Assembly (NCBI GenBank): GCA_947176485.1
Contig: CAMWQS010000001.1
Span: 1-55,551, forward strand
Source of the DNA: an uncultured Clostridia bacterium
Lineage (GTDB): Bacteria; Bacillota; Clostridia; Christensenellales; Borkfalkiaceae
DNA length: 55,551 nucleotides
Direction of reading: 5' to 3'
Below are positions 1 through 55,551 of the stretch, piece by piece. The translations under genes were made by a program, and so were the position numbers. The notes under the pieces were generated by a model. It had not been told where the DNA came from and searched no databases. It worked only from the letters and a program-made list of their open reading frames with translations. Positions within the stretch are counted from its first letter, which is position 1. Every line of letters begins with the position of its first letter.

Positions 1-27
1 GTCTAGAAGGGCTTGGATACGCGTACA

Positions 28-57
28 CCCCCGAATATGCCGCGTTTAAGCGCATTT
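28..57 (+). repeat. Interspersed motif M, copy a (intergenic)
   Basis: CCCCCGAATATGCCGCGTTTAAGCGCATTT. It shares CCCCCGAATATGCCGC with copy k (45759) and fits the family consensus CCCCC-AYATATG-..-AAATAACGC-..-TTTT. Confidence 0.6.
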
Positions 58-81
58 AGCGACCAAAAATCAATTAAATAC

Positions 82-158
82 ACACCCGTAGCTCAGATGG
101 ATAGAGCAATAGCCTCCGACGCTATGTGCCGCTGGTTCGACTCCAGTCGGGTGTACCA
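82..158 (+). tRNA. tRNA-Arg (anticodon CCG)
   Basis: Cloverleaf read by eye: acceptor ACACCCG/CGGGTGT, D arm GCTC..GAGC, anticodon stem ATAGC/GCTAT with loop CTCCGAC, T arm GCTGG-TTCGACT-CCAGT, discriminator A and encoded CCA. Confidence 0.9.
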
Positions 159-162
159 TTAT

Positions 163-196
163 AAGACAACCCTAATTTTGCGGGTTGTCTTTTTTG
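163..196 (+). terminator. Rho-independent terminator after tRNA-Arg
   Basis: Perfect 10-bp stem AAGACAACCC/GGGTTGTCTT with a 9-nt loop, followed by a T-run. Confidence 0.85.
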
Positions 197-215
197 ATAA
201 ATAAAATCTTGCTAA

Positions 216-244
216 TTGACAATAACCCGCTAATCCGTTATAAT
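216..244 (+). promoter_or_regulatory. Consensus sigma-70 type promoter for tcdA; predicted leaderless transcript
   Basis: TTGACA (216-221), 17-nt spacer, TATAAT (239-244). The ATG at 252 is only 7 nt past the -10 and there is no Shine-Dalgarno sequence. Confidence 0.65.
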
Positions 245-251
245 TTTTTCT

Positions 252-1001
252 ATGTTAAACCAGTTTTCAAGAACCGAAATGTTGTTCGGCAAAAAGGGGA
301 TGGAAGCCCTTGCGCGTGCGCGGGTTGCCGTTTTCGGAATAGGCGGCGTGGGCGGCTATACCGTTGAAGCCTTAGTCCGCTCGGGCGTGGGCGCGATAGA
401 TATTATCGACAACGACAAGGTCAGCCTTACCAATATCAACCGCCAAATTTACGCCACGCATAAAACGGTGGGCAAGTACAAGGTTGACGTTGCTGCCGAA
501 AGAATTGCCGAGATAAACCCCGACTGCAAGGTTACGGCGCATAAGACCTTTTATATGCCCGAAACTCAAGCCGAGTTCGATTTTACCGAGTACGACTACA
601 TCGTTGACGCGATAGATACGGTTACGGGCAAGCTTACGATAATCGAGAACGCGCAAAAGTGCGGGACCCCCGTTATAAGCGCGATGGGCGCGGGCAACAA
701 ATTGGACCCGACCGCGTTCGAGGTCGCGGATATTTACAAGACTACGGTTTGCCCGCTTGCAAAGGTTATGCGGCACGAGCTGAAAAAACGGGGCGTCAAG
801 AAACTGAAAGTAGTTTATTCCAAGGAAGAACCCGTTAAGCCCGACCCGTCGGTGCAAGAGAACTGCCGTGAAGAATTAACCGCGGGGCGGCGGGATATCC
901 CCGCAAGTTGCGCCTTCGTCCCGTCGGTTGCGGGGCTGATTATTGCGGGCGAAGTAATAAAGGATTTAGTTAATAACGGTAAGAACGATGGAAGAAAATA
1001 A
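252..1001 (+). CDS. tcdA: tRNA threonylcarbamoyladenosine dehydratase (ThiF/HesA family, TcdA/CsdL-like)
   Basis: N-terminal FSRTEMLFG..VAVFGIGGVGGY Rossmann motif and NINRQ motif, typical of the TcdA branch of E1-like enzymes. Confidence 0.85.
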   Translation: MLNQFSRTEMLFGKKGMEALARARVAVFGIGGVGGYTVEALVRSGVGAIDIIDNDKVSLTNINRQIYATHKTVGKYKVDVAAERIAEINPDCKVTAHKTFYMPETQAEFDFTEYDYIVDAIDTVTGKLTIIENAQKCGTPVISAMGAGNKLDPTAFEVADIYKTTVCPLAKVMRHELKKRGVKKLKVVYSKEEPVKPDPSVQENCREELTAGRRDIPASCAFVPSVAGLIIAGEVIKDLVNNGKNDGRK

Positions 1002-1830
1002 TACCCCTTGCAACGAAGTTGCAAAGCGTGCGGAAAAGAGTATTCAGAAAAAATTTCATACCGAGCTTTTTACCAGATTTGCAAAGGCGATAGTTCAGTA
1101 CGAGCTTATTCAACCCAACGATAAAATTGCGGTCTGTGTTTCGGGCGGGAAAGATTCCTTCCTTATGGCTAAGCTGTTTCAAGAAATTAAGCGGCACAAC
1201 AAGGTTCCGTTCGAGCTTTTATTCCTCGTGATGGACCCCGGTTACAGCAAAGCCAACCGCAAAGCCATCGAAACTAACGCAAAGCTTTTGAATATTCCAA
1301 TAACCGTTTTCGAAACGGATATTTTCGACAGCGTTTACACGATAGATAAATCCCCGTGCTACCTCTGCGCAAGAATGCGTCGCGGGCACCTTTATCACAG
1401 AGCAAAAGACTTGGGCTGCAACAAAATAGCTTTGGGGCACCACTACGACGACGTGATAGAAACCACGCTTATGGGTATGCTTTACGGCGGGCAGATGCAG
1501 ACGATGATGCCCAAGCTTAAAAGCGCGAACTTTGCGGGAATGGAGCTTATACGCCCCATGTACCTGATACGCGAGGACGATATAAAGGCGTGGCGTGATT
1601 ATAACGATTTACACTTCCTGCAGTGTGCCTGCAAGTTCACCGAAAGCAGCGCAACCGACCCGTCGGGTTCTAAGCGGCAAAAGGTGAAAGAGCTTATCCG
1701 CAAGCTTGAAAGCGAGGATAAGGGCATCGAGCAGAATATTTTCAGAAGCGTGGAAAACGTAATTTTAAGCGCGGTTATCGAGTACAAGGACAAGGACGGG
1801 GTAAGGCACCGCTTTACCGACGACTATTAA
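988..1830 (+). CDS. ttcA: PP-loop ATPase, tRNA 2-thiocytidine synthase TtcA-like
   Basis: SGGKDS PP-loop, plus [10 protein letters not shown] and CACKF cysteine motifs. It overlaps the tcdA end by 14 nt. Confidence 0.8.
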
Positions 1831-1844
1831 TAAGGGGAAAAGGA

Positions 1845-3431
1845 ATGACCATTCATCACGACAAGCTTGCTTACGGAAGGATTGCAAAAACGAGTGAAGA
1901 AATGACCGACGGACAAATTCAAGACATGCTTAAAAATCTTTCTGCTGGCGACGAAAAGTATATTCTTGCCATTGACCAAGGTACGACGAGCACCCGCGCC
2001 ATCATTTTTGATAAGCGCGGAAATATAATCTCACGCGCCCAGCAAGAGTTCCGTCAAATATACCCCGAACCGGGTTGGGTAGAGCATTCACCGCAGGATA
2101 TTATGGGGTCTACGGTGGCGGTAACGGGCGAAGCGCTCGTTCGGGCGGGGCTTTCCGCACAAGATATTTCCGCCATAGGAATTACCAATCAGCGCGAGAC
2201 GACGCTCGTTTGGGATAGGAAAACGGGCAAGCCCGTTTATAACGCGATAGTGTGGCAGTGCAGAAGGACCGCGGGCTTTTGCGAGAACTTGAAAAGAGAG
2301 GGCTTCTCCGAAAAAATCTATAACAAGACGGGGCTCGTGCCCGACGCTTATTTCTCGGCAACGAAGATAAAGTGGATTTTGGATAACGTAGAGGGTGCCC
2401 GCGCCCGCGCCGAACGGGGTGAACTCGTTTTCGGTACGGTGGACACTTATCTTCTGTGGCAGCTTTCCAAGGGCACGATATTTGCCACCGATTACACCAA
2501 CGCAAGCCGCACGATGCTTTTCAATATTCACACTTTAAAGTGGGACGATGAGCTTTTAAGGCTTTTCGATATTCCCAAAAGCATGTTGCCCGAGGTTCAC
2601 CCCTCAAGCTATCTTTACGGTTGTACGGACGCCCGTCTTTTCGGCTCGCCTATACCCGTGTGCGGGGTGGTGGGCGACCAGCAAGCGGCACTTTTCGGGC
2701 AGCTGTGCACGAACAAAGGTGAAGTAAAGAACACCTACGGCACGGGCTGTTTCCTTTTGATGAACACGGGCGATAAGGCGGTTAAAAGCCAGCACGGCTT
2801 GATAACTACCCTCGGCGCAACGGCGGAAGGCAAGCCTTGTTACGTATTGGAGGGCTCGGTTTTCGTCGGCGGTGCGGTCGTACAATGGCTGAGGGACGAA
2901 ATGAAGATAATTTCTTCCTCGGACGACAGCGAGGCGCAGGCGCTGAAGGTTAAGGACAGCGGCGGGGTGTACGTGGTGCCGGCGTTTACGGGACTTGGCG
3001 CGCCCTATTGGAATGCCGCGGCGCGGGGAACGATAACGGGCGTAACCCGCGGAACCTCGCGTGAACATATTATCCGCGCATCTTTAGAGGGGATAGCCTA
3101 CGAGGTTTGCGATTTGGTTGAGGCTATGGAAAAGGACGCGGGCATAAAAATAACCCGCCTTGCAGTTGACGGGGGCGCGTGCAAAAATAACTTTCTTATG
3201 CAGTTTCAGTCCGACGTTTTGAACTGTACCGCCGTCCGCCCGAAGGTTGCCGAAACTACGGCACTGGGCGCCGCGTACCTTGCGGGGCTTAACGCAGGGT
3301 GCTGGAGCGGGCTTGACGAGATAAAAGAAAACTTTGAAGTTGAAAAGATTTTCACCCCCGACATGAGAGAGGGGGAAAGGATAAAGCTTTTAAGCGGCTG
3401 GCGGGAAGCCGTCAAGAAAGCAACTTTGTAA
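1845..3431 (+). CDS. glpK: Glycerol kinase
   Basis: [22 protein letters not shown] and FGGY-family C-terminal motifs. AAGGGGA lies upstream of 1845. In-frame ATGs at 1902 and 1926 would give a more typical N-terminus, so the start is uncertain. Confidence 0.9.
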
Positions 3432-3437
3432 AGTACA

Positions 3438-3475
3438 AAGCCGCCGCCCAAATTTGCGGGCGGCGGCTTATTTTA
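3438..3475. terminator. Bidirectional terminator between convergent glpK and the small minus-strand ORF
   Basis: 12-bp GC-rich stem AAGCCGCCGCCC/GGGCGGCGGCTT flanked by A/T runs. Confidence 0.8.
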
Positions 3476-3637
3476 GTCTATACTGTCTTTGCCGTCTATC
3501 TTATTATACATTTCGTGAAATTTCTTGACCTCGTCCGGGTCAAGCGAAACCTTTTGAAAAAGCCCCGTGCACTCGTTCGCGCTGGCGCATTGTTCAAAGA
3601 TATCTTCTATAAGTTTGTTCTGTTTACGCTTACTCAT
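3473..3637 (-). CDS. Small hypothetical protein (54 aa, acidic C-terminus)
   Basis: ORF trimmed to MSKRKQ..., because the upstream part of the track ORF is motif M and overlaps the ATP-grasp gene. No clear SD and no recognisable family. Confidence 0.3.
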   Translation of the reverse strand: MSKRKQNKLIEDIFEQCASANECTGLFQKVSLDPDEVKKFHEMYNKIDGKDSID

Positions 3638-3671
3638 ATAAGTAGCTTGCGCAACGCCGAAAAAACTATGC

Positions 3672-3702
3672 AAAAACGCGTTATTTAAGGCATATATAGG
3701 GG
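3672..3702 (-). repeat. Interspersed motif M, copy b
   Basis: Minus-strand reading: TAA-CCCCTATATATGCCTTAAATAACGCGTTTTT. It starts right after the stop codon of the ATP-grasp gene. Confidence 0.75.
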
Positions 3703-4584
3703 TTAATCGTATATTTTGCTGCAAATATATTCCGCATAAAGGCGGGCAATATTCACGCCCGTAACCCGCTCAATGCCCCCGAAAAAGGCGTTTGAGTTGA
3801 CTTCGCACACTAAATAGCCACCTTTTTCGGCGTATAAAAGGTCAATTCCGCAGTAGTCAAGTTCAAGTGTTTTTGCCGTTAATTCGCATATATCCCGTAG
3901 GCAATCGTCAATTTCGATAGGTTTTGCCGTGCCGCCAAGCTCCAAATTAGAGCGGAAGTCTGTATCAGATTTTCTCTGCATAGCGGCAACGGCTTTGCCG
4001 CCTATGACTATGACGCGCACGTCTTTACCCGCGCTTGAAGATATAAACTTCTGAAAAAGGTGGGGCGTGCATTTCAGCTTTGCACATAAGGCTTCAAGTT
4101 CCTGACGGTCGTCCGCCTTATAAACGCCCTTGCCGAGCGAGCCGTAGCTTTCCTTTACTATAACGGGGTAGCCCAAAGTCTTTTCAATAAAATCGATATC
4201 GTCCGCTTTCACGGTTGCTTTCGCGTCGTAGCAAAGGAGTCCGCCAACCGTCGGCGGCATCGGTACCCCGTGCCCTAAAAGTGCGAGGTGGGTTTCCATC
4301 TTATCGTCGCAAACGCGCACTGCGGCGTGGCTGTTAAAAAGCCTCACCCCCGACTTTTCCAAAATTGCGGAGGTGTATTTGTCCTTATCCAGATACACGC
4401 AGAAGTCGTAGCCGTTAAGCTCGTTTACGAGTTCGCCCTTGCCGTCAAGGTATGCAAAAAAGCCGTTCCGCCTTATCTCCGCGTCTACGCCTAAGCGTGC
4501 GAACTCGGTTTTAAGCCGTTCGGCTTGGTTCAGCCCCGTGGGGAGGGTAGAGTATGCATTTATAATAATAATTGCGCGTTTCAC
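3703..4584 (-). CDS. ATP-grasp ligase, RimK-like family
   Basis: ATP-grasp fold signatures (GYPVIVKESYGSLGKGV, DVRVIVIGGK, FRSNLELGG, CGIDLL). GTG start overlaps the upstream gene stop (GTGA). Confidence 0.75.
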   Translation of the reverse strand: MKRAIIIINAYSTLPTGLNQAERLKTEFARLGVDAEIRRNGFFAYLDGKGELVNELNGYDFCVYLDKDKYTSAILEKSGVRLFNSHAAVRVCDDKMETHLALLGHGVPMPPTVGGLLCYDAKATVKADDIDFIEKTLGYPVIVKESYGSLGKGVYKADDRQELEALCAKLKCTPHLFQKFISSSAGKDVRVIVIGGKAVAAMQRKSDTDFRSNLELGGTAKPIEIDDCLRDICELTAKTLELDYCGIDLLYAEKGGYLVCEVNSNAFFGGIERVTGVNIARLYAEYICSKIYD

Positions 4585-5192
4585 TGTCGTTTTAAATAGT
4601 TTTTATAAATCTTTTTGTCGGGCGTGCCGTTTTCTATAATATTTATGGTTTTGCTCTGTTTTCCGTCTTTTACTGCGCAGTAAGAAACCGTTTTATACTT
4701 GCCGCCGCGTTCCATAAGTCGGCAGAAGGTGGCGCCGAGTCTATCTATTATCGCGGTGGTTATCGTAGCTTTTCTTGACAAGGAAAGCTTGCCGAAAGCC
4801 GAAAAATCAAAAGCTATAAGCTCTTTAAAGTTATTAGTTTTAACGAAGAAACTGTTGCCGTCGTTTGAAATATAATAGGTTACGTTGTCCCGTTCGGGGT
4901 GCATAAGCGCGGCGTTCTCAATGAAAACTTCTTGTACGTAATTTTTTATAATGCGGTCAAGGGGCTTCCCGTATTTGTAGTTGAAAATTGCCGCAAGCAA
5001 CGCAAACACGCCCATTAGTGGAATGCAAACGCCCAAAGCATAAATACGAAAATCGATTCTGGATAATGCTATTGCAACCGATAAAAAAACTATAAGCTCA
5101 ATGCAGGCAATTCCTGAGCCAACCGTTGCAAGCAGCCCGCAAAACTCGCCTTTTTTAAGTCTTTTGATTTCTTCCGTATTTAAATTCGCCAT
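4581..5192 (-). CDS. Hypothetical membrane protein (2 predicted TM helices)
   Basis: Two hydrophobic segments near the N-terminus. Translationally coupled to the ATP-grasp gene. Own consensus promoter directly upstream. Confidence 0.6.
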   Translation of the reverse strand: MANLNTEEIKRLKKGEFCGLLATVGSGIACIELIVFLSVAIALSRIDFRIYALGVCIPLMGVFALLAAIFNYKYGKPLDRIIKNYVQEVFIENAALMHPERDNVTYYISNDGNSFFVKTNNFKELIAFDFSAFGKLSLSRKATITTAIIDRLGATFCRLMERGGKYKTVSYCAVKDGKQSKTINIIENGTPDKKIYKNYLKRQ

Positions 5193-5198
5193 AATTTT

Positions 5199-5227
5199 AT
5201 TTTAAGCTATGCCGCCCGCGCAGTCAA
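5199..5227 (-). promoter_or_regulatory. Promoter of the minus-strand membrane/ATP-grasp operon; predicted leaderless
   Basis: On the minus strand: TTGACT (5227-5222), 17 nt, TAAAAT (5204-5199), then 6 nt to the ATG at 5192. No SD. Confidence 0.6.
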
Positions 5228-5234
5228 GTTTTTA

Positions 5235-5263
5235 TTGAAAATAATTACAAATTGCGGTATAAT
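5235..5263 (+). promoter_or_regulatory. Promoter of the HNH-like gene; predicted leaderless
   Basis: TTGAAA (5235-5240), 17 nt, TATAAT (5258-5263), then 6 nt to the ATG at 5270. No SD. Confidence 0.6.
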
Positions 5264-5269
5264 GGGACT

Positions 5270-5698
5270 ATGAAACTCAATTTTGAACTTGTGCCGGACA
5301 GCTGTTGGTACAGCAATTTAAGAAGTATTTTATCCCCCGCGCAGTGGGGCGTCGTCCGCAAGGAAGCGTATGCCTGTGCGGGCGGTAAATGCGCCATATG
5401 TGGGGGTGTATCGCCCAGATTAGAGGCTCACGAGCAGTGGGAATACGACGAAAAGAACGCAGTACAGAAGTTGAAAACCGTAGTTGCCGTGTGCAAAAGC
5501 TGCCACGAAGTTATCCATATAGGCAGAACTTCTTTGATGGGCGGTGAAGAAAGGGCGGCAGCGCATTTTATGAAAGTTAACGGCTGCACCTACGCCGAAT
5601 ACCGCAAGGCCTTGGGCGAAGCAAACGAAGCTCACCGCCGCAGAAACCTTGTTCCCGAGTGGAAGCTTGACCTGTCGTATCTGAAAAAATTTTGTTGA
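5270..5698 (+). CDS. HNH-like / zinc-ribbon protein
   Basis: CAICGG...H...CKSCHEVIH cysteine/histidine pattern. Start moved from the TTG at 5252, which lies inside the -10 box, to MKLNFELVPD. Confidence 0.6.
   Translation: MKLNFELVPDSCWYSNLRSILSPAQWGVVRKEAYACAGGKCAICGGVSPRLEAHEQWEYDEKNAVQKLKTVVAVCKSCHEVIHIGRTSLMGGEERAAAHFMKVNGCTYAEYRKALGEANEAHRRRNLVPEWKLDLSYLKKFC
5381..5406 (-). repeat. Motif M core-only copy n, inside the HNH-like CDS
   Basis: Contains the exact 12-mer CATATGTGGGGG (5395-5406), shared with 10609 and 38042. It encodes the CAICGG zinc-ribbon motif, so it could also be coincidental. Confidence 0.35.
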
Positions 5699-5715
5699 AA
5701 AATGTAAATTTTCAT

Positions 5716-5731
5716 ATACAATATATAGTTA
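5716..5731. promoter_or_regulatory. NrdR-box-like site A
   Basis: ATACAATATATAGTTA, a near-palindrome resembling the NrdR box consensus acaCwAtATaTwGtgt. Confidence 0.45.
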
Positions 5732-5747
5732 TCTTGTTCAAAATTTT

Positions 5748-5764
5748 CACACAAGATATTGTGC
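5748..5764. promoter_or_regulatory. NrdR-box-like site B
   Basis: CACACAAGATATTGTGC. Its centre is 33 bp from site A, close to the tandem spacing usual for NrdR boxes. Confidence 0.55.
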
Positions 5765-5772
5765 CTCAACAC

Positions 5773-5801
5773 TTGACACTGAAACCTTAAAGTATTATAC
5801 T
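5773..5801 (+). promoter_or_regulatory. Promoter-like element P1 upstream of nrdD
   Basis: TTGACA (5773-5778), 17 nt, TATACT (5796-5801). A terminator-like hairpin follows immediately. Confidence 0.4.
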
Positions 5802-5857
5802 TGTCCTTGCTGCGCTCTTGATAAGGGTCAAGCGCGGACAAGCATTTTTTTATTTTT
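5800..5857 (+). terminator. Terminator-like hairpin plus long T tract (end of the HNH-like transcript or attenuator of P1)
   Basis: CTTGTCC..GCGCTCTTG-ATAAGGG-TCAAGCGC-GGACAAG, followed by ATTTTTTTATTTTTT. Confidence 0.7.
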
Positions 5858-5873
5858 TACACAATATATTGTA
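5858..5873. promoter_or_regulatory. NrdR box C
   Basis: TACACAATATATTGTA containing the perfect palindrome ACAATATATTGT, 11 bp upstream of the -35 of P2. Confidence 0.7.
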
Positions 5874-5883
5874 GAAGCGAGTA

Positions 5884-5912
5884 TTGACATACCACTAAAT
5901 AAGTGGTAGAAT
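5884..5912 (+). promoter_or_regulatory. nrdD promoter P2
   Basis: TTGACA (5884-5889), 17 nt, TAGAAT (5907-5912). The GGAGG SD at 5932 precedes the ATG at 5947. Confidence 0.65.
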
Positions 5913-5946
5913 GGTTTTTACTTGCACTATTCGGAGGAAACTTATT

Positions 5947-8073
5947 ATGAAGGTTATCAAGCGGGACGGCACTACGTGCGAATTCGACAGAAAAAAAATT
6001 GCGGTTGCAATCAGCAAGGCGAATTCTGCCGTTGATTTCGAGGACAGAATTACGGACGCACAAATTGCGGCTATAGTTGACGATATCGCTTCCCGCCACA
6101 GAATGAGAATGCTCGTTGAAGACATTCAGGATATGGTAGAAGAAAAGCTTATGGAACTTCAGAAGTACCAGCTTATGAAGGCTTACATTCTCTACCGTTA
6201 CGAGCGTGCTTTAATCCGTAAGGCAAACACCACGGACGAGAGCATACTTTCGCTTATAAGAAACTCCAATAAAGACGTTATGGAAGAAAACTCCAACAAA
6301 AACGCCCGCACCGCTGCTACGCAGCGTGACCTTATCGCGGGCGAAGTGTCAAAGGATTTGACGAAGAGAATTCTTCTTCCCGAACATATTTCCAAAGCGC
6401 ACGAGGAAGGCGCAATTCACTTCCACGACGCGGACTACTTCTTGCAGCCCATTTTCAACTGCTGCCTTATAAATATTAAGGACATGCTTGAAAACGGCAC
6501 CGTAATGAACGGCAAGATGATAGAAAGCCCCAAATCATTCCAGACGGCTTGCACCATCACCACGCAGATTATCGCGTCGGTTGCTTCGTCGCAGTACGGC
6601 GGGCAGTCCGTAAACATGGCGCACCTTGGTAAATATTTAAGACGCACCAAAAACAAGTACGTTCAGCAGTGCGAGCAAGAATTCGGCACGACTCTTTCCG
6701 AGGAAACGAAAAAGCACTTCGTTGATATGCGTGTAAAGGAAGCGCTTAAAGCGGGCGTGCAGACTATTCAGTATCAGATTAACACCCTTATGACGACGAA
6801 CGGACAGTCGCCCTTCGTAACGCTTTTCTTGTACCTTGACGAAAACGACGAGTATATCGAAGAAAACGCGATGATTATTCAGGAAATTCTCGAACAGCGT
6901 TATCAAGGCATCAAGAATGAAAAGGGCGTTTACGTAACCCCCGCCTTCCCCAAGCTTATTTACGTTTTGGACGAAAACAACTGCTTGAAGGGCGGCAAGT
7001 ACGACTACATCACGAAGCTTGCGGTCAAATGCTCGTCAAAGCGCCTTTACCCCGACTACATATCCGCAAAGAAAATGCGCGAGTATTACGAGGGCAACGT
7101 GTTCTCGCCTATGGGTTGCCGTTCCTTCCTTTCGCCTTGGAAGGACGAAAACGGAAATTACAAGTTCGAAGGCAGATTTAACCAAGGCGTCGTATCCATC
7201 AACCTTCCCCAATGCGGTATCCTTGCAAAGGGTGACGAAAAGAAGTTCTGGGAAATTCTTGAAGAAAGGCTTGACCTTTGCTTTGAAGCGTTGATGTGCC
7301 GCCATAACGCGCTTATGGGAGTAAGCAGCGACGTTTCGCCCGTGCATTGGCAGTACGGCGCAATCGCAAGATTACAGCCGGGCGAGAAAATCGACAAGTA
7401 CCTTATGGACGGTTATTCAACCATTTCTTTGGGGTACATAGGTCTGTACGAATTGACCAAGCTCGTTAAAGGCGTTTCTCACACCACCGAAGAAGGCTCG
7501 AAGTTTGCACTTCAAGTTATGAATACTCTCCGCGCACATTGCGAGAAGTGGAAGAAGGAAACGGGGCTTGGCTTCGGACTTTACGGCACCCCTGCGGAAA
7601 GTCTTTGCTACCGCTTTGCAAGAATCGACCAAAAGCGTTTCGGCACAATAGAGGACGTAACTGATAAGGGCTATTACACCAACAGCTATCACGTTGACGT
7701 GCGCGAGAAGATTGACGCCTTCTCGAAATTCACTTTCGAAAGCCAGTTCCAAAAGATTTCTTCAGGCGGTGCAATCTCTTACGTTGAAATTCCCAATATG
7801 CGCCAGAACTTGACCGCAATGGAAGACGTGGTGCGTTTCATCTACGATAACATTCAGTACGCTGAATTCAACACCAAATCGGACTACTGCCACGTTTGCG
7901 GCTTTGACGGCGAAATTATCATAAACGACGACAACGAATGGGAATGCCCTGTTTGCCACAACAAGGACCAGAGGAAAATGAACGTAACCCGCCGTACTTG
8001 CGGATACTTAGGTGAAAACTTCTGGAACGTGGGCAAGACCAAAGAGATAAAGGCGAGAGTACTCCATTTATAA
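5947..8073 (+). CDS. nrdD: Anaerobic ribonucleoside-triphosphate reductase (class III), with N-terminal ATP-cone
   Basis: ATP-cone MKVIKRDG..., C-terminal zinc ribbon CHVCG..CPVCH and glycyl-radical motif RRTCGYLG. Start set at the SD-supported ATG rather than the track start at 5911. Confidence 0.95.
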   Translation: MKVIKRDGTTCEFDRKKIAVAISKANSAVDFEDRITDAQIAAIVDDIASRHRMRMLVEDIQDMVEEKLMELQKYQLMKAYILYRYERALIRKANTTDESILSLIRNSNKDVMEENSNKNARTAATQRDLIAGEVSKDLTKRILLPEHISKAHEEGAIHFHDADYFLQPIFNCCLINIKDMLENGTVMNGKMIESPKSFQTACTITTQIIASVASSQYGGQSVNMAHLGKYLRRTKNKYVQQCEQEFGTTLSEETKKHFVDMRVKEALKAGVQTIQYQINTLMTTNGQSPFVTLFLYLDENDEYIEENAMIIQEILEQRYQGIKNEKGVYVTPAFPKLIYVLDENNCLKGGKYDYITKLAVKCSSKRLYPDYISAKKMREYYEGNVFSPMGCRSFLSPWKDENGNYKFEGRFNQGVVSINLPQCGILAKGDEKKFWEILEERLDLCFEALMCRHNALMGVSSDVSPVHWQYGAIARLQPGEKIDKYLMDGYSTISLGYIGLYELTKLVKGVSHTTEEGSKFALQVMNTLRAHCEKWKKETGLGFGLYGTPAESLCYRFARIDQKRFGTIEDVTDKGYYTNSYHVDVREKIDAFSKFTFESQFQKISSGGAISYVEIPNMRQNLTAMEDVVRFIYDNIQYAEFNTKSDYCHVCGFDGEIIINDDNEWECPVCHNKDQRKMNVTRRTCGYLGENFWNVGKTKEIKARVLHL

Positions 8074-8076
8074 TTA

Positions 8077-8106
8077 AAATGCCGTTATTTAAGGTATATA
8101 TGGGGG
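8077..8106 (-). repeat. Interspersed motif M, copy c (fills the nrdD-nrdG spacer)
   Basis: Plus strand AAAATGCCGTTATTTAAGGTATATATGGGGG. The G-run lies 4 nt before the nrdG ATG. Confidence 0.75.
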
Positions 8107-8110
8107 TCAA

Positions 8111-8644
8111 ATGAACTACGCAACTATAAAATGGTACGATATTTCCAACGGGCCGGGGGTAAGGGTTTCCCTTTACGTAAGCGGTTGCCGCAACCACTGC
8201 AAGAACTGCTTTAACCCCGAAACCTGGGACTTCAACTACGGTGAGCCGTTCACCGAAGATATTGAAAATAAAATTATAGACGGTTTAAAGCCCGATTACA
8301 TCAAAGGTTTTACCCTTCTCGGCGGCGACCCGTTCGAGCCCGAAAACCAAAAGGTTTTGGCGCCTTTTCTTGAAAAACTGAGAAAAGCGTATCCCGATAA
8401 GTCATTTTGGGCGTTTACCGGCTACGATTACGAAAGAGATTTGCTTACGGGCAAGCTTGGCGATATTGATACGGTAATGCGTATGCTTAATTGCCTTGAC
8501 GTGCTTATTGACGGCAGATTCGTTGAAGATTTAAAAGATTTAAACCTCCGTTTCCGCGGTTCTTCAAACCAAAGAATAATACTTTTAAAACCCTCTTTAA
8601 AGGAAGATAAAATCGTTCTTTGGGACGAGGTTGAAATAGTTTAA
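8111..8644 (+). CDS. nrdG: Anaerobic RNR activating enzyme (radical SAM)
   Basis: CRNHCKNC radical-SAM cluster motif, positioned directly after nrdD. Confidence 0.95.
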   Translation: MNYATIKWYDISNGPGVRVSLYVSGCRNHCKNCFNPETWDFNYGEPFTEDIENKIIDGLKPDYIKGFTLLGGDPFEPENQKVLAPFLEKLRKAYPDKSFWAFTGYDYERDLLTGKLGDIDTVMRMLNCLDVLIDGRFVEDLKDLNLRFRGSSNQRIILLKPSLKEDKIVLWDEVEIV

Positions 8645-8676
8645 CCCCCATATATGCAGCAACTAACGCGGTTTTT
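8645..8676 (+). repeat. Interspersed motif M, copy d (nrdG-dut spacer)
   Basis: TAA-CCCCCATATATGCAGCAACTAACGCGGTTTTT. It begins at the base after the nrdG stop. Confidence 0.75.
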
Positions 8677-8689
8677 GAGGAAAATACCT

Positions 8690-9169
8690 ATGAAAAACAG
8701 CATAAAACTCCACGGTTCTAAAATTAAAAAAATGAAGGTGGAAATTAAAAAACTGAACGATAAGGCAATTTTGCCCACGTACGGCAGTGAATACGCCGCG
8801 GGTGCAGATTTGTACGCTTGCCTTGATGAAGAAATAACTATTAACCCGCACGAAACGGTGCTCGTTCCCACGGGGCTTGCAATTGAACTCCCCCTCGGCT
8901 ACGCGGGGCTTATCTATGCAAGAAGCGGACTTGCCACTAAAAAGGGACTTGCCCCCGCTAACAAGGTGGGCGTGGTCGACTGCGACTATCGCGGGGAAGT
9001 CAAGGTTGCCCTTCACAACCATTCGGCGGTGGCACAGACGGTTGCTGCGGGTGAAAGGGTAGCACAGCTCGTTATAACGCCGTATCTCACTGCGGAGTTC
9101 GTTGAAAAAGACGAGCTTTCCGAAACGGTTCGCGGGGTCGGCGGTTTCGGCTCAACAGGTACTAAGTAA
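8690..9169 (+). CDS. dut: dUTP diphosphatase
   Basis: AAGADLYA, RSGLA, VVDCDYRGE and GGFGSTG motifs. Start chosen at the ATG preceded by GAGGA; 8732 is an alternative. Confidence 0.9.
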   Translation: MKNSIKLHGSKIKKMKVEIKKLNDKAILPTYGSEYAAGADLYACLDEEITINPHETVLVPTGLAIELPLGYAGLIYARSGLATKKGLAPANKVGVVDCDYRGEVKVALHNHSAVAQTVAAGERVAQLVITPYLTAEFVEKDELSETVRGVGGFGSTGTK

Positions 9170-9172
9170 TTA

Positions 9173-9203
9173 AAGCACGCATAAAAGCGTGCTTTTTATT
9201 TTC
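9173..9203 (+). terminator. Rho-independent terminator after dut
   Basis: AAGCACGC-ATAAAA-GCGTGCTT followed by TTTTATTTT. Confidence 0.8.
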
Positions 9204-9245
9204 AATGCATAATATTGGCAATAGATATAAATTTTTCGATTGCTC

Positions 9246-9274
9246 TTGACGGCTCGGGATTTGAGGTTTATAAT
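9246..9274 (+). promoter_or_regulatory. Promoter of the glucokinase-rex unit
   Basis: TTGACG, 17 nt, TATAAT. The AAGGGG SD precedes the ATG at 9304. Confidence 0.6.
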
Positions 9275-9303
9275 ATGATTATAAATTCGTAAGGGGTGCA
9301 GAA

Positions 9304-10233
9304 ATGCTTTATATGGGAATAGACGTCGGCGGTACGACGGTCAAAGGTTTGATAATCGACGAAAACGGCAAAATCGTCTGTGAGGACAACGTTCCCACCC
9401 GCATTGGTGAAGCACTTAGCGGCTGCATTGAAGAGCTTGCCGATATTCTCGTACAAAGAACGGGCAAAACTTACTCGCAAATCAGCGGAATAGGCGTTTG
9501 CAGCCCCGGAATTGTGGACGAAAACGGCGCGATAGTGTTTTCCGGCAACCTCAAATTGAAGAATTATCCTTTGAAGGAGCTGCTTTCAAAGCACCTTAAC
9601 GTGCCCGTAAAGGTTTTAAACGACGCCAACGCGGCGGCGCTTGGTGAGACGAAGTTCGGCGCAGGCAAGGGATACAAAGACAGCGTCATGGTAACCCTCG
9701 GTACGGGCGTCGGCGGCGGCGTGGTTATCGGCGGTAAGCTTTTTGAAGGAAACAAGGGTGCAGGTACAGAGCTTGGGCATATGGTTATCGAGCGCGGCGG
9801 AGTAGCTTGCACTTGCGGCAGACGCGGCTGTTTCGAAGTTTACTGCTCGGCGCGTGCGCTTACGGCAAGAACGAAGTGGGCCATGGAGGAAGACACCTCT
9901 TCCGAAATGTGGAAGACCTACACCTTGGCAACGGCGGACGGCAGAACGGCGTTTGAGTATATGGACTGCGACAGAACGGCGCGCCTGGTGGTGGATTGGT
10001 ACTTAAAGTATATGGCTTGCGGGCTTGTAAACTTAGCGAACATTTTCCGCCCCGAAGTTATTTTAATCGGCGGCGGCGTGGCGGCACAAGGCTCGCGCCT
10101 TACCATACCTTTGCAAAAACTTTTAAACGACGAACTTTTCGGCGGCATCGACTACGCGCCCGTTAAGGTTGAATGTGCGTCGCTCGGCAACAGGGCGGGC
10201 GGCTACGGCGCGGCGGCTGCCGTAATGGAATAA
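9304..10233 (+). CDS. glcK: ROK-family glucokinase
   Basis: GIDVGGTTVK ATP-binding N-terminus and ROK zinc motif CTCGRRGCFEVYCS. Confidence 0.85.
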   Translation: MLYMGIDVGGTTVKGLIIDENGKIVCEDNVPTRIGEALSGCIEELADILVQRTGKTYSQISGIGVCSPGIVDENGAIVFSGNLKLKNYPLKELLSKHLNVPVKVLNDANAAALGETKFGAGKGYKDSVMVTLGTGVGGGVVIGGKLFEGNKGAGTELGHMVIERGGVACTCGRRGCFEVYCSARALTARTKWAMEEDTSSEMWKTYTLATADGRTAFEYMDCDRTARLVVDWYLKYMACGLVNLANIFRPEVILIGGGVAAQGSRLTIPLQKLLNDELFGGIDYAPVKVECASLGNRAGGYGAAAAVME

Positions 10234-10247
10234 GGACAGGTGATAAA

Positions 10248-10856
10248 ATGAAAAGTGATATACCCGTAACGAGCCTACAACGGCTACCCGTGTATTTGAA
10301 CTATTTAAAATCGCTGACTTCCGACGGGTACATCTCGTCGGGGGCAATTGCGCGTGCACTCGGAATGGGTGAGGTGCTTGTAAGAAAAGATTTGGCTTTC
10401 ACGTCCGCACAAGGCAGAACGCGTGTGGGATATTTGCGCACGGAGCTTATAGCCGCGCTTGAAGATTACCTTGGTTGTAACGATAAAAAGAAGGCGGTTA
10501 TTTTCGGCGCGGGCGAGCTTGGTAAGGCGCTTATGTCCTACAACGGATTTTCGAATTACGGCATAGAAATCGTTGCCGCTTTTGACAACGACAGTGCAAA
10601 AGTTGGCACATATGTGGGGGGCAAACCCGTTTTTGACGTGGAAAACGCCACAAAAAAGCTCGTTGAATTAAGCCCTCGGCTTGCCGTGCTTTGCGTGCCC
10701 GCAAGCGTTGCGCAAGACGTTGCCGATAAGGTTATAAGCTGCAACGTTAAGAAGATTTTAAATTTTGCGCCCGTCTTGCTTCGCGCTGAGGACGGAGTAA
10801 TCGTCAGAAACATTGACGTGGCGGCAAATTTGGCAATCCTTTCAAGTATGATTTAA
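10248..10856 (+). CDS. rex: Redox-sensing transcriptional repressor Rex
   Basis: N-terminal winged-helix LQRLPVYLNYL and Rossmann motif IFGAGELGKAL. Start set at MKSDIP with an upstream AAGGA. Confidence 0.9.
   Translation: MKSDIPVTSLQRLPVYLNYLKSLTSDGYISSGAIARALGMGEVLVRKDLAFTSAQGRTRVGYLRTELIAALEDYLGCNDKKKAVIFGAGELGKALMSYNGFSNYGIEIVAAFDNDSAKVGTYVGGKPVFDVENATKKLVELSPRLAVLCVPASVAQDVADKVISCNVKKILNFAPVLLRAEDGVIVRNIDVAANLAILSSMI
10594..10621 (-). repeat. Motif M, copy m, inside rex
   Basis: Minus strand CCCCCCACATATGTGCCAACTTTTGCAC. It contains the exact 12-mer CATATGTGGGGG on the plus strand. Confidence 0.55.
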
Positions 10857-10867
10857 TAAGGCAAACC

Positions 10868-13800
10868 ATGAAAAAGTTTTTCTCATTTATAATAAAACAG
10901 TCGGTGGCGATAGTTCTTATCGTCATCTTTGTTTTAGTATTCGGAATATATTCGACTGCCAGCATGTCCGTTAATCTTTTGCCGGACATAAGTATTCCCA
11001 TGGTCTGCGTGCAAGTAATTTATCCGGGTGTGGGCGCGCAGTCCGTTGAAAAGGACGTAACCGAAAAGATAGAGGACGGACTTTCGTCCATAAGCGGTAT
11101 AACCTGCGTCGACAGTTATTCTTACGACAACTTGTCTGCCGTGGTTTTGTCTTTCGACTACGGCACGGATACTAAGGAAAAGAAGACGGATATTCAAAGT
11201 AAGCTCAATTCAATCGATTTGCCCGACAGCGTAATAACCTCCGTTTACGATATTGATTTAAACGCCGAAGCGCTTGCAACCCTTTCAATAACCTCGGAAA
11301 GCGGCGAAACCGACGAAGATAAGCTTGCCAATGCGTATGCCGCCGCAGAAGAGATAGCCGCCAAAATATCGGCAATAGACGGTGTTGAAAGCGTAGAAAT
11401 TAAAGGCGGCGCGCAAACCTTTTTTGAAATTACGCCGTTTATCGGACTTGAGCTTATAGCACCACTAATCGTACAGGCGTTTTCTTACGGGCAACTTGAT
11501 ATACCCCTCGGCAATTTGACGCAGAACGGCGAAAGCGTTCAGATACGAAACAACTCTGACGTTGCAAAGCCCGAAGATATTGAAAACATGCCGCTTAGTT
11601 TACCGTCGTCAATTGTTACGCTTTTGAGCTCTGTTAAGCAGGTTATGGGCTATTACGAAGACAGCACCGTCGATGACTTGGAAAAGCTGCAAGGAGACTT
11701 AGGGACGGGCGTGTTGGCGGTTCTTGCCGATATCGGTACGTATTCCGCAAAAGAGCTCAACGACTTTTCTACCCTTAAAACTTATATGAATATAGCCGGC
11801 AATTACACGGCGGAGCAGCTTAGGAACGTTAAAACAAGCCGTTATTACAGCGAAATTAAAAAGCGGGTAACAAACGAGGACGGCTCTCCCAAAACCGACG
11901 AAGAGATAGAAAGCTTGTTGGAAGATATAAAAGCAGCTTATCCGCTTGCCGCAGATTACGTAACCGTCGACATGTTAAAGGTAATTCGTGACGGGAAGAT
12001 AGACGTGATTATCGACTTCCGCGAAAGCTATTTGGAAGTGAAAGAAGACTACGGTAACGACGAGTTTTACGAGCTGACGGACGACGATTATTTCGTTCTT
12101 GAAACCGAGTTCGTTCAAGTATATTCGGGAGTCTACGACTATAATAACCTAACGGAAGAGCAAAAAACCGACGTATATAATAAAATAGATTTTGCAAAAA
12201 AGACGTCCGCGACGGGGCTTGCCGGCATAGCCGATAAGAAGGAAGAAGAAGGAGATAAATACAATCCTACGGATTCCGAATGCGCCTTGCTGTTTGCGGG
12301 GACGGAGCTGTCAAGCGAGCACCCCATAATCGTATCCCCGACGTTTATCGCTTTCGTAAGAAGCGAAAGCTATGAAGAAAATATGCAACGGCTTATCGAC
12401 TTCCGCGGAGAAGTCGGGGACGGGGTTGAGCTTACTGCTAAACAGTGGTACGAGCTTTACGACAGTTTAAACCTAAAGGGAGTATTTGAATTCAAGCTCT
12501 CTGAAAACCTTTTCGGCTTTATAACGGATACGGACTTTACTGATTTGGTGGGCGGCGAAAAGGTTGTAAAGGTAAGCGAAATCGCAAGCGTACACACGCG
12601 TGACACCTTTAATTCCTACGTTTATTTCGGGGACGGCAAGGCTACCGTCGTAAAAGGTGCCATAATCGAAGTTTACAAATCAAACGGAGCCAATTCTTCA
12701 CGCGTGGTTGACGAAGTGAAAAAGGTTTACACCGAGTATCTGGGCGGCAGTGAAAACCACGGCGCAAAGGTCGTTCTTTTAGACGACCAATCCGAGTTTA
12801 TCTCAGACAGCATTTCAAACGTGCTCGTCAGTATGCTTATAGGTGGGGCGCTTGCCGTTCTCGTAATATTTATGTTCTTAAAGAAGGTGCGCACCTCGCT
12901 AATCGTTGCAATCACGATGCCCCTTTCCGTACTTGCGGCGCTAATCTGCCTTTTCCTTATGGGGATAACGCTGAACATGGTTTCTCTCGGCGGGCTTGCC
13001 GTGGGAATAGGAATGCTCGTTGATAACAGCATCGTCGTCATCGAAAGTATATCAAAACACCGTGATATGGATAAAACCGCCTTTGAAGCAGCTGTGGACG
13101 GCACCACGGAAGTGGGCGGCGCGCTGTTCGGTTCAACGCTTACAACCGTCTGCGTGTTTATCCCGATAATCTTTTCCGGCGGACTTACGGGGGAAATTTT
13201 TACCGATTTAAGCTGGGCGGTAATATTTTCACTTGCATTCTCGCTTATAGTCGCGGTAACCGTAATACCCGCGCTGTATTCGCTTTTCGGTGGAGGGAAA
13301 CGCCTATTAAAGGGTGGCAGGCTTAATAAATCGTTACCCGCCGAGCCGAAGGCGGAAATTAGCGTAGACCCCCATATATGTGCCAACGAACGGCAAATTT
13401 CCGATGAAAAACCTAAAAAATCGTTCAAAGAAAAGCTTGCAGTATTAAAACAGTCCAAGATTATGGACGCGATAACGGGCTTCTACGGCAAAATACTTCC
13501 CTCAGTATTAAATAAGAAGCTGGTTTGTATTTTGAGCGCAGTCGTCGTATTCGGCGCGAGCATAGGTTTATTGTTCGTTACGGGCACCGAGTTCCTGCCC
13601 TCTATCGACAAAGGGCAAATCGAAGTCAATATGACTTACGGCTCCGGGGCTGATTTGGCGGAGGTGGAAAGTGACGTTTTTGCCTTTGCGGAAACTATTC
13701 AAAATGAAATTCCCAATATAGAATACGTGTCGGTCAGCGTTGGTAAGCACGGGCTTCTTGCCTTGACGGATACGGGGCTTATAAAGGTTCAGCTTACCAC

Positions 13801-15037
13801 AAACCGCGGCACTTCAAAAGTTGTGAATGAAATTCGTGCCCTTTCAGAGGGGAATTCGAAGCCTCGGGGCACGGTTACGGTTAAGGAAATAGACGGTGTG
13901 GTCGCTTCGCTTATGTCGGGCGCGGACGATTTATCGGTAACAATCGTCGGCGCGGACGGCGAAATTCTTAAAGCCATTACAGGTGAAATTGCCGCTAAGC
14001 TTGAAGAAAACTCTTTCAGGGACGTGAAAAACAGTGCTACCGAAACCGCCACGGAGTACAGCTTGAAGTTTGACCGCAACAAGATGGCAGAGCTTGGCTT
14101 AGACTATCAAACGCTGATTTTAACGCTTAGAATCGGGCTTGCTTCTTACACTGCTTGCACCGTAACCATAGACGACGAAACTTACGACTTAAACGTCAAG
14201 TTTGACGGAAATTCCATAACCTCCGTTGACGAGCTAAACGATTTCGTCGTGGGTGCAGATAGCGACGGAAAAGCCGTGAAACTAAGGGATATATGCGGGG
14301 TAACCGAAAATAAAGTAGAGGCTTGTATAAGAAGAACCGACGGAAAGCAGATGATTTCCGTGTCGGCTGCGCTCCCGGGCGTGGACACGGGTACGGCAAG
14401 CAAACAAATGCAGAAAATCGCGGAAGAGGTTCTTTCAAACCCCGAATACGAAGGCTACGGCTTCGAGTCGAGCGGAATATCCAGTTATCTCACGGACGCG
14501 TTCACTGGGCTTGCTGTTGCGCTCGTGGTTTCGTTCTTCCTGCTGTTTGCGGTTATGGCAGTACAGTTCTCGTCGGCGGTTAAGCCTTTAATAATAATGG
14601 CAAGCATACCGTTCAGCTTTACGGGCGGGTTCATCGCGCTCGTTATAACGGGCACGAGCCTGAACGTCGTATCGTTCATAGGCTTAATTATGCTTATGGG
14701 CGTGGTGGTAAACAACGCTATCGTCATGCTTGAAAAAATTAAGCAGTTACATAGCGAGGGGATGGAACACTTTGCCGCCGTTCAAGAAGCTTGCAAGGTG
14801 CGCCTGCGCCCGATATTTATGACGACGCTGACGACCATTCTCGCGCTTATTCCGCTTGCCATAGGCGTAGGGCAGGGCAGCGAGCTTATGCAGCCCCTCG
14901 GCATAGTCGTTATCGGCGGGCTGCTGATAGGTACGCTTGTAACGCTGCTTCTCGTCCCCACGGTTTATTGCGCCGTACATAGGCTTTCTTCCAAGTATCC
15001 CAACGGTAAACGTGCCGCCCAAACGGCTAAGAATTGA
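10868..15037 (+). CDS. RND-superfamily efflux permease (AcrB/SwrC-like), unusually long at 1389 aa
   Basis: AcrB-type N-terminus, two 6-TM bundles and two large extracytoplasmic loops. The first loop is about twice the usual size. Confidence 0.85.
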   Translation: MKKFFSFIIKQSVAIVLIVIFVLVFGIYSTASMSVNLLPDISIPMVCVQVIYPGVGAQSVEKDVTEKIEDGLSSISGITCVDSYSYDNLSAVVLSFDYGTDTKEKKTDIQSKLNSIDLPDSVITSVYDIDLNAEALATLSITSESGETDEDKLANAYAAAEEIAAKISAIDGVESVEIKGGAQTFFEITPFIGLELIAPLIVQAFSYGQLDIPLGNLTQNGESVQIRNNSDVAKPEDIENMPLSLPSSIVTLLSSVKQVMGYYEDSTVDDLEKLQGDLGTGVLAVLADIGTYSAKELNDFSTLKTYMNIAGNYTAEQLRNVKTSRYYSEIKKRVTNEDGSPKTDEEIESLLEDIKAAYPLAADYVTVDMLKVIRDGKIDVIIDFRESYLEVKEDYGNDEFYELTDDDYFVLETEFVQVYSGVYDYNNLTEEQKTDVYNKIDFAKKTSATGLAGIADKKEEEGDKYNPTDSECALLFAGTELSSEHPIIVSPTFIAFVRSESYEENMQRLIDFRGEVGDGVELTAKQWYELYDSLNLKGVFEFKLSENLFGFITDTDFTDLVGGEKVVKVSEIASVHTRDTFNSYVYFGDGKATVVKGAIIEVYKSNGANSSRVVDEVKKVYTEYLGGSENHGAKVVLLDDQSEFISDSISNVLVSMLIGGALAVLVIFMFLKKVRTSLIVAITMPLSVLAALICLFLMGITLNMVSLGGLAVGIGMLVDNSIVVIESISKHRDMDKTAFEAAVDGTTEVGGALFGSTLTTVCVFIPIIFSGGLTGEIFTDLSWAVIFSLAFSLIVAVTVIPALYSLFGGGKRLLKGGRLNKSLPAEPKAEISVDPHICANERQISDEKPKKSFKEKLAVLKQSKIMDAITGFYGKILPSVLNKKLVCILSAVVVFGASIGLLFVTGTEFLPSIDKGQIEVNMTYGSGADLAEVESDVFAFAETIQNEIPNIEYVSVSVGKHGLLALTDTGLIKVQLTTNRGTSKVVNEIRALSEGNSKPRGTVTVKEIDGVVASLMSGADDLSVTIVGADGEILKAITGEIAAKLEENSFRDVKNSATETATEYSLKFDRNKMAELGLDYQTLILTLRIGLASYTACTVTIDDETYDLNVKFDGNSITSVDELNDFVVGADSDGKAVKLRDICGVTENKVEACIRRTDGKQMISVSAALPGVDTGTASKQMQKIAEEVLSNPEYEGYGFESSGISSYLTDAFTGLAVALVVSFFLLFAVMAVQFSSAVKPLIIMASIPFSFTGGFIALVITGTSLNVVSFIGLIMLMGVVVNNAIVMLEKIKQLHSEGMEHFAAVQEACKVRLRPIFMTTLTTILALIPLAIGVGQGSELMQPLGIVVIGGLLIGTLVTLLLVPTVYCAVHRLSSKYPNGKRAAQTAKN
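13369..13400 (+). repeat. Motif M, copy g, in the inter-half linker of the RND CDS
   Basis: CCCCCATATATGTGCCAACGAACGGCAAATTT, translated in frame as DPHICANERQIS. Confidence 0.7.
14269..14300 (-). repeat. Motif M, degenerate copy q, inside the RND CDS
   Basis: Minus strand TTACCCCGCATATATCCCTTAGTTTCACGGCTTTT, which aligns with copy b over most positions. Confidence 0.4.
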
Positions 15038-15044
15038 AAAGCCC

Positions 15045-15078
15045 AAAAAATGCGTTAATTAAGGCATATATTGGGGGG
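15045..15078 (-). repeat. Interspersed motif M, copy e
   Basis: Plus strand AAAAAATGCGTTAATTAAGGCATATATTGGGGGG, 7 nt after the RND stop codon. Confidence 0.75.
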
Positions 15079-15100
15079 AATTGCTAAAAAACCATATTAA

Positions 15101-15136
15101 ACCGCCCGCGGACGAGCAGTCTGCGGGCGGTTTTTA
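15101..15136 (+). terminator. Rho-independent terminator after the RND gene
   Basis: ACCGCCCGC..GCGGGCGGT stem followed by TTTTT. Confidence 0.8.
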
Positions 15137-15185
15137 AACGATTTTAAAACATACGGGCGTGCGCCTAACAATATATATATTACGT

Positions 15186-16760
15186 ATGGCAAAACCTTCA
15201 TCGGAAAAATTTCAATCAAAAGGCGGGTTTATACTCGCAAGTATCGGTGCGGCGGTGGGGCTCGGTAACGCTTTGCGCTTCCCCGGGCTGTGCGCAAAGT
15301 ACGGCGGTGGGGCGTTTCTGTTTATCTATTTTATCGCCCTCGCGGTCTTGGGATTGCCCATTCTAAACGCCGAAATCGCGCTGGGCAGAAAGGTGAAGGG
15401 CGGCGCGCCGAAATGTATGCGCAGCCTTCTTAAAGAGCCACGCGCCAAAAAGGCGGAGCACTTGGGTTGGGCTTCTTGCATAAACTCGGTAATCACCGCA
15501 CTTATATACGCGGGGCTTGCGGGCTGGATCATTGCAACGGCGGTAACCGCCGTGCCGCTGTGCCTAAACGCGCCCGTGCTTGAAGACAGGGAAATAAGCG
15601 GTTTCTTCTTCAACGATATTCTATCCGCAAGGGCGGACGGTGTTATAGACGGGTTTTCGCTTTTGGTGGCGGGCTGCATACTTGTCGCGTGGGTGTTAAT
15701 GTTTTTCTGCCTAAAAGGCGGGGCGGCGTCCCTTTCCAAAGCCGCAAAGTTCACGGTGGCTATTCCGATGACCCTTTTAACCGCCCTTGCCGTGCGCGGA
15801 CTTCTGTATAAAAACGCCCCCGAGGCGCTTTCCGCGCTGTTTATTCCCGATTTTTCAAAGCTTTCCAGCCCGGAGCTGTGGCTAACCGCCCTCGGTCAAG
15901 TGTTTTTTTCTCTTTCGATAGTAGTCGGAATAATGCCCGCATACGGCTCGTACTTGCCCGAAGGCACCAATATTTTCAAATGCTCGCTCGTTATTGCGGC
16001 GGCGGACTTCCTGGTTTCGGTTTTGGCTTCCGTAGTGCTTTTTACCACGCTTTACGGTTGCGGACTTCAAAGCCAAATAGGCGCAAGCGGCATAATTACG
16101 GCTTTTGCGGTCTATCCCGTGGCGATAACGCGGCTTTTCGGAGGTTATCCGGCAATAAACGCGGCGGTGGGGGTGTTGTTCTATTCCTCGCTTGCAATGA
16201 TGGCAATACAGTCCGCCGTGTCTATGCTGGAAGCCTTCCTTAACCCGTTTGCAGAGCAGCGAGGCAAGCCGAAAAAGCGACTTGCCGCCATCGTGTGCTT
16301 ATGCGGCGCGCCGATAACGCTTATCTTTGCAACCACTGCCGCACCGACGGTCGTTGACGTAAGCGACAGATTTATAAACTTTTACAATGTGTTAATATTG
16401 GGTATTGCGGAGTGCCTTATAATAGGCACCAGTAAGCAGACGGGCGAGCTTGCGGACGAAATTAATAGGTTTGCGGCAAATGGGAAAGGAAAGATAGGGG
16501 AAGGCAAGAGGGGGCGTATAACCTTAAAAATGCCTAAAAAGGCGTTCGGGGTGTCGGTTAAATTCCTGTGCCCTGCGGTGCTTTCGGGGCTGACTTTGTA
16601 CGAAATTTTGCGCTTAATCACCTTGGGGCTGGGGTATCCCTTGTGGCTACAAATTGCTTTCGGGTGGGGGCTTAGTCTTGCCGTGTTCGCAATTCCTGCC
16701 CTTTTAACGGCAAAAATTACACCCCGTAATATGTGGCGGCGAAAAAAATTGCACCCGTAA
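15186..16760 (+). CDS. Sodium-dependent transporter, NSS/SNF family
   Basis: GLGNALRFP signature and about 12 hydrophobic segments. Start set at the ATG (MAKPSS) rather than the upstream GTG. Confidence 0.85.
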   Translation: MAKPSSEKFQSKGGFILASIGAAVGLGNALRFPGLCAKYGGGAFLFIYFIALAVLGLPILNAEIALGRKVKGGAPKCMRSLLKEPRAKKAEHLGWASCINSVITALIYAGLAGWIIATAVTAVPLCLNAPVLEDREISGFFFNDILSARADGVIDGFSLLVAGCILVAWVLMFFCLKGGAASLSKAAKFTVAIPMTLLTALAVRGLLYKNAPEALSALFIPDFSKLSSPELWLTALGQVFFSLSIVVGIMPAYGSYLPEGTNIFKCSLVIAAADFLVSVLASVVLFTTLYGCGLQSQIGASGIITAFAVYPVAITRLFGGYPAINAAVGVLFYSSLAMMAIQSAVSMLEAFLNPFAEQRGKPKKRLAAIVCLCGAPITLIFATTAAPTVVDVSDRFINFYNVLILGIAECLIIGTSKQTGELADEINRFAANGKGKIGEGKRGRITLKMPKKAFGVSVKFLCPAVLSGLTLYEILRLITLGLGYPLWLQIAFGWGLSLAVFAIPALLTAKITPRNMWRRKKLHP

Positions 16761-16831
16761 TATGTACAAGTTTTAATTTTTTAAGTGAACTGCCCCGAAA
16801 CAGCCGCGTTTTAGGGCGGTTTTTTCAATTG

Positions 16832-16875
16832 CCCCCCATATATGTGCCAAATAACGCACTTTTTGGCGCATTTTT
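16832..16875 (+). repeat. Interspersed motif M, copy f (longest copy)
   Basis: CCCCCCATATATGTGCCAAATAACGCACTTTTTGGCGCATTTTT. An internal imperfect palindrome TGTGCCAAA/TTTGGCGCA is present. Confidence 0.8.
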
Positions 16876-16947
16876 ACCTTAAAAACCGGTGAAAATCGTG
16901 TTAGTTTTGAACACAAATTTCTGTTACTAATTAACATTTTTGGCAAA

Positions 16948-16972
16948 GGTGCCCAAATATGGCTTAATAAAC
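16948..16972 (+). repeat. Motif M, degenerate copy l
   Basis: GGTGCCCAAATATGGCTTAATAAAC resembles copy j (GGTGCCGAATATGCTCGAAATAACGC). Confidence 0.35.
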
Positions 16973-17016
16973 TAATAATTTTTTCACAAAAATTTTAAAA
17001 AAATCCGCAAAAACAG

Positions 17017-17045
17017 TTGTATTTCTTGAAATGGGGTGATATACT
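17017..17045 (+). promoter_or_regulatory. Candidate promoter of the giant surface-protein gene
   Basis: TTGTAT, 17 nt, TATACT with an extended -10 TG (TGATATACT). It lies about 280 nt upstream of the ATG. Confidence 0.45.
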
Positions 17046-17158
17046 TAGCATACCACATTATTTCATTTACATAGCCATATTGCGGAATATTACACCGCCC
17101 TAAGTGGGCGCAGTGTACAATTTTGTAATAATTTTTTCATATGCTATTTTTCTGAAAT

Positions 17159-17193
17159 GGTGTGGACCGAAAAGGTGCACACCTTTTTGTTTT
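17159..17193 (+). terminator. Intrinsic-terminator-like hairpin inside the leader of the giant gene
   Basis: GGTGTGGACC-GAAAA-GGTGCACACC followed by TTTTTGTTTT. Confidence 0.55.
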
Positions 17194-17326
17194 CCGCAAA
17201 ATGCGGGCGGTGAATAGTGGTGGTAAAATCGCAGCCTTATGTGCAGAAGGCGGCAAAACAAAATTCAAAGAAGCAACCCCTTTACCTATATATAATAGGC
17301 GCGGGGGAGCAAGCGAGGTATGAATT

Positions 17327-20300
17327 ATGAAAAAATTCAAAAACTGTAAGCTTAGTATAATCATTATACTTATAGCGACGCTTTGCGTGAGCGCGGCAAT
17401 AGCTATATTCGGGCTTTCAGCAAACAAGGGAACGGGGGCAGGCAATTCGTCCGCGGAAATTACCGCGCCCGAAAAGTCGGCGTCCTCGGCAATTGCAAAC
17501 GGTGAAGAAACCGCAAGCGGAAACATATCGGCGCCGAAGCTTGACGCTAAGGCGACGGGGGTGACCGTAAATTCGGGCACGACGGCTTCCGCAATGGCAA
17601 CCGCTTGGAACAACGCCGTAACCCAAAGCAGTTCAAGTAACGAGGTTACTTTCGTTCTGCAAGCCAACTGGACGGCGCCCGCCTCGGGCAGTTCGACGTC
17701 TTTCGGTACGGGCACGGGGTTCAGCAGCGGCGCGTTGTGCGTTCCTGCGGGTAAAAAGATTGTATTGGATTTAGCTGGCCATACCCTAAACCGCGGACTT
17801 TCCTCAAAATCCGCTGTGGCTGGCGGAGGCGTTATTAGCGTTTATGACAGTACTCTTACGATAACCGATTCAGTAGGCGGCGGTAAAATTACCGGCGGCA
17901 ATACCACCGGCGATGGCGGCGGTATAACTATTTCGACCTCTAACTATTCGGTTGGTAGCAACGTGTACCTAAACGGCGGTGCAATAACGGACAACAAAGC
18001 AAAAGACGGTGGCGGCGTTTATTCTGGTGGTTATACCAACTTTTGTATGTACGGCGGTGAAATTTCTTACAACACGGCAACGAGCAAGGGCGGCGGCATT
18101 AGATGGGGCGACCCTACCGGTGCCGAAGTAAACGGTGGTAAAATTACTCATAACACTGCGGGCGCGCAAGGCGGCGGCATTTATTCGTCTTATTTCATAA
18201 ATAGCGGCATCAACAACGCAGAAATTTCATATAATACGTCTTCGGGTTTGGGTTCGGGTGTTTATTCCGAATACCCTGCGACGTATAACAACGCTAAAAT
18301 TATCAATAACACCGGCGGCGTTGGTATATATGGCGGAAATAATGGACCTATCACTTTAACCAACACTGAAGTTATCAATAATACCGGCACTTCAAGCGAT
18401 ACGGTTGCGGGTGTATATTCTTCGGCGGCTTCAAGCACTGACACCGTGGTGATAAGAATTGCGGGTTATACAAAAATATACGATAATAAGAAGAGCGGGG
18501 CGCAGTCTAACCTCTATCTTCCTACAGGTAAAACTATAGGAGTGGTCGGCGCATTAGCAATCGAATCAAATAAAGCAAGAATAGGCGTAACCCACCAAAC
18601 GGACGTCTGCACGCTGACTAGTGGTTTTGGCCTTTCGGGGAATAGTAATGCAACCACGTATTTCTTCTCGGATAAAGGTAAAACGATAAGTACGTCAAAC
18701 GGCGAAGTATGTACTACTGCAACGGCTGTTACGCTGGCTTCGCTTACATGGCAGTACCGTATAGGCAGCGATGGGGCTTGGTCAACTGTTACCGGTGGCA
18801 ACTTTTCAAAGGAATACTCTGGTAAGCAGTTCTATGTTCGCGCACTGAATTCTGCGAACAGCACCGTTACTACTTATGGTGGTACCTCTATAAAAACACC
18901 TGGCGATTACCTTGTATACGTTTCTACGGGTGCTGCTCAGTATATAAACAGTAGTTTTACCTTCACGGTAACGAAGAAAACGTTAGACGTGGTTTGGTCG
19001 GGCGCAACCTTGACGTATAACGGTACTATGCAGTACCCCACGCCGGGCTTATCCGGACTAGTTTCCGGCGACGACGTAAAGTTAAATGTAGATACGACTT
19101 CGGCGGGAATCAATGCTGGTAGCGGATACAAAGTAACGGTAACCGGAGCTTCCGGCGCAGATATGGGCAATTATAAGCTTGGAAGCGAAACTTACAGCAA
19201 GACGTATTCTATAGAAAAGGCGTCAATCACAAGCGCAACCGTAACGTTTGCGGTGACTAATTATACTTACAACGGTTCTGCGCAAACGCCCACACCTACG
19301 GTAAAGTTGGGCACCAAAACGCTTACGCCCGGCACGGACTATACGGTTGCGTACACAAACAACACGAATGCGGGCACCGCAACTGCAACGATAACTGGCG
19401 CGGGTAACTACAAGGACACGGCAACCGCAAAGGGCAGCTTCACTATCGACCCTAAGACGATTACCGGTTCGTTCTTAACGCTTAGCGGTACTTCCGCAAC
19501 TTACACGGGCAGTGCAATTACTTCTATAACTGCAACGGTTAAGGACGGCACCACTACGCTGAACACTACGAGCCATTATTCCGTTGCTTATACCAACAAT
19601 ACTAACGTGGGTTCGGCAACGATAACCGTAACGGGTAAAGGCAACTATACCGGCACGGCTTCTAAGGACTTTACCATAACCGCAAAGGCGCTTACAAACA
19701 GTAACGCAACCGTAACCTTGGGAACGACTACGTACACCTACGACGGCAGTGCTAAAACCCCTTCCGTATCGTCGGTAGTTACGGGTTCTTTGACGGTGCC
19801 TTCAAGCAGTTATGCAATTGCGTACAGCAACAACGTAAACGCAAGCACGAGCGCAACGGTAACGCTTACTTTAAGCGGAAACTATTCGGGTACGTTAACT
19901 AAGACGTTCACCATAAACAAGGCGGCAATTGGAACCGCAACCGTAGCGTTTGCGGTAACGCATTATACTTACACGGGTTCGGCGATTTCTCCCGCAGCTA
20001 CGGTAACTTTAAGTAGTAAAACGCTAGCACCGACTACGGATTACACCATTGCGTATACGGGCAACACGAACGCCGGTACCGCAACTGCAACGGTAACTGG
20101 CACCGGTAACTATTCCGGTACTGCAACGGGCAGCTTCACTATCGACCCTAAGACTATTACCGGTTCGTTCTTGACGCTTAGCGGAACTACTGCAACTTAC
20201 ACCGGCAGTGCAATTACTTCTATAACTGCAACGGTTAAGGACGGCACGACTACGCTGAACACGACCAATCACTACACGGTTGCTTATACCAACAATACGA

Positions 20301-23300
20301 ACGTCGGTTCGGCAACGATAACGGTAACCGGTAAGGGCAACTATACCGGTTCGGTTTCAAAGGACTTTACGATAACCCCGCTTGCACTTACAAGTGCCAA
20401 CGCAACCGTAAATTTGGGAACGACGTCGTACACCTACGACGGCAGCTTAAAAACCCCTACCGTATCTTCGGTAGTTACGGGTTCTTTGACGGTGCCCTCA
20501 AGCAGCTATGCGATTGCGTACAGCAACAACTTAAACGCAAGCACGAGCGCAACCGTAACCATTACGCTCAGCGGAAACTATTCCGGAACGTTAACCAAGA
20601 CGTTCACTATTGATAAAGCTCCTATCACGAATGCAACCGTATCGTTCGGTGTTACGAATTATACTTATACGGGCGCGGCGATTTCGCCCGTAGCTATGGT
20701 AACCATAAGCAGCAAAAACCTTGCTCAAGGCACGGATTACATGATTGCTTATACCAACAATACGAACGCCGGTACGGCAACCGTAACCGTAACGGGCACG
20801 GGCAACTACTCGGGCACGAAAACTGGCAGCTTTACCATAGATAAGAGGCAAATCTTCGTTACGGGCATAAGCGTAGCGGATAAGGCTTACGACGGCACGA
20901 AGACTGCTACCGTAGATATGTCCAAAGTAAAGATTCTCGGCATCGTTGACGCAGATAAAACCAAGTTAGGTCTTGCTTTTACCGCGGGCACCGAGTTTGA
21001 CGGCGCGTCGGTAGGATTCCATTCGGTAGCAATCACGGGCGTAACGCTTACGGGCGACGCTGCGGGTAACTACGTTTTGAATTCTGACGAGTTAACGGGT
21101 TACGCGACCATTCACCCCGCAACGATAACTATTTCGGGCGTGGTTGCAAACGACAAGACTTACGACGGCACGACTTCCGCTACGTTCAATAAGGACGGCG
21201 CGACCATAACGGGCGCGGTTAGCGGCGAAGTTTCAAGCCTTCTTCAAAACCTTATTATAAACGGCTATTTTGACAGCAAGAACGCGGGCGACGGCGTAGC
21301 GGTAAGCGTAAGCGGCTACGTGCTCGGCGGCGACTATGCGGGCAACTACGTCGTTGACTTAGAGAACAGCGCAACCAGCCTTACCGCGAATATCGCAAAG
21401 GCGCAGGTTGAGGTTACGCTTGGCAAAGCCGAGTACACCATAACCTACGGCAACGCGCTTAAAATTACTTATACGCAGAACAGCCCCGTCAAGAGCGAAG
21501 GTATCGGGCTTACGCTCGAATTCTACGACGAACACGGCAACACCAAGCTTGACGGCGTGCCTACGGATGCGGGCAAATACCTCGTGAAGGTAGCGGTAGA
21601 CGCCGACGACGTAAACGTTGGCAACTACACGATTAAGACTACGGGCGAAGGAATAATTTCCCAAGCAACCGTAACGATTGAAAAGGCAACCCTTACCGTA
21701 ACGGTTGAGGACCTTGAAATCGAGTACGGCGACGAGAAGCCCGCAGACGACGATTATACGCTTATCTTCAACGGCTGGCTTAACGGCGACAAGGCGGCGT
21801 TTGAGGACGGAGATATTACCTTTATTAAAGATATAGTTATCTCCACCGACTACGCTAAGGGCGACGATGCGGACGCATACGATATAACCCTTTCGGAAGG
21901 CGAGCTTAAAAACTACGAGCTTACCTTCGTTGACGGCGTGCTTTGGGTAATGCCCAAGAAAGTAACCGTAATAATCGACGACAAGTCCGTCGTATACGGC
22001 GAGGACGAGGCTGAACTTACCTCTAACGGCACCGAGGATATGCAGATAACCCTTGAAAGGGAAGAAGGCGCGAACGTAGGCAAGTACGTAATTTCGGGCG
22101 ACTGGGATAACGACAACTACGACGTCACCTTCATTAACGGTTTGTACGAAATTACGAAAGCTAAGCTTACCGTAACGGCTAAACCCAAGAGCATAACCTA
22201 CGGCGACGTTGCTGCAAACGACGGCGTAACCTATACGGGCTTTGCTGACGGCGAGGACGAAAACGTACTTGGCGGCGAGCTTGGGTACAGATACACGTAC
22301 ACGCAGTACGGCAATATTTACGAGGATGGCACCAATAACGCCATTGCTTACTATATTATCCCTTACGGCTATACTTCTTCCAACTACGAAATAGAGTACG
22401 TCAACGGACTCTTAACCGTAAACAAGAAGGCGGCAACCGTAACCTTAACCAACGCGGCAAGCGACATCACGAGCGTACCCGCAGACAGAGAAGTTGCGGC
22501 ACAGAAGATGAAGTACGCCGTAAACGGCACCGTTAACGGAGACGACCTTATTATAATTCTTTCGATAGCCGAAAACGGCGAAAACGGAGCTTACACGGTA
22601 CCTTGGTGCGCGGTCGGCGTGTACAAAGTAACGGGTACTGCGGGCAACTCGAACTATAACGTAACGTTCGTATACGAAGGCGGCTTAACTTACGGTACTT
22701 ACACGGTAACGCAGGGCACGCTTATCGTTACGGCAAATACTCTTATAATCGGCTACGGCGACGTCGTAGCGTTCCCCGCTGATTTGGACGAAGCGGTAAC
22801 GGCAGAGGGCTTGCCTGCGGGCTCGACCCTTAAAGAACTCGTTCAAAGCGGCGTAATTTCGGGCACGCTCACGATAGTTCCCTACGGCGACGAAAAGTAC
22901 GATGAATATGCGACGATGGGCTCGGCTTACCAGCTTGGCGGCGACATCTTCGACGCGTCCGGCAACAGAATAAGCTACATAATAATTCCCACCGGACTTT
23001 CTTCGGCAAGTTACAACATTATCTTCAAACCCGGCAAACTTATGATTGAGCCCAAGTCGATAGTCGTAACACTTGACAACAAATCAAGCGTATACGGAGA
23101 GGCGTTGAAAGAACTTACGGCATCGGCAGAGGGACTTGTAAACTACGACCCCGAAGAAAAGTCGGTGGTTGAGTTCCTCGGTATAACGGGGCTTGTAAAG
23201 GCTGATGGCAGTGATGCGGGCAGCTACGCTATAACCGCAACCGGCAGCGACAATAAGAACTACCGCGTAACCTTCGCTTACGGCGTATACACCATTGAGC

Positions 23301-26300
23301 AGTATGAAGTAACGCTTGATTGGGAAATTGAAGAAAAGTATACCTATAACGGTACAGAGCAAGCGCCTGTGGCGAAGTTTGAAATGCCCGACGGCACGGT
23401 TTACAAGAGCACCGATACGACGGATAAATATATAGAAGTAAACGGCGGCGGCACTAACGCCGGTGATTACAAGGCGCAAGCGTTGCTTCTTAACTCCAAC
23501 TTGAAATTCAAGGCGGATACGGAAACGGAGCAGAGCTTCACGATTGAGAAGAAACAGCTTATCGTAACTTGGTATGCGGACAAAGACGATATCGGCAACG
23601 AAGACAAGGCAGTTGCACCTAATTCTTCGCCTATCGAGTACGAGTACAAGACGCGCCATCCTTACGCGCCCGTAGTCAAGCTTGAAGGCATTGAAGAAGT
23701 GGACGAGAGTGAAGACTTCTACTATATCAGCGGCGAGCAGACCGCAGTAAGTTTAAGTCCTTACGAGGCGGTATTGCATATTCTTAACGCAAACTATTGC
23801 GTTGCACAAGACGATATGAAGATATTCTTCGTAATCGTAAAGAGCGCACCCGACGAATTCGCTTGGTACGAGGACGCAGATTTTGCAACGCAAATATCCA
23901 GCCTTAAAAAGTATACCTACAACGGCGGCGTTCAACACCCCGTAGCAAAAGCTTTGGGCGACGAAGAATTCGTTTACGTTATATACCTGATTACCGGAGA
24001 CACGGAAAAGAAGGTAATTTCCACGATAGACGTGGGCAGCTACAAGATTGTGGCAACGCCCGTAAACAGCAACTTGCAGTTAACCGAAACCCAGGCAACG
24101 TTCTATTTCGACATCGTTGCAATGGAAGTAAGCGTTAACTGGAGCGCGAAGACCTTCGAATACAACGGCTTAGAGCAAGTACCTACTGCGTACTATATCG
24201 ACGCGCTTGGTCAGAAGGTAAACCTTACGGTAAACGGCGATAAGGGCGTGGACGCGAACGGAGAAGACGAAAGCTACTCTATAAGCGTAACGCTGGAGAA
24301 CGGCAACTACGTATTCATCGTTGACGGTGAAGCTACGGATACTATCGAAACTACCTACACCATAACCGCAAAGAACATAACGGTTAAGTGGGAATCGAAG
24401 ATTGACGAAGCCGGCAACTGGACTATGGTTTACAACGGTACGGTCGTTAACTCTGACGAAGAACACAAAGACTTAACGGCTACCGCAACGATGATAAACG
24501 CGGTAGAGAACGTCGGGCTTAAAATGACCGTAATGTATCAAGCGAACGAGAACGACACTCCCGTAGAGGTAAGCGAAATTCACGACGCTGGCATCTATAC
24601 GCTTTGCGTCGGGCTGGCTGAAAACTCGCCCAACTATAACGTTGTGGACGCAGAGAAGATTTTCACCATTCAAAAGAAACAGCTTACCGTGTCTGCGGTC
24701 AACAAGGAAGTAAACACCGGTGCGGTTGCACCCGCGCTTACGGCAACCTACGAAGGCTTTGTGGAAAACGAAAGCGCGGCAAGCCTTGGGCTTGACGAAA
24801 GCAAGTGGCTTACCACGAACTATAACTTAAACAGCCCTTATATAGACGAAAACGAATATACTAAGGACGGCGATATAGAAAAGCTCGTAACCCTTGCGGA
24901 CGTTACCGCAGGCGGATACAAAGGTTACTTCATAGTACTTACTGACAGCGAAGCAAGGCTTGAAGAATTAAACGGACTTCTTCATAACTACGACTGGAGC
25001 TTCAATTACGGCAGAATGATTATAATTGCCGTAAACGGCGACGTAAGCATTATCCTTACGCAGTCGTATAACGGTGAGGACCAGCTTCCCGCGGCTAAGT
25101 ATAAGTCGGGCAACAACTGGATTGACCTTAAAGTAGAAGTATACACCGACGGAACTTATACCGAAAAGGTTGAAAACCCCGAGGTTAAGAACGTAGGCGA
25201 GTACTACGTACTGTTGAAGAAGTACAGCGAGGACAACGTAACGCTTGAAGGAGCAGAAGCAGACGGCAGTGTGAAGAAAGTCTTCAACATCATTGCCCGC
25301 GAAATAGAAGTAAAGATTATAGATAAGAGCGTAGTATACGGCGAGCTCACCGAAGATAACGTGGAAGAATTGCTTGCAAGCGCATGGGAGTACGCTTCCA
25401 AAGACGCATTGCGCCGTCCCCTTGAACAAGACGAAGATGCGATAGGTATTAATCTTATAGCAGAGTTTGACTTCGTAGGCGGATACGCAACCGTAAACGC
25501 ATACACGCTGACGGGCGAGTGGAGCGAAGACGAAACCCTCCGCAAAAACTACAACGTGGTATTCGTTGGAAGCAACGGTGATAAGGGCGAACTCAAAGTA
25601 ACTGAAGCTGAAATAACCTTCACGGCAACCTTAACGGAAGGGGTTAACCAGATTCTCGAAACGGATAAAGCTAACGGCAACTACCTAATTGGACTTTATT
25701 CGAGAAAGGACGGCAAGTACGAGCATATCGATATTGCCGGCAATCAGGAAGCAGCAGTAAAAATTTACTACTCTAACATCTACGACCGTTCGGTATACGA
25801 ACTTACGGATAACCTTCCTCAAGACGAGGATGACGCGGCGTGGAGAGAAATGCCTTTGTGCAGCATGCCCGTAGCGGCAGACGGAAGCTACTACGTGAAC
25901 TTCAAAGTAGAAGTAGCTAACCACAAGACCTATTACGGACAGTGGACTGTAGAGGTAATAGCGGGTAAGGCGTACGTAAGAATTATTTTCAGCGACAAGC
26001 AATTTACCACTACTTACGGCGACGAAGTGCTCAACGGTACCGATTTGGCGGCAAAGCTTTATAACGAAGGTTACGTAAGCTGCCTTGATTTGACCGAAGA
26101 CACGTTCCGTGAGAACGTAGAAAACGGCAACCTTACCGCAAAACTGCTTGCAGACGGCGATATTACCGTAGGCAGTTACGCAATCGTGTTCGAGGGTATT
26201 GAAAAGATTAATCCCGACTGGATTATAACCTACAAGCATGACGTAAACGCAAATGACGATACGGCTACCAATATCGGAAGATACGTCGTAACGCAGCGCA

Positions 26301-26791
26301 ATATTACGTTAAGCTGGGATAAGACTTCGTTCGTTTACGACGGCGAGGCGCATATGCCTACTCCCACGATAGCTGGCTGGAAGCTTCTTACGTCCGTACA
26401 GAACGGCACGGTAACCGTTTACACCTTCGAAAACGAAATAAGCGGCGTAACCCTTAACCTTACCGTTAAAACGAACGGCGGCGACTTCACGAGCGTCGGC
26501 AGTGAAAATATCGTAATTGCCGAAATCGAAGACGTAAACTACGCGCTGGATTCGTTAAATGCAACTCGTGCGGTATCCATTATCGGTGAAAGCACCCCGG
26601 CACCCGTTGACCCTGTAGACCCCATTAACTATATCGTACAGAACGGTATACCCGAATGGGTGGCATGGCTAATAGGAGCCGTTGCGGCGATAGCGCTGGT
26701 AGCAATTATCGTTCTGGCGGTAAAAAGCAGCAAGGTTAAGTCCTTAGCTGACGATGACGGCTTCTACGACGATATCGACGAAAATTCTTAA
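17327..26791 (+). CDS. Giant cell-surface protein (3154 aa): N-terminal signal/anchor, beta-helix (Pmp-like GGxI repeats), many Ig-like, YDG-like and MBG-like repeats, C-terminal TM anchor
   Basis: Signal-like N-terminus KLSIIIILIATLCVSAAIAIFG. Repeated GGG(V/I).. and GGAIT motifs. Repeated YTYNGSAQTP..YTVAYTNNTNAGTATATITG modules. DKAYDGT/DKTYDGT modules and ITYGD..YTGF..GD modules. C-terminal hydrophobic helix WLIGAVAAIALVAIIVLAV followed by an acidic tail. SD GGGGGAGCAAGCGAGG lies upstream. Confidence 0.85.
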   Translation: MKKFKNCKLSIIIILIATLCVSAAIAIFGLSANKGTGAGNSSAEITAPEKSASSAIANGEETASGNISAPKLDAKATGVTVNSGTTASAMATAWNNAVTQSSSSNEVTFVLQANWTAPASGSSTSFGTGTGFSSGALCVPAGKKIVLDLAGHTLNRGLSSKSAVAGGGVISVYDSTLTITDSVGGGKITGGNTTGDGGGITISTSNYSVGSNVYLNGGAITDNKAKDGGGVYSGGYTNFCMYGGEISYNTATSKGGGIRWGDPTGAEVNGGKITHNTAGAQGGGIYSSYFINSGINNAEISYNTSSGLGSGVYSEYPATYNNAKIINNTGGVGIYGGNNGPITLTNTEVINNTGTSSDTVAGVYSSAASSTDTVVIRIAGYTKIYDNKKSGAQSNLYLPTGKTIGVVGALAIESNKARIGVTHQTDVCTLTSGFGLSGNSNATTYFFSDKGKTISTSNGEVCTTATAVTLASLTWQYRIGSDGAWSTVTGGNFSKEYSGKQFYVRALNSANSTVTTYGGTSIKTPGDYLVYVSTGAAQYINSSFTFTVTKKTLDVVWSGATLTYNGTMQYPTPGLSGLVSGDDVKLNVDTTSAGINAGSGYKVTVTGASGADMGNYKLGSETYSKTYSIEKASITSATVTFAVTNYTYNGSAQTPTPTVKLGTKTLTPGTDYTVAYTNNTNAGTATATITGAGNYKDTATAKGSFTIDPKTITGSFLTLSGTSATYTGSAITSITATVKDGTTTLNTTSHYSVAYTNNTNVGSATITVTGKGNYTGTASKDFTITAKALTNSNATVTLGTTTYTYDGSAKTPSVSSVVTGSLTVPSSSYAIAYSNNVNASTSATVTLTLSGNYSGTLTKTFTINKAAIGTATVAFAVTHYTYTGSAISPAATVTLSSKTLAPTTDYTIAYTGNTNAGTATATVTGTGNYSGTATGSFTIDPKTITGSFLTLSGTTATYTGSAITSITATVKDGTTTLNTTNHYTVAYTNNTNVGSATITVTGKGNYTGSVSKDFTITPLALTSANATVNLGTTSYTYDGSLKTPTVSSVVTGSLTVPSSSYAIAYSNNLNASTSATVTITLSGNYSGTLTKTFTIDKAPITNATVSFGVTNYTYTGAAISPVAMVTISSKNLAQGTDYMIAYTNNTNAGTATVTVTGTGNYSGTKTGSFTIDKRQIFVTGISVADKAYDGTKTATVDMSKVKILGIVDADKTKLGLAFTAGTEFDGASVGFHSVAITGVTLTGDAAGNYVLNSDELTGYATIHPATITISGVVANDKTYDGTTSATFNKDGATITGAVSGEVSSLLQNLIINGYFDSKNAGDGVAVSVSGYVLGGDYAGNYVVDLENSATSLTANIAKAQVEVTLGKAEYTITYGNALKITYTQNSPVKSEGIGLTLEFYDEHGNTKLDGVPTDAGKYLVKVAVDADDVNVGNYTIKTTGEGIISQATVTIEKATLTVTVEDLEIEYGDEKPADDDYTLIFNGWLNGDKAAFEDGDITFIKDIVISTDYAKGDDADAYDITLSEGELKNYELTFVDGVLWVMPKKVTVIIDDKSVVYGEDEAELTSNGTEDMQITLEREEGANVGKYVISGDWDNDNYDVTFINGLYEITKAKLTVTAKPKSITYGDVAANDGVTYTGFADGEDENVLGGELGYRYTYTQYGNIYEDGTNNAIAYYIIPYGYTSSNYEIEYVNGLLTVNKKAATVTLTNAASDITSVPADREVAAQKMKYAVNGTVNGDDLIIILSIAENGENGAYTVPWCAVGVYKVTGTAGNSNYNVTFVYEGGLTYGTYTVTQGTLIVTANTLIIGYGDVVAFPADLDEAVTAEGLPAGSTLKELVQSGVISGTLTIVPYGDEKYDEYATMGSAYQLGGDIFDASGNRISYIIIPTGLSSASYNIIFKPGKLMIEPKSIVVTLDNKSSVYGEALKELTASAEGLVNYDPEEKSVVEFLGITGLVKADGSDAGSYAITATGSDNKNYRVTFAYGVYTIEQYEVTLDWEIEEKYTYNGTEQAPVAKFEMPDGTVYKSTDTTDKYIEVNGGGTNAGDYKAQALLLNSNLKFKADTETEQSFTIEKKQLIVTWYADKDDIGNEDKAVAPNSSPIEYEYKTRHPYAPVVKLEGIEEVDESEDFYYISGEQTAVSLSPYEAVLHILNANYCVAQDDMKIFFVIVKSAPDEFAWYEDADFATQISSLKKYTYNGGVQHPVAKALGDEEFVYVIYLITGDTEKKVISTIDVGSYKIVATPVNSNLQLTETQATFYFDIVAMEVSVNWSAKTFEYNGLEQVPTAYYIDALGQKVNLTVNGDKGVDANGEDESYSISVTLENGNYVFIVDGEATDTIETTYTITAKNITVKWESKIDEAGNWTMVYNGTVVNSDEEHKDLTATATMINAVENVGLKMTVMYQANENDTPVEVSEIHDAGIYTLCVGLAENSPNYNVVDAEKIFTIQKKQLTVSAVNKEVNTGAVAPALTATYEGFVENESAASLGLDESKWLTTNYNLNSPYIDENEYTKDGDIEKLVTLADVTAGGYKGYFIVLTDSEARLEELNGLLHNYDWSFNYGRMIIIAVNGDVSIILTQSYNGEDQLPAAKYKSGNNWIDLKVEVYTDGTYTEKVENPEVKNVGEYYVLLKKYSEDNVTLEGAEADGSVKKVFNIIAREIEVKIIDKSVVYGELTEDNVEELLASAWEYASKDALRRPLEQDEDAIGINLIAEFDFVGGYATVNAYTLTGEWSEDETLRKNYNVVFVGSNGDKGELKVTEAEITFTATLTEGVNQILETDKANGNYLIGLYSRKDGKYEHIDIAGNQEAAVKIYYSNIYDRSVYELTDNLPQDEDDAAWREMPLCSMPVAADGSYYVNFKVEVANHKTYYGQWTVEVIAGKAYVRIIFSDKQFTTTYGDEVLNGTDLAAKLYNEGYVSCLDLTEDTFRENVENGNLTAKLLADGDITVGSYAIVFEGIEKINPDWIITYKHDVNANDDTATNIGRYVVTQRNITLSWDKTSFVYDGEAHMPTPTIAGWKLLTSVQNGTVTVYTFENEISGVTLNLTVKTNGGDFTSVGSENIVIAEIEDVNYALDSLNATRAVSIIGESTPAPVDPVDPINYIVQNGIPEWVAWLIGAVAAIALVAIIVLAVKSSKVKSLADDDGFYDDIDENS
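19217..20850 (+). repeat. Tandem 702-nt (234-aa, three Ig-like modules) cassette, about 2.3 copies, inside the giant CDS
   Basis: Equivalent positions recur at 19217, 19919 and about 20616. Long stretches are near-identical, for example CACTATCGACCCTAAGAC.ATTACCGGTTCGTTCTT at 19440 and 20137. Confidence 0.85.
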
Positions 26792-26806
26792 TTTACTCCA
26801 ACGAAA

Positions 26807-26838
26807 AAGGCGTGCGGCTTTAAGCTGCGCGCCTTTTA
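26807..26838 (+). terminator. Terminator after the giant gene
   Basis: 12-bp stem (with two G-U pairs) AAGGCGTGCGGC/GCTGCGCGCCTT, loop TTTAA, then TTTT. Confidence 0.7.
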
Positions 26839-26915
26839 GTTTGACTGAACAACGGATGGTTAAGCGGAAAGCTTGTTAAAAATTTTCATATTATTTTACA
26901 AATTTACACGCGAAA

Positions 26916-26957
26916 ATTGTTTAATTTTGTATTTAAATATTGTTTTATTTTGTAATT
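26916..26957 (+). promoter_or_regulatory. Two 19-nt direct repeats upstream of the hydrogenase operon
   Basis: ATTGTTTAATTTTGTATTT (26916) and ATTGTTTTATTTTGTAATT (26939). They are 17/19 identical with a 23-nt period, just upstream of the -10. Confidence 0.4.
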
Positions 26958-26963
26958 AATTAA

Positions 26964-26972
26964 TGATATAAT
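26964..26972 (+). promoter_or_regulatory. Extended -10 element of the hydCBA promoter
   Basis: TGATATAAT. Only a weak -35. AGGAG SD at about 27013. Confidence 0.45.
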
Positions 26973-27024
26973 AACATTGATTAAGTATTATTTTATCAAT
27001 TCGCAATTATTTAGGAGTGAGATA

Positions 27025-27513
27025 ATGGCACAAAACGTTTTTGAGGGCACTGAGAAGCAGATGTCCGAACTTATGGCTTGTATCGACGAGAACCGTGGCG
27101 AGCCGGGCGCGCTTATGCCCGTTTTGCACGCCGCACAGGATATCTACGGATATCTTCCCGCCGAAGTGCAGACGGTTATCGCAGAGGAGCTGAACGTTCC
27201 CCTTGCGGAGGTGTACGGCGTTGCAACCTTTTATTCGCAGTTTTCTTTAAACCCCAAGGGCAAGCACAAAATAAGCATTTGCCTTGGCACGGCTTGCTAC
27301 GTTAAAGGCTCGGATAAAATTTTGGAAGCGGTCGAGCACGAGCTAAGAATTAAGTGCGGTGAATGCACGCCCGACAAAAAGTTCTCAATTGAAAGCTGCC
27401 GTTGCGTGGGCGCGTGCGGGCTTGCACCCGTAATGATTATCGACGGCGAGGTTTACGGCAAGCTGTCCCCCGACGACGTAAAGGGCATACTCGACAAGTA
27501 CGTTAAGGATTGA
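27025..27513 (+). CDS. hydC: NuoE-like [2Fe-2S] subunit of bifurcating [FeFe]-hydrogenase
   Basis: CLGTACYVKG...CRCVGACGLAPV cysteine pattern. Start set at the SD-supported MAQNVF. Confidence 0.85.
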   Translation: MAQNVFEGTEKQMSELMACIDENRGEPGALMPVLHAAQDIYGYLPAEVQTVIAEELNVPLAEVYGVATFYSQFSLNPKGKHKISICLGTACYVKGSDKILEAVEHELRIKCGECTPDKKFSIESCRCVGACGLAPVMIIDGEVYGKLSPDDVKGILDKYVKD

Positions 27514-27521
27514 GGTGTAAA

Positions 27522-29414
27522 ATGACGGTAGAAGAATTAAGACGGATTTCCGCTGAAAAGGCGGCGCTTATAAACGTAAGAAGAATAGTACGCGAACAAG
27601 CCGAAAAGCTTGCGCCCCAAACGGGTTACAGAAAGCAGGTCTTGGTCTGCGGCGGTACGGGTTGTACCTCGTCGCACTCTCACCAGGTTATCGAGCAGCT
27701 TGAAAAGTCCTTTAAAGAGCTCGGCATTGACGACGTGCTAATCGTCAAAACGGGCTGCTTCGGTCTTTGTGCTTTGGGCCCTATAATGATAGTTTATCCC
27801 GAGGGTGCGTTCTATTCGCAGATGACCCCCGAGCACGCAAAGACGGTTGCCGAAAAGCACCTTGTAAAGGGCGGGCAAATCGTAAAAGAGCTTTTATACG
27901 CCGAAACCGTTCAACCCGACGGCGGCGTTATTCCCTTCTCGGAAATACCTTTCTACAAGCACCAGATGCGCATAGCACTCCGCAACTGCGGCGTAATCGC
28001 GGCGGAAAGTATTGAAGAAGCTATCGGCGCGGGCGACTATTCCGCGCTTGCGCGTGCCTTGTTTGAAATGACCCCCGACGGCGTAATTGATGAAATTTTA
28101 AAGTCGGGCCTTCGCGGTAGAGGCGGCGCGGGCTTCCCTACGGGTCGCAAATGGCTGTTCACGAAGCAAGCCGCCGGCGATAAAAAATACGTCTGCTGTA
28201 ACGCGGACGAGGGCGACCCCGGCGCGTTCATGGACAGGTCGGTCTTGGAAGGCGACCCCCATTGCGTGCTTGAAGCAATGACCATCGCGGGCTACGCGAT
28301 AGGCGCACAGGAAGGCTACATATACGTCCGTGCAGAGTATCCCATCGCGGTTGAAAGGCTTAACATAGCAATCAAGCAAGCAAGAGAATACGGCTTGCTC
28401 GGCAACAATATTTTGGGTAGCGGCTTCAACTTCGATATTCATATCCGTCTCGGCGCAGGCGCGTTCGTGTGCGGAGAAGAAACCGCGCTTATCGCAAGTA
28501 TCGAAGGGCACAGGGGCGAACCCCGTCCTAAGCCGCCCTTCCCCGCAAATAGCGGTATTTTCCAAAAACCCACGGTTATCAACAACGTAGAAACCTGGGC
28601 AAACGTCGCACCCATTATCAACAACGGCTACGCGTGGTTCTCTTCCATCGGCACCGAACGCAGCAAGGGCACAAAGGTCTTTGCGGTCGGCGGTAAAATC
28701 AACAACGTCGGGCTCGTGGAAGTACCTATGGGCACGCCCCTTAAAACTATCGTCTACGACATCGGCGGCGGCATCCCCCACGGCAAAAAATTCAAAGCCG
28801 CGCAGACGGGCGGACCTTCGGGCGGCTGTATCCCCGCAAAGCATATCGATATCGGTATGGACTTCGACAACCTCACTGCCATCGGCTCGATGATGGGCTC
28901 GGGCGGTCTTATCGTCATGGACGAGGACACCTGTATGGTGGACATCGCCAAGTTCTATCTCGAATTCACCGCGGACGAAAGCTGCGGTAAGTGTACGCCT
29001 TGCCGTATAGGCACCAAACGCCTTTTGGAAATTCTCGATAAAATTTGCAGCGGTAAGGGCGAGCCCGAGGACCTTGACAAAATCAAGGAAGTGGCGGAGC
29101 ATATGAAGTCCTCGTCGCTGTGCGCGTTGGGGCAGTCTGCGCCCAACCCCATACTTTCGGCAATGGAGCATTTCGGCGACGAGTACGAGGCGCATATCTA
29201 CGACAAGAAGTGCCCCGCAGGCGTATGCAAATCGCTTTTAAACTACCACATAGAACCCGACAAGTGCCGCGGCTGTACGCTGTGTGCAAGGAACTGTCCC
29301 GCAAACGCAATTTCGGGCGCAGTCAAGAGCGCGCACGAAATAGACACGACGAAGTGCATTAAGTGCGGTCAGTGTATTGCGCATTGCCGCTTCGGCGCAA
29401 TCGTCAAAAAATAA
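27522..29414 (+). CDS. hydB: NuoF-like NAD(H)/FMN-binding subunit of bifurcating [FeFe]-hydrogenase
   Basis: GRGGAGFPTGRKW, the SCGKCTPCR cluster motif and two C-terminal CxxCxxCxxxC ferredoxin motifs. Confidence 0.9.
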   Translation: MTVEELRRISAEKAALINVRRIVREQAEKLAPQTGYRKQVLVCGGTGCTSSHSHQVIEQLEKSFKELGIDDVLIVKTGCFGLCALGPIMIVYPEGAFYSQMTPEHAKTVAEKHLVKGGQIVKELLYAETVQPDGGVIPFSEIPFYKHQMRIALRNCGVIAAESIEEAIGAGDYSALARALFEMTPDGVIDEILKSGLRGRGGAGFPTGRKWLFTKQAAGDKKYVCCNADEGDPGAFMDRSVLEGDPHCVLEAMTIAGYAIGAQEGYIYVRAEYPIAVERLNIAIKQAREYGLLGNNILGSGFNFDIHIRLGAGAFVCGEETALIASIEGHRGEPRPKPPFPANSGIFQKPTVINNVETWANVAPIINNGYAWFSSIGTERSKGTKVFAVGGKINNVGLVEVPMGTPLKTIVYDIGGGIPHGKKFKAAQTGGPSGGCIPAKHIDIGMDFDNLTAIGSMMGSGGLIVMDEDTCMVDIAKFYLEFTADESCGKCTPCRIGTKRLLEILDKICSGKGEPEDLDKIKEVAEHMKSSSLCALGQSAPNPILSAMEHFGDEYEAHIYDKKCPAGVCKSLLNYHIEPDKCRGCTLCARNCPANAISGAVKSAHEIDTTKCIKCGQCIAHCRFGAIVKK

Positions 29415-29533
29415 AACGCATATAAGCGTCGCAATACTTCGTCAAGCTTGCGTTTTGCCTTGGTCATTTACTATTTGTAAACTCCCTGCGGCAAATCCGC
29501 GCTTTCCTTGTCTTGCTCGCTTCTCTGTGTTTT
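29414..29533 (+). repeat. Long-hairpin element R, copy 1 (hydB-hydA spacer)
   Basis: Shares conserved blocks with 35292-35412: AAAACGCATATAAGCG.CGCAATAC ... TCATTTAC-N5-GTAAACTC ... CCTTGTCTTGCT.GCTTCTCTG...TTTT. It starts on the hydB TAA. Confidence 0.75.
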
Positions 29534-29573
29534 AGGTCGTATATATCAGTTAGTTATTTATATAGAGGACAAT

Positions 29574-31289
29574 ATGGTAAATTTAAAAATTAACGGCATA
29601 CCCGTGAGTGTGCCCGAAGGCTCAACGATTTTACAAGCGGCTAAGCTTGCCAACGTAAGAATTCCCACACTTTGCTATTTAAAGGACGTTCAGTGCGTGG
29701 GCGCGTGCCGTCTTTGCCTCGTAGAGGCAACGGGCGCAAGGGGCTTGGTTGCGGCGTGCGTTTATCCCGTAACCGAGGGAATGGAAGTGCGTACCAACAC
29801 CCCCCGCGTAAGAAAATCGAGAAAGACTACTATCGAGCTTATTCTTTCCACGCATAAGAAAAAATGCCTTTCTTGCGTGCGTTCTATGAACTGCGAGCTT
29901 CAGAAGCTTGCCTTAGAGTACAACGCCGAAGAGGACAGATTTGGCACCGACCACGACTTGAAGCCCATCGACGATTTGTCGGCGTCGGTCGTGCGCGACA
30001 ACTCGAAGTGCATTATGTGTACCCGTTGCGTTGCTGCGTGCGAGCATCAGACGATAGGCGCAATAGGACCTAAAAACCGCGGCTACGCCAAAGTGATAGG
30101 TTCGCCGTACGACGTTTCGCTTGCCTTCACGCCCTGCGTAAACTGCGGACAGTGCGTAGTTGCGTGCCCAGTAGGTGCGCTATACGAAAAGTCGGCGGTG
30201 GCGGACGTATGGGGCGCAATAGTTGACCCCGAAAAAGAGGTGGTATTCTTCACCGCGCCTTCCGTCCGTGCAACCCTCGGCGAAGCGTTCGGCTTGCCCG
30301 CAGGCACCAACGTCGAAGGCAAAATGGTTACCGCAATCAAACAGCTCGGCAACGTTAAGTGCTTCAATATGGATATCACTGCAGACCTCACCATTATGGA
30401 GGAGGCAACCGAGCTTTTAAACAGATTACAGACGGGCAAACCCACGCCCATGTTCACAAGCTGCTGCCCCGGCTGGGTTAAGTTCGCGGAGCATTACTAT
30501 CCAGAATTCCTTCCCAACATATCCACTTGCAAATCCCCGCAGGAAATGTTCTCGGCAGTGCTTAAAACCTATTACTGTGAAAAGCACGGCATAGACCCCA
30601 AAAACCTTTACGTCGTTTCGGTTATCCCCTGCACGGCGAAGAAGTTCGAAATTTCGCGTGACGAGTTAGGGCACTATACGGATGCGGCGCTCACCACCCG
30701 TGAGCTTGCCAAAATGATAAAGGAAGCGGGCATCGATTTTGCTAATCTTAACGATAGCGAGTTCGACACACCGTTCGGTAAGGCGTCGGGCGCGGGCGCA
30801 ATCTTCGGCGCAACGGGCGGCGTAATGGAGGCGGCTTTAAGAACCGCCGCAATGAAGCTCGGCGGCAAGGGCGCACCTATCGAGTTTAAGGAAGTTCGCG
30901 GCACGCAAGGCGTTAAAGAAGCGGAGTACACCGTTGGCAAAACCACCGTCAAGGTGGCGGTTGCAAGTGGTCTCGGAAACGCAAGAAAAGTTTTGGAAGC
31001 TATAAAGAGCGGTGAAAAGGACTACACCTTCGTTGAAATCATGGCTTGCCCCGGCGGGTGCATAAACGGCGGCGGTCAGCCCTACGTCCACGACGAGGTC
31101 CGCAACAATATCGACTTAAAGGCAGTCCGCGCTAAGGCTTTGTACGACTATGACAAGGAAAGTAAAGTCCGTTGCTCGCACGATACCCCCGCGGTAGAAG
31201 TACTGTACAAGGAATACTTCGGCGAGCCTAATTCCCACAAGTCGCACGAGCTGTTACATACCACTTACGCAAAGAGAGATAAGTATTAA
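29574..31289 (+). CDS. hydA: [FeFe]-hydrogenase catalytic subunit
   Basis: N-terminal 2Fe-2S and 4Fe-4S cysteine motifs, and H-cluster motifs TSCCPGW and MACPGGCINGGGQP. Start set at MVNLKING after GAGGA. Confidence 0.95.
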   Translation: MVNLKINGIPVSVPEGSTILQAAKLANVRIPTLCYLKDVQCVGACRLCLVEATGARGLVAACVYPVTEGMEVRTNTPRVRKSRKTTIELILSTHKKKCLSCVRSMNCELQKLALEYNAEEDRFGTDHDLKPIDDLSASVVRDNSKCIMCTRCVAACEHQTIGAIGPKNRGYAKVIGSPYDVSLAFTPCVNCGQCVVACPVGALYEKSAVADVWGAIVDPEKEVVFFTAPSVRATLGEAFGLPAGTNVEGKMVTAIKQLGNVKCFNMDITADLTIMEEATELLNRLQTGKPTPMFTSCCPGWVKFAEHYYPEFLPNISTCKSPQEMFSAVLKTYYCEKHGIDPKNLYVVSVIPCTAKKFEISRDELGHYTDAALTTRELAKMIKEAGIDFANLNDSEFDTPFGKASGAGAIFGATGGVMEAALRTAAMKLGGKGAPIEFKEVRGTQGVKEAEYTVGKTTVKVAVASGLGNARKVLEAIKSGEKDYTFVEIMACPGGCINGGGQPYVHDEVRNNIDLKAVRAKALYDYDKESKVRCSHDTPAVEVLYKEYFGEPNSHKSHELLHTTYAKRDKY

Positions 31290-31300
31290 TAAAATGGATA

Positions 31301-31334
31301 AAGCCCGACGGCTGTGCGCCGTCGGGCTTTTTTA
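31301..31334 (+). terminator. Terminator after hydA
   Basis: AAGCCCGACGG..CCGTCGGGCTT followed by TTTTT. Confidence 0.85.
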
Positions 31335-31408
31335 AAATAAATTATTTTTATCTATTGAATATTGAAAAACGCTGTGTTAAAATAGTTATGTTAAAAGGGG
31401 GAACAGCT

Positions 31409-31828
31409 ATGAAAGACTGTAATTGCGGATATTGCGTGGGCGGCGAGCCGCTTGCTAAATTCGGTATAAAGATATGTGATTTATCCGTAAGTCAGCTTAT
31501 TCTGTTTAAAGAGCAATCCAAGCGCGGCAGAGTTATCGTCGCGTACAAAGACCACGTAAGCGAAATCGTGAATATCTCGGACGAGGAGCGCAACGCCTTC
31601 TTCGCGGACGTGAACCGCGCCGCAAAGGCTATCCACAAGGTATTCAAGCCCGATAAACTAAACTACGGCGCATACGGCGACACGGGTTGCCACCTTCATA
31701 TGCACCTTTGCCCCAAGTACGCGGGCGGGGACGAGTGGGGCGGCACCTTCACAATGAACCCGCAAAAAGTTTATCTTACCGATGACGAATATCAGAAGAT
31801 GATTGAAGATATTAAAGCGGCATTATAA
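31409..31828 (+). CDS. HIT-family (histidine triad) protein
   Basis: HLHMHL histidine-triad motif. AAAGGGGGA SD before the ATG at 31409. Confidence 0.75.
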   Translation: MKDCNCGYCVGGEPLAKFGIKICDLSVSQLILFKEQSKRGRVIVAYKDHVSEIVNISDEERNAFFADVNRAAKAIHKVFKPDKLNYGAYGDTGCHLHMHLCPKYAGGDEWGGTFTMNPQKVYLTDDEYQKMIEDIKAAL

Positions 31829-31843
31829 TAAGGGAGAATTTTT

Positions 31844-33070
31844 ATGGCACATAACGTAATTGCCGAAGCTAAAAGATGTTTAAACTGCAAAAGGCCCTTG
31901 TGTAGGCAAGGCTGCCCCGTGAATACGCCCATTCCCGATATGATTTCCACTTTTTTAAGCAGCGACATTAAAAAGGCGGGCAAGATGGTGTTCGATAACA
32001 ACCCGCTGTCCGTGGTCTGCTCGATAGTATGCAACCACGCCAACCAGTGCCAAGGGCACTGCGTTCGCGGCATTAAGGGCGAGCCCGTCGAAATAAGCAC
32101 TATCGAAAACTTCGTTTCGGGGCACTACCTTGACAGTCTCGAGCTTGAAAAGGCAGAGCCCAACGGCATAAAGGTTGCCGTCGTCGGCGCGGGTCCCGCT
32201 GGCATAACCATTTCAATTAAAATGGCGCAGCTCGGCTACGACGTAACCATATTCGAAAGCAAGACGGAAATAGGCGGCGTATTAAGATACGGCATTCCCG
32301 AGTTCCGCCTTCCCAAAGCCATAGTGGACAAGTACGAGGGGCTTTTACGCAAGCTCGGCGTTAAAATAAAATACAACGTAACCATCGGCAAAGCTTTCGG
32401 CATAGAGGAGCTTTTCCGCGACGGCTTCAAGGCAATTTCCATAGGCACGGGCGTAACCTGGCCCATTGCCTTGAATATCAAGGGTGAATCGCTCGGGCAC
32501 GTTCACTACGGCGTACACTTCCTGGAGCGTCCCGACGTTTACAAGCTCGGTCAGAAGATGGTCATAATCGGCGCGGGCAACGTCGCAATGGACGTGGCGC
32601 GCACGGCTTTAAGAAAGGGCGTAAGGGACGTTACCATTACGGTCAGAAGCGACAAGGTTTCGGCAAGCGACGAAGAAAGAGAGTACGCGGAAATCGAGGG
32701 TGCGCAGTTCGTATTTAACAAGCAGCCCGTTGAAATTACGGATAACGGCGTTCTGTTCGCCGACACCGTTTGCGACGAGGAAGGGCGCATTTTAAGCGTA
32801 TCCGATACGACGGAGCTGATGGAGGCGGACAGCGTTATGATATGTATTTCACAACGCCCGTCAAACCTTATCCTCACCCAGACGGAAGGGCTCGAAACCA
32901 ACGAGCGCGGGCTTGCAAAAATCAACCCAGACGGTTCGACAACCCGTAAAGGGCTGTTTGCCGCGGGCGACGTAGTGCGCGGCGCAAAGACTGTCGTTGA
33001 GGCGGTTGATACGGCAAAGCACGTTGCCGCCGCAATGGACGCATACTTGAAATCATTACCAAAAGAATAA
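31844..33070 (+). CDS. GltD/NfnB-like NAD(P)H-dependent FAD oxidoreductase with N-terminal Fe-S cysteines
   Basis: CLNCKRPLCRQGCP and CNHANQCQGHC cysteine clusters, VAVVGAGPAG and IIGAGNVAMD dinucleotide folds, GIPEFRLPK motif. Confidence 0.8.
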   Translation: MAHNVIAEAKRCLNCKRPLCRQGCPVNTPIPDMISTFLSSDIKKAGKMVFDNNPLSVVCSIVCNHANQCQGHCVRGIKGEPVEISTIENFVSGHYLDSLELEKAEPNGIKVAVVGAGPAGITISIKMAQLGYDVTIFESKTEIGGVLRYGIPEFRLPKAIVDKYEGLLRKLGVKIKYNVTIGKAFGIEELFRDGFKAISIGTGVTWPIALNIKGESLGHVHYGVHFLERPDVYKLGQKMVIIGAGNVAMDVARTALRKGVRDVTITVRSDKVSASDEEREYAEIEGAQFVFNKQPVEITDNGVLFADTVCDEEGRILSVSDTTELMEADSVMICISQRPSNLILTQTEGLETNERGLAKINPDGSTTRKGLFAAGDVVRGAKTVVEAVDTAKHVAAAMDAYLKSLPKE

Positions 33071-33084
33071 AAAGAATATAGAAA

Positions 33085-33120
33085 AAGCCGCCGCGGGCAC
33101 CTTCCCGCGGCGGCTTTAGT
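33085..33120. terminator. Bidirectional terminator between the GltD-like gene and kdgK
   Basis: 13-bp stem AAGCCGCCGCGGG/CCCGCGGCGGCTT. Confidence 0.8.
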
Positions 33121-33181
33121 TTGATTTGTGATTAGTTCGTTTTTCGCAAAAGTTATTAAGATACGAGATTAAACGGAACGT

Positions 33182-34216
33182 TTACCTTTGTATTTCGTAT
33201 TCTTGGTTCATAAGCTTTTTAATTGACGATTCGTCGTCGGTTATGTTGAAGTCGCCGTGCATAGTGTGTTTAATTACGGACGACGCAACCGCAAAGTTCA
33301 CTATCTCGTCGGGGTTCATTCCGCGCATAATCGCGTAAATCATACCGCTTGCAAACGCGTCGCCGCCGCCGACCCTATCCAAAATATTAAAGCGGTAGGT
33401 CAGGCTTTCGTAGGTTTCTCCCTCGTACCACATAAAGGCTTTAAGGCTGTTTTCACTGCCCGAATGTACGTATCTCACGTGCCTGCCTATCGCCTTAAAG
33501 TTGTACCGCTTGTGCAGCTCGCGGAAAATTCTGTCCTGCTCCTTATACGAAGGATTCATTGACAGTCCGTCTTTCATATCCTTGCCGTTCTCGTCGCGCA
33601 GGTTTATAGGCTCTATGCCGAACAACACGTCAACGTAAGGCAAATATTCGGTTATACAGTCGCGTGCCTCTTGCCAGCCCCACAACGCCGAGCGGAAGTT
33701 GCAGTCAAAGCTCACGGTCATTCCAAGCTCTTTTGCCGCTTTAAGCGCGTATAAAACGAGCTTGCGGCAGTTTTCCGAAAGCGCGGGTGTTATGCCCGAG
33801 GTGTGCAGCCAAGTAAAGCCTTTCAGCTTTTCTTTGAAATCTATTTGTGAGTAGTCGTACTTTGAGAACGCGCTGTCCTTTCTGTCGTAAGTAACCTTTG
33901 ACGAACGCACGCCGAAGCCCTCTTCCAAAAAGTAAATGCCCATTCTGCCCTCGTTCGAGTAGATGCAGGGCGAGCAGTGCACGTCGTTAGAGCGAAGGTA
34001 CCTTATCGCCGCCTTGCCTATCGAGCTTTCGGGCACTACCGTAAAGTACGAGGAGTCAACGCCAAGGTTTGAAAGCGCCGCCGCAACGTTCGCTTCCGCG
34101 CCGCCGTAGGTTACCTTGAACTCGTCTGTGGTGCGGATTTTTTCATAGTTAGGGGGCGAAAGCCTAAGTAAAAGCTCGCCCATAGTGATAAATTTAACGC
34201 CTGTTATATTTGCCAT
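33182..34216 (-). CDS. kdgK: PfkB-family sugar kinase, 2-dehydro-3-deoxygluconokinase-like
   Basis: MGELLLRLSPP N-terminus and GGGDAFASG PfkB signature. Start set at MANITGV with an AGAGGGA SD. Confidence 0.8.
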   Translation of the reverse strand: MANITGVKFITMGELLLRLSPPNYEKIRTTDEFKVTYGGAEANVAAALSNLGVDSSYFTVVPESSIGKAAIRYLRSNDVHCSPCIYSNEGRMGIYFLEEGFGVRSSKVTYDRKDSAFSKYDYSQIDFKEKLKGFTWLHTSGITPALSENCRKLVLYALKAAKELGMTVSFDCNFRSALWGWQEARDCITEYLPYVDVLFGIEPINLRDENGKDMKDGLSMNPSYKEQDRIFRELHKRYNFKAIGRHVRYVHSGSENSLKAFMWYEGETYESLTYRFNILDRVGGGDAFASGMIYAIMRGMNPDEIVNFAVASSVIKHTMHGDFNITDDESSIKKLMNQEYEIQR

Positions 34217-34345
34217 AATTTTCCCTCTTAAGTTTATTATATCACCCGTTTTTTTATTTGTACATACCAAAATTAAAAATTATCTTGCTTGAAGTACCGT
34301 TTTTTGATATAATTGTCTAAAACGGCAAACTTTTCGGGGGGACGA

Positions 34346-35293
34346 ATGAAAATAGCAATAAACACGAGCGCGATTTCCTATAACGGCGATATGGACTTTG
34401 CAGAGTTTGAACGCCTTGGCGAGATAAAGTACTTCGGTGAAATTCCGAGGGAAGAGCTTTTTGCCCTCTGCGCCGACTGTAACGCGCTAATCGTCAACAA
34501 GGTTGAAGTTGACGAAGCCTTGCTTGCGGCTTGCCCCGATTTAAAGTACGTGGGCACCTTCGCCACGGGCTATAACGTCGTGGATATCGAGGCGTGCCGT
34601 CGTCGCGGCGTAACCGTTTGCAACGCACCCGACTATTCCACACACTCTGTAAGCCAGCACGTTTTCGCCTTGCTTTTGAATTTGTACGGCAAAATTTCCG
34701 AATACACTTCGTCGGTTGCCGCGGGCGACTGGATAAAAAGCAAAACCTTCTGCTATTACCCGTATCCAACTTACGAGTTATCTGGCAAAACCTTCGGCGT
34801 TTTCGGCTACGGCAACATAGGCAAATCGGTTGCAAAAATAGCCGAAGCCTTCGGCGCAACCGTGGTTATCTGCACCCGCACCCCGCCCAAGGACTGCCCC
34901 TACAAACAGGTCAGCTTTGAAGAAATGCTTAAAATTTGCGATATAATTTCTCTGCACTGTCCGCTGACGGATAAAACGGCAAAGCTTATCGATAAAAAGG
35001 CTTTAAGCCTTATGAAGAAAACGTCAGTATTAATCAACACCGCACGCGGCGGACTCGTTGACGAGGTTGCGCTTGCCGCCGCCTTGAACGAGGGGCGCAT
35101 TGCGGGCGCGTGCCTCGACACTGTAGCCGTCGAGCCTATGCGTGCCGACAATCCGCTGTACGGCGCGAAGAATTGCCTTATAACGCCCCATATAGGTTGG
35201 TTGCCTAAGGAAACCCGCCAAAGACTTTTGGAGATTGTGGCGGGCAATTTAAAAGCTTATATGGAAGGCAAACCCATCAACGTAGTTAGTTAA
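34346..35293 (+). CDS. D-isomer-specific 2-hydroxyacid dehydrogenase (glycerate/hydroxypyruvate reductase-like)
   Basis: GVFGYGNIGKSVA NAD fold, NTARGGLVDE and TPHIGW motifs. GGGGGGA SD before the ATG at 34346. Confidence 0.85.
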   Translation: MKIAINTSAISYNGDMDFAEFERLGEIKYFGEIPREELFALCADCNALIVNKVEVDEALLAACPDLKYVGTFATGYNVVDIEACRRRGVTVCNAPDYSTHSVSQHVFALLLNLYGKISEYTSSVAAGDWIKSKTFCYYPYPTYELSGKTFGVFGYGNIGKSVAKIAEAFGATVVICTRTPPKDCPYKQVSFEEMLKICDIISLHCPLTDKTAKLIDKKALSLMKKTSVLINTARGGLVDEVALAAALNEGRIAGACLDTVAVEPMRADNPLYGAKNCLITPHIGWLPKETRQRLLEIVAGNLKAYMEGKPINVVS

Positions 35294-35412
35294 AACGCAT
35301 ATAAGCGGCGCAATACGGCGTTGCACTCCGTGCCGCCTTGCTCATTTACGCAAAGTAAACTCGCGGCGGTCGGTACTCGTGCGCCTTGTCTTGCTTGCTT
35401 CTCTGCATTTTT
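35292..35412 (+). repeat. Long-hairpin element R, copy 2
   Basis: Same conserved blocks and fold as 29414-29533. It starts on the TAA of the dehydrogenase gene and ends in TTTTT. Confidence 0.75.
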
Positions 35413-35428
35413 GACATACATTATAACA

Positions 35429-35462
35429 AAAGCCCCGCGGCGCACGCCGCGGGGCTTAATTA
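35429..35462. terminator. Bidirectional terminator between the dehydrogenase and the lipoprotein gene
   Basis: AAGCCCCGCGGCG-CA-CGCCGCGGGGCTT. Confidence 0.85.
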
Positions 35463-35470
35463 ATTTTATT

Positions 35471-36589
35471 TTAATCGTTGTATAACGTGCTTGTAATCGT
35501 ATCGAGCGAATAATTCAAAGTACCGAGGCTGAAAGGAATGGGCACCGACATTTTAACCATCGTCGTTCTGCCCGTGTTATTCCTTGCGTTATCGATTGCC
35601 GCAAACCAATACTGTTGCGAAACGCCATTCATATCGTTAGCCGAATTAAGCTTGGCGGTTACGCAAACGGTGTGCAAGGACTTGCCTTCGCCTTTGACGT
35701 ATAAACCGACTGCTTCGTTGCCTAAAATTTCCTCGTAAGCCGTTCTGTCTTTTTCGCTTAAAGCTGTGGAGGAACCTGTAAAGGTATAGTCCTGCAGCTT
35801 TCCGGAGGGTGAATAAACGCTGATAACCTGCGATAAGCCTTCGCTAAGCTGCATAGCCCTGACCGCGATATTCAAGCCGTTTACGTCTACCAAGGAGTTG
35901 TCCGTATCGCCAAGTCCGTCGGTTACGAACTCTTTTGCACCGTCGCCCGTTATAACGGTTTTAGCCGCCGTGCCCTCGTAGTTGTAAGAGGTTTCAACCG
36001 TCTGGTTGACCGTAACGTAAGCTTCTTCCAAGCTGCTTACTTGATACTCCGCAGGGGAAGCCCCGTTCACGATTTGCTTCGAATACAGCGGGCGCAAATG
36101 CTCGTTTACGTCCGTGAAATAGCTTACCGTCTTTATGCTGTTATGGAAGGGTTCGGAGGTTTTGTCGCCAACCGTGAAGGTAACGGAAGGAACGTCAAGC
36201 TCCGTTTCATAGCAGTATACGGTGATAGCCTCGTCGGGATAGGACGCCTTGAATTCTTCGTTAATCAAATCTTTTTTGAAGGTCGTCCCGTAGAACTTCG
36301 TCGTATAGGTACCGTCCGAATAGTCAACGGAATAGGTGGTGTTGCCCGCCGTTTCCTTGTCGTGTTTTACGGTATAGACGATTTCTTCCGCGCCCTTAAA
36401 CGCGTCGTTACCTTCGGTAAAGGTAGGCTGAATATATTTGAAATTCGTATCCGCATACCAGTTTGAGCTGAACGCCGCCTCGTTTGCTTTTCCGGTGTTG
36501 CCGCACCCGTTACAGCCGGTACAACCCGCAAAAATAACCGCACAGCCCGCCGCCAAGGTAAGCGCGGCAACGCCAAAACGTTTCTTCAT
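35471..36589 (-). CDS. Hypothetical lipoprotein
   Basis: Signal peptide with lipobox-like LAAGC/FAGC. No recognisable catalytic motif. Confidence 0.7.
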   Translation of the reverse strand: MKKRFGVAALTLAAGCAVIFAGCTGCNGCGNTGKANEAAFSSNWYADTNFKYIQPTFTEGNDAFKGAEEIVYTVKHDKETAGNTTYSVDYSDGTYTTKFYGTTFKKDLINEEFKASYPDEAITVYCYETELDVPSVTFTVGDKTSEPFHNSIKTVSYFTDVNEHLRPLYSKQIVNGASPAEYQVSSLEEAYVTVNQTVETSYNYEGTAAKTVITGDGAKEFVTDGLGDTDNSLVDVNGLNIAVRAMQLSEGLSQVISVYSPSGKLQDYTFTGSSTALSEKDRTAYEEILGNEAVGLYVKGEGKSLHTVCVTAKLNSANDMNGVSQQYWFAAIDNARNNTGRTTMVKMSVPIPFSLGTLNYSLDTITSTLYND

Positions 36590-36687
36590 AAAATACCCTT
36601 TAAATTGAAATTACGGTTATTATATCATATAATTTTAATTTTGTAAAAACTTTTATGCCCAAATTCTTTAAATTTACTTTCTCTTTA

Positions 36688-36696
36688 TGGTATAAT
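36688..36696 (+). promoter_or_regulatory. Extended -10 element upstream of addB (very short, SD-less 5' UTR)
   Basis: TGGTATAAT ends 17 nt before the ATG at 36714, with no SD in between. Confidence 0.45.
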
Positions 36697-36713
36697 GGTT
36701 TCACCTTAATTTT

Positions 36714-39700
36714 ATGTTACACGCTATAAACTGCGCGGCTTTGTCCGTCGCACTGGAACAACTTAAAAAAATCGTCAAGGAAAACGAAGAAAAGGGTCAA
36801 AAGACGGTAATCTTCTGTGAAGACAGATTATCCCTTGCCGCCGAGCGCACGGTCTGCGCCGCGGTAGAGGGTACTTTTTCCACGTCCGTTTTCACCTTGG
36901 CGCGCTTTTTGGCAAGCGAAAAGGGCAAGGCTGAAAACGTCCTTTCAAGCCAAGGCTCGGCTATGGCTGTCCGCAAAATAATAGGCGACAAGAAGAACGA
37001 GCTTACCCTTTTCAAAAAGCTGTCCGCGGCGGGTGCGGCCCAGTCCGTTTACGATACTATCGCGCTTTTGTATTCCTCACGCGTGTCTGCGGAGGACGCC
37101 GCAAAGGCGGCGGAAAACGGCGGTATCCTCGGCGGCAAGCTGCACGATTTGGCGATTATTTATTCGGAGTACGAAAAGTATCTTAAAGAGAGCGGCAAGC
37201 AAGACAGAAACGCTTATCTTCGTCAGCTTGGCGTGGTTATATCCGAAAGCCAGAAAATCCGCAGAAGCTGCGTGGTGTTCTTGGGCTTCCAAGCCTTCAC
37301 CAGCACTTCCGCAGAATGCGTCCGTGCGGCGTTCGGCGCGGCAGAAAGCGTTTACGGGCTGTTTATAGGCGGCAAGGAAGATTTGTACGTCAACGAGGCA
37401 AGCGCAACTTTCCTTGCCATCGCAAACGAGTTCGGCGGCGCCGATATTTCTTCGGTGCGCGGCGACAGTGCTGACGAGGCGGAGGTTCTCCGCCGTGCCG
37501 TCTACAACGCCGAAAGCTTTTACTGTGAGCCAGTGCCGACCGACAAAGTCAACATCTACGAGGCGGCTGATACCGAGGAAGAACTTGAGTTCATCGCCGT
37601 CAATATAAAAAAGCATATCTCTCAAGGCGAGCGTTACGCAAAAATTTCCGTAATGCTCCCCAACGTTGACGAGGGCGAGCGCGCTCTTGCCCGCGTATTC
37701 TCGCGCTATAAAATTCCCTACTATGCGGACAGAAGGCTGTCTTTGTCCGAGCACTCGCTTTGCGCCTTCGTCGTAAACTATCTAATCTGTGCAACTTCGG
37801 GTTGCCCGTTTGCAGAGGTGGATGCAATAATCGCTTCACCCTATTTCCCCGCAGAGCGCGCCGAAAAGGATATCTTCCGTAACTACCTTTTAAGGCTTGC
37901 CTCCTACCGCGGCGGCGTTAAGCGCACGCCTAATAGCGAGGCGACGGCTAACCTCGGCTTTGATATAAACGCCGTCGAAAAGGTGAGAAAAGAGTTTTTA
38001 AATGGACTTGACTTTTTATCCGTAAAAGGCGGTATTTCAAGCATATGTGGGGGTCTACGCGCACTTTTAGAGTATTTTAAGGTGCAAGAAAGGCTAAATG
38101 ATATTGCCGAAAGGTACCGCGACTACAGGCCCACGGCGGCGCAATTTTCTTCCCGCGCATACGAAAGCTTGCTTACGGTTTTGGACGAAGCCGAAAGCAT
38201 TTCGGACGGGGCAACCGTCAAAGAGTTCGTAAAAATATTAAAAAGTGGCTTTTCCGCTATGAAAATCTCGCTTATCCCCCCCAAGGCGGACGCCGTTTTC
38301 GTCGGGGATTTGGCGGCAACCGCAAACACGGGCAGTAACGTGGTTTTTGCCGCGCATCTTTCGGGCGAAGAGCCCTCCGCAAGCTCGGATACGTCCCTTC
38401 TAACCGATAGGGAAATTGCCGCGCTTGAAAGCGTTAACCTCAATATATCCCCTAGGATAAGCCAAGTTAACGCCCGTAAAAGGGAAACTTGCGCGCTCAA
38501 CATCTGCGCCTTCAAAAGCAGACTTTATCTGTCTTATTCCGTGCGCCAGAACGGCGAGGAAAGCGGCGCAAGCGAGCTTATTTCATACGCCGCCGCGGCT
38601 TTTAAGACTACTAAGGGAGCAAAACTGGAGCCCGTTTCCGTAAAAAAGGTGGAAACGCTCTACCGTGCAATACCCTATTATTGCAGTGAAAAGCTGCCCG
38701 CAATAAAATATTTAAGAAAGTTTGCCGCCGCCGAGTGCGCCCCGTCGGTCTATAAGGTTTTAACCGAGCACGGCTTTGAGCGTGAGGCGTCTGCCGCACT
38801 CAAAATACCCGTTAAACGCGCCATATCCTGCGGGCAACGGCTTTATTTGGGCGGAAAAAGCAGTTTATCGCCCACCACTTTGGAAACCTATTTTTCCTGC
38901 CCTTACCTCGGCTTTATGCGCCAAGGGCTTAGAGTTCAGGAGAGGGAAGAAGGCGTTATCCGCGCAGTTGACACGGGTAACTTTATTCACTCCGTTCTTC
39001 AGGACGTGGTGAAGGAAACGGGCAGTATCGATACGGCTGAGGAGTTTGCTAAGCGCACCCGCGCCGTTGCCGAAGAAAAGCTTTCCAAACCGCCCTATTC
39101 CTCGCTCGTGGATAACAAGAGCGGAAAGTACGTCGCGGACGAGCTCTTGTACGAGGCCGTTAAAATTTCGGACGGAATGTACCGACAGATAAGGAATTCC
39201 GCGTTCAAGTTTGCCGAGGCGGAGTGCGGATGTGAGGTGCAGCTTTCAAACGTAAAAATCTACGGGCGTATCGACCGCGTTGACGAAAGCGGCGATATGG
39301 TAAGAATTATCGACTACAAGACGGGCAATATCAACGCAACCGCTTCTAAATATTACACCGGCAATAAATTGCAGTTGCCGCTGTATCTTCTTGCCGTATC
39401 TAAGGGCAAGCGTGCGGCGGGGGCTTACTATTTCCCGGCGTCGCTTGAATACAAGGACAAGCAGGACGGCGTTTTCCGTCTTCAAGGCTTTATGGACGGC
39501 AGCGACGAGGTGGTTATCGCGTCGGACAGCACCGTTCAGCCCAAAATGAAAAGCGACTACGTTAACGCATCGCTCGGCGGAAGCCGCTCGGAAAGCGCCA
39601 TGTCAAGGGCGGACTTTGCCGACTTTTTGGAGTATTCCAAGCTCGTTGCCGACGTGGGCGCGGCGGAAATGCTTTCGGGCAATATAGCTCCTTCCCCCGC

Positions 39701-39851
39701 GGAAGGCACTTGCCGCTATTGCAAAGCGGGCGGAAGCTGCGGCGTGAATCTCGGCAAGGACGGGGCGGAGCGCAAGCATAAGTCCGTCAGCTGCTCGCAA
39801 ATTGCGGGGCTTGTAAGAAAAGTTAAGGGGGACGGAAATGCAACTGACTGA
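36714..39851 (+). CDS. addB: Helicase-nuclease AddAB subunit B (RexB-type, no N-terminal Walker A)
   Basis: RecB-type nuclease motif GRIDRVD..IIDYKTG and Fe-S cysteines (CPYLGF ... CRYCKAGGSC). Overlaps addA by 14 nt. Confidence 0.85.
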   Translation: MLHAINCAALSVALEQLKKIVKENEEKGQKTVIFCEDRLSLAAERTVCAAVEGTFSTSVFTLARFLASEKGKAENVLSSQGSAMAVRKIIGDKKNELTLFKKLSAAGAAQSVYDTIALLYSSRVSAEDAAKAAENGGILGGKLHDLAIIYSEYEKYLKESGKQDRNAYLRQLGVVISESQKIRRSCVVFLGFQAFTSTSAECVRAAFGAAESVYGLFIGGKEDLYVNEASATFLAIANEFGGADISSVRGDSADEAEVLRRAVYNAESFYCEPVPTDKVNIYEAADTEEELEFIAVNIKKHISQGERYAKISVMLPNVDEGERALARVFSRYKIPYYADRRLSLSEHSLCAFVVNYLICATSGCPFAEVDAIIASPYFPAERAEKDIFRNYLLRLASYRGGVKRTPNSEATANLGFDINAVEKVRKEFLNGLDFLSVKGGISSICGGLRALLEYFKVQERLNDIAERYRDYRPTAAQFSSRAYESLLTVLDEAESISDGATVKEFVKILKSGFSAMKISLIPPKADAVFVGDLAATANTGSNVVFAAHLSGEEPSASSDTSLLTDREIAALESVNLNISPRISQVNARKRETCALNICAFKSRLYLSYSVRQNGEESGASELISYAAAAFKTTKGAKLEPVSVKKVETLYRAIPYYCSEKLPAIKYLRKFAAAECAPSVYKVLTEHGFEREASAALKIPVKRAISCGQRLYLGGKSSLSPTTLETYFSCPYLGFMRQGLRVQEREEGVIRAVDTGNFIHSVLQDVVKETGSIDTAEEFAKRTRAVAEEKLSKPPYSSLVDNKSGKYVADELLYEAVKISDGMYRQIRNSAFKFAEAECGCEVQLSNVKIYGRIDRVDESGDMVRIIDYKTGNINATASKYYTGNKLQLPLYLLAVSKGKRAAGAYYFPASLEYKDKQDGVFRLQGFMDGSDEVVIASDSTVQPKMKSDYVNASLGGSRSESAMSRADFADFLEYSKLVADVGAAEMLSGNIAPSPAEGTCRYCKAGGSCGVNLGKDGAERKHKSVSCSQIAGLVRKVKGDGNATD
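38025..38053 (-). repeat. Motif M, copy h, inside addB
   Basis: Minus strand CCCCCACATATGCTTGAAATACCGCCTTTT. It is preceded by GTAGA, as in copy g. Confidence 0.6.
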
Positions 39852-42800
39852 CGAGCAGGTTGCCGCTATAGCCGCACGCGGTAAAACCATAGTTTCCGCC
39901 TCTGCGGGCAGCGGTAAAACCTTTGTAATGATAGAAAAACTCGTTGACGCGGTTTCGGGCGGCGTTGACTTAGACGACGTGCTTGCCGTAACCTTCACCA
40001 AAAAGGCGGCGGCACAGATGAAGGAAAAGCTGCGCTCTGCTATAATAAAGCGCGTAGAGAACGCGGGCGAGGAAAAGCCCCGCTTAAAATCACAGCTTTC
40101 CAAAATATCCTCTGCAAATATTTCAACCATTCACTCTTTCTGCGCAAGGCTTATAAGAACTTACTTCTACGCTCTTGATGGGGTTGACTCTGGCTTCGAT
40201 ATAATTTCTGCGGACGACGCCGTCGCACGCGATTTAAAGGCGCGTGCCGTGGACAATCTGTTCGAAAGACTGTACGAAGACGACGATAATGAGTTCAAGC
40301 TGCTTTTGTCGTGCTTTATGAAAAAGCGTAACGATGCGTCGTTAAAGCGGCTTTTGTGGGAAGCTTACGACGGGGTGCGTTCGGTTGCACACTATAAAGA
40401 TATACTTGAAAACGCAAAAAGCGTGTATACCGACGATGGCTTTAAAGGGGTATGCGAAGACTACTTTTTGACCCTAAAAAACAAGATTGCCCCCCTAATA
40501 TGTGCCGTTGAACGCTTTAAAAGCCAATTTCCCGTTACTAAAAAGGCAGCTGCCTACGACCAGCTTTTTACCGAAATGGAGTGCTCGCTGCAAGCGTACG
40601 AAGCCGCAGGGCTTTTCGGCGCAAAGCCCGCCTTAACGGTATCCAGAAAGCCCGTCGACGCGGCGGAAGACAAGGAAGCCGGCGCTTTATTTAAGGCGTT
40701 TAAGGACTCTTTAACCAAAAAATACGCCGCCCTTTGCCCCGATATCGAAACGGAGGAAAAGGAGCGGGAAAAGTTCTTTAAAAGCGGACTGGTTGCAACT
40801 GCCTTTTCAAGCGTACTTTTGCAATTGGATAGGGAATATGCCGCAGTTAAGGCGGATGAAAACAAATTAGATTACAACGATTTAGAGCATTTAACCCTTC
40901 AGCTTTTAAGCGACGAGGGGATAAAAAAGGAAATAAATTCGGGCTTTAAATACGTCTTCGTGGACGAGTACCAGGACGTAAACCCCGTGCAAGAAGAAAT
41001 AATTTCTTCACTGTGCGGCGAAACCTTCCTCGTCGGCGACGTCAAACAGTCAATTTACGGCTTCCGCGGCAGCAAGTCGGTTTTCTTCACCAAAAAATTT
41101 GAAAACTTTGAAAAGGGCTTGGGCAACGCCTTGAAGCTTTCAAGCAATTTCAGAAGCTCGGACGCTGTTATTAACTTTGCAAACGACCTCTTTTCAAAGC
41201 TGATGCGCCCCGATACTTGCGGCGTGGACTATAAAAAAACCTCCGTTATGCGTGCGGGCGGACAGTACCCCGCAGGCTACGGAGAGGCTAAAATTCACGT
41301 TTTCGGCAAGAACGAGGAGGAAGAAAGTGAGCTTGAGGTGTATTCCGTTTTAAACGACGGAAGCGAAGCAAGTCACACGCGAGAGGGGCTTGCCGTTCTT
41401 AAAATCGTCGAAAAGGAGCTGAAAAGCACCCATTACGATTTGAAAAAGGGGGAATACGTCCCCACCCAGCTTGGCGATATCTGTATTCTCACGCGCAAAA
41501 ACAAGGGTGATTCTGTTGAAGGAATCGTCCGCGCACTGACCGACCAAGGATACGCCGTTTCGGGCGCGCAGGAGGCGAATATCTGCGAGCTTGCGGAAGT
41601 AAAGCAAATTTTGGATATTCTTTCGCTTATCGATAACGCCGAGCAAGACGTGCCTTTGGTTACCGCGCTTTTGTCGCCTTTGGGCGGCTTTTGCGAGGAC
41701 GAGCTCGCCGAAATAAGAATTGCTTTTCAAGGGGTAAAGCCCCCGTTATCGTTCAGAAAATGCTGTGAAAAATACTCTGCTCTCCCGGGTGAAATATCGC
41801 GAAAGTTGCACATATTCGGGGGGCAATTGCAAAAACTCAGAGATTTAGCGGACGTTTTGCCCACGGGTGAGCTTATAGACGAGCTTTTGGAAACTTTCGG
41901 GTTAGAAAGCGGTTACGGTGCCGGCGGCGAAATAAAGGTTAAAAACGTTTTACGCCTTAGGGAGGAGGGCGCGTCCCTACCCCTTGCAGCCTTCTTGCAA
42001 AAAATTAAGGCGGGCGGTTACGACGTTTCCGCGCCCGCGCCCGCCCCTTCGGACAGTATAAAAATTATGTCTATGCACGCCTCGAAAGGGCTTGAATTCC
42101 CCGTGGTGATAATTGCCGATATCTGCAAAACCTTTAAGGGTCAAGACTATTCCGAGGTACCGTTTGACGAAAAATTCGGCTTTGCGCCCAAGGCTTTCGA
42201 TAGGGAAAATATGCTTGCGCAAAAGACGGTATTGCGGCGGCTGATAAAATCCAAACAAGACGAGGAAGAGCTTTTTAACGAGCTTAACCTTTTCTACGTT
42301 GCTTGCACCCGCGCCATGTGTAACCTGCACGTGCTTGCCGAAACGGTCAAGCCGTTCGATGAAACCAATTTCTTTGATGCCAAGTGCTATGCCGACCTTT
42401 TCAATATGCAAGACTTCTTGCGCGAAGACGCGGGCGATTTAACCGACTTTTCGGCGGAGGAATACGGCGGCTCGATGCTGTACGCGCCCGACGACGCACT
42501 CGTTGAAAGTATCGAAAAGCACTTTATGCAGCTCTACGCGCACGAAAAAAGCGTCGATTTGCCCGTAAAAAGCTCGGCTTCGGCAATACTCAGAATGCGC
42601 GACGACGAACCCCACGAGGTACCCCACGTACTTTTCGGCGGCGAAGGGGAAACGAGTACGGACAAAGGCACCGCCTACCACAGATTTTTGGAGCTTTGCG
42701 ATTTTTCAAAGAAATCGGTGGAAGAAATCGAGGGCGAAAAGCTCAACTTTTTAAATTCGGGAAGAATTTCTGAGGAGCAATTCAGTCTTTTAAGCGGTGA

Positions 42801-43152
42801 AGAGCTGTCGCAAATATTGAATATGCCAGTGTTTGCGGACTTAAACGGCGCCACCCTTTACCGTGAACGGGAGTTTTTGTGCCGACTTAAAGCCAAAGAA
42901 GTTTTGGAAACGGAGGCAGAGGACTACGTTTTGCTGCAAGGCGCGATAGACCTTCTTGCCGTGGGCGATTTCGGCGTTAAAATAATAGACTACAAGTATT
43001 CCCACAAGACGGACGAGCAGCTTATTAAGACTTACACACCCCAGCTTAACCTTTATAAAAAGGTTACGGCGGCAATTTTACACTGCTCGCCCGATAAAAT
43101 CAGCACGACCATCGTCAATATTCACACCCGAAGGCAAATTGATTTGAAATAA
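39838..43152 (+). CDS. addA: Helicase-nuclease AddAB subunit A (UvrD/Rep-like helicase plus RecB nuclease)
   Basis: Walker A SASAGSGKT, VDEYQD, SNFRS, and C-terminal nuclease GAIDLL..IIDYKYS. Confidence 0.9.
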   Translation: MQLTDEQVAAIAARGKTIVSASAGSGKTFVMIEKLVDAVSGGVDLDDVLAVTFTKKAAAQMKEKLRSAIIKRVENAGEEKPRLKSQLSKISSANISTIHSFCARLIRTYFYALDGVDSGFDIISADDAVARDLKARAVDNLFERLYEDDDNEFKLLLSCFMKKRNDASLKRLLWEAYDGVRSVAHYKDILENAKSVYTDDGFKGVCEDYFLTLKNKIAPLICAVERFKSQFPVTKKAAAYDQLFTEMECSLQAYEAAGLFGAKPALTVSRKPVDAAEDKEAGALFKAFKDSLTKKYAALCPDIETEEKEREKFFKSGLVATAFSSVLLQLDREYAAVKADENKLDYNDLEHLTLQLLSDEGIKKEINSGFKYVFVDEYQDVNPVQEEIISSLCGETFLVGDVKQSIYGFRGSKSVFFTKKFENFEKGLGNALKLSSNFRSSDAVINFANDLFSKLMRPDTCGVDYKKTSVMRAGGQYPAGYGEAKIHVFGKNEEEESELEVYSVLNDGSEASHTREGLAVLKIVEKELKSTHYDLKKGEYVPTQLGDICILTRKNKGDSVEGIVRALTDQGYAVSGAQEANICELAEVKQILDILSLIDNAEQDVPLVTALLSPLGGFCEDELAEIRIAFQGVKPPLSFRKCCEKYSALPGEISRKLHIFGGQLQKLRDLADVLPTGELIDELLETFGLESGYGAGGEIKVKNVLRLREEGASLPLAAFLQKIKAGGYDVSAPAPAPSDSIKIMSMHASKGLEFPVVIIADICKTFKGQDYSEVPFDEKFGFAPKAFDRENMLAQKTVLRRLIKSKQDEEELFNELNLFYVACTRAMCNLHVLAETVKPFDETNFFDAKCYADLFNMQDFLREDAGDLTDFSAEEYGGSMLYAPDDALVESIEKHFMQLYAHEKSVDLPVKSSASAILRMRDDEPHEVPHVLFGGEGETSTDKGTAYHRFLELCDFSKKSVEEIEGEKLNFLNSGRISEEQFSLLSGEELSQILNMPVFADLNGATLYREREFLCRLKAKEVLETEAEDYVLLQGAIDLLAVGDFGVKIIDYKYSHKTDEQLIKTYTPQLNLYKKVTAAILHCSPDKISTTIVNIHTRRQIDLK
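40490..40523 (+). repeat. Motif M, copy i, inside addA
   Basis: CCCCCCTAATATGTGCCGTTGAACGCTTTAAAAG preceded by GATTG. Translated as APLICAVERFKS. Confidence 0.65.
41799..41829 (-). repeat. Motif M, copy u, inside addA
   Basis: Minus strand CAATTGCCCCCCGAATATGTGCAACTTTCGC. The first ~25 nt match copy f (CAATTGCCCCCCATATATGTGCCAA) at most positions. Confidence 0.65.
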
Positions 43153-43154
43153 AA

Positions 43155-43188
43155 ATAACCCCGCGGAATTTTCCGCGGGGTTATTTTA
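43155..43188. terminator. Bidirectional terminator after addA
   Basis: 14-bp stem AATAACCCCGCGGA/TCCGCGGGGTTATT flanked by A/T runs. Confidence 0.85.
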
Positions 43189-43845
43189 TACGTTGTATTT
43201 TGCCATAAGCTTTAAAAGCGCGTTGAAGTTGTCGTTCAAAATGTCGGCTTCGGCAGGGTTCAAAGAGCCTTTTATTTTAAGCACAGCCAAAGTGTTTTTC
43301 AGCTTTTCAAGCTCAAGCCGGTCGGTTTTTGCAAGGTTCTTAGTCAAAAGCTTGTCGGTAACAGCAACCGCGTGTTCAAGCCTAACGCCGTTTTTTGCGG
43401 CGGGTACTTGCGCTTGGGCTTGCATATCCGTACGCGCTGCGCGAATCGGCTGAACGGGGATAGGGGTTTCGGTAACGGCAGCTTGCGTAACCTTTGCCTT
43501 GCGGACCGCGTAGTTTTTTGTAAAACCGCAAAGCGCACCGTAGAGAACGTACCCGACTACCCAAAACGCAACGGTAGCGGTAATCGACTGTGCAAGACTG
43601 CACTTAAGCATAAACGCGGCAAGGGTTACCGCGGCGTACGCATTCGTCAGGCACAAAAAGGGTTTTTTGGATGCCGCTTTAAACTTTTTCGAAGCAAGCG
43701 TCGCCACGAGCGCAATTAAGAAAATTGCAAGATAAGAGCCCCATATAAAGTATATTAAAGTGTCGAAGGGGAGGCTGTCAAACCAACTGTAAAAGCCTTT
43801 AAAAAAATTAACCATCAGTTTAATTATAGCCTTAAATTTTTGCAA
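43186..43845 (-). CDS. Hypothetical membrane protein
   Basis: Three or four hydrophobic segments at the N-terminus and a charged helical C-terminus. TTG start at 43845; the ATG at 43815 is an alternative. Confidence 0.55.
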   Translation of the reverse strand: MQKFKAIIKLMVNFFKGFYSWFDSLPFDTLIYFIWGSYLAIFLIALVATLASKKFKAASKKPFLCLTNAYAAVTLAAFMLKCSLAQSITATVAFWVVGYVLYGALCGFTKNYAVRKAKVTQAAVTETPIPVQPIRAARTDMQAQAQVPAAKNGVRLEHAVAVTDKLLTKNLAKTDRLELEKLKNTLAVLKIKGSLNPAEADILNDNFNALLKLMAKYNV

Positions 43846-43847
43846 AG

Positions 43848-43880
43848 GGTGCCGAATATGCTCGAAATAACGCTGTTTTT
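43848..43880 (+). repeat. Interspersed motif M, copy j (intergenic)
   Basis: GGTGCCGAATATGCTCGAAATAACGCTGTTTTT. The C-run is degraded. Confidence 0.55.
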
Positions 43881-43896
43881 GTCAACGGATATTATC

Positions 43897-44406
43897 TTAA
43901 ATGGATTTCAAATTGGTCTGAATTAATTCGCCTGCTTTTTCTGCCTTTTTAAGTATTTCACCCGTTACGGGCGTTCCCTTCTTTATTATCACCACGCCGT
44001 CCTTTACGACGTCACTTTTAAGCCGTTTCGCCTTTTTGGCAATGACCACGTCGCCGTAAATAAGCTCGGTCGGAGAATAGCTTTTTTTGCCTATTTTAAC
44101 CCGCAAAATTCTTTTCCCCGAATAGGACATATCTTCCAGATTACCTAAATAAATTCCGCCGTCGTCGTAGCTTGCCCTGCCAAGGCGAATGGGCTTTGCC
44201 GCCTTTATCACCCGCTCTCTGTCCTCGAAAAGAATGGTTTCGTCAATCTTCAAAACGTTTTTCATATCAATATGAAACTCGTTCTCATCCTCGTCGGCGC
44301 AGGTAAGGCACTCTATCTTCCCCGCCGCCGCGTTCACGGAAACAACGTAACCCTTTCTTCCTTCCGTGCTTAAAACCTTTTTGCCGTACAACATTGAAAC
44401 GTTCAT
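43897..44406 (-). CDS. Hypothetical protein (possibly PRC-barrel-like)
   Basis: Clean ORF. YGKKVLSTEGRKGYVVSV weakly resembles YlmC/YmxH-type PRC barrels, so family assignment is tentative. Confidence 0.5.
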   Translation of the reverse strand: MNVSMLYGKKVLSTEGRKGYVVSVNAAAGKIECLTCADEDENEFHIDMKNVLKIDETILFEDRERVIKAAKPIRLGRASYDDGGIYLGNLEDMSYSGKRILRVKIGKKSYSPTELIYGDVVIAKKAKRLKSDVVKDGVVIIKKGTPVTGEILKKAEKAGELIQTNLKSI

Positions 44407-44509
44407 ACTTTACTCCTTACGCTCTATCATATTTTTAATTTCAAGGCCTTACTACAACTAAAAATATATATTTTTGTCGATTTTAAAGTATATAATGTTT
44501 ACATATGAC

Positions 44510-44538
44510 TTGACACGTGTAAAGTTTTGGTGTAAACT
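44510..44538 (+). promoter_or_regulatory. nadB promoter with overlapping 14-bp near-palindrome (candidate NiaR operator)
   Basis: TTGACA (44510-44515), 17 nt, TAAACT (44533-44538). TTGACACGTGTAAA (44510-44523) is palindromic except for one symmetric position. Confidence 0.5.
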
Positions 44539-44569
44539 TTTCTAAATCATATATAAAAGAAGGCATAAT

Positions 44570-45871
44570 TTGAAAGAAAAATACGACGTTATTATCGTTG
44601 GCGCGGGCGTTGCGGGGCTTAACTGCGCGCTGCATCTGCCCAAAGATAAAAAAGTTTTAATAATCTGCAAGGGCAAGCCCGAAGAAAGCGACAGCTACCT
44701 TGCGCAAGGCGGAATTTGCCGTTTGCAGGGCGAGGACGACTACGAAGGCTATTTTGACGACACTATGCGTGCTGGGCACAACGAAAACAACCCCGCCGCC
44801 GTGGAGTGTATGATTAAGTCCTCGCCAGAGGTCATAGACGAGCTTATTTCCGTCGGCGTTGACTTTGCGCGTGAAAAGGACGGCAGCCTTGCCGCCACGC
44901 GTGAGGGCGGGCACTCGAGAAACCGCATTTGCTTCCACGAGGACTGCACGGGTAAGGAAATAACTTCAAAGCTGATGGCGGCAGTGACAAAACTTCAAAA
45001 CGTAGAAATTTGCCCCCAAAACACGCTAATTGATTTAATTTGTAGCGAAAAAGAGTGTATGGGCGTAGTCGTTGTCGACAACGAAACGGGAAAGGTTAAG
45101 AAAATTATTGCGGACTACACCGTGCTTGCCACGGGCGGCATAGGCGGAATATTCGAAAACTCTACGAACTTCCGACTTTTAACGGGCGACGGCGTTGCAA
45201 TATGTATGAATCGCGGCGTTGCCGTGGATAACGTCAATTATATTCAGATACACCCCACGACGCTTTATTCAGAAAAGAAGGGTGAGAGGTGCTTCCTTAT
45301 CTCCGAATCGGTTAGGGGTGAGGGCGCGCATTTACTTGATAAATACGGCAACCGTTTTTGCGACGAGCTTCAGCCGAGGGACGTGGTTACAGAGGCAATT
45401 TTAAAACAGATGAAAGAGGAGGGTTCGTCCTTCGTTAGGTTGGATATGCGCCCCGCAGGGAAAGAAGAGCTTTCAACCCACTTCCCCAGCATCGTTAAAA
45501 GATGCGCGGAGGAGGGGTACGACGTGTTTTCCGAGCCCGTTCCCGTCGTGCCGGCACAGCATTACTTTATGGGTGGAGTAAGAAGCGACCTGAACGGCAG
45601 AACGACGATGGATAGGCTTTATGCCGTGGGCGAAACCTGCTGTAACGGCGTGCACGGTGCAAACAGACTTGCGTCAAATTCACTTTTGGAAAGCGTGCTT
45701 TTTGCAAAGCGCGCCGCCCTGGATATTGCGGCAAATTTTAAGGCGAATGAACAATTGACCCCCGAATATGCCGCAAATAACGCACTTTTAGGCGATTATT
45801 CAAACCCCGAAAAACTGTTAAACAGCTATAAACGCGCATTACTTAAAGCAATTGAGGAGGCAAATAAATAA
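44570..45871 (+). CDS. nadB: L-aspartate oxidase
   Basis: DVIIVGAGVAGL FAD fold and RLYAVGETCCNGVHGANRLASNSLLE. TTG start. Confidence 0.9.
   Translation: MKEKYDVIIVGAGVAGLNCALHLPKDKKVLIICKGKPEESDSYLAQGGICRLQGEDDYEGYFDDTMRAGHNENNPAAVECMIKSSPEVIDELISVGVDFAREKDGSLAATREGGHSRNRICFHEDCTGKEITSKLMAAVTKLQNVEICPQNTLIDLICSEKECMGVVVVDNETGKVKKIIADYTVLATGGIGGIFENSTNFRLLTGDGVAICMNRGVAVDNVNYIQIHPTTLYSEKKGERCFLISESVRGEGAHLLDKYGNRFCDELQPRDVVTEAILKQMKEEGSSFVRLDMRPAGKEELSTHFPSIVKRCAEEGYDVFSEPVPVVPAQHYFMGGVRSDLNGRTTMDRLYAVGETCCNGVHGANRLASNSLLESVLFAKRAALDIAANFKANEQLTPEYAANNALLGDYSNPEKLLNSYKRALLKAIEEANK
45759..45794 (+). repeat. Motif M, copy k, inside nadB (C-terminal region)
   Basis: CCCCCGAATATGCCGCAAATAACGCACTTTTAGGCG preceded by CAATTGA. 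Translated as TPEYAANNALLGD. Confidence 0.7.
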
Positions 45872-46734
45872 TGTTAGAAACCGTATCTTTAAAGCTGAAC
45901 GCAGACGAGCTTATAAAAATGGCTCTTAAAGAGGATATTTCCAACGAGGACGTCAGCACCAACGCCGTTTTAAAAGATTATAAAAAGGGCAAAGCCGACT
46001 TAATTTGTAAGCAAGACGGCGTAATTTGCGGGCTTAACGTTTTTGAAAGAGTGTTCAAAATTCTCGATGAAAATACCGAAATCAAGTTCCTTGTAAAAGA
46101 GGGCGAAAAAGCAGCTAAGTCCCAACGTATAGCCGAAATAACGGGGGATATGCGCGTTATTTTGCAGGGCGAGAGGACGGCTTTGAACTACCTTCAAAGG
46201 ATGAGCGGTATCGCAACCTACACCTCGGAAGTTGCAAATCTTTTAAAGGGAAGCAAAACCAAGCTTTTGGATACCCGCAAGACCACGCCCAATATGCGTA
46301 TTTTCGAAAAGTACGCTGTGAAGGTGGGCGGGGGCAACAACCACCGCTATAACCTTTCGGACGGGGTGCTTTTAAAGGATAACCACATAGGCGCGGCGGG
46401 CGGAATAACTAACGCAATCAAAGCCGCAAAGGAATATTCCTCTTTCGTGAGGAAGATAGAGGTTGAAGTGGAAACTCTTGACGGCGTAAAGGAAGCCGTA
46501 GCGGCGGGCGCGGACATTATCATGCTTGACAATATGTCGGTTGCGGATATGACCGCCGCAGTTAAGTATATCAACGGCAGGGCACTTACCGAGTGCAGCG
46601 GTAACGTAACCAAAGAAAATATTAAAAATATAATTTCAACGGGTGTGGACTACGTTTCCAGCGGAGCACTTACGCATTCGGCACCAATACTCGATTTGTC
46701 GCTGAAAAATCTTCACCCCGTGGAGGAAGTATGA
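45871..46734 (+). CDS. nadC: Nicotinate-nucleotide diphosphorylase (quinolinate phosphoribosyltransferase)
   Basis: LDTRKTTP, KDNH and IMLDNM motifs. The start overlaps the nadB stop (TAATG). Confidence 0.9.
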   Translation: MLETVSLKLNADELIKMALKEDISNEDVSTNAVLKDYKKGKADLICKQDGVICGLNVFERVFKILDENTEIKFLVKEGEKAAKSQRIAEITGDMRVILQGERTALNYLQRMSGIATYTSEVANLLKGSKTKLLDTRKTTPNMRIFEKYAVKVGGGNNHRYNLSDGVLLKDNHIGAAGGITNAIKAAKEYSSFVRKIEVEVETLDGVKEAVAAGADIIMLDNMSVADMTAAVKYINGRALTECSGNVTKENIKNIISTGVDYVSSGALTHSAPILDLSLKNLHPVEEV

Positions 46735-47240
46735 AGGCCGATAAAAGGCGTGAGGAAATTTTAAGCCTTATAGGCAACGCCGAAAACCCCATTCCCGCAA
46801 ACGTGCTTGCGGAAAGGTTCGCGGTGTCCCGCCAAGTGATAGTACAGGATATTGCACTCCTTCGCGCAAACGGGCTGGACGTTACCGCAACTAACCGCGG
46901 CTACGTATTGAACACCAAGATGCAAGCAACCCGCGTTTTCAAGTGCAGGCACTCGTTTGAAGAAATCGTCGACGAGGGGGTCTTGATTATCGAAGCGGGC
47001 GGGCGCGTTGAAGATATTTTCGTCAACCACCGCGTTTACGGAAGAATTTCGGCGCGGCTTGACCTTATCAACCGAACCCACGTCGAGGAGCTGTACCGCT
47101 CGCTCGTGTCGGGCGCGTCAAAGCCCTTGATGAGCGTTACCGACGGATATCACTACCACACCGTTTCCGCGGACAGCGAAAAGGTTTTGGACGATATAGA
47201 AAATATATTGCGTACCCGCGGGTTTTTAATAGAGATATAA
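46731..47240 (+). CDS. niaR: NAD-biosynthesis transcriptional repressor NiaR (HTH plus 3H domain)
   Basis: N-terminal HTH (RREEILSLI..VSRQVIVQDIALLR) and 3H-domain histidines (HRV..H..YHYHTV). Confidence 0.85.
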   Translation: MKADKRREEILSLIGNAENPIPANVLAERFAVSRQVIVQDIALLRANGLDVTATNRGYVLNTKMQATRVFKCRHSFEEIVDEGVLIIEAGGRVEDIFVNHRVYGRISARLDLINRTHVEELYRSLVSGASKPLMSVTDGYHYHTVSADSEKVLDDIENILRTRGFLIEI

Positions 47241-47247
47241 TTTGACG

Positions 47248-47284
47248 ACCGTCCGCCGCATTTAGTGGCGGGCGGTGAATTTTA
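47248..47284 (+). terminator. Probable terminator after niaR
   Basis: CCGTCCGCCGC-ATTTAGT-GGCGGGCGG hairpin with a weak T tract. Confidence 0.5.
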
Positions 47285-47678
47285 CGGGCAAAAAAACCTA
47301 TACTTTATTTTAAAAGTAAAAAAATTTTTTTATTTTACTGAAAAAAACGCAACTTGAATTGTTTTATATAATGAAGGCGCTAACCCGCTGCCAATCCCAA
47401 CAAAGCACAATTTTATGGATAAATTTCGGCTTATGCTGCGTTAAGGACGCTTGCCGTACTGGTTTGTACGCCTACGCGACCTTGCCTTGCCTAATCTCAA
47501 AATTAATCTCATAAAATCGCAAAGCGTCTAAGCGATGGGGTTTGGAATGGGTTTTGTGCGGGGCACCCGCAGTTGTACCGTAGTACATCAAGGGGGCACC
47601 GTGCAAAAGACAACCAAAGAACGCGCTTAGATGTGTTCTATTGGGGTTGACAGCGGGTAATCGATATCGGAGAACCAC

Positions 47679-48188
47679 ATGTCGCTTGACAAACAGATAA
47701 AACAGCTTATGCGCGGAGATGCCTCGGCGTTTGAAAGCGTATACAAAAAAACAAAAAAGGCAGTGTATTATACGGCATTGTCTATTTTAAGAGACCGCTC
47801 TTTGGCGGAGGACGTCATGCAGTCCACCTATTTAAAGGTGATAAAAAGCGCAAGCACCTTCCAAGAGGGCACTGACGCCGTGGCGTGGATAAAGCGTATT
47901 TGCCGCAACGAAGCGTTGAACTTAAAGAAGAAACGCGGGCACGAAACCTACGTTGACGAGCGCGAGCACGCTTCGGTATTCGGTACCGAGCAGACCGACG
48001 ACTACGGACTTATAATCGACCTTGCGCGAAGGACTTTGCCGCAAGACGAATTTGAAATTCTGATTCTTGTTGCCGCCGTGGGCTATAAACGGCGCGAGGT
48101 GGCAGAGCTTATGAACATACCGCTTTCCACGGTAACCTACAAGCTTAACTGTGCAACGGGCAAACTTATAAAGGCGTTGCAGGATTAG
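47679..48188 (+). CDS. ECF-type RNA polymerase sigma factor
   Basis: Region 2 (DVMQSTYLKV..AWIKRICRN) and region 4 HTH (REVAELMNIPLSTVTYKL). GGAGA SD. Confidence 0.85.
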   Translation: MSLDKQIKQLMRGDASAFESVYKKTKKAVYYTALSILRDRSLAEDVMQSTYLKVIKSASTFQEGTDAVAWIKRICRNEALNLKKKRGHETYVDEREHASVFGTEQTDDYGLIIDLARRTLPQDEFEILILVAAVGYKRREVAELMNIPLSTVTYKLNCATGKLIKALQD

Positions 48189-48198
48189 GAGGTGAATT

Positions 48199-50952
48199 AT
48201 GGAAGAGAAAGAGTTATTCAAAAAAATTAACGAAGAAAGTGAAAATAACGTTCCCGACGTGTACGGTAAAGTTCTTTTTGCCGCGCAAGCCGAGGGGCTT
48301 CTTGATAACGACAATGCGGAAGTTTACTCCGACGGAGAAACGGTAGCTCTCGGCGGAGTGAACAAAAAGGCAATTGCAGTGACCACGCTTGCGGCACTTG
48401 CGGCGGTCAGCCTTGCAATTGCTTTACCTATAGCTTTAAGCGGCAAGCCCGACGGGGGTCTAGATATCCCGCCCTTCGGCAACGGCGATAATAAAATCGT
48501 TGCGGACATCGACCTCGGCGATTCGTACTCTTACGGCGCGGTAACTACGGCAAGACTTGCCGAAAGCTTTTTTAACGAGCCCACGGCCGCCAAGGCAATG
48601 GCTAAGCGCTCGGTTTCGGAAAACGACTTCCACGAGTTCGGTACTTATTTTTCCGCACTCGACTGTTATCTCGGCAAAGACCAACTCAGCTTAGGCAACG
48701 CACCGGCGGGTGATTATCAGAAATCGATAACTATTTCGGGCAGACGCACGAACGGCAGAGAGTTCGGCTATGCAATGCATTATACCGAATATAAAATCGT
48801 TAAAAACGACTACGTTTCGGGCACCCCCGTAGAGTATTACCTCGAAGGTATGATAAGCGTTTCGGGCGGGGGCTTTGCCTTGATAGGCAACCGCACCTTG
48901 GCTTCGGATGCCGAGGGCGCAGAGGAAACCGCGCTTGACCTTTACGCTTATCCGAATTTGAACGACAAAACTACTTACGCCCGGATGCAGCTTCAATACG
49001 TTGAAATCGACGGCGTAACCGTAAAAGGCTATTCCTATAAAATAGTCAAAGGCTCCGCTACCGTAAGCGAGGCGGTTGCGTACAAACCCGCAGACGCCGA
49101 CCTCGTTATAAATATTAAAGACGGCGAAACGGATAAAGGAAATTTCACCGTAACGGGTGAAACCGAAGGCGGCTATAACGTGAATTACGTTTTGGGCGCA
49201 GAGGAAGGGCACTTTAAGATAACGTCTGAAGACAACGGCTTCAAATACGAATTCCCCGACCCCGAGGACGATTATTCCTACCTTGGGTTCAAAGATAACG
49301 GCGACGGTACTTACTCGGTTACCACCTACGACAAAACCGCCGAAAACTTGCCCGAAACCTTGGTAATTCCTTCAACCTATAACGGCAAGCCCGTCGTAAG
49401 CATAGGCTCCTATGCGTTTAGTGTGGCGGAATTCAAGAAAATAATTATAAGCGACGGCATAACCGAAATTGAAAGTAACGCTTTCCAACAGTGCATCGCA
49501 TTAGAAGAAGTAGAATTCCCTTCTACGCTTACCTATATAGGTCATACGGCGTTCTTCTCTTGCACCAACTTAAAGGAGCTTAACCTTCCGTCAAGCTTGA
49601 AAGAAATAGCGTCCAGCGCTTTCATGGCTTGCTATAAATTGACTGACGTTACTATCCCCGAGGGCGTTGAAAAAATAGGCACCTTCGTCTTTAACGGCTG
49701 CCATAGCCTTAAAACCGTAAATTTCCCCGCAAGTTTAAAAATTTTAGATGGCGGTGCGTTTGCGGGCTGTAGGGATATTGAAAGCGTAACGGTTGCATCG
49801 GGAAATCCCGTCTACCACAGCACGGGCAACTGCGTAATCGATACTGCAAACAAAGTTCTCGCTGTGGGCTGTAAAATAAGCGTAATTCCCGCCGACGGCA
49901 GCGTAACGAAAATAGGCTCTTACGCGTTTTCTAAGGCTTATCTTACAGAACTCGATTTGCCTTCGTGCGTTACGGATATAGGTTATCACGCTTTCGAGCA
50001 AAACGACTTTACTTCACTGACTTTGACCGAAGGACTTCAAAGCCTTGGAGAGTATGCGTTTGGTGCTTGTTTTAAGTTAACGGAAATCACTCTGCCCTCG
50101 ACGCTTGAAACAATAGGCGATTATGCGTTTGGCAGCTGTTACGAACTTGAAAGCGTTACGATTCCCCAAAACGTAACGTCTATAGGCGTTGGCGTATTTG
50201 AGGAATGTCGGGCACTTACAGAGCTAACCGTAGATTCTAATAATACCGTATATCTCAGTGCTGGTAACTGTATCATAAATACGGAAAGTAAAACGCTTGT
50301 TGCGGGCTGCAAATCAAGCGAAATTCCCGCCGACGGCAGCGTAGAAATTATCGGCGACTACGCATTCTATTGGTGCCGGCTTTCACAAATTACGATACCG
50401 TCCGAAGTGAAAAAAATCGGGCAGTATGCATTTTCGGGTAATGCTGAGTTGACCTCCGTCGTTATGGAAGGGGTAACGCATATAGGCTTCGGTGCTTTCG
50501 ACGAGTGCTTTAGTCTCGCTACCGTAGTTTGTTCTGACGACTTAGAATTTATAGGCGATTATGCCTTCCAAGAGTGCCGTTCGCTTACAAGTATTACCTT
50601 ACCGAAAACGTTAAACGTTGACCCTGAGGTAGGTGGTGCCATCGGCATGCGCGCATTCTACGGATGTGAGTCGCTTGAAAGCATAGTTATCTCCGAAGGT
50701 ACGACCGCACTGTTTACTAGCGCGTTCCGCGGTTGCACCAATCTTACAACCGTAACTATTCCCAAAACGGTAGAACTTATTTCCGAAGGTGCGTTCTCCG
50801 GCTGCAACTCGTTAACTACCGTTAACTTCGGCGGCACCATGGAAGAATGGCAAAAGCTTGACAAACATCAAGACACGTGGAGTTATACTGGTGATTATAC
50901 CGTAGTATGCACGGACGGCACGCTCGATAAAGTCGGCAACGTTATAAACTAA
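48199..50952 (+). CDS. Membrane protein: short cytoplasmic N-terminus (putative anti-sigma), one TM, large extracytoplasmic BspA-type leucine-rich-repeat domain
   Basis: TM helix AIAVTTLAALAAVSLAIALPIAL. More than 15 repeats of the I..YAF..C..L..(I/V).(I/L)P..(V/L) type. Starts 10 nt after the sigma gene. Confidence 0.75.
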   Translation: MEEKELFKKINEESENNVPDVYGKVLFAAQAEGLLDNDNAEVYSDGETVALGGVNKKAIAVTTLAALAAVSLAIALPIALSGKPDGGLDIPPFGNGDNKIVADIDLGDSYSYGAVTTARLAESFFNEPTAAKAMAKRSVSENDFHEFGTYFSALDCYLGKDQLSLGNAPAGDYQKSITISGRRTNGREFGYAMHYTEYKIVKNDYVSGTPVEYYLEGMISVSGGGFALIGNRTLASDAEGAEETALDLYAYPNLNDKTTYARMQLQYVEIDGVTVKGYSYKIVKGSATVSEAVAYKPADADLVINIKDGETDKGNFTVTGETEGGYNVNYVLGAEEGHFKITSEDNGFKYEFPDPEDDYSYLGFKDNGDGTYSVTTYDKTAENLPETLVIPSTYNGKPVVSIGSYAFSVAEFKKIIISDGITEIESNAFQQCIALEEVEFPSTLTYIGHTAFFSCTNLKELNLPSSLKEIASSAFMACYKLTDVTIPEGVEKIGTFVFNGCHSLKTVNFPASLKILDGGAFAGCRDIESVTVASGNPVYHSTGNCVIDTANKVLAVGCKISVIPADGSVTKIGSYAFSKAYLTELDLPSCVTDIGYHAFEQNDFTSLTLTEGLQSLGEYAFGACFKLTEITLPSTLETIGDYAFGSCYELESVTIPQNVTSIGVGVFEECRALTELTVDSNNTVYLSAGNCIINTESKTLVAGCKSSEIPADGSVEIIGDYAFYWCRLSQITIPSEVKKIGQYAFSGNAELTSVVMEGVTHIGFGAFDECFSLATVVCSDDLEFIGDYAFQECRSLTSITLPKTLNVDPEVGGAIGMRAFYGCESLESIVISEGTTALFTSAFRGCTNLTTVTIPKTVELISEGAFSGCNSLTTVNFGGTMEEWQKLDKHQDTWSYTGDYTVVCTDGTLDKVGNVIN

Positions 50953-50973
50953 GACCACCATTACACCATTATG

Positions 50974-51014
50974 GAGCCCCGCAGCGCGTTATGCGTTGCG
51001 GGGCTCTTATCTTT
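50974..51014 (+). terminator. Terminator after the LRR gene
   Basis: GAGCCCCGCAGCGC..GCGTTGCGGGGCTC, then a T-rich tail. Confidence 0.75.
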
Positions 51015-51026
51015 GGGCTCAGCCTA

Positions 51027-51056
51027 TTGACAAACTGAAAGTTTGAGTGCTATAAT
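51027..51056 (+). promoter_or_regulatory. Promoter of the SGNH esterase gene
   Basis: TTGACA, 18 nt, TATAAT. AAGGAG SD before the ATG at 51101. Confidence 0.6.
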
Positions 51057-51100
51057 TTTAACGCAAAATCATATAACTTTTATTGATAAGGAGTAGAATT

Positions 51101-53272
51101 ATGAAATCTAAAAAATGGCTTGCACTTTTATTGTCGGCCGCTATGTTGGTCCCCGTTGCAGCTGCGGGCTGTAATAACGGAGGCGGCGGCGACGGCGGTG
51201 AAGGTGATGGCGGTGGAGGCAGCACGCCCCCGCCCATAACGGAAGTAGAAGATAAAGTCAACGCGCCTAAAGTTAAAATTAAAAGCGGCAATATTTTAAC
51301 ATGGTTAGCCGTTTCTGGCGCAACCGGATACGAAGTGCACTACGTCTATAACGACCAAGATACGCTTGCGGCAACTCAAACGGAATTGACGTACACGATA
51401 AACCACACCAACGTCGGCGAATACGACTATTACGTAATCGCAGTGAACGGCACCAAGGATATTAAAAGCGAAAAATCTAATATGGCTAAATATAAATTGA
51501 CTGCACCCGCTTTGGCTAAGCCCGTACTTACCTTCAGCGGAGATAACTTAACCTGGACGGAAATTCCGAATGCGGAAAGCTACACCGTTAAAGACCATAC
51601 CGGCAATGTTACTACGCAAACGGGATGTACCTTCGATATTTCGGAAAACAAGCCTACGGCTGCCGGAACTTATTACTATTCCGTAACGGCAACCACTACC
51701 AGTGAAAACTACGAAAACAGCGTTACTTCGGTTATCCCTTATACCGTTGACGATCCTGCTTTAAGTACTGCGTCGACACCACTTACCGGCTCAACCGTAT
51801 ACTTCGTTGGCGACTCAACGGTTTGCTCTTTCAACGATGCTTATCATCTTCCCCGTTACGGCTACGGCACTCAATTGGCGCAGTACCTTGACTTGGGCGA
51901 AGGCGCAAGCGTACAAAACCTTGCACTTTCGGGCAGAAGCTCTTACAGCTTCCTTTCCGAAAGCAACTACTCAACTTTACAAAGTCAGTTAAAGGAGGGG
52001 GACTATCTCATCATAGGCTTCGGACATAACGACGAAAAGAACGAGGAAGACAGATATTCCAACCCCAACTTATCCCATACCGATACTACAAAGTTTAACG
52101 ACAGAGACGCGTCATTCAAGAAGATTTTATACGATAACTATATTAAGCTGGCGCAAGATAAAGGCGCAACCCCCATACTTTGCACGCCTATCGTAAGGTT
52201 AAGCGATAAAAACGATTACAGCGGTTCTAACGCACATAAAACAAGCGATTCCGCTACCGTCAAGGGACTTGCTTGCCCCGGCGGCGATTATGCAAAAGCC
52301 ATTAAGGACTTGGGCGAGGCGGTTAACGTTCCCGTAATCGACCTTACCGAAATTACTAAGGCGGACTACACTGCAATGGGCTACGCCGCTGCGGGTGATT
52401 ATCACGCGTGGACGGGAACCAAGAACGGTGAAAGAGTTGGCGTCGACGGCACACACACCAATATGTTCGGTGCTAAAACCAACGCGTATTACGTTGCAAG
52501 AGAACTCAAAAAACTCGGCACGGGACTCGGTGCGCACGTCTTGGCAGATATCGAAAGACCTACTTACGCGGTTGACTATTCAGGTGCAATTAACCCGGAT
52601 TATAGCGAGCCCGTGTACACGTCTTTTACACCCGCAAATAAATCTTCCGTATGGAGTACCGTAACGAAGGAGGGGTGGTACGGCACAGCATTCGGTGATT
52701 TGGGTGGCAACAGCGTTTCGCCCTTCACCGTAAGACAAAACGCAGACGAAACGTTTACGGTAGGCACTTCCCAAACGAAGGGTAAGATAGGCAGCACTGA
52801 GGGTATAGCCGCAGCGTTCTATCAAATTGACTGTGATTTGAACTTTAAGGTAACGGTAGAAGTTACGCTTGACACGTTTGCCGCAGCTTCCCAAACTGGC
52901 TTCGGCTTGATGCTCCGCGACGATATTTATATCGACAAACCCGATTCTGCTATAAAGAGCAACTACGTGACGGCAGGAGCTTACTGCACGAGCAGTGCCA
53001 CGAACGTTCTTTACAGCAGAGTAGACGAAACCCTTACACCCACAAGCAACAGGGCTTCACTTAAAGAGGGCAGTAAACACACTCTTTCCATTGAAAGGGT
53101 AAACCAAAACGTCAAAGTTACGTTTGATAACACCACGCACACCTATTACGACTTTGACTTCATTGCGATAGATAATGAATATATGTATATCTGTCTTTAC
53201 GCAACTAGGGGAACGGTTGCAACTTTCAAAGTAACCGAGTTGGAAATAACGGGTGAAGCTACGGCGGCGTAA
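51101..53272 (+). CDS. Secreted lipoprotein: Gly-rich linker, Fn3/Ig-like modules, SGNH/GDSL esterase (rhamnogalacturonan acetylesterase-like), C-terminal lectin-like domain
   Basis: Lipobox VAAAGC. SGNH blocks VGDSTV, GFGHNDE and DGTHTN. Confidence 0.8.
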   Translation: MKSKKWLALLLSAAMLVPVAAAGCNNGGGGDGGEGDGGGGSTPPPITEVEDKVNAPKVKIKSGNILTWLAVSGATGYEVHYVYNDQDTLAATQTELTYTINHTNVGEYDYYVIAVNGTKDIKSEKSNMAKYKLTAPALAKPVLTFSGDNLTWTEIPNAESYTVKDHTGNVTTQTGCTFDISENKPTAAGTYYYSVTATTTSENYENSVTSVIPYTVDDPALSTASTPLTGSTVYFVGDSTVCSFNDAYHLPRYGYGTQLAQYLDLGEGASVQNLALSGRSSYSFLSESNYSTLQSQLKEGDYLIIGFGHNDEKNEEDRYSNPNLSHTDTTKFNDRDASFKKILYDNYIKLAQDKGATPILCTPIVRLSDKNDYSGSNAHKTSDSATVKGLACPGGDYAKAIKDLGEAVNVPVIDLTEITKADYTAMGYAAAGDYHAWTGTKNGERVGVDGTHTNMFGAKTNAYYVARELKKLGTGLGAHVLADIERPTYAVDYSGAINPDYSEPVYTSFTPANKSSVWSTVTKEGWYGTAFGDLGGNSVSPFTVRQNADETFTVGTSQTKGKIGSTEGIAAAFYQIDCDLNFKVTVEVTLDTFAAASQTGFGLMLRDDIYIDKPDSAIKSNYVTAGAYCTSSATNVLYSRVDETLTPTSNRASLKEGSKHTLSIERVNQNVKVTFDNTTHTYYDFDFIAIDNEYMYICLYATRGTVATFKVTELEITGEATAA

Positions 53273-53288
53273 AATTTAATAAAATAAC

Positions 53289-53322
53289 GGCGGGGGCAGT
53301 GGACTGCCCCCGCCTTAATTTT
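53289..53322 (+). terminator. Terminator after the esterase gene
   Basis: GGCGGGGGCAG-TGGA-CTGCCCCCGCC followed by TTAATTTT. Confidence 0.8.
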
Positions 53323-53425
53323 AAACAAAAAACCAAAACGCAATTAAAAACGCTTGTAATTTTCGCAAGTTGAATATATAATGATTAAGCAAACGCGGCG
53401 TATACGACCGCTTGCATATAAATAT

Positions 53426-53500
53426 TGGGGCGTCGCCAAGCGGTAAGGCAACGGACTCTGACTCCGTCATTCGTTGGTTCAAATCCAGCCGCCCCAGCCA
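53426..53500 (+). tRNA. tRNA-Gln (anticodon CTG)
   Basis: Acceptor TGGGGCG/CGCCCCA, D arm GCC-AAGCGGTAA-GGC, anticodon stem ACGGA/TCCGT with loop CTCTGAC, T arm GTTGG-TTCAAAT-CCAGC, discriminator G and encoded CCA. Confidence 0.9.
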
Positions 53501-53518
53501 GAAAAACAGGCATTTTTA

Positions 53519-53549
53519 GGCATTTTTGACCTAAAAATGCCGTTTTTTT
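53519..53549. terminator. Hairpin plus T-run between tRNA-Gln and the integrase 3' end
   Basis: GGCATTTTT-GACCT-AAAAATGCC then GTTTTTTT. AGGCATTTTT is duplicated just upstream. Confidence 0.6.
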
Positions 53550-53571
53550 ATGCATTTAAAATTTTAGCGAA

Positions 53572-54855
53572 TTACTTAGTTTGAACATTTGGGAGTGAAT
53601 TTGGGAGTAAATAGGGTGTAATTTCAGGTTTTACTTCGCCAAAATCCCATTGTAGATAGTCAACCTTCTTCGCTTCTTTTAACAAGAACTTGTCCGAAAA
53701 GTCCGTATAACCTCTGTCTATTCTCGAAGAATGTATAGTTTTATCCTCTTCGTGTCCGTCCCACAACATCACGACTTCGCCGTGAACTCCGCATTCTTTT
53801 GCACGGGTTATAAATGTGTATCTGAGTTCGTGTAGGTGGTGGGAGGGGAACAACCGCTTCATAGCAGTATGCAAACTGTTAAGGTTTACGTTCTTCGCCT
53901 TTTCAAAGTCTATGTAGGGTAACACCCGTTTCATCATAGGCGTGAACGGTATTTTGCGCATTACTGCGTTTTTACCCATTCTCTCTTTGCTGGTTTCACA
54001 TTCAAGCCAAGTGTCGTCAATTAAATTCAGGCTTGCAAGTTCGCTTCGGCGCATTCCCGTGTACAAAAGCACCATAAATGCGTGAGAGGTGTCTCGGCTT
54101 AGGTTTGCAAGGCAGTGGTTGATTAGTTTCTTTTCTTCCTCGTAGGTGAAAGCAGAACCTTTTTTAGTTACATAGTTCGGCAGTACAACTTTTCTCATCG
54201 GCGTTGGTATTCCGTAGTCGTCTGCTATCATATCGAAGATACACTTCAACATCAACATAAGCTTGTGTGCTGTGCGTACAACGCCCTTTTCTACGTAGGT
54301 GAAGAGGAAGTTCTGCACCATAGAGCGGTCTATTTCTTTTGCCTTTTTCTCGCCGAATTCTGGAAGCAAATCGTGGTTGAGTAACCGCACGTATTCTTTA
54401 TAGGTCGATTCTTTTGTTGTAACCTTTTTAATGTTAATCCACTCGTCGGCGTACTCAGCAAACGTCTTGTTGCTTTTCTTGTGGGGTTTGTCGGACTTTT
54501 CGTCCTTATTATTAAGTTTATCGATGAATTTTTGTTTGAGTTTAGTCAAATCTTTGGACGAAACTTCGATGTCTATGCCTTGTCTATGAAATCTCGCTTC
54601 GTACACTCCGTCTTTTCTTAAACGATAGTGGACTATCATATCGTTTGTCGCAAAGATGTTTTTGTAATGTGTCGGCATTTTTGAAATCTCCTTTTTGGTA
54701 AATTTCAGCCCCTTCCGACGATTTTTAACCTTACTCGTTTTTGTTTTGGGAACTAATTCCGCCAGCACTTGCTCGTATAACTCGTTCTGTCTTTTCATCG
54801 ACTCAAGCAGTAGCGCAATGGAATTGTCCGCCTGTAATAAATTTGTTTGTTTCAA
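53572..54855 (-). CDS. Tyrosine-type site-specific integrase
   Basis: Catalytic-domain pattern TGMRRSEL (Arg), HELRYTF (His-x-x-Arg), LWDGHEE and C-terminal RGYTDF (Tyr). TTG start at 54855; the ATG at 54798 is an alternative. Confidence 0.85.
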   Translation of the reverse strand: MKQTNLLQADNSIALLLESMKRQNELYEQVLAELVPKTKTSKVKNRRKGLKFTKKEISKMPTHYKNIFATNDMIVHYRLRKDGVYEARFHRQGIDIEVSSKDLTKLKQKFIDKLNNKDEKSDKPHKKSNKTFAEYADEWINIKKVTTKESTYKEYVRLLNHDLLPEFGEKKAKEIDRSMVQNFLFTYVEKGVVRTAHKLMLMLKCIFDMIADDYGIPTPMRKVVLPNYVTKKGSAFTYEEEKKLINHCLANLSRDTSHAFMVLLYTGMRRSELASLNLIDDTWLECETSKERMGKNAVMRKIPFTPMMKRVLPYIDFEKAKNVNLNSLHTAMKRLFPSHHLHELRYTFITRAKECGVHGEVVMLWDGHEEDKTIHSSRIDRGYTDFSDKFLLKEAKKVDYLQWDFGEVKPEITPYLLPNSLPNVQTK

Positions 54856-55023
54856 GTATCCTTATTCGGACAGACGGCTTTTTATTTTTCCGCGCCCTTA
54901 TAGTTCAGAATACTATGTTCTCTTTTCAAAACTGTTTTCCTCCTGAAGAATTATTTTTTGCAAGCGGAGGGAGCTGTTCGTCATTCTCCGTTTGCGGTTG
55001 TTTCCTTTCGGAATGTTAATACG

Positions 55024-55051
55024 ATTATAACGATCCGTTGCAAAATGTCAA
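55024..55051 (-). promoter_or_regulatory. Consensus promoter pointing toward the integrase
   Basis: On the minus strand: TTGACA (55051-55046), 16 nt, TATAAT (55029-55024). Confidence 0.55.
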
Positions 55052-55136
55052 GGATCAATCGCAAATTTTTGCCGTAGGCAAATCGAAAGTAGGTTTCCTG
55101 CTTTTGTAACTTTTGAAGGTGAAAACATCCCACCTT

Positions 55137-55228
55137 CCTTATCCTGCTTGCATTTTTTCGTAAAACCGTACCACTTTTAATACAAATAATCTGTCGCAAT
55201 CCACTTAATTTTAGTAAGCAGGATAAGG
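55137..55228. repeat. 13-bp perfect inverted repeat with 66-nt spacer in the non-coding region upstream of the integrase
   Basis: CCTTATCCTGCTT (55137-55149) and AAGCAGGATAAGG (55216-55228). Adjacent smaller hairpins are GAAGGTG/CACCTTC and GGAATTGC/GCAATTCC. Confidence 0.6.
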
Positions 55229-55551
55229 GAATTGCCACAACGCGCAATTCCGAGCCGTTCGCTTCGCTCGCTTGGAACAAGCGGGAAACCCGCTTTTCTG
55301 TTATTTAACGACGGTTGAAATAATTAGCTACTGTTCATCAAAAAATCTCCTTTGTGTTATTTTGAGGGACATTCTCTCAATTTAGCATTATACAAAAGTA
55401 TCTAAGATGTATATTGTCTTATTTAAGAAATTTTCTTCATATTTTGTCATAAATTTCTTCATAAAAAACTCACGGACTTTGGCTACGTGAGTAACTCTTA
55501 ATTACTATTAAAAATCGTAATGCAAATAGATATTGATACATTGCTTAAAAT

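Follow-up and report, generated by a model that had tools for sequence, protein, structure and literature searches.

The window, meaning the whole stretch of 55,551 nucleotides analysed here, carries a tRNA-Arg gene and, among its protein-coding genes, glpK, rimK, nrdD, nrdG, dut, rex, an RND transporter gene, an SNF transporter gene, addB, addA, nadB and nadC. Scattered through it on both strands is a motif of ~36 bp, here called M, with the asymmetric and gapless consensus ATTG(A/C)-CCCCC-NN-ATATG-NNNN-AA(A/T)TAACGC-NN-TTTT and the short blocks ATTG, CCCCC, ATATG, AAATAACGC and TTTT. The sites are listed below, with bit scores from a position weight matrix (PWM) trained on 200 copies taken from other genomes.

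24..57, plus: spacer copy of M that lies 25 nt 5' of tRNA-Arg (82-158); 32.7 bits
2079..2112, minus: weak, borderline M-like site inside glpK (FGGY kinase), antisense; 16.5 bits
3673..3706, minus: M copy in the convergent glpK/rimK spacer, abutting the rimK stop, the TAA of which gives the TTAA directly before CCCC; 39.5 bits
3871..3904, minus: M copy inside rimK, sense, conserved in L038; 26.0 bits
5377..5410, minus: M copy inside the ORF 5252-5698, antisense; 31.9 bits
8077..8110, minus: M copy occupying the entire 37-nt nrdD-nrdG spacer, its plus-strand GGGGG, 4 nt ahead of the nrdG start codon ATG, being the sole Shine-Dalgarno-like element; 39.0 bits
8641..8674, plus: M copy filling the nrdG-dut spacer, beginning at the nrdG stop codon (GTT TAA CCCCC), conserved in L075; 35.6 bits
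10591..10624, minus: M copy inside rex, antisense, encodes KVGTYVGGKP; 20.0 bits
12102..12135, minus: M copy inside the RND transporter gene, antisense; 24.2 bits
13365..13398, plus: M copy inside the RND transporter gene, sense, encodes DPHICANE; 32.9 bits
14270..14303, minus: M copy inside the RND transporter gene, antisense; 21.8 bits
15047..15080, minus: M copy 10 nt past the stop codon of the RND gene, in antisense orientation to the plus-strand genes on either side; 45.0 bits (an overlapping 17.9-bit match at 15037-15070, plus, is read as a shadow of the ATATAT centre)
16829..16862, plus: M copy following directly on the SNF transporter gene's terminator-like hairpin (16802-16821), an exact match to the 19-base scan pattern; 45.6 bits
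16946..16979, plus: marginal M-like site in a spacer; 14.6 bits
38024..38057, minus: M copy inside addB, antisense, encodes SSICGGL, conserved in L001, L003 and L004, weaker in L005; 37.7 bits
38804..38837, minus: M copy inside addB, antisense, in the conserved KRAISCGQ segment; 34.0 bits
40487..40520, plus: M copy inside addA, sense, encodes IAPLICAVER; 33.4 bits
40825..40858, plus: M-like site inside addA, sense, in the conserved DREYAAVK segment; 26.3 bits
41793..41826, minus: M copy inside addA, antisense, encodes HIFGGQLQ; 31.1 bits
43845..43878, plus: M copy in a 51-nt spacer between two minus-strand genes without assigned function, 5' half degenerate (GGGTGCC replaces CCCCC), conserved in 5 other genomes; 30.1 bits
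45755..45788, plus: M copy within nadB at its 3' end, sense, encodes LTPEYAANNA, an exact pattern match, conserved in L001, L003, L004, L036 and L039, weaker in L006; 46.4 bits
46116..46149, plus: marginal M-like site inside nadC, with orthologous sites at 21-26 bits in L001, L003 and L004; 11.7 bits

Over-representation of M in the window

The over-representation of M in the window is real, and the scans confirm it. At a threshold of at least 16 bits there are 21 matches, 10 on the plus and 11 on the minus strand, far above the 0.06 expected under an order-3 Markov null; 18 matches reach at least 20 bits (0.00 expected). A separate PWM trained on 7 intergenic copies only and then tested on genic copies gave 44.9 bits in NadB, 31.3 in AddB and 28.3 in RND, where the top null score was 18 bits.

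The motif was first noticed in a sequence-only reading of the window, and most of that description stands. All 13 copies it called good are present at the positions it gave, the strands are split as evenly as it said, and M lies, as claimed, in spacers and in at least six unrelated genes, of which we count seven. Its two 12-mers are exact wherever it placed them, CCCCCATATATG at 8645, 13369 and 16833 on the plus strand and CCCCCACATATG at 5395, 10609 and 38042 on the minus strand; 9 sites match when one mismatch is tolerated (0.11 expected). The quoted peptides DPHICANE, TPEYAANNALL, SSICGGL and HIFGGQL were recovered, and KVGTYVGGK follows from the sequence. Among the copies it judged weaker, the one at 5381 proved strong (31.9 bits) and the one at 14269 real (21.8 bits), while that at 16948 is marginal (14.6 bits). 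Its optional T has to be dropped, as the copies align without gaps and the T is part of the four variable bases, and it missed the sites at 2079 (glpK), 3871 (rimK), 12102 (RND), 38804 (AddB) and 40825 (AddA). Nor did it mention that M is confined to 1-17 kb and 38-46.2 kb of the window; no match was found in the remaining ~30 kb (P about 5e-5 at 0.33 per kb), and the integrase end holds no copies.

Distribution across genomes and placement relative to genes

In this genome and its relatives M recurs about once per ~2.6 kb, and its consensus is identical in 13 genomes. A 19-base M pattern, run against 185,579 species represented by a single genome each (596 Gb), matched 76 stretches, and all but one of these (75) come from MAGs of uncultured Christensenellales (Borkfalkiaceae-like). 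The density is ~0.3 per kb in three samples, namely the window (21 in 55.5 kb), motif-independent loci (53 in 164 kb) and pattern-seeded tiles (200 non-seed copies in roughly 590 kb), which implies, by extrapolation, a few hundred copies per genome (range about 100-900). Strand use is near equal across sampled copies (142 and 133), orthologous positions retain M down to about 60-70% protein identity, and its presence or absence is stable between species and not polymorphic. On a scale of 10-20 kb M is patchy: neither the genes nor the internal spacers of a 10-kb metabolic cluster of native composition contain a copy, the second half of L005 (defence-type genes) has none, and M is scarce in a hydrogenase operon that is likely highly expressed. 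One prophage has one strong copy per roughly 10 kb, and this single phage-borne copy sits in a DNA-metabolism module (methyltransferase, HNH endonuclease), not beside a terminase.

Coding sequence holds 56% of the sampled copies (153, with 122 elsewhere). Five copies lie in addAB. The density per kb is 2.75 in convergent spacers and 1.71 in co-directional ones, against 0.245 in coding sequence and 0.23 between divergent genes. Spacers after a gene end are 7-11 times denser than coding sequence, and copies between divergent genes are rare; of the 122 non-coding copies, 79 either overlap a gene end or follow a stop codon by no more than 25 nt, in either orientation. The 17.4 kb of divergent promoter spacers contain no non-seed copy (about 17 expected, P=3e-8). 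Co-directional spacers have 27 sense and 18 antisense copies and coding sequence 70 and 83, with all six reading frames used and one favoured (50 of 153). Tandem arrays of 2-3 copies in the same orientation occur, spaced 48-90 bp and not in helical phase, as in the L038 orthologue of the glpK/rimK spacer, which has 3 tandem copies to the window's 1. Inverted pairs are not formed, and only 3 of the 122 non-coding copies lie in terminator hairpins.

Origin and constraint of M copies

Orthologue alignments show no indels at copies in coding sequence. AddA and AddB orthologues have the same length as the window proteins, AddA ranging over 1098-1128 aa down to 57% identity, and in addA the residues under M differ outside the motif-bearing group. 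There, the columns of the copy at 40487..40520 are filled without a gap by FMRLKSAVEK in L005 and FSSLLREVEN in L006, and those of the copy at 41793..41826 by NDFQEKLN and GKFYERRE, respectively. The nrdD-nrdG spacer measures 37 nt with M in the window and 41 nt without M in L075. M is thus not a transposed element: its copies arise by base substitution over existing sequence, in spacers and also in genes, where residues are changed.

Once present, copies are held by constraint acting on the DNA itself. In a species with 70% identical AddA, 84% of synonymous codons are conserved inside copies and 51% outside (P=5e-7), and further comparisons gave 88% inside and 62% outside, and 97% and 69%. 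Coding sequence has 43 matches compared with 4.4 under synonymous codon shuffling, roughly 10 times the null. With this excess, the synonymous conservation, the six frames and the differing peptides, the earlier view that the conserved unit is nucleic acid and not a protein motif is strongly supported.

Discussion

The best-fitting reading, unproven and tentative, is that M may be a lineage-specific double-stranded DNA recognition word of uncultured gut Clostridia (Christensenellales, Borkfalkiaceae-like), resembling USS and DUS and kept by molecular drive. Some step in DNA transfer between cells of the clade, most likely a competence receptor binding free DNA, would prefer fragments that bear M, as in Pasteurellaceae (USS) and Neisseriaceae (DUS); near-consensus variants would be transmitted and recombined in more often, and copies would accumulate where sequence tolerates them. 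The highest density would be found directly past stop codons; moderately conserved genes would carry M often, promoters seldom and fast-evolving genes not at all. M resembles the DNA uptake signals, which to our knowledge are so far known only from relatives of Haemophilus and Neisseria.

Equal strand use, clade restriction, DNA-level constraint, gene-end placement and the scarcity of M in foreign or mobile DNA all count in favour of an uptake signal, and the extrapolated copy number is like that of USS and DUS. The share of M in coding sequence falls within the 34.5% to 65% of uptake sequences in ORFs, and its overwriting of residues that differ in relatives parallels the location of uptake sequences at poorly conserved amino acids (PMC2817400). 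A frame bias like that of M has also been reported for uptake sequences, and the five addAB copies are an anecdotal parallel to the enrichment of DUS and USS in genome-maintenance and RecBCD genes described in a 2025 preprint. However, about half of DUS and USS copies form inverted pairs or terminator hairpins, and this habit is absent from M. The sequence-only reading's comparison with uptake sequences supplies the best-fitting analogue. M is also longer and more degenerate than USS and DUS cores (9-12 bp). In Firmicutes known to be competent, DNA uptake is not known to depend on sequence. The roughly 700 kb sampled, only a minor part of each genome, yielded no comEA, comEC or prepilin gene, the sole competence-type find being a ComFC-like ORF. 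The patchy distribution counts against an uptake signal, as do the same-orientation tandem arrays, which uptake drive does not predict.

Nearly as likely is that M forms a site array for an abundant lineage-specific DNA-binding protein (nucleoid-organising, segregation or global silencing) under ordinary selection, without transfer bias. Such a protein would act on double-stranded DNA irrespective of orientation; the length covered by the blocks, about three and a half turns of the helix, fits an oligomeric or multi-domain protein, the same-orientation tandem arrays point to cooperative binding, the patchiness could reflect bound domains, and scarcity in promoter regions and the hydrogenase operon fits avoidance of interference. 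Retention at orthologous sites and constrained synonymous sites are also compatible with it. The array spacings are out of helical phase, however, selection would have to bear the cost of protein change at very many loci, and no candidate gene was found next to the copies. Noc, SlmA, MatP and ParB each have tens of short palindromic sites; a protein whose asymmetric sites of roughly 25 bits number in the hundreds and are written into coding sequence is not known to us. The operator of an abundant DNA-binding protein, proposed in the sequence-only reading, remains a serious rival as a site array without operator role; as a classical promoter operator it is unlikely, since divergent promoter regions have almost no copies.

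It is improbable that M marks fragments for another transfer route, for instance as a pac-like site for the terminase of a resident transducing phage or gene-transfer agent, with the same drive but no competence. Overwriting, synonymous constraint, clade restriction and orientation independence all apply here too, a phage of the clade exists and carries M, and a composite asymmetric site of roughly 36 bp with A/T tracts is more like terminase recognition sites than a 12-bp DUS. Against this, the lone phage-borne copy does not neighbour a terminase, and no host genome is known to us in which pac-like sites have built up.

Slightly less probable again is spread by transposition, in-frame insertion included, of a miniature non-autonomous mobile element (REP-, MITE- or RPE-like), despite numerous dispersed copies with unrelated flanks, REP-like enrichment at gene 3' ends, local arrays of variable copy number and a 5' TTGA, TAGA or TTAA that could pass for a target site. 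RPE- or MITE-like insertion, suggested in the sequence-only reading, is refuted by the ungapped coding copies with different residues in the same columns, the steady AddA and AddB lengths and the near-equal nrdD-nrdG spacers, and by the lack of any hairpin (fold z-scores between -1.4 and +1.6), of TIRs or target duplications at the copies and of transposase or RAYT-type genes near the clusters examined. The majority share of coding copies and stable presence between species also speak against it.

Roles in RNA or transcription control (3'-UTR or processing element, small-RNA target, alternative-sigma promoter, classical operator) are very unlikely. Many copies do lie between stop codon and terminator or 17-28 nt before a start codon, M contains TTGAC, and its reverse complement can give a GGGGG Shine-Dalgarno element. 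Yet orientation relative to transcription is close to random, no fold is conserved, Rfam has no family for M, inspection of the consensus reveals no usable -10 element at the right spacing, the genome has canonical TTGACA-17-TATAAT promoters, and divergent promoter spacers are avoided. Chance, compositional bias or convergent protein motifs would suit a few weaker genic sites on segments conserved outside the motif-bearing group too, such as DREYAAV at 40825 in addA and KRAISCGQ at 38804 in addB, but the probability of this reading is negligible, refuted as it is by window and coding counts far above their nulls, unrelated peptides in six frames and the confinement of all but one of the global pattern matches to one clade.

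A recurrent DNA word in the window

The two exact 12-mers on which the sequence-only reading built its motif, M, are where it placed them: CCCCCATATATG at 8645, 13369 and 16833 on the plus strand, and CCCCCACATATG at 5395, 10609 and 38042 on the minus strand. With one mismatch allowed there are nine 12-mer matches, against 0.11 expected from dinucleotide shuffles. All of the copies listed in that reading align without gaps, and the unit they define is (A/G)ATTG(A/C)-CCCCC-NN-ATATG-NNNN-AA(A/T)TAACGC-NN-TTTT. Its information, ~25 bits, is spread across roughly 36 bp with no near-perfect 9–12-bp core; only ATAT is nearly invariant, and the CCCCC and TAACG blocks carry ~1–1.4 bits per position.

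A first weight matrix took only the seven intergenic copies as input; the genic copies score 18–45 bits with it, while the best of 60 random sequences scores 18. The matrix was rebuilt from 200 copies in other genomes, none of them chosen via the search pattern, and in the window it gives 21 matches of at least 16 bits, where 0.06 are expected; raising the cut-off to 20 bits leaves 18, where none are expected. The count is thus far above expectation, and these statistics exclude a chance origin of M. Five window copies (2079, 3871, 12102, 38804 and 40825) had been overlooked, and the clustering of copies had gone unnoticed: all lie within 1–17 kb or 38–46.2 kb, and the other 30 kb of the window has none (P about 5e-5 at 0.33 per kb). 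The gene identities guessed from the sequence were borne out for ThiF, glpK, rimK, nrdD, nrdG, dut, rex, the RND pump, addB, addA, nadB and nadC. Partial look-alikes also occur at one place:

16722–16775 (+): two short look-alikes of the 5' half of M, ACACCCCGTAATATGT and GCACCCGTAATATGT, spaced by 32 nt in the 3'-terminal part of the SNF transporter gene, directly upstream of a full copy at 16829

Distribution and copy number

AddA homologues put the contig among uncultured Clostridia MAGs, and L036, a locus from MAG SRR14411243_bin.15, is assigned to the window's own species because compared protein ends are 94–99% identical. We scanned one genome per species (185,579 species, 596 Gb) with the pattern CCCCCNNATATGNNNNAAATAACGC, for which simple arithmetic predicts about four chance matches. 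Seventy-six stretches matched, 75 of them in 17 Christensenellales-type MAGs labelled 'uncultured Christensenella sp.', 'Clostridia/Clostridiales bacterium', 'Candidatus Borkfalkiaceae' or 'Ca. Coproplasma'; the one match elsewhere, in a Melainabacteria MAG, is no more than chance predicts. M is restricted to one clade. A single consensus is shared by 13 of the 13 genomes for which one was built, and no per-genome dialects were found among them. Local density in the window and sampled loci is 0.3–0.38 copies per kb, against 0.001 per kb expected, and exact matches to the 19-base search pattern number 1–14 per genome; extrapolation from these two figures suggests roughly 100–900 copies per genome. 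Literature searches covering repeats in Borkfalkia or Christensenellales and clostridial uptake sequences turned up no account of M.

Among viral contigs only one phage bears M, in a single strong copy, and the same phage is integrated in three MAGs:

L083:3309, L084 and L085 (IMG/VR, 64–86 kb): phage copy of M, in a spacer of a DNA-metabolism module encoding a methyltransferase, a PAPS-reductase-like protein and an HNH endonuclease
L026, L040 and L074: the same copy

Placement and anatomy

Placement was analysed in the window and 81 loci from other genomes (about 740 kb), which hold 275 distinct copies. The strands are used equally (142 plus, 133 minus) and without replication-strand skew; the 21 window matches divide into 10 plus and 11 minus, although the cumulative GC skew of the window climbs almost throughout. 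More than half of the copies (153, or 56%) lie inside coding sequences, 70 sense and 83 antisense; 82 lie in spacers and 40 straddle gene edges. Density differs sharply between kinds of spacer.

Density of M by location, window and 81 loci (copies per kb)
Convergent spacers: 2.75
Co-directional spacers: 1.71
Divergent spacers: 0.23
Coding sequences: 0.245

Copies are enriched in spacers just 3' of genes, and this gene-end bias is visible in individual positions, with 79 of the 122 non-CDS copies overlapping a gene end or following a stop codon by at most 25 nt. Of these 79, 45 share the strand of the gene and 34 are opposite to it. Predicted terminator hairpins are overlapped by only three of the 122. 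The placement statistics of M hold.

Beyond ~40 nt the flanks of different copies are unrelated. Some spacers contain same-orientation arrays of two or three copies at irregular intervals of 48–90 nt, one of which is a plain tandem duplication with a 78-nt unit; this is not the organisation of CRISPR-like arrays. The spacer between glpK and rimK holds one copy in the window and three in L038, a locus from another genome, and whether a particular spacer carries M is a stable trait from species to species. We saw no inverted pairs, apart from weak reverse-strand matches overlapping strong copies, which we read as shadows of the ATATAT centre.

Constraint at the DNA level

Three lines of evidence strongly support the earlier proposal that the conserved unit is nucleic acid. 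All six reading frames are used, and the encoded peptides (SSICGGQL, LPPEYAANNA, IAPLICA, RYLRHMWGA, PRTPQYMRQITR, AYSGGN) are unrelated, with one antisense frame favoured (50 of the 153 CDS copies). Matches in coding sequence run at ~10 times the null obtained by shuffling synonymous codons within genes: 43 observed against 4.4 in loci not chosen for M, and 13 against 1.8 in the window alone. Finally, among codons whose amino acid is unchanged from the window, those inside copies are far better conserved than those outside, and synonymous sites within copies are under constraint.

Codon identity to the window at unchanged amino acids, in three loci from other genomes
L004 (AddA 70% identical to window): 84% inside copies, 51% outside, P = 5e-7
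L001 (AddA 83–84% identical): 88% inside, 62% outside, P = 1.5e-5
L003 (AddA 92% identical): 97% inside, 69% outside, P = 2e-8

Copies arise by substitution

One earlier suggestion was an element that tolerates in-frame insertion, as Rickettsia palindromic elements do. AddA orthologues keep a length of 1098–1128 aa down to 57% identity, and the codon alignments of AddA and AddB have zero gaps at any copy; the NadB alignment has a single gap, in L001, and it is downstream of the copy. In species that carry the motif, addA 40487 reads K-I-A-P-L-I-C-A-V-E-R, where two more distant relatives outside the motif-bearing group read K-F-M-R-L-K-S-A-V-E-K (L005) and G-F-S-S-L-L-R-E-V-E-N (L006). At addA 41793 the motif-bearing species have H-I-F-G-G-Q-L-Q and the same relatives N-D-F-Q-E-K-L-N and G-K-F-Y-E-R-R-E. 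Because different residues fill the same columns without gaps, the motif must have overwritten existing codons by substitution, changing the protein. Copies arise via substitution, not insertion, and the insertion reading fails.

The spacer between nrdD and nrdG (window 8074–8110) makes the same point outside coding sequence. All of its 37 nt are M, in reverse orientation, and the reverse-complement GGGGG is the only Shine-Dalgarno-like element before the nrdG ATG; the corresponding spacer in L075, a locus from another genome, is 41 nt long, has an ordinary AAAAGGA and lacks M. M therefore took over a ribosome-binding site at nrdG. With 37 nt where M is present and 41 nt where it is absent there is no insertion footprint, which argues against the mobile or REP-like element of that same earlier suggestion. 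Sliding identity plots show no mosaic recombination blocks ending at M.

Readings excluded

Transposition (including insertion of the kind seen in Rickettsia), RNA structure, promoter or classical operator function, and chance are excluded. M shows no terminal inverted repeats and no target-site duplication, so it is not a MITE, a verdict to which the single orthologous spacer pair from nrdD-nrdG also contributes. No transposase was seen near clusters of M, and the idea of one flanked by inverted clusters was dropped: the genes between M clusters in L054 and L038 are ordinary ones (glpK, rimK, trkA and a comFC-like ORF). Membership among the extragenic REP/BIME elements is contradicted by the 153 copies in coding sequence, and the REP/hairpin model by the lack of a stem-loop fold: fold z-scores run from -1.4 to +1.6, with no shared structure. 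In a search with Rfam covariance models only two tRNAs attain the gathering score, and M is unmatched.

The earlier proposal that M is an operator does not survive in its classical form, since copies have mixed orientation and avoid divergent promoter spacers, where non-seed copies (those not selected by the search pattern) number none against about 17 expected (P = 3e-8). A visual comparison of M with the promoter consensuses of sigma-70, sigma-54, sigma-D, ECF and sporulation sigma factors reveals no usable spacing. NrdR boxes, cre, the ComK AT-box, dif and Tn3-type terminal repeats bear a partial likeness to it on inspection, and leave its distribution unexplained.

M and known recognition words

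With transposition, RNA, promoters and chance excluded, what remains is a double-stranded DNA word. We infer that it is read by a trans-acting factor common to the clade and strong enough to have recoded proteins. M appears, from its genomic behaviour, to belong with words that are recognised genome-wide and driven at the level of the DNA. Among these, the uptake signals USS and DUS are documented only in Pasteurellaceae and Neisseriaceae, in papers and preprints to late 2025. Between 34.5 and 65% of them lie in ORFs; they show frame bias, fall on poorly conserved residues, and are absent from genes without homologues in relatives and from foreign DNA (PMC2817400, PMC2346458, bioRxiv 10.1101/2025.10.24.684340). 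Their molecular drive is the one documented mechanism that recodes proteins.

M resembles them in being confined to one family-level clade with a single consensus used equally on both strands. Like them, M has a large share of its copies (56%) within coding sequence, spread over several frames of which one is favoured, and formed by substitution at poorly conserved residues. By extrapolation it may reach a few hundred copies or more in each genome, at ~1 per 3 kb locally. Copies persist at orthologous sites, are scarce in phages and foreign DNA and absent from genes without homologues in relatives, and are enriched just 3' of genes. The Haemophilus USS resembles M in combining a G/C core and phased A/T tracts within ~30 bp. 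The reverse complement of M also has AAAAGTGCGTT, near the Hin-USS, AAAGTGCGGT, probably by coincidence.

M also differs from them. It belongs to a Firmicute (Bacillota, Clostridia) and not to a proteobacterium, and its ~25 bits over ~36 bp include no nearly invariant core of 9–12 bp. Its copies do not come in palindromic pairs, and only 3 of 122 overlap terminator hairpins, the location of roughly half of all DUS and USS copies. M also forms same-orientation tandem arrays and is patchily distributed.

Other families are more distant. REP/BIME elements (RAYT) and MITEs are, like M, short, numerous and dispersed, with local arrays and a preference for spacers that follow the 3' ends of genes; M lacks a palindrome or terminal inverted repeat, more than half of its copies are inside genes, and neither insertion footprint nor transposase was seen. 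Rickettsia palindromic elements likewise repeat within unrelated protein-coding genes with the frame intact, but they are insertions of 100–150 bp that add residues, whereas M adds none and recodes existing codons. HIP1 (GCGATCGC, cyanobacteria), whose mechanism is to our knowledge unclear, is also a DNA-level over-represented word in genes and spacers with conserved orthologous sites. HIP1, Chi, KOPS and other strand-skewed, architecture-imparting oligomers are words of 5–8 bp, and Chi and KOPS are skewed to a replication strand; M is four to five times longer and has no such skew. Noc-binding sites, parS, cre and CodY boxes are specific sites that, like M, may be intragenic and in either orientation. 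They are 14–16 bp long, mostly palindromic and present in tens to a few hundred copies, the regulatory ones near promoters; M, unlike these Firmicute regulatory sites, avoids divergent promoter regions.

A possible link to DNA uptake

Among the explanations of M we tentatively rank first a molecular drive like that of uptake signals, in which M would be recognised during DNA transfer and would overwrite protein and spacer sequences alike. The link to DNA uptake is one that we infer. The idea of a word like DUS or USS was already present in the sequence-only reading; the ORF share, frame bias and clade restriction favour it, and the terminator pairs and short core typical of those signals have no counterpart in M. 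Our confidence stays low because the competence of these organisms is putative, M is longer and more degenerate than USS or DUS, terminator hairpins are avoided, tandem arrays occur and the distribution is patchy. The only competence-related ORFs seen are two ComFC-like ones, each with a double zinc ribbon and a phosphoribosyltransferase domain:

L054:6289–7059 (-): ComFC-like ORF
L005:14565–15269 (+): ComFC-like ORF

Crude regex and hydrophobicity screens for prepilins, ComEA and ComEC found none in ~700 kb, far too small a sample. In its full form, the proposal is that M is the first DNA uptake signal outside Proteobacteria, a ~36-bp composite by which a gut Firmicute lineage takes up or exchanges DNA of its own kind, with hundreds of protein and spacer sequences remodelled as a result; this is possible, but we consider it doubtful.

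Nearly as likely as such a drive is that an abundant DNA-binding protein peculiar to the lineage binds M as an array of sites, which would account better for the tandem arrays and the patchiness. A minor possibility is that packaging by a phage or gene transfer agent drives M; the idea of a pac site was rejected, the phage-borne copy not being near a terminase.

The genomic behaviour of M suggests either that self-preferring gene exchange is commoner than has been supposed, or that a different DNA-level force can overwrite coding sequences to the same extent. If the former is true, the sequence by itself is enough to reveal such exchange, even in organisms that have never been grown. Either outcome is relevant to recombination barriers in the gut microbiome and to constraints on protein sequences that do not come from the protein. 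M can serve as a clade marker for binning and for flagging foreign DNA, and is a ready bait with which to identify its binding protein; if it drives uptake, it may also provide a handle for the genetics of these bacteria.

Motif-free zones and neighbouring genes

The motif-free cluster at 27–36.6 kb encodes a HydABC-type hydrogenase, gltD, pfkB and a 2-hydroxyacid dehydrogenase. Its tetranucleotide composition correlates at 0.93–0.95 with the motif-rich zones, so a foreign origin was rejected; its GC3 is higher. Other motif-free genes encode a 3154-aa MBG/YDG protein, an LRR_5 protein and a GDSL lipase. Motif-free genes are either very conserved metabolic genes or fast-diverging surface-protein genes: nucleotide identity between species is 45–66% for the LRR_5 and lipase genes and 80–90% for addAB and the nad genes. 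It follows from this conservation pattern that copies occupy stably inherited, intermediately conserved genes and their 3' spacers.

17327–26791 (+): giant ORF, probably for a surface protein, of 3154 aa and including MBG_2 and YDG domains; no M; tetranucleotide r = 0.59–0.85 against other zones
47679–53272: genes for an ECF-type sigma factor, the LRR_5 (BspA-like) protein and the GDSL lipase
53426–54855: tRNA-Gln, then a tyrosine-integrase gene (-), GC 0.41, without M; this contig end is probably the edge of an integrated element
10868–15037 (+): RND/AcrB-type ORF of 1389 aa, with four M copies of at least 20 bits and one marginal site

The Pfam ACR_tran profile, of 1021 positions, matches the RND ORF in two stretches, which suggests a large insertion or fusion in its N-terminal half. 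Five ORFs have no significant Pfam match (35471–36589 (-), 43186–43845 (-), 43897–44406 (-), 4581–5192 (-) and 5252–5698 (+)), one of them with marginal matches (E about 0.04–0.055), and several of the five are syntenic beside addAB across the clade.

Follow-up and report, generated by a model that had tools for sequence, protein, structure and literature searches.

A stop-codon-abutting hairpin repeat of uncultured gut Clostridia with features of a miniature insertion element

Two long hairpins in a 55,551-nucleotide stretch of DNA from an uncultured Clostridia bacterium (the window, meaning here the whole stretch that was analysed) raise the question of what kind of element would begin exactly on the stop codons of protein-coding genes. 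An earlier note made from this DNA had described the repeat, called R, and left it between a structured RNA and a palindromic mobile or REP-like element. The mobile part of that proposal is the one that the present analysis favours, given the multi-copy distribution, the empty sites in relatives, the TAA(A) repeats and the covariation of the hairpin. The matches in the window are the following:

29412 to 29534, plus strand: R copy 1, a 123-nt interrupted hairpin with 35 model pairs, between hydB and hydA (covariance model, 134 bits)
35291 to 35412, plus strand: R copy 2, a 122-nt interrupted hairpin within the 3' UTR, followed by the terminator of the gene itself (covariance model, 124.5 bits)
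47413 to 47514, plus strand: possible eroded R relic, with the central blocks recognisable and the outer helix gone (covariance model, 14.9 bits, window-wide E ~0.09)

A covarying hairpin and its family

The covariance model recovered both full copies where the earlier note had placed them, each starting on the TAA of a co-oriented gene (ORFs 27510-29414 and 34313-35293) as it had described, and the three conserved blocks that it listed are present in both. The end blocks, of 24 nt at the 5' side and 22 nt at the 3' side, have exactly two matches each in the window, against 0.00 expected in shuffles; the central block alone is not significant (2 in the window against 0.71 expected). Both copies fold into one long interrupted hairpin (-37.4 kcal/mol, z = -5.4 for copy 1; -40.9 kcal/mol, z = -1.5 for copy 2) with a T-run (4 T in the first copy, 5 T in the second), in agreement with the long imperfect hairpin plus T-run first proposed; the T-run pairs with the 5' A-run and forms the base of the hairpin. 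The proposed variable arms with preserved pairing are likewise seen in the two-copy alignment, where five pairs are altered on both sides, including the arms TTTGCC/GGCAAA versus GCCGCC/GGCGGT, and the central stem holds up as well, the apical TTTAC/GTAAA being common to both copies and the loops unlike. An imperfect inverted repeat, TAAAACGCAKAKAAGCG, makes up the outer helix. No independent ORF lies within the insertions in the window (131-147 nt).

Two further suggestions of the earlier note fared less well. Its possible third copy, at about 47370-47510, corresponds to the marginal match listed above, which retains the long-hairpin fold (z = -1.8); that this is an eroded R relic is plausible, but its status as a copy is not established. 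The idea that the 5' end of R resembles a second repeat, motif M, and that two M-like termini in inverted orientation make up R comes down to only ~8 shared bases, with no further support. A weak match within nrdD (6638-6736, minus strand, 18 bits) was not counted as a copy of R, since it runs antisense through conserved coding sequence and its fold is not a single hairpin.

The search for homologues with a covariance model, a check that the earlier note had proposed, found many. One exact 21-nt scan gave 39 R loci in ~13 species-level metagenome-assembled genomes (MAGs), 19 further loci were found in metagenomes, and 59 strong copies (E <= 1e-15) came from 49 sources, comprising uncultured gut Clostridia MAGs and gut metagenomes. 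The carrier MAGs are labelled Clostridia bacterium, uncultured Christensenella sp. and Candidatus Scatosoma. Copies are dispersed at unrelated loci, with near-identical paralogues present and nested insertions seen; up to three copies occur in one operon, in identical orientation, and rabbit-gut MAGs hold at least 10 copies each that differ by few bases and carry extra conserved flanks (GCTCCCGC ... TTCGTAATTRCAGCTCCCGCAAT). Weak TTGCTT...TATAAT-like strings occur in some copies.

Within operons R lies overwhelmingly in sense; it is sense to the upstream gene in ~85% of copies, and the flanking genes follow the pattern '++' 24 times and '--' twice. By GC skew, R lies on the G-rich and presumably leading strand at 37 of 46 loci, which leaves gene orientation and replication orientation confounded, the exceptions being too few to separate them. 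The surrounding genes include hydABC, a 2-hydroxyacid dehydrogenase gene and a sugar-acid operon, and those downstream of R are functionally diverse or absent.

The covariation that the earlier note had asked about is strong. In alignments of 32 and 59 copies, 95.0% and 95.4% of base-pair cells are paired, against at most 52% when the partners are slid; double changes affect 14 of the 35 pairs in 32 copies and 27 of the 35 in 59 copies, and double-change cells number 130 and 354, against 48 and 109 in shuffles, none of 500 shuffles reaching the observed value. On the sense strand G-U cells exceed A-C cells ~4:1 (56 versus 13). Internal loops and unpaired motifs are conserved while the stems covary, and in the wider family the outermost helix changes in sequence and keeps its pairing. 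The compensatory changes, the conserved internal loops and the tolerance of G-U on the sense strand show that the R hairpin is maintained as a single-strand structure.

Filled and empty sites

Whether R arrived at its present positions or was always part of them can be asked by comparing the same gene junctions in relatives, and the earlier note had suggested looking for presence/absence differences between strains. Filled and empty states were both found at four junctions, the empty-site relatives having 91-79% DNA identity. The features of the two junctions in the window are:

29412 to 29414, plus strand: TAA stop of the hydB (nuoF-like) gene, also the apparent left TAA target copy and the first bases of R copy 1
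29535 to 29562, plus strand: AT-rich 3' tail of R copy 1, within the 147-nt insertion (spacer comparison with L040-L045)
29563 to 29565, plus strand: putative right target copy of R copy 1, TAG, imperfect (sequence and empty-site comparison)
35291 to 35293, plus strand: TAA stop of the 2-hydroxyacid dehydrogenase gene, also the apparent left TAA target copy
35413 to 35423, plus strand: 3' tail of R copy 2, GACATACATTA (sequence and empty-site comparison)
35424 to 35426, plus strand: right TAA of the apparent target-site duplication of R copy 2 (filled versus empty site)
35430 to 35457, strand not assigned: ancestral GC-rich bidirectional terminator, common to the convergent gene 35471-36589; context, outside R (terminator scan)

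At the first junction the spacer between hydB and hydA measures 159 nt in the window and 12 nt in L040-L045, which have 91-81% DNA identity to the window and all lack R there; L040 has the empty-site sequence AAGTAAAAGGAGGGAGTTATG. The hairpin explains only ~120 nt of this difference. Downstream of copy 1 the ribosome-binding site AGAGGA (29564-29569) is followed by the hydA ATG at 29574. This right junction is the weakest among those examined. The HydABC hydrogenase genes are tightly coupled, and hydB and hydA are expected to be co-expressed.

At the second junction R is absent from L046, L048 and L049. The 2-hydroxyacid dehydrogenase stop is 134 nt away from the terminator in the window and 3 nt away in L046, whose empty site reads ACATAAAATAAAAGCCCC. 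With R in place the sequence is AGT[TAA]AACGC...ACATTA[TAA]CAAAAGCCCC, and the empty site has a single stop adjoining AAAAGCCCC. The terminator is conserved in all three relatives without R and predates copy 2. No co-directed gene follows copy 2, which faces the convergent gene, and a tail resembling that of copy 2 also follows an unrelated R copy in L004 (GACATACTTAGT).

The other two junctions lie outside the window. Between genes for an ABC-ATPase and a mannitol dehydrogenase, R is present in L004 and absent from L010 and L029; between kduI and an ATPase gene it is present in L004, L010 and L029 and absent from L069, L070 and L072. At the kduI junction the L010 target repeat, AAAA[TAAA]CGG...CTAT[TAAA]TATGAAATT, compares with AAAATAAATATGAAATT in the L069 host sequence, and that of L004, [TAAAA]CGC...[TAAAA]ATCTATACC, with TAAAAACTATACC in L070. 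Further filled/empty pairs from an all-against-all BLAST of the flanks have ~70% identity, too diverged for boundaries to be placed.

Judged by these empty sites, R is an insertion. The inserted unit in the window is 131-147 nt long and asymmetric: the ~120-nt hairpin is followed by an AT-rich tail, so that the unit runs 8-28 nt past the 3' end of the helix and its T-run, further than the unit delimited in the earlier note. Its ends take the form TAA + AACGCATATAAGCG ... tail + TAA. At three junctions TAAA, TAAAA or TAA direct repeats around R are single copies in the empty sites, although the targets are A-rich and the comparisons partly cross-species, and in the closest empty sites TAAAA already stands at the exact insertion point. 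Among 30 copies, TAA is found at the left junction in 93% and within 32 nt 3' of the hairpin in 77%; since a chance TAA in an AT-rich tail is not rare, the case for duplication rests mainly on the four filled/empty comparisons. With moderate confidence, we interpret the flanking TAA(A) as a target-site duplication, which would explain why copies of R 'start on TAA', as the duplication leaves TAA as the left copy. A plain IS630-type TA duplication fits some junctions, leaves the tail unplaced and is a poorer fit than TAA(A), and a duplication of ~8 nt, suggested by the rabbit-gut copies with GCTCCCGC on both sides, is absent from other lineages.

Insertion element, RNA module or folded single strand

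We consider it probable that R is a non-autonomous miniature insertion element, with 131-147 bp inserted, belonging to a family recently active in a clade of uncultured gut Clostridia. R inserts at TAA(A), and each of its flanks then bears the target. Where genes are dense, most of the TAA sites that tolerate it are stop codons just before the next ribosome-binding site or a terminator, and because of this the left TAA stays a stop codon and R appears to start on it. Co-transcribed with the host operon, R would fold in the mRNA directly after the upstream stop, and sense copies may survive because the tail, being unstructured, holds the hairpin away from the ribosome-binding site that follows. 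Any effect of the folded RNA would be that of a modest modulator at most, whether as a weak attenuator, as a barrier to 3'-exonucleases or as a site of RNase III-type processing.

Several observations sit less easily with this explanation. No autonomous element or transposase with R-type ends was found in the window (Pfam) or among paired and orphan ends of the fetched loci, and a search of those loci for 5' and 3' blocks 0.3-4 kb apart yielded orphan ends and nested insertions but no full-length element. The tail makes the inserted unit asymmetric, and its ends do not form a pair of inverted repeats, an arrangement atypical for DDE-type MITEs. The insertion of copy 1 is ~15 nt longer than the others, and some filled/empty comparisons involve genomes that share only 80-90% identity. 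Nor would a strong orientation bias like that of R follow from a palindromic double-stranded TAA/TTA target alone. The extra conserved flanks of the rabbit-gut copies are likewise not accounted for. An outward promoter in R was also considered and dropped, a sigma-70 promoter scan of the 3' arm and tail having found no consensus.

A different reading, which we regard as rather unlikely, takes R mainly as a functional cis-acting RNA module, an operon punctuation after the stop that tunes expression of neighbouring cistrons through a 3'-5' exonuclease block, an RNase III site or partial termination, and that was spread by selection for this function. The strong preference for the sense orientation, the excess of G-U over A-C and the conserved unpaired motifs would all be expected of such an RNA, although strand-biased C-to-T mutation could also yield the G-U excess. 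Three species retain R at two shared junctions of a hexuronate-type operon, and where a copy has lost the outer helix, its pairing with flanking sequence still yields a long hairpin. Against this, R comes and goes at essential operon junctions of close relatives with no compensating feature, its neighbour genes are functionally unrelated, and orthologous copies differ by whole 'subfamily' swaps and not by stepwise compensatory changes. The near-identical copies within one genome and the nested insertions look like proliferation. A riboswitch or gene-specific leader was rejected: the downstream genes are diverse or absent, and orthologous junctions of close relatives lack R.

Less likely again is the possibility that R is a single-stranded DNA hairpin moved, like REPINs or attC sites, by an HUH enzyme of the IS200/IS605 or RAYT type or by a site-specific recombinase acting on a folded strand, with TAA(A) as recombination core or 5' target motif instead of a duplication from a staggered cut, and an orientation bias that follows the replication strand. 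Conservation in R indeed concerns a folded single strand and its bulges, and no pair of matching terminal repeats. The unit is asymmetric, consisting of hairpin and tail; the outermost helix varies in sequence with pairing kept; TAAAA stands at the insertion point of the closest empty sites; the R strand is mostly the presumed leading one, gene and replication orientation being inseparable; and the layout recalls attC, being post-stop and co-oriented with AAC...GTT at the helix ends. However, neither the window nor the neighbourhood of any R copy showed a Y1/HUH transposase, a RAYT or an integron integrase, R is inserted alone and never with a gene cassette, and it has a single long hairpin in place of a left-end and a right-end one. 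HUH transposition makes no target duplication, and the clean TAAA/TAAAA repeats at the kduI junction look like one. REP/REPIN and integron attC were rejected as class assignments: R is a single ~120-nt hairpin with no short palindromic subunits and no Y1 transposase domain among the window proteins scanned, and the genes at its flanks are hydABC, a 2-hydroxyacid dehydrogenase gene and a sugar-acid operon, the empty sites lacking R and nothing else.

It is very improbable that R is a lineage-specific intrinsic terminator common to several genes: a long stable hairpin with 4-5 U straight after stops would suit one, but copy 1 lies between hydB and hydA and other copies between consecutive genes of one operon, copy 2 precedes the gene's own conserved GC-rich terminator, the stem beside the U-run is A-U rich and broken by a 3x3 loop, the entire hairpin goes uncalled in the terminator scan, and relatives lack R at the same junctions. 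We infer that R is not the operon's terminator.

More speculatively, R and perhaps the ~38-nt motif M, which occupies the same kind of site, might owe their movement to an undescribed, strand-specific machinery that reads a folded single strand and homes to TAA(A) stops, R being also co-opted as an operon 'punctuation' hairpin that uncouples adjacent cistrons. We hold this combined view to be doubtful; if true, it would make R a stop-codon-homing structured element, not an ordinary decaying MITE.

If the miniature insertion element is the correct reading, R represents a recently active repeat family of poorly studied uncultured gut Clostridia that is not in Rfam. It could serve as a strain-level marker, because close genomes differ in filled and empty sites, and it can mislead the prediction of operons, terminators and small RNAs in the MAGs that carry it. 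Its presence between tightly coupled genes, such as those of the HydABC hydrogenase, offers a natural experiment on the tolerance of intercistronic structure, and the asymmetry of hairpin and tail, the TAA(A) target and the sense bias provide handles for finding the mobilising enzyme.

Comparison with known repeat families

The only matches in the window at the gathering score of Rfam 15 are two tRNAs; at a permissive E <= 10 none of the matches overlaps the R hairpins, and generic terminator-type matches fall only on 35430-35457. Integron attC sites are imperfect palindromes of 57-141 nt directly after the stops of co-oriented genes, which function as folded single strands and in which sequence conservation is limited to the ends, with a middle that varies yet stays paired. 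R shares the post-stop placement, the co-orientation and the paired variable middle, but has no integrase or cassette array, stands beside core metabolic operons and is inserted alone. REP sequences and BIMEs are hairpin repeats after genes in operons, of which the malE-malF REP stabilises upstream mRNA, and REPINs are RAYT-mobilised hairpins of ~100 nt with maintained pairing. The REP units measure 20-40 nt, with a conserved 5' tetranucleotide, a link to a RAYT gene and no target duplication. R resembles them in forming hairpins after genes inside operons, in its size of the order of ~100 nt and in keeping its pairing; it differs in its TAA(A) flank repeat and asymmetric tail.

The ERIC/IRU and RUP/BOX repeats of enterobacteria and pneumococci are imperfect palindromes of ~107-127 bp in transcribed intergenic regions; orientation-dependent mRNA effects have been reported for ERIC, and RUP uses TA-type targets. 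They occur in both orientations with no systematic stop-codon overlap. R is like them in size and imperfect palindromy and unlike them in sequence, host clade, orientation and stop overlap. In the Firmicutes, bcr1 of the Bacillus cereus group is a transcribed repeat of ~155 bp with a duplicated TTTAT pentanucleotide at its flanks and a predicted conserved RNA structure, located near gene ends and encoding no transposase. R has in common with it the Firmicute host, the size, the AT-rich duplicated target and the lack of a transposase, and is set apart by sequence, fold and target motif, being a single long hairpin exactly on operon stops.

Correia elements, the MITEs of Neisseria, are multi-copy, intergenic and co-transcribed units of ~100-150 bp that duplicate a TA target and vary in presence between strains. 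Their symmetric 26-bp terminal repeats, which carry no 3' tail, fold into a long mRNA hairpin that is an RNase III substrate; we know of no report of a strong sense bias or stop-codon abutment among them. R matches them in size, copy number, long hairpin, short AT target duplication and polymorphism, and departs from them in sequence, phylum, the symmetry of their ends and their TA target (TAA(A) in R). MITEs in general are noncoding, shorter than ~300 bp and present in many dispersed copies, with presence/absence polymorphism, target-site duplication and terminal inverted repeats. R has the size, the multiple copies and the polymorphism, and with moderate confidence the target-site duplication (that of copy 1 being the imperfect TAA...TAG). 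R is a new example of the MITE/REP/Correia/bcr1 kind, and not a new kind of system.

Structure and covariation of R

R is a structured repeat that is dispersed and was inserted recently; its flanks carry TAA(A) repeats and its orientation is biased towards sense. Its covariance model returned two strong copies and two weak matches in the window, and no others. The strong copies and their neighbors are as follows.

R copies in the window and flanking features
29412-29534 (+), R copy 1, begins on the TAA stop codon of hydB
35291-35412 (+), R copy 2, begins on the TAA stop codon of the D-2-hydroxyacid dehydrogenase gene
27510-29414 (+), nuoF-like hydB, upstream of R copy 1
ATG at 29574 (+), [FeFe]-hydrogenase hydA, downstream of R copy 1
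34313-35293 (+), D-2-hydroxyacid dehydrogenase (2-HADH) gene, upstream of R copy 2
35430-35457, GC-rich bidirectional terminator, downstream of R copy 2 and common to the convergent gene

The earlier note had described R accurately, with both copies, the three blocks and the start on TAA: pairwise alignment over about 123 nt shows three near-identical blocks with divergent arms between them. For the 5′ block (24 nt) and likewise for the 3′ block (22 nt), the window has exactly two occurrences where shuffles predict 0.00; the short central block has no significance by itself in window shuffles. Both copies fold into a single long interrupted hairpin (copy 1, -37.4 kcal/mol, z = -5.4; copy 2, -40.9 kcal/mol, z = -1.5), and these two alone show both-side changes in 5 of 35 pairs.

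A covariance model with a wider search, as proposed in that note, and an analysis of covariation were run. Standard pairs make up 95.0% of pair cells in a MAFFT alignment of 32 copies (at most 52% with slid partners), with double changes in 14 of the 35 pairs; double-change cells number 130, where shuffles give 47.7 and 0 of 500 reach the observed value. A covariance model seeded with 32 full copies detected 59 copies at E <= 1e-15; their alignment, which is model-fitted and so leans towards the model, pairs in 95.4% of cells, with double changes in 27 of 35 pairs and 354 double-change cells against 109. Across the wider family the outermost helix varies in sequence and keeps its pairing (AAAACGCA/TGCGTTTT, AAAACTTCA/TGAAGTTTT, ACGGCTTCA/TGAACCCGT). 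While the stems covary, unpaired motifs and internal loops, among them the 3x3 loop ATA/CTC, stay conserved, which makes it less likely that each subfamily is a new fold-back duplication. G-U or U-G fills 56 cells in 20 pairs and A-C or C-A 13 cells in 7 pairs, an excess that marks the sense strand of R as the better-folding strand in evolutionary terms, and to which strand-biased C-to-T mutation could contribute.

The degenerate third copy suspected near 47370-47510 has recognizable central blocks and a hairpin-shaped fold, but matches the model at only 14.9 bits (47413-47514, +; E ~0.09 in the window search); an eroded relic of R is plausible. The unusually long intergenic region around it (47241-47678, ~440 nt), upstream of an ECF-type sigma factor gene, holds a terminator, an A/T-rich stretch, this R-like hairpin and a G-rich segment (47530-47610) that may be structured, and has no Rfam match at E <= 0.1. 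The other weak match (6638-6736, -; 18 bits) lies antisense within nrdD and is regarded as spurious.

Filled and empty sites

Empty sites were sought through homologues of the R-flanking proteins and then their contigs (L-numbers denote fetched loci). The hydB-hydA spacer measures 12 nt in six relatives (L040-L045; HydB 99-89% and DNA 91-81% identical to the window), for example AAG TAA AAGGAGGGAGTT ATG, and 159 nt in the window, an insertion of 147 nt. Similarly, the 2-HADH stop and the conserved terminator's A-tract are 3 nt apart in L046 and 134 nt apart in the window (insertion of ~131 nt); the distance is short in L048 and L049 too. As the terminator behind R copy 2 is kept in R-less relatives, it is older than R, and R is not the terminator. 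In a hexuronate-type operon (kduI, ABC ATPase, mannitol-dehydrogenase-like gene, 491-502-aa gene), R occupies all three junctions in L004 and two in L010 and L029; the first (kduI) junction is without R in L069, L070 and L072. In every filled/empty case, several of which span genomes of only 80-90% identity, the inserted unit consists of the R hairpin and 8-28 nt of AT-rich tail, and the tails of unrelated copies are alike (GACATACATTA, GACATACTTAGT, GACAGCTTA). The suggestion of a mobile or REP-like element is supported by multiple copies, empty sites in relatives, TAA(A) flanks and the strong covariation of the hairpin.

Filled and empty junctions, with flank repeats in brackets
kduI junction, L010 vs L069: filled AAAA[TAAA]CGGCGC...CTAT[TAAA]TATGAAATT; empty AAAATAAATATGAAATT
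kduI junction, L004 vs L070: filled AAAG[TAAAA]CGCATA...TTTAAAA[TAAAA]ATCTATACC; empty AAAATAAAAACTATACC
R copy 2, window vs L046: filled AGT[TAA]AACGC...ACATTA[TAA]CAAAAGCCCC; empty ACATAAAATAAAAGCCCC
R copy 1, window vs L040: filled TAA...TAG, imperfect; empty AAGTAAAAGGAGGGAGTTATG

The empty site of L046 has a single stop, TAAAA, immediately ahead of the terminator A-tract. Among 30 R copies the left junction is TAA in 93%, and a TAA follows within 32 nt 3′ of the hairpin in 77%, first positions clustering at 8-18 nt. The simplest reading of these flanks is a TAA(A) target-site duplication; where a stop codon serves as target, its left copy would stay in use as the stop. In the documented empty sites no more than 2-7 bases lie free between the stop and what follows it, a ribosome-binding site or a terminator, which suggests a real target preference rather than random insertion followed by selection.

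Just past the stop codon, the ABC-ATPase/mannitol-dehydrogenase junction forms a hot spot for insertions, a different one in each of three lineages: R in L004 (5633-5756) and two repeat-like sequences unrelated to R in L069 (1490-1699) and L072 (1711-1901). It is empty in L010, L029 and L070.

In ~85% of copies, as judged from a crude ORF map, R and the upstream gene point the same way, and the flanking gene pattern is '++' in 24 cases and '--' in 2. Of the copies co-oriented with that gene, about half begin no more than 10 nt from its stop codon, and where a locus holds two or three copies, as several do, they share one strand every time. GC skew on the R strand is positive in 37 of 46 loci, so that gene and replication co-orientation are not separable in these loci. 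In sense orientation the unstructured tail would space the hairpin from the next ribosome-binding site, which the hairpin base would abut in antisense; we infer such a spacer role as our preferred reason for the bias.

Hosts, composite arrangements and motif M

When 185,579 species-representative genomes were scanned for exact matches to 21 specified 5′-block bases, 39 loci came up, from ~13 MAGs of uncultured gut Clostridia, labeled Clostridia bacterium, uncultured Christensenella sp. and Candidatus Scatosoma (which the NCBI taxonomy places in Clostridia incertae sedis), with rabbit, chicken, mouse and others as hosts. A 3′-block scan found 19 further loci among metagenome contigs.

Orthologous copies at one junction (L010 5472-5593, L029 5183-5305) have identical truncated ends, the outer helix being lost symmetrically from both arms, and inner arms of different subfamilies; this combination suggests that dispersed copies exchange with each other rather than evolve stepwise in place. 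Their long hairpin is kept by pairing of the upstream gene end (GATTTAAAATAA) with post-R sequence (TTTTAAATC).

In the rabbit-gut MAGs Lapin-024 bin72 and bin73, R always lies within a longer unit, GCTCCCGC-R-TAGACTTCGTAATTRCA-GCTCCCGCAAT (L003, L006, L008, L009, L018, L019, L021, L022, L024, L025, L027, L032, L033, L036, L039), clustered with other repeat families (GTCATTCCGAGC...GGAATC hairpins, GGGGAGCTGTC...GACTGAGGGG, others). The copies of L005, L034 and L035 carry an identical nested insertion (TCTCACACGGCGTAAGGGCAACGCCGTG...). In L028 (5070-5300), ~3 tandem units of a ~63-nt repeat (GGAACGGCAGTTCKTTCTATTGACAAGAAACTAAGAAATTTRGTTAAGCGGAACGCTTACGTTTGATT) interrupt the 5′ part of R just upstream of adk, and an orphan R 3′ end follows adk (~5995-6020). 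A diverged variant with outer helix TATGCGTCGCATTAC / GTACTGCTCGCATCTCC (metagenome contigs L057, 9480-9720, L059, L062, L066, L067 and L068) sits in composite arrays that also hold small GAACCCG...CGGGTT hairpins and additional 3′ blocks (CCTTGTCTTGCTTGCTTCTCTG), so this block of R also occurs as a module on its own.

Motif M (CCCCCATATATGYGCCAAATAACGCnnTTTTT, ~38 nt) occurs at least ten times in the window, in both orientations (loose matching gives 14 where 5.3 are expected), and is also found in L014, L023 and L048.

Motif M copies in the window
3672-3707, 8076-8111, 8638-8680, 13362-13404, 15046-15081
16826-16868, 38023-38058, 40484-40526, 43842-43884, 45752-45794

Its sites are very short gene junctions (nrdD-M-nrdG-M-dut), directly after TAA; some copies appear to be within ORFs. 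The link behind the proposal that R was built from M-like termini is weak, the two having ~8 bases in common (TATATGCG and a T-run). In L048, a copy of M separates the 2-HADH stop from the terminator at the exact site that R has in the window, with AAATAA...AAATAA as its flanks. M thus looks like a tiny insertion into TAA sites of the kind that R occupies, and the two may share machinery.

An M-like sequence (53534-53558) lies between a tRNA (53426-53497) and the phage-type integrase gene adjoining it (53572-54855, -; Phage_int_SAM_3 and Phage_int_M domains), a pair that possibly marks the edge of an integrated element. The window also holds a giant ORF (17327-26791, +; 3154 aa) with internal tandem repeats (19199-20823; ~700 nt, 70-83% identity); its homologues in L040-L045 vary in length between strains (2206-2858 aa), with weak or faint MBG_3 or DUF6273 matches.

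Mobility, possible transcript effects and known elements

The search for a transposase was negative, both in the window and, in the fetched loci, between R ends. With the tail continuing past the outer helix, itself an imperfect inverted repeat, the ends of the inserted unit are not inverted repeats of each other, which keeps movement by a single-strand (HUH-type) or site-specific recombinase mechanism a live alternative.

R would be co-transcribed with its host genes, and its RNA hairpin would then form just behind the stop codon. Judging from REP, ERIC and Correia elements, the effect may be modest: an exonuclease barrier, an RNase III-type site or weak attenuation. That R acts as a strong terminator is unlikely: one copy separates hydB from hydA, and others lie between neighboring genes of a single operon. 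The terminator scan did not call the hairpin, which has a 3x3 loop and a stem base rich in A-U, and the promoter scan found no consensus sigma-70 promoter in R.

Rfam 15 yielded no match overlapping R at E <= 10, and only two tRNAs reached the gathering score in the window. The respective membership tests, with the scanned window proteins as the scope for a RAYT gene, place R outside REP/RAYT elements, attC sites, intrinsic terminators, riboswitches and all Rfam families; with MITEs it shares most features, namely small size, no coding capacity, multiple copies, polymorphism and duplication. Its distinctive traits are the abutment on stop codons, the asymmetric hairpin-plus-tail build and the strong sense bias. 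Going by their generally known features, R works like the structured intergenic repeats Correia, bcr1, REP/BIME/REPIN, ERIC and RUP, and is best regarded as a further example of this known kind.
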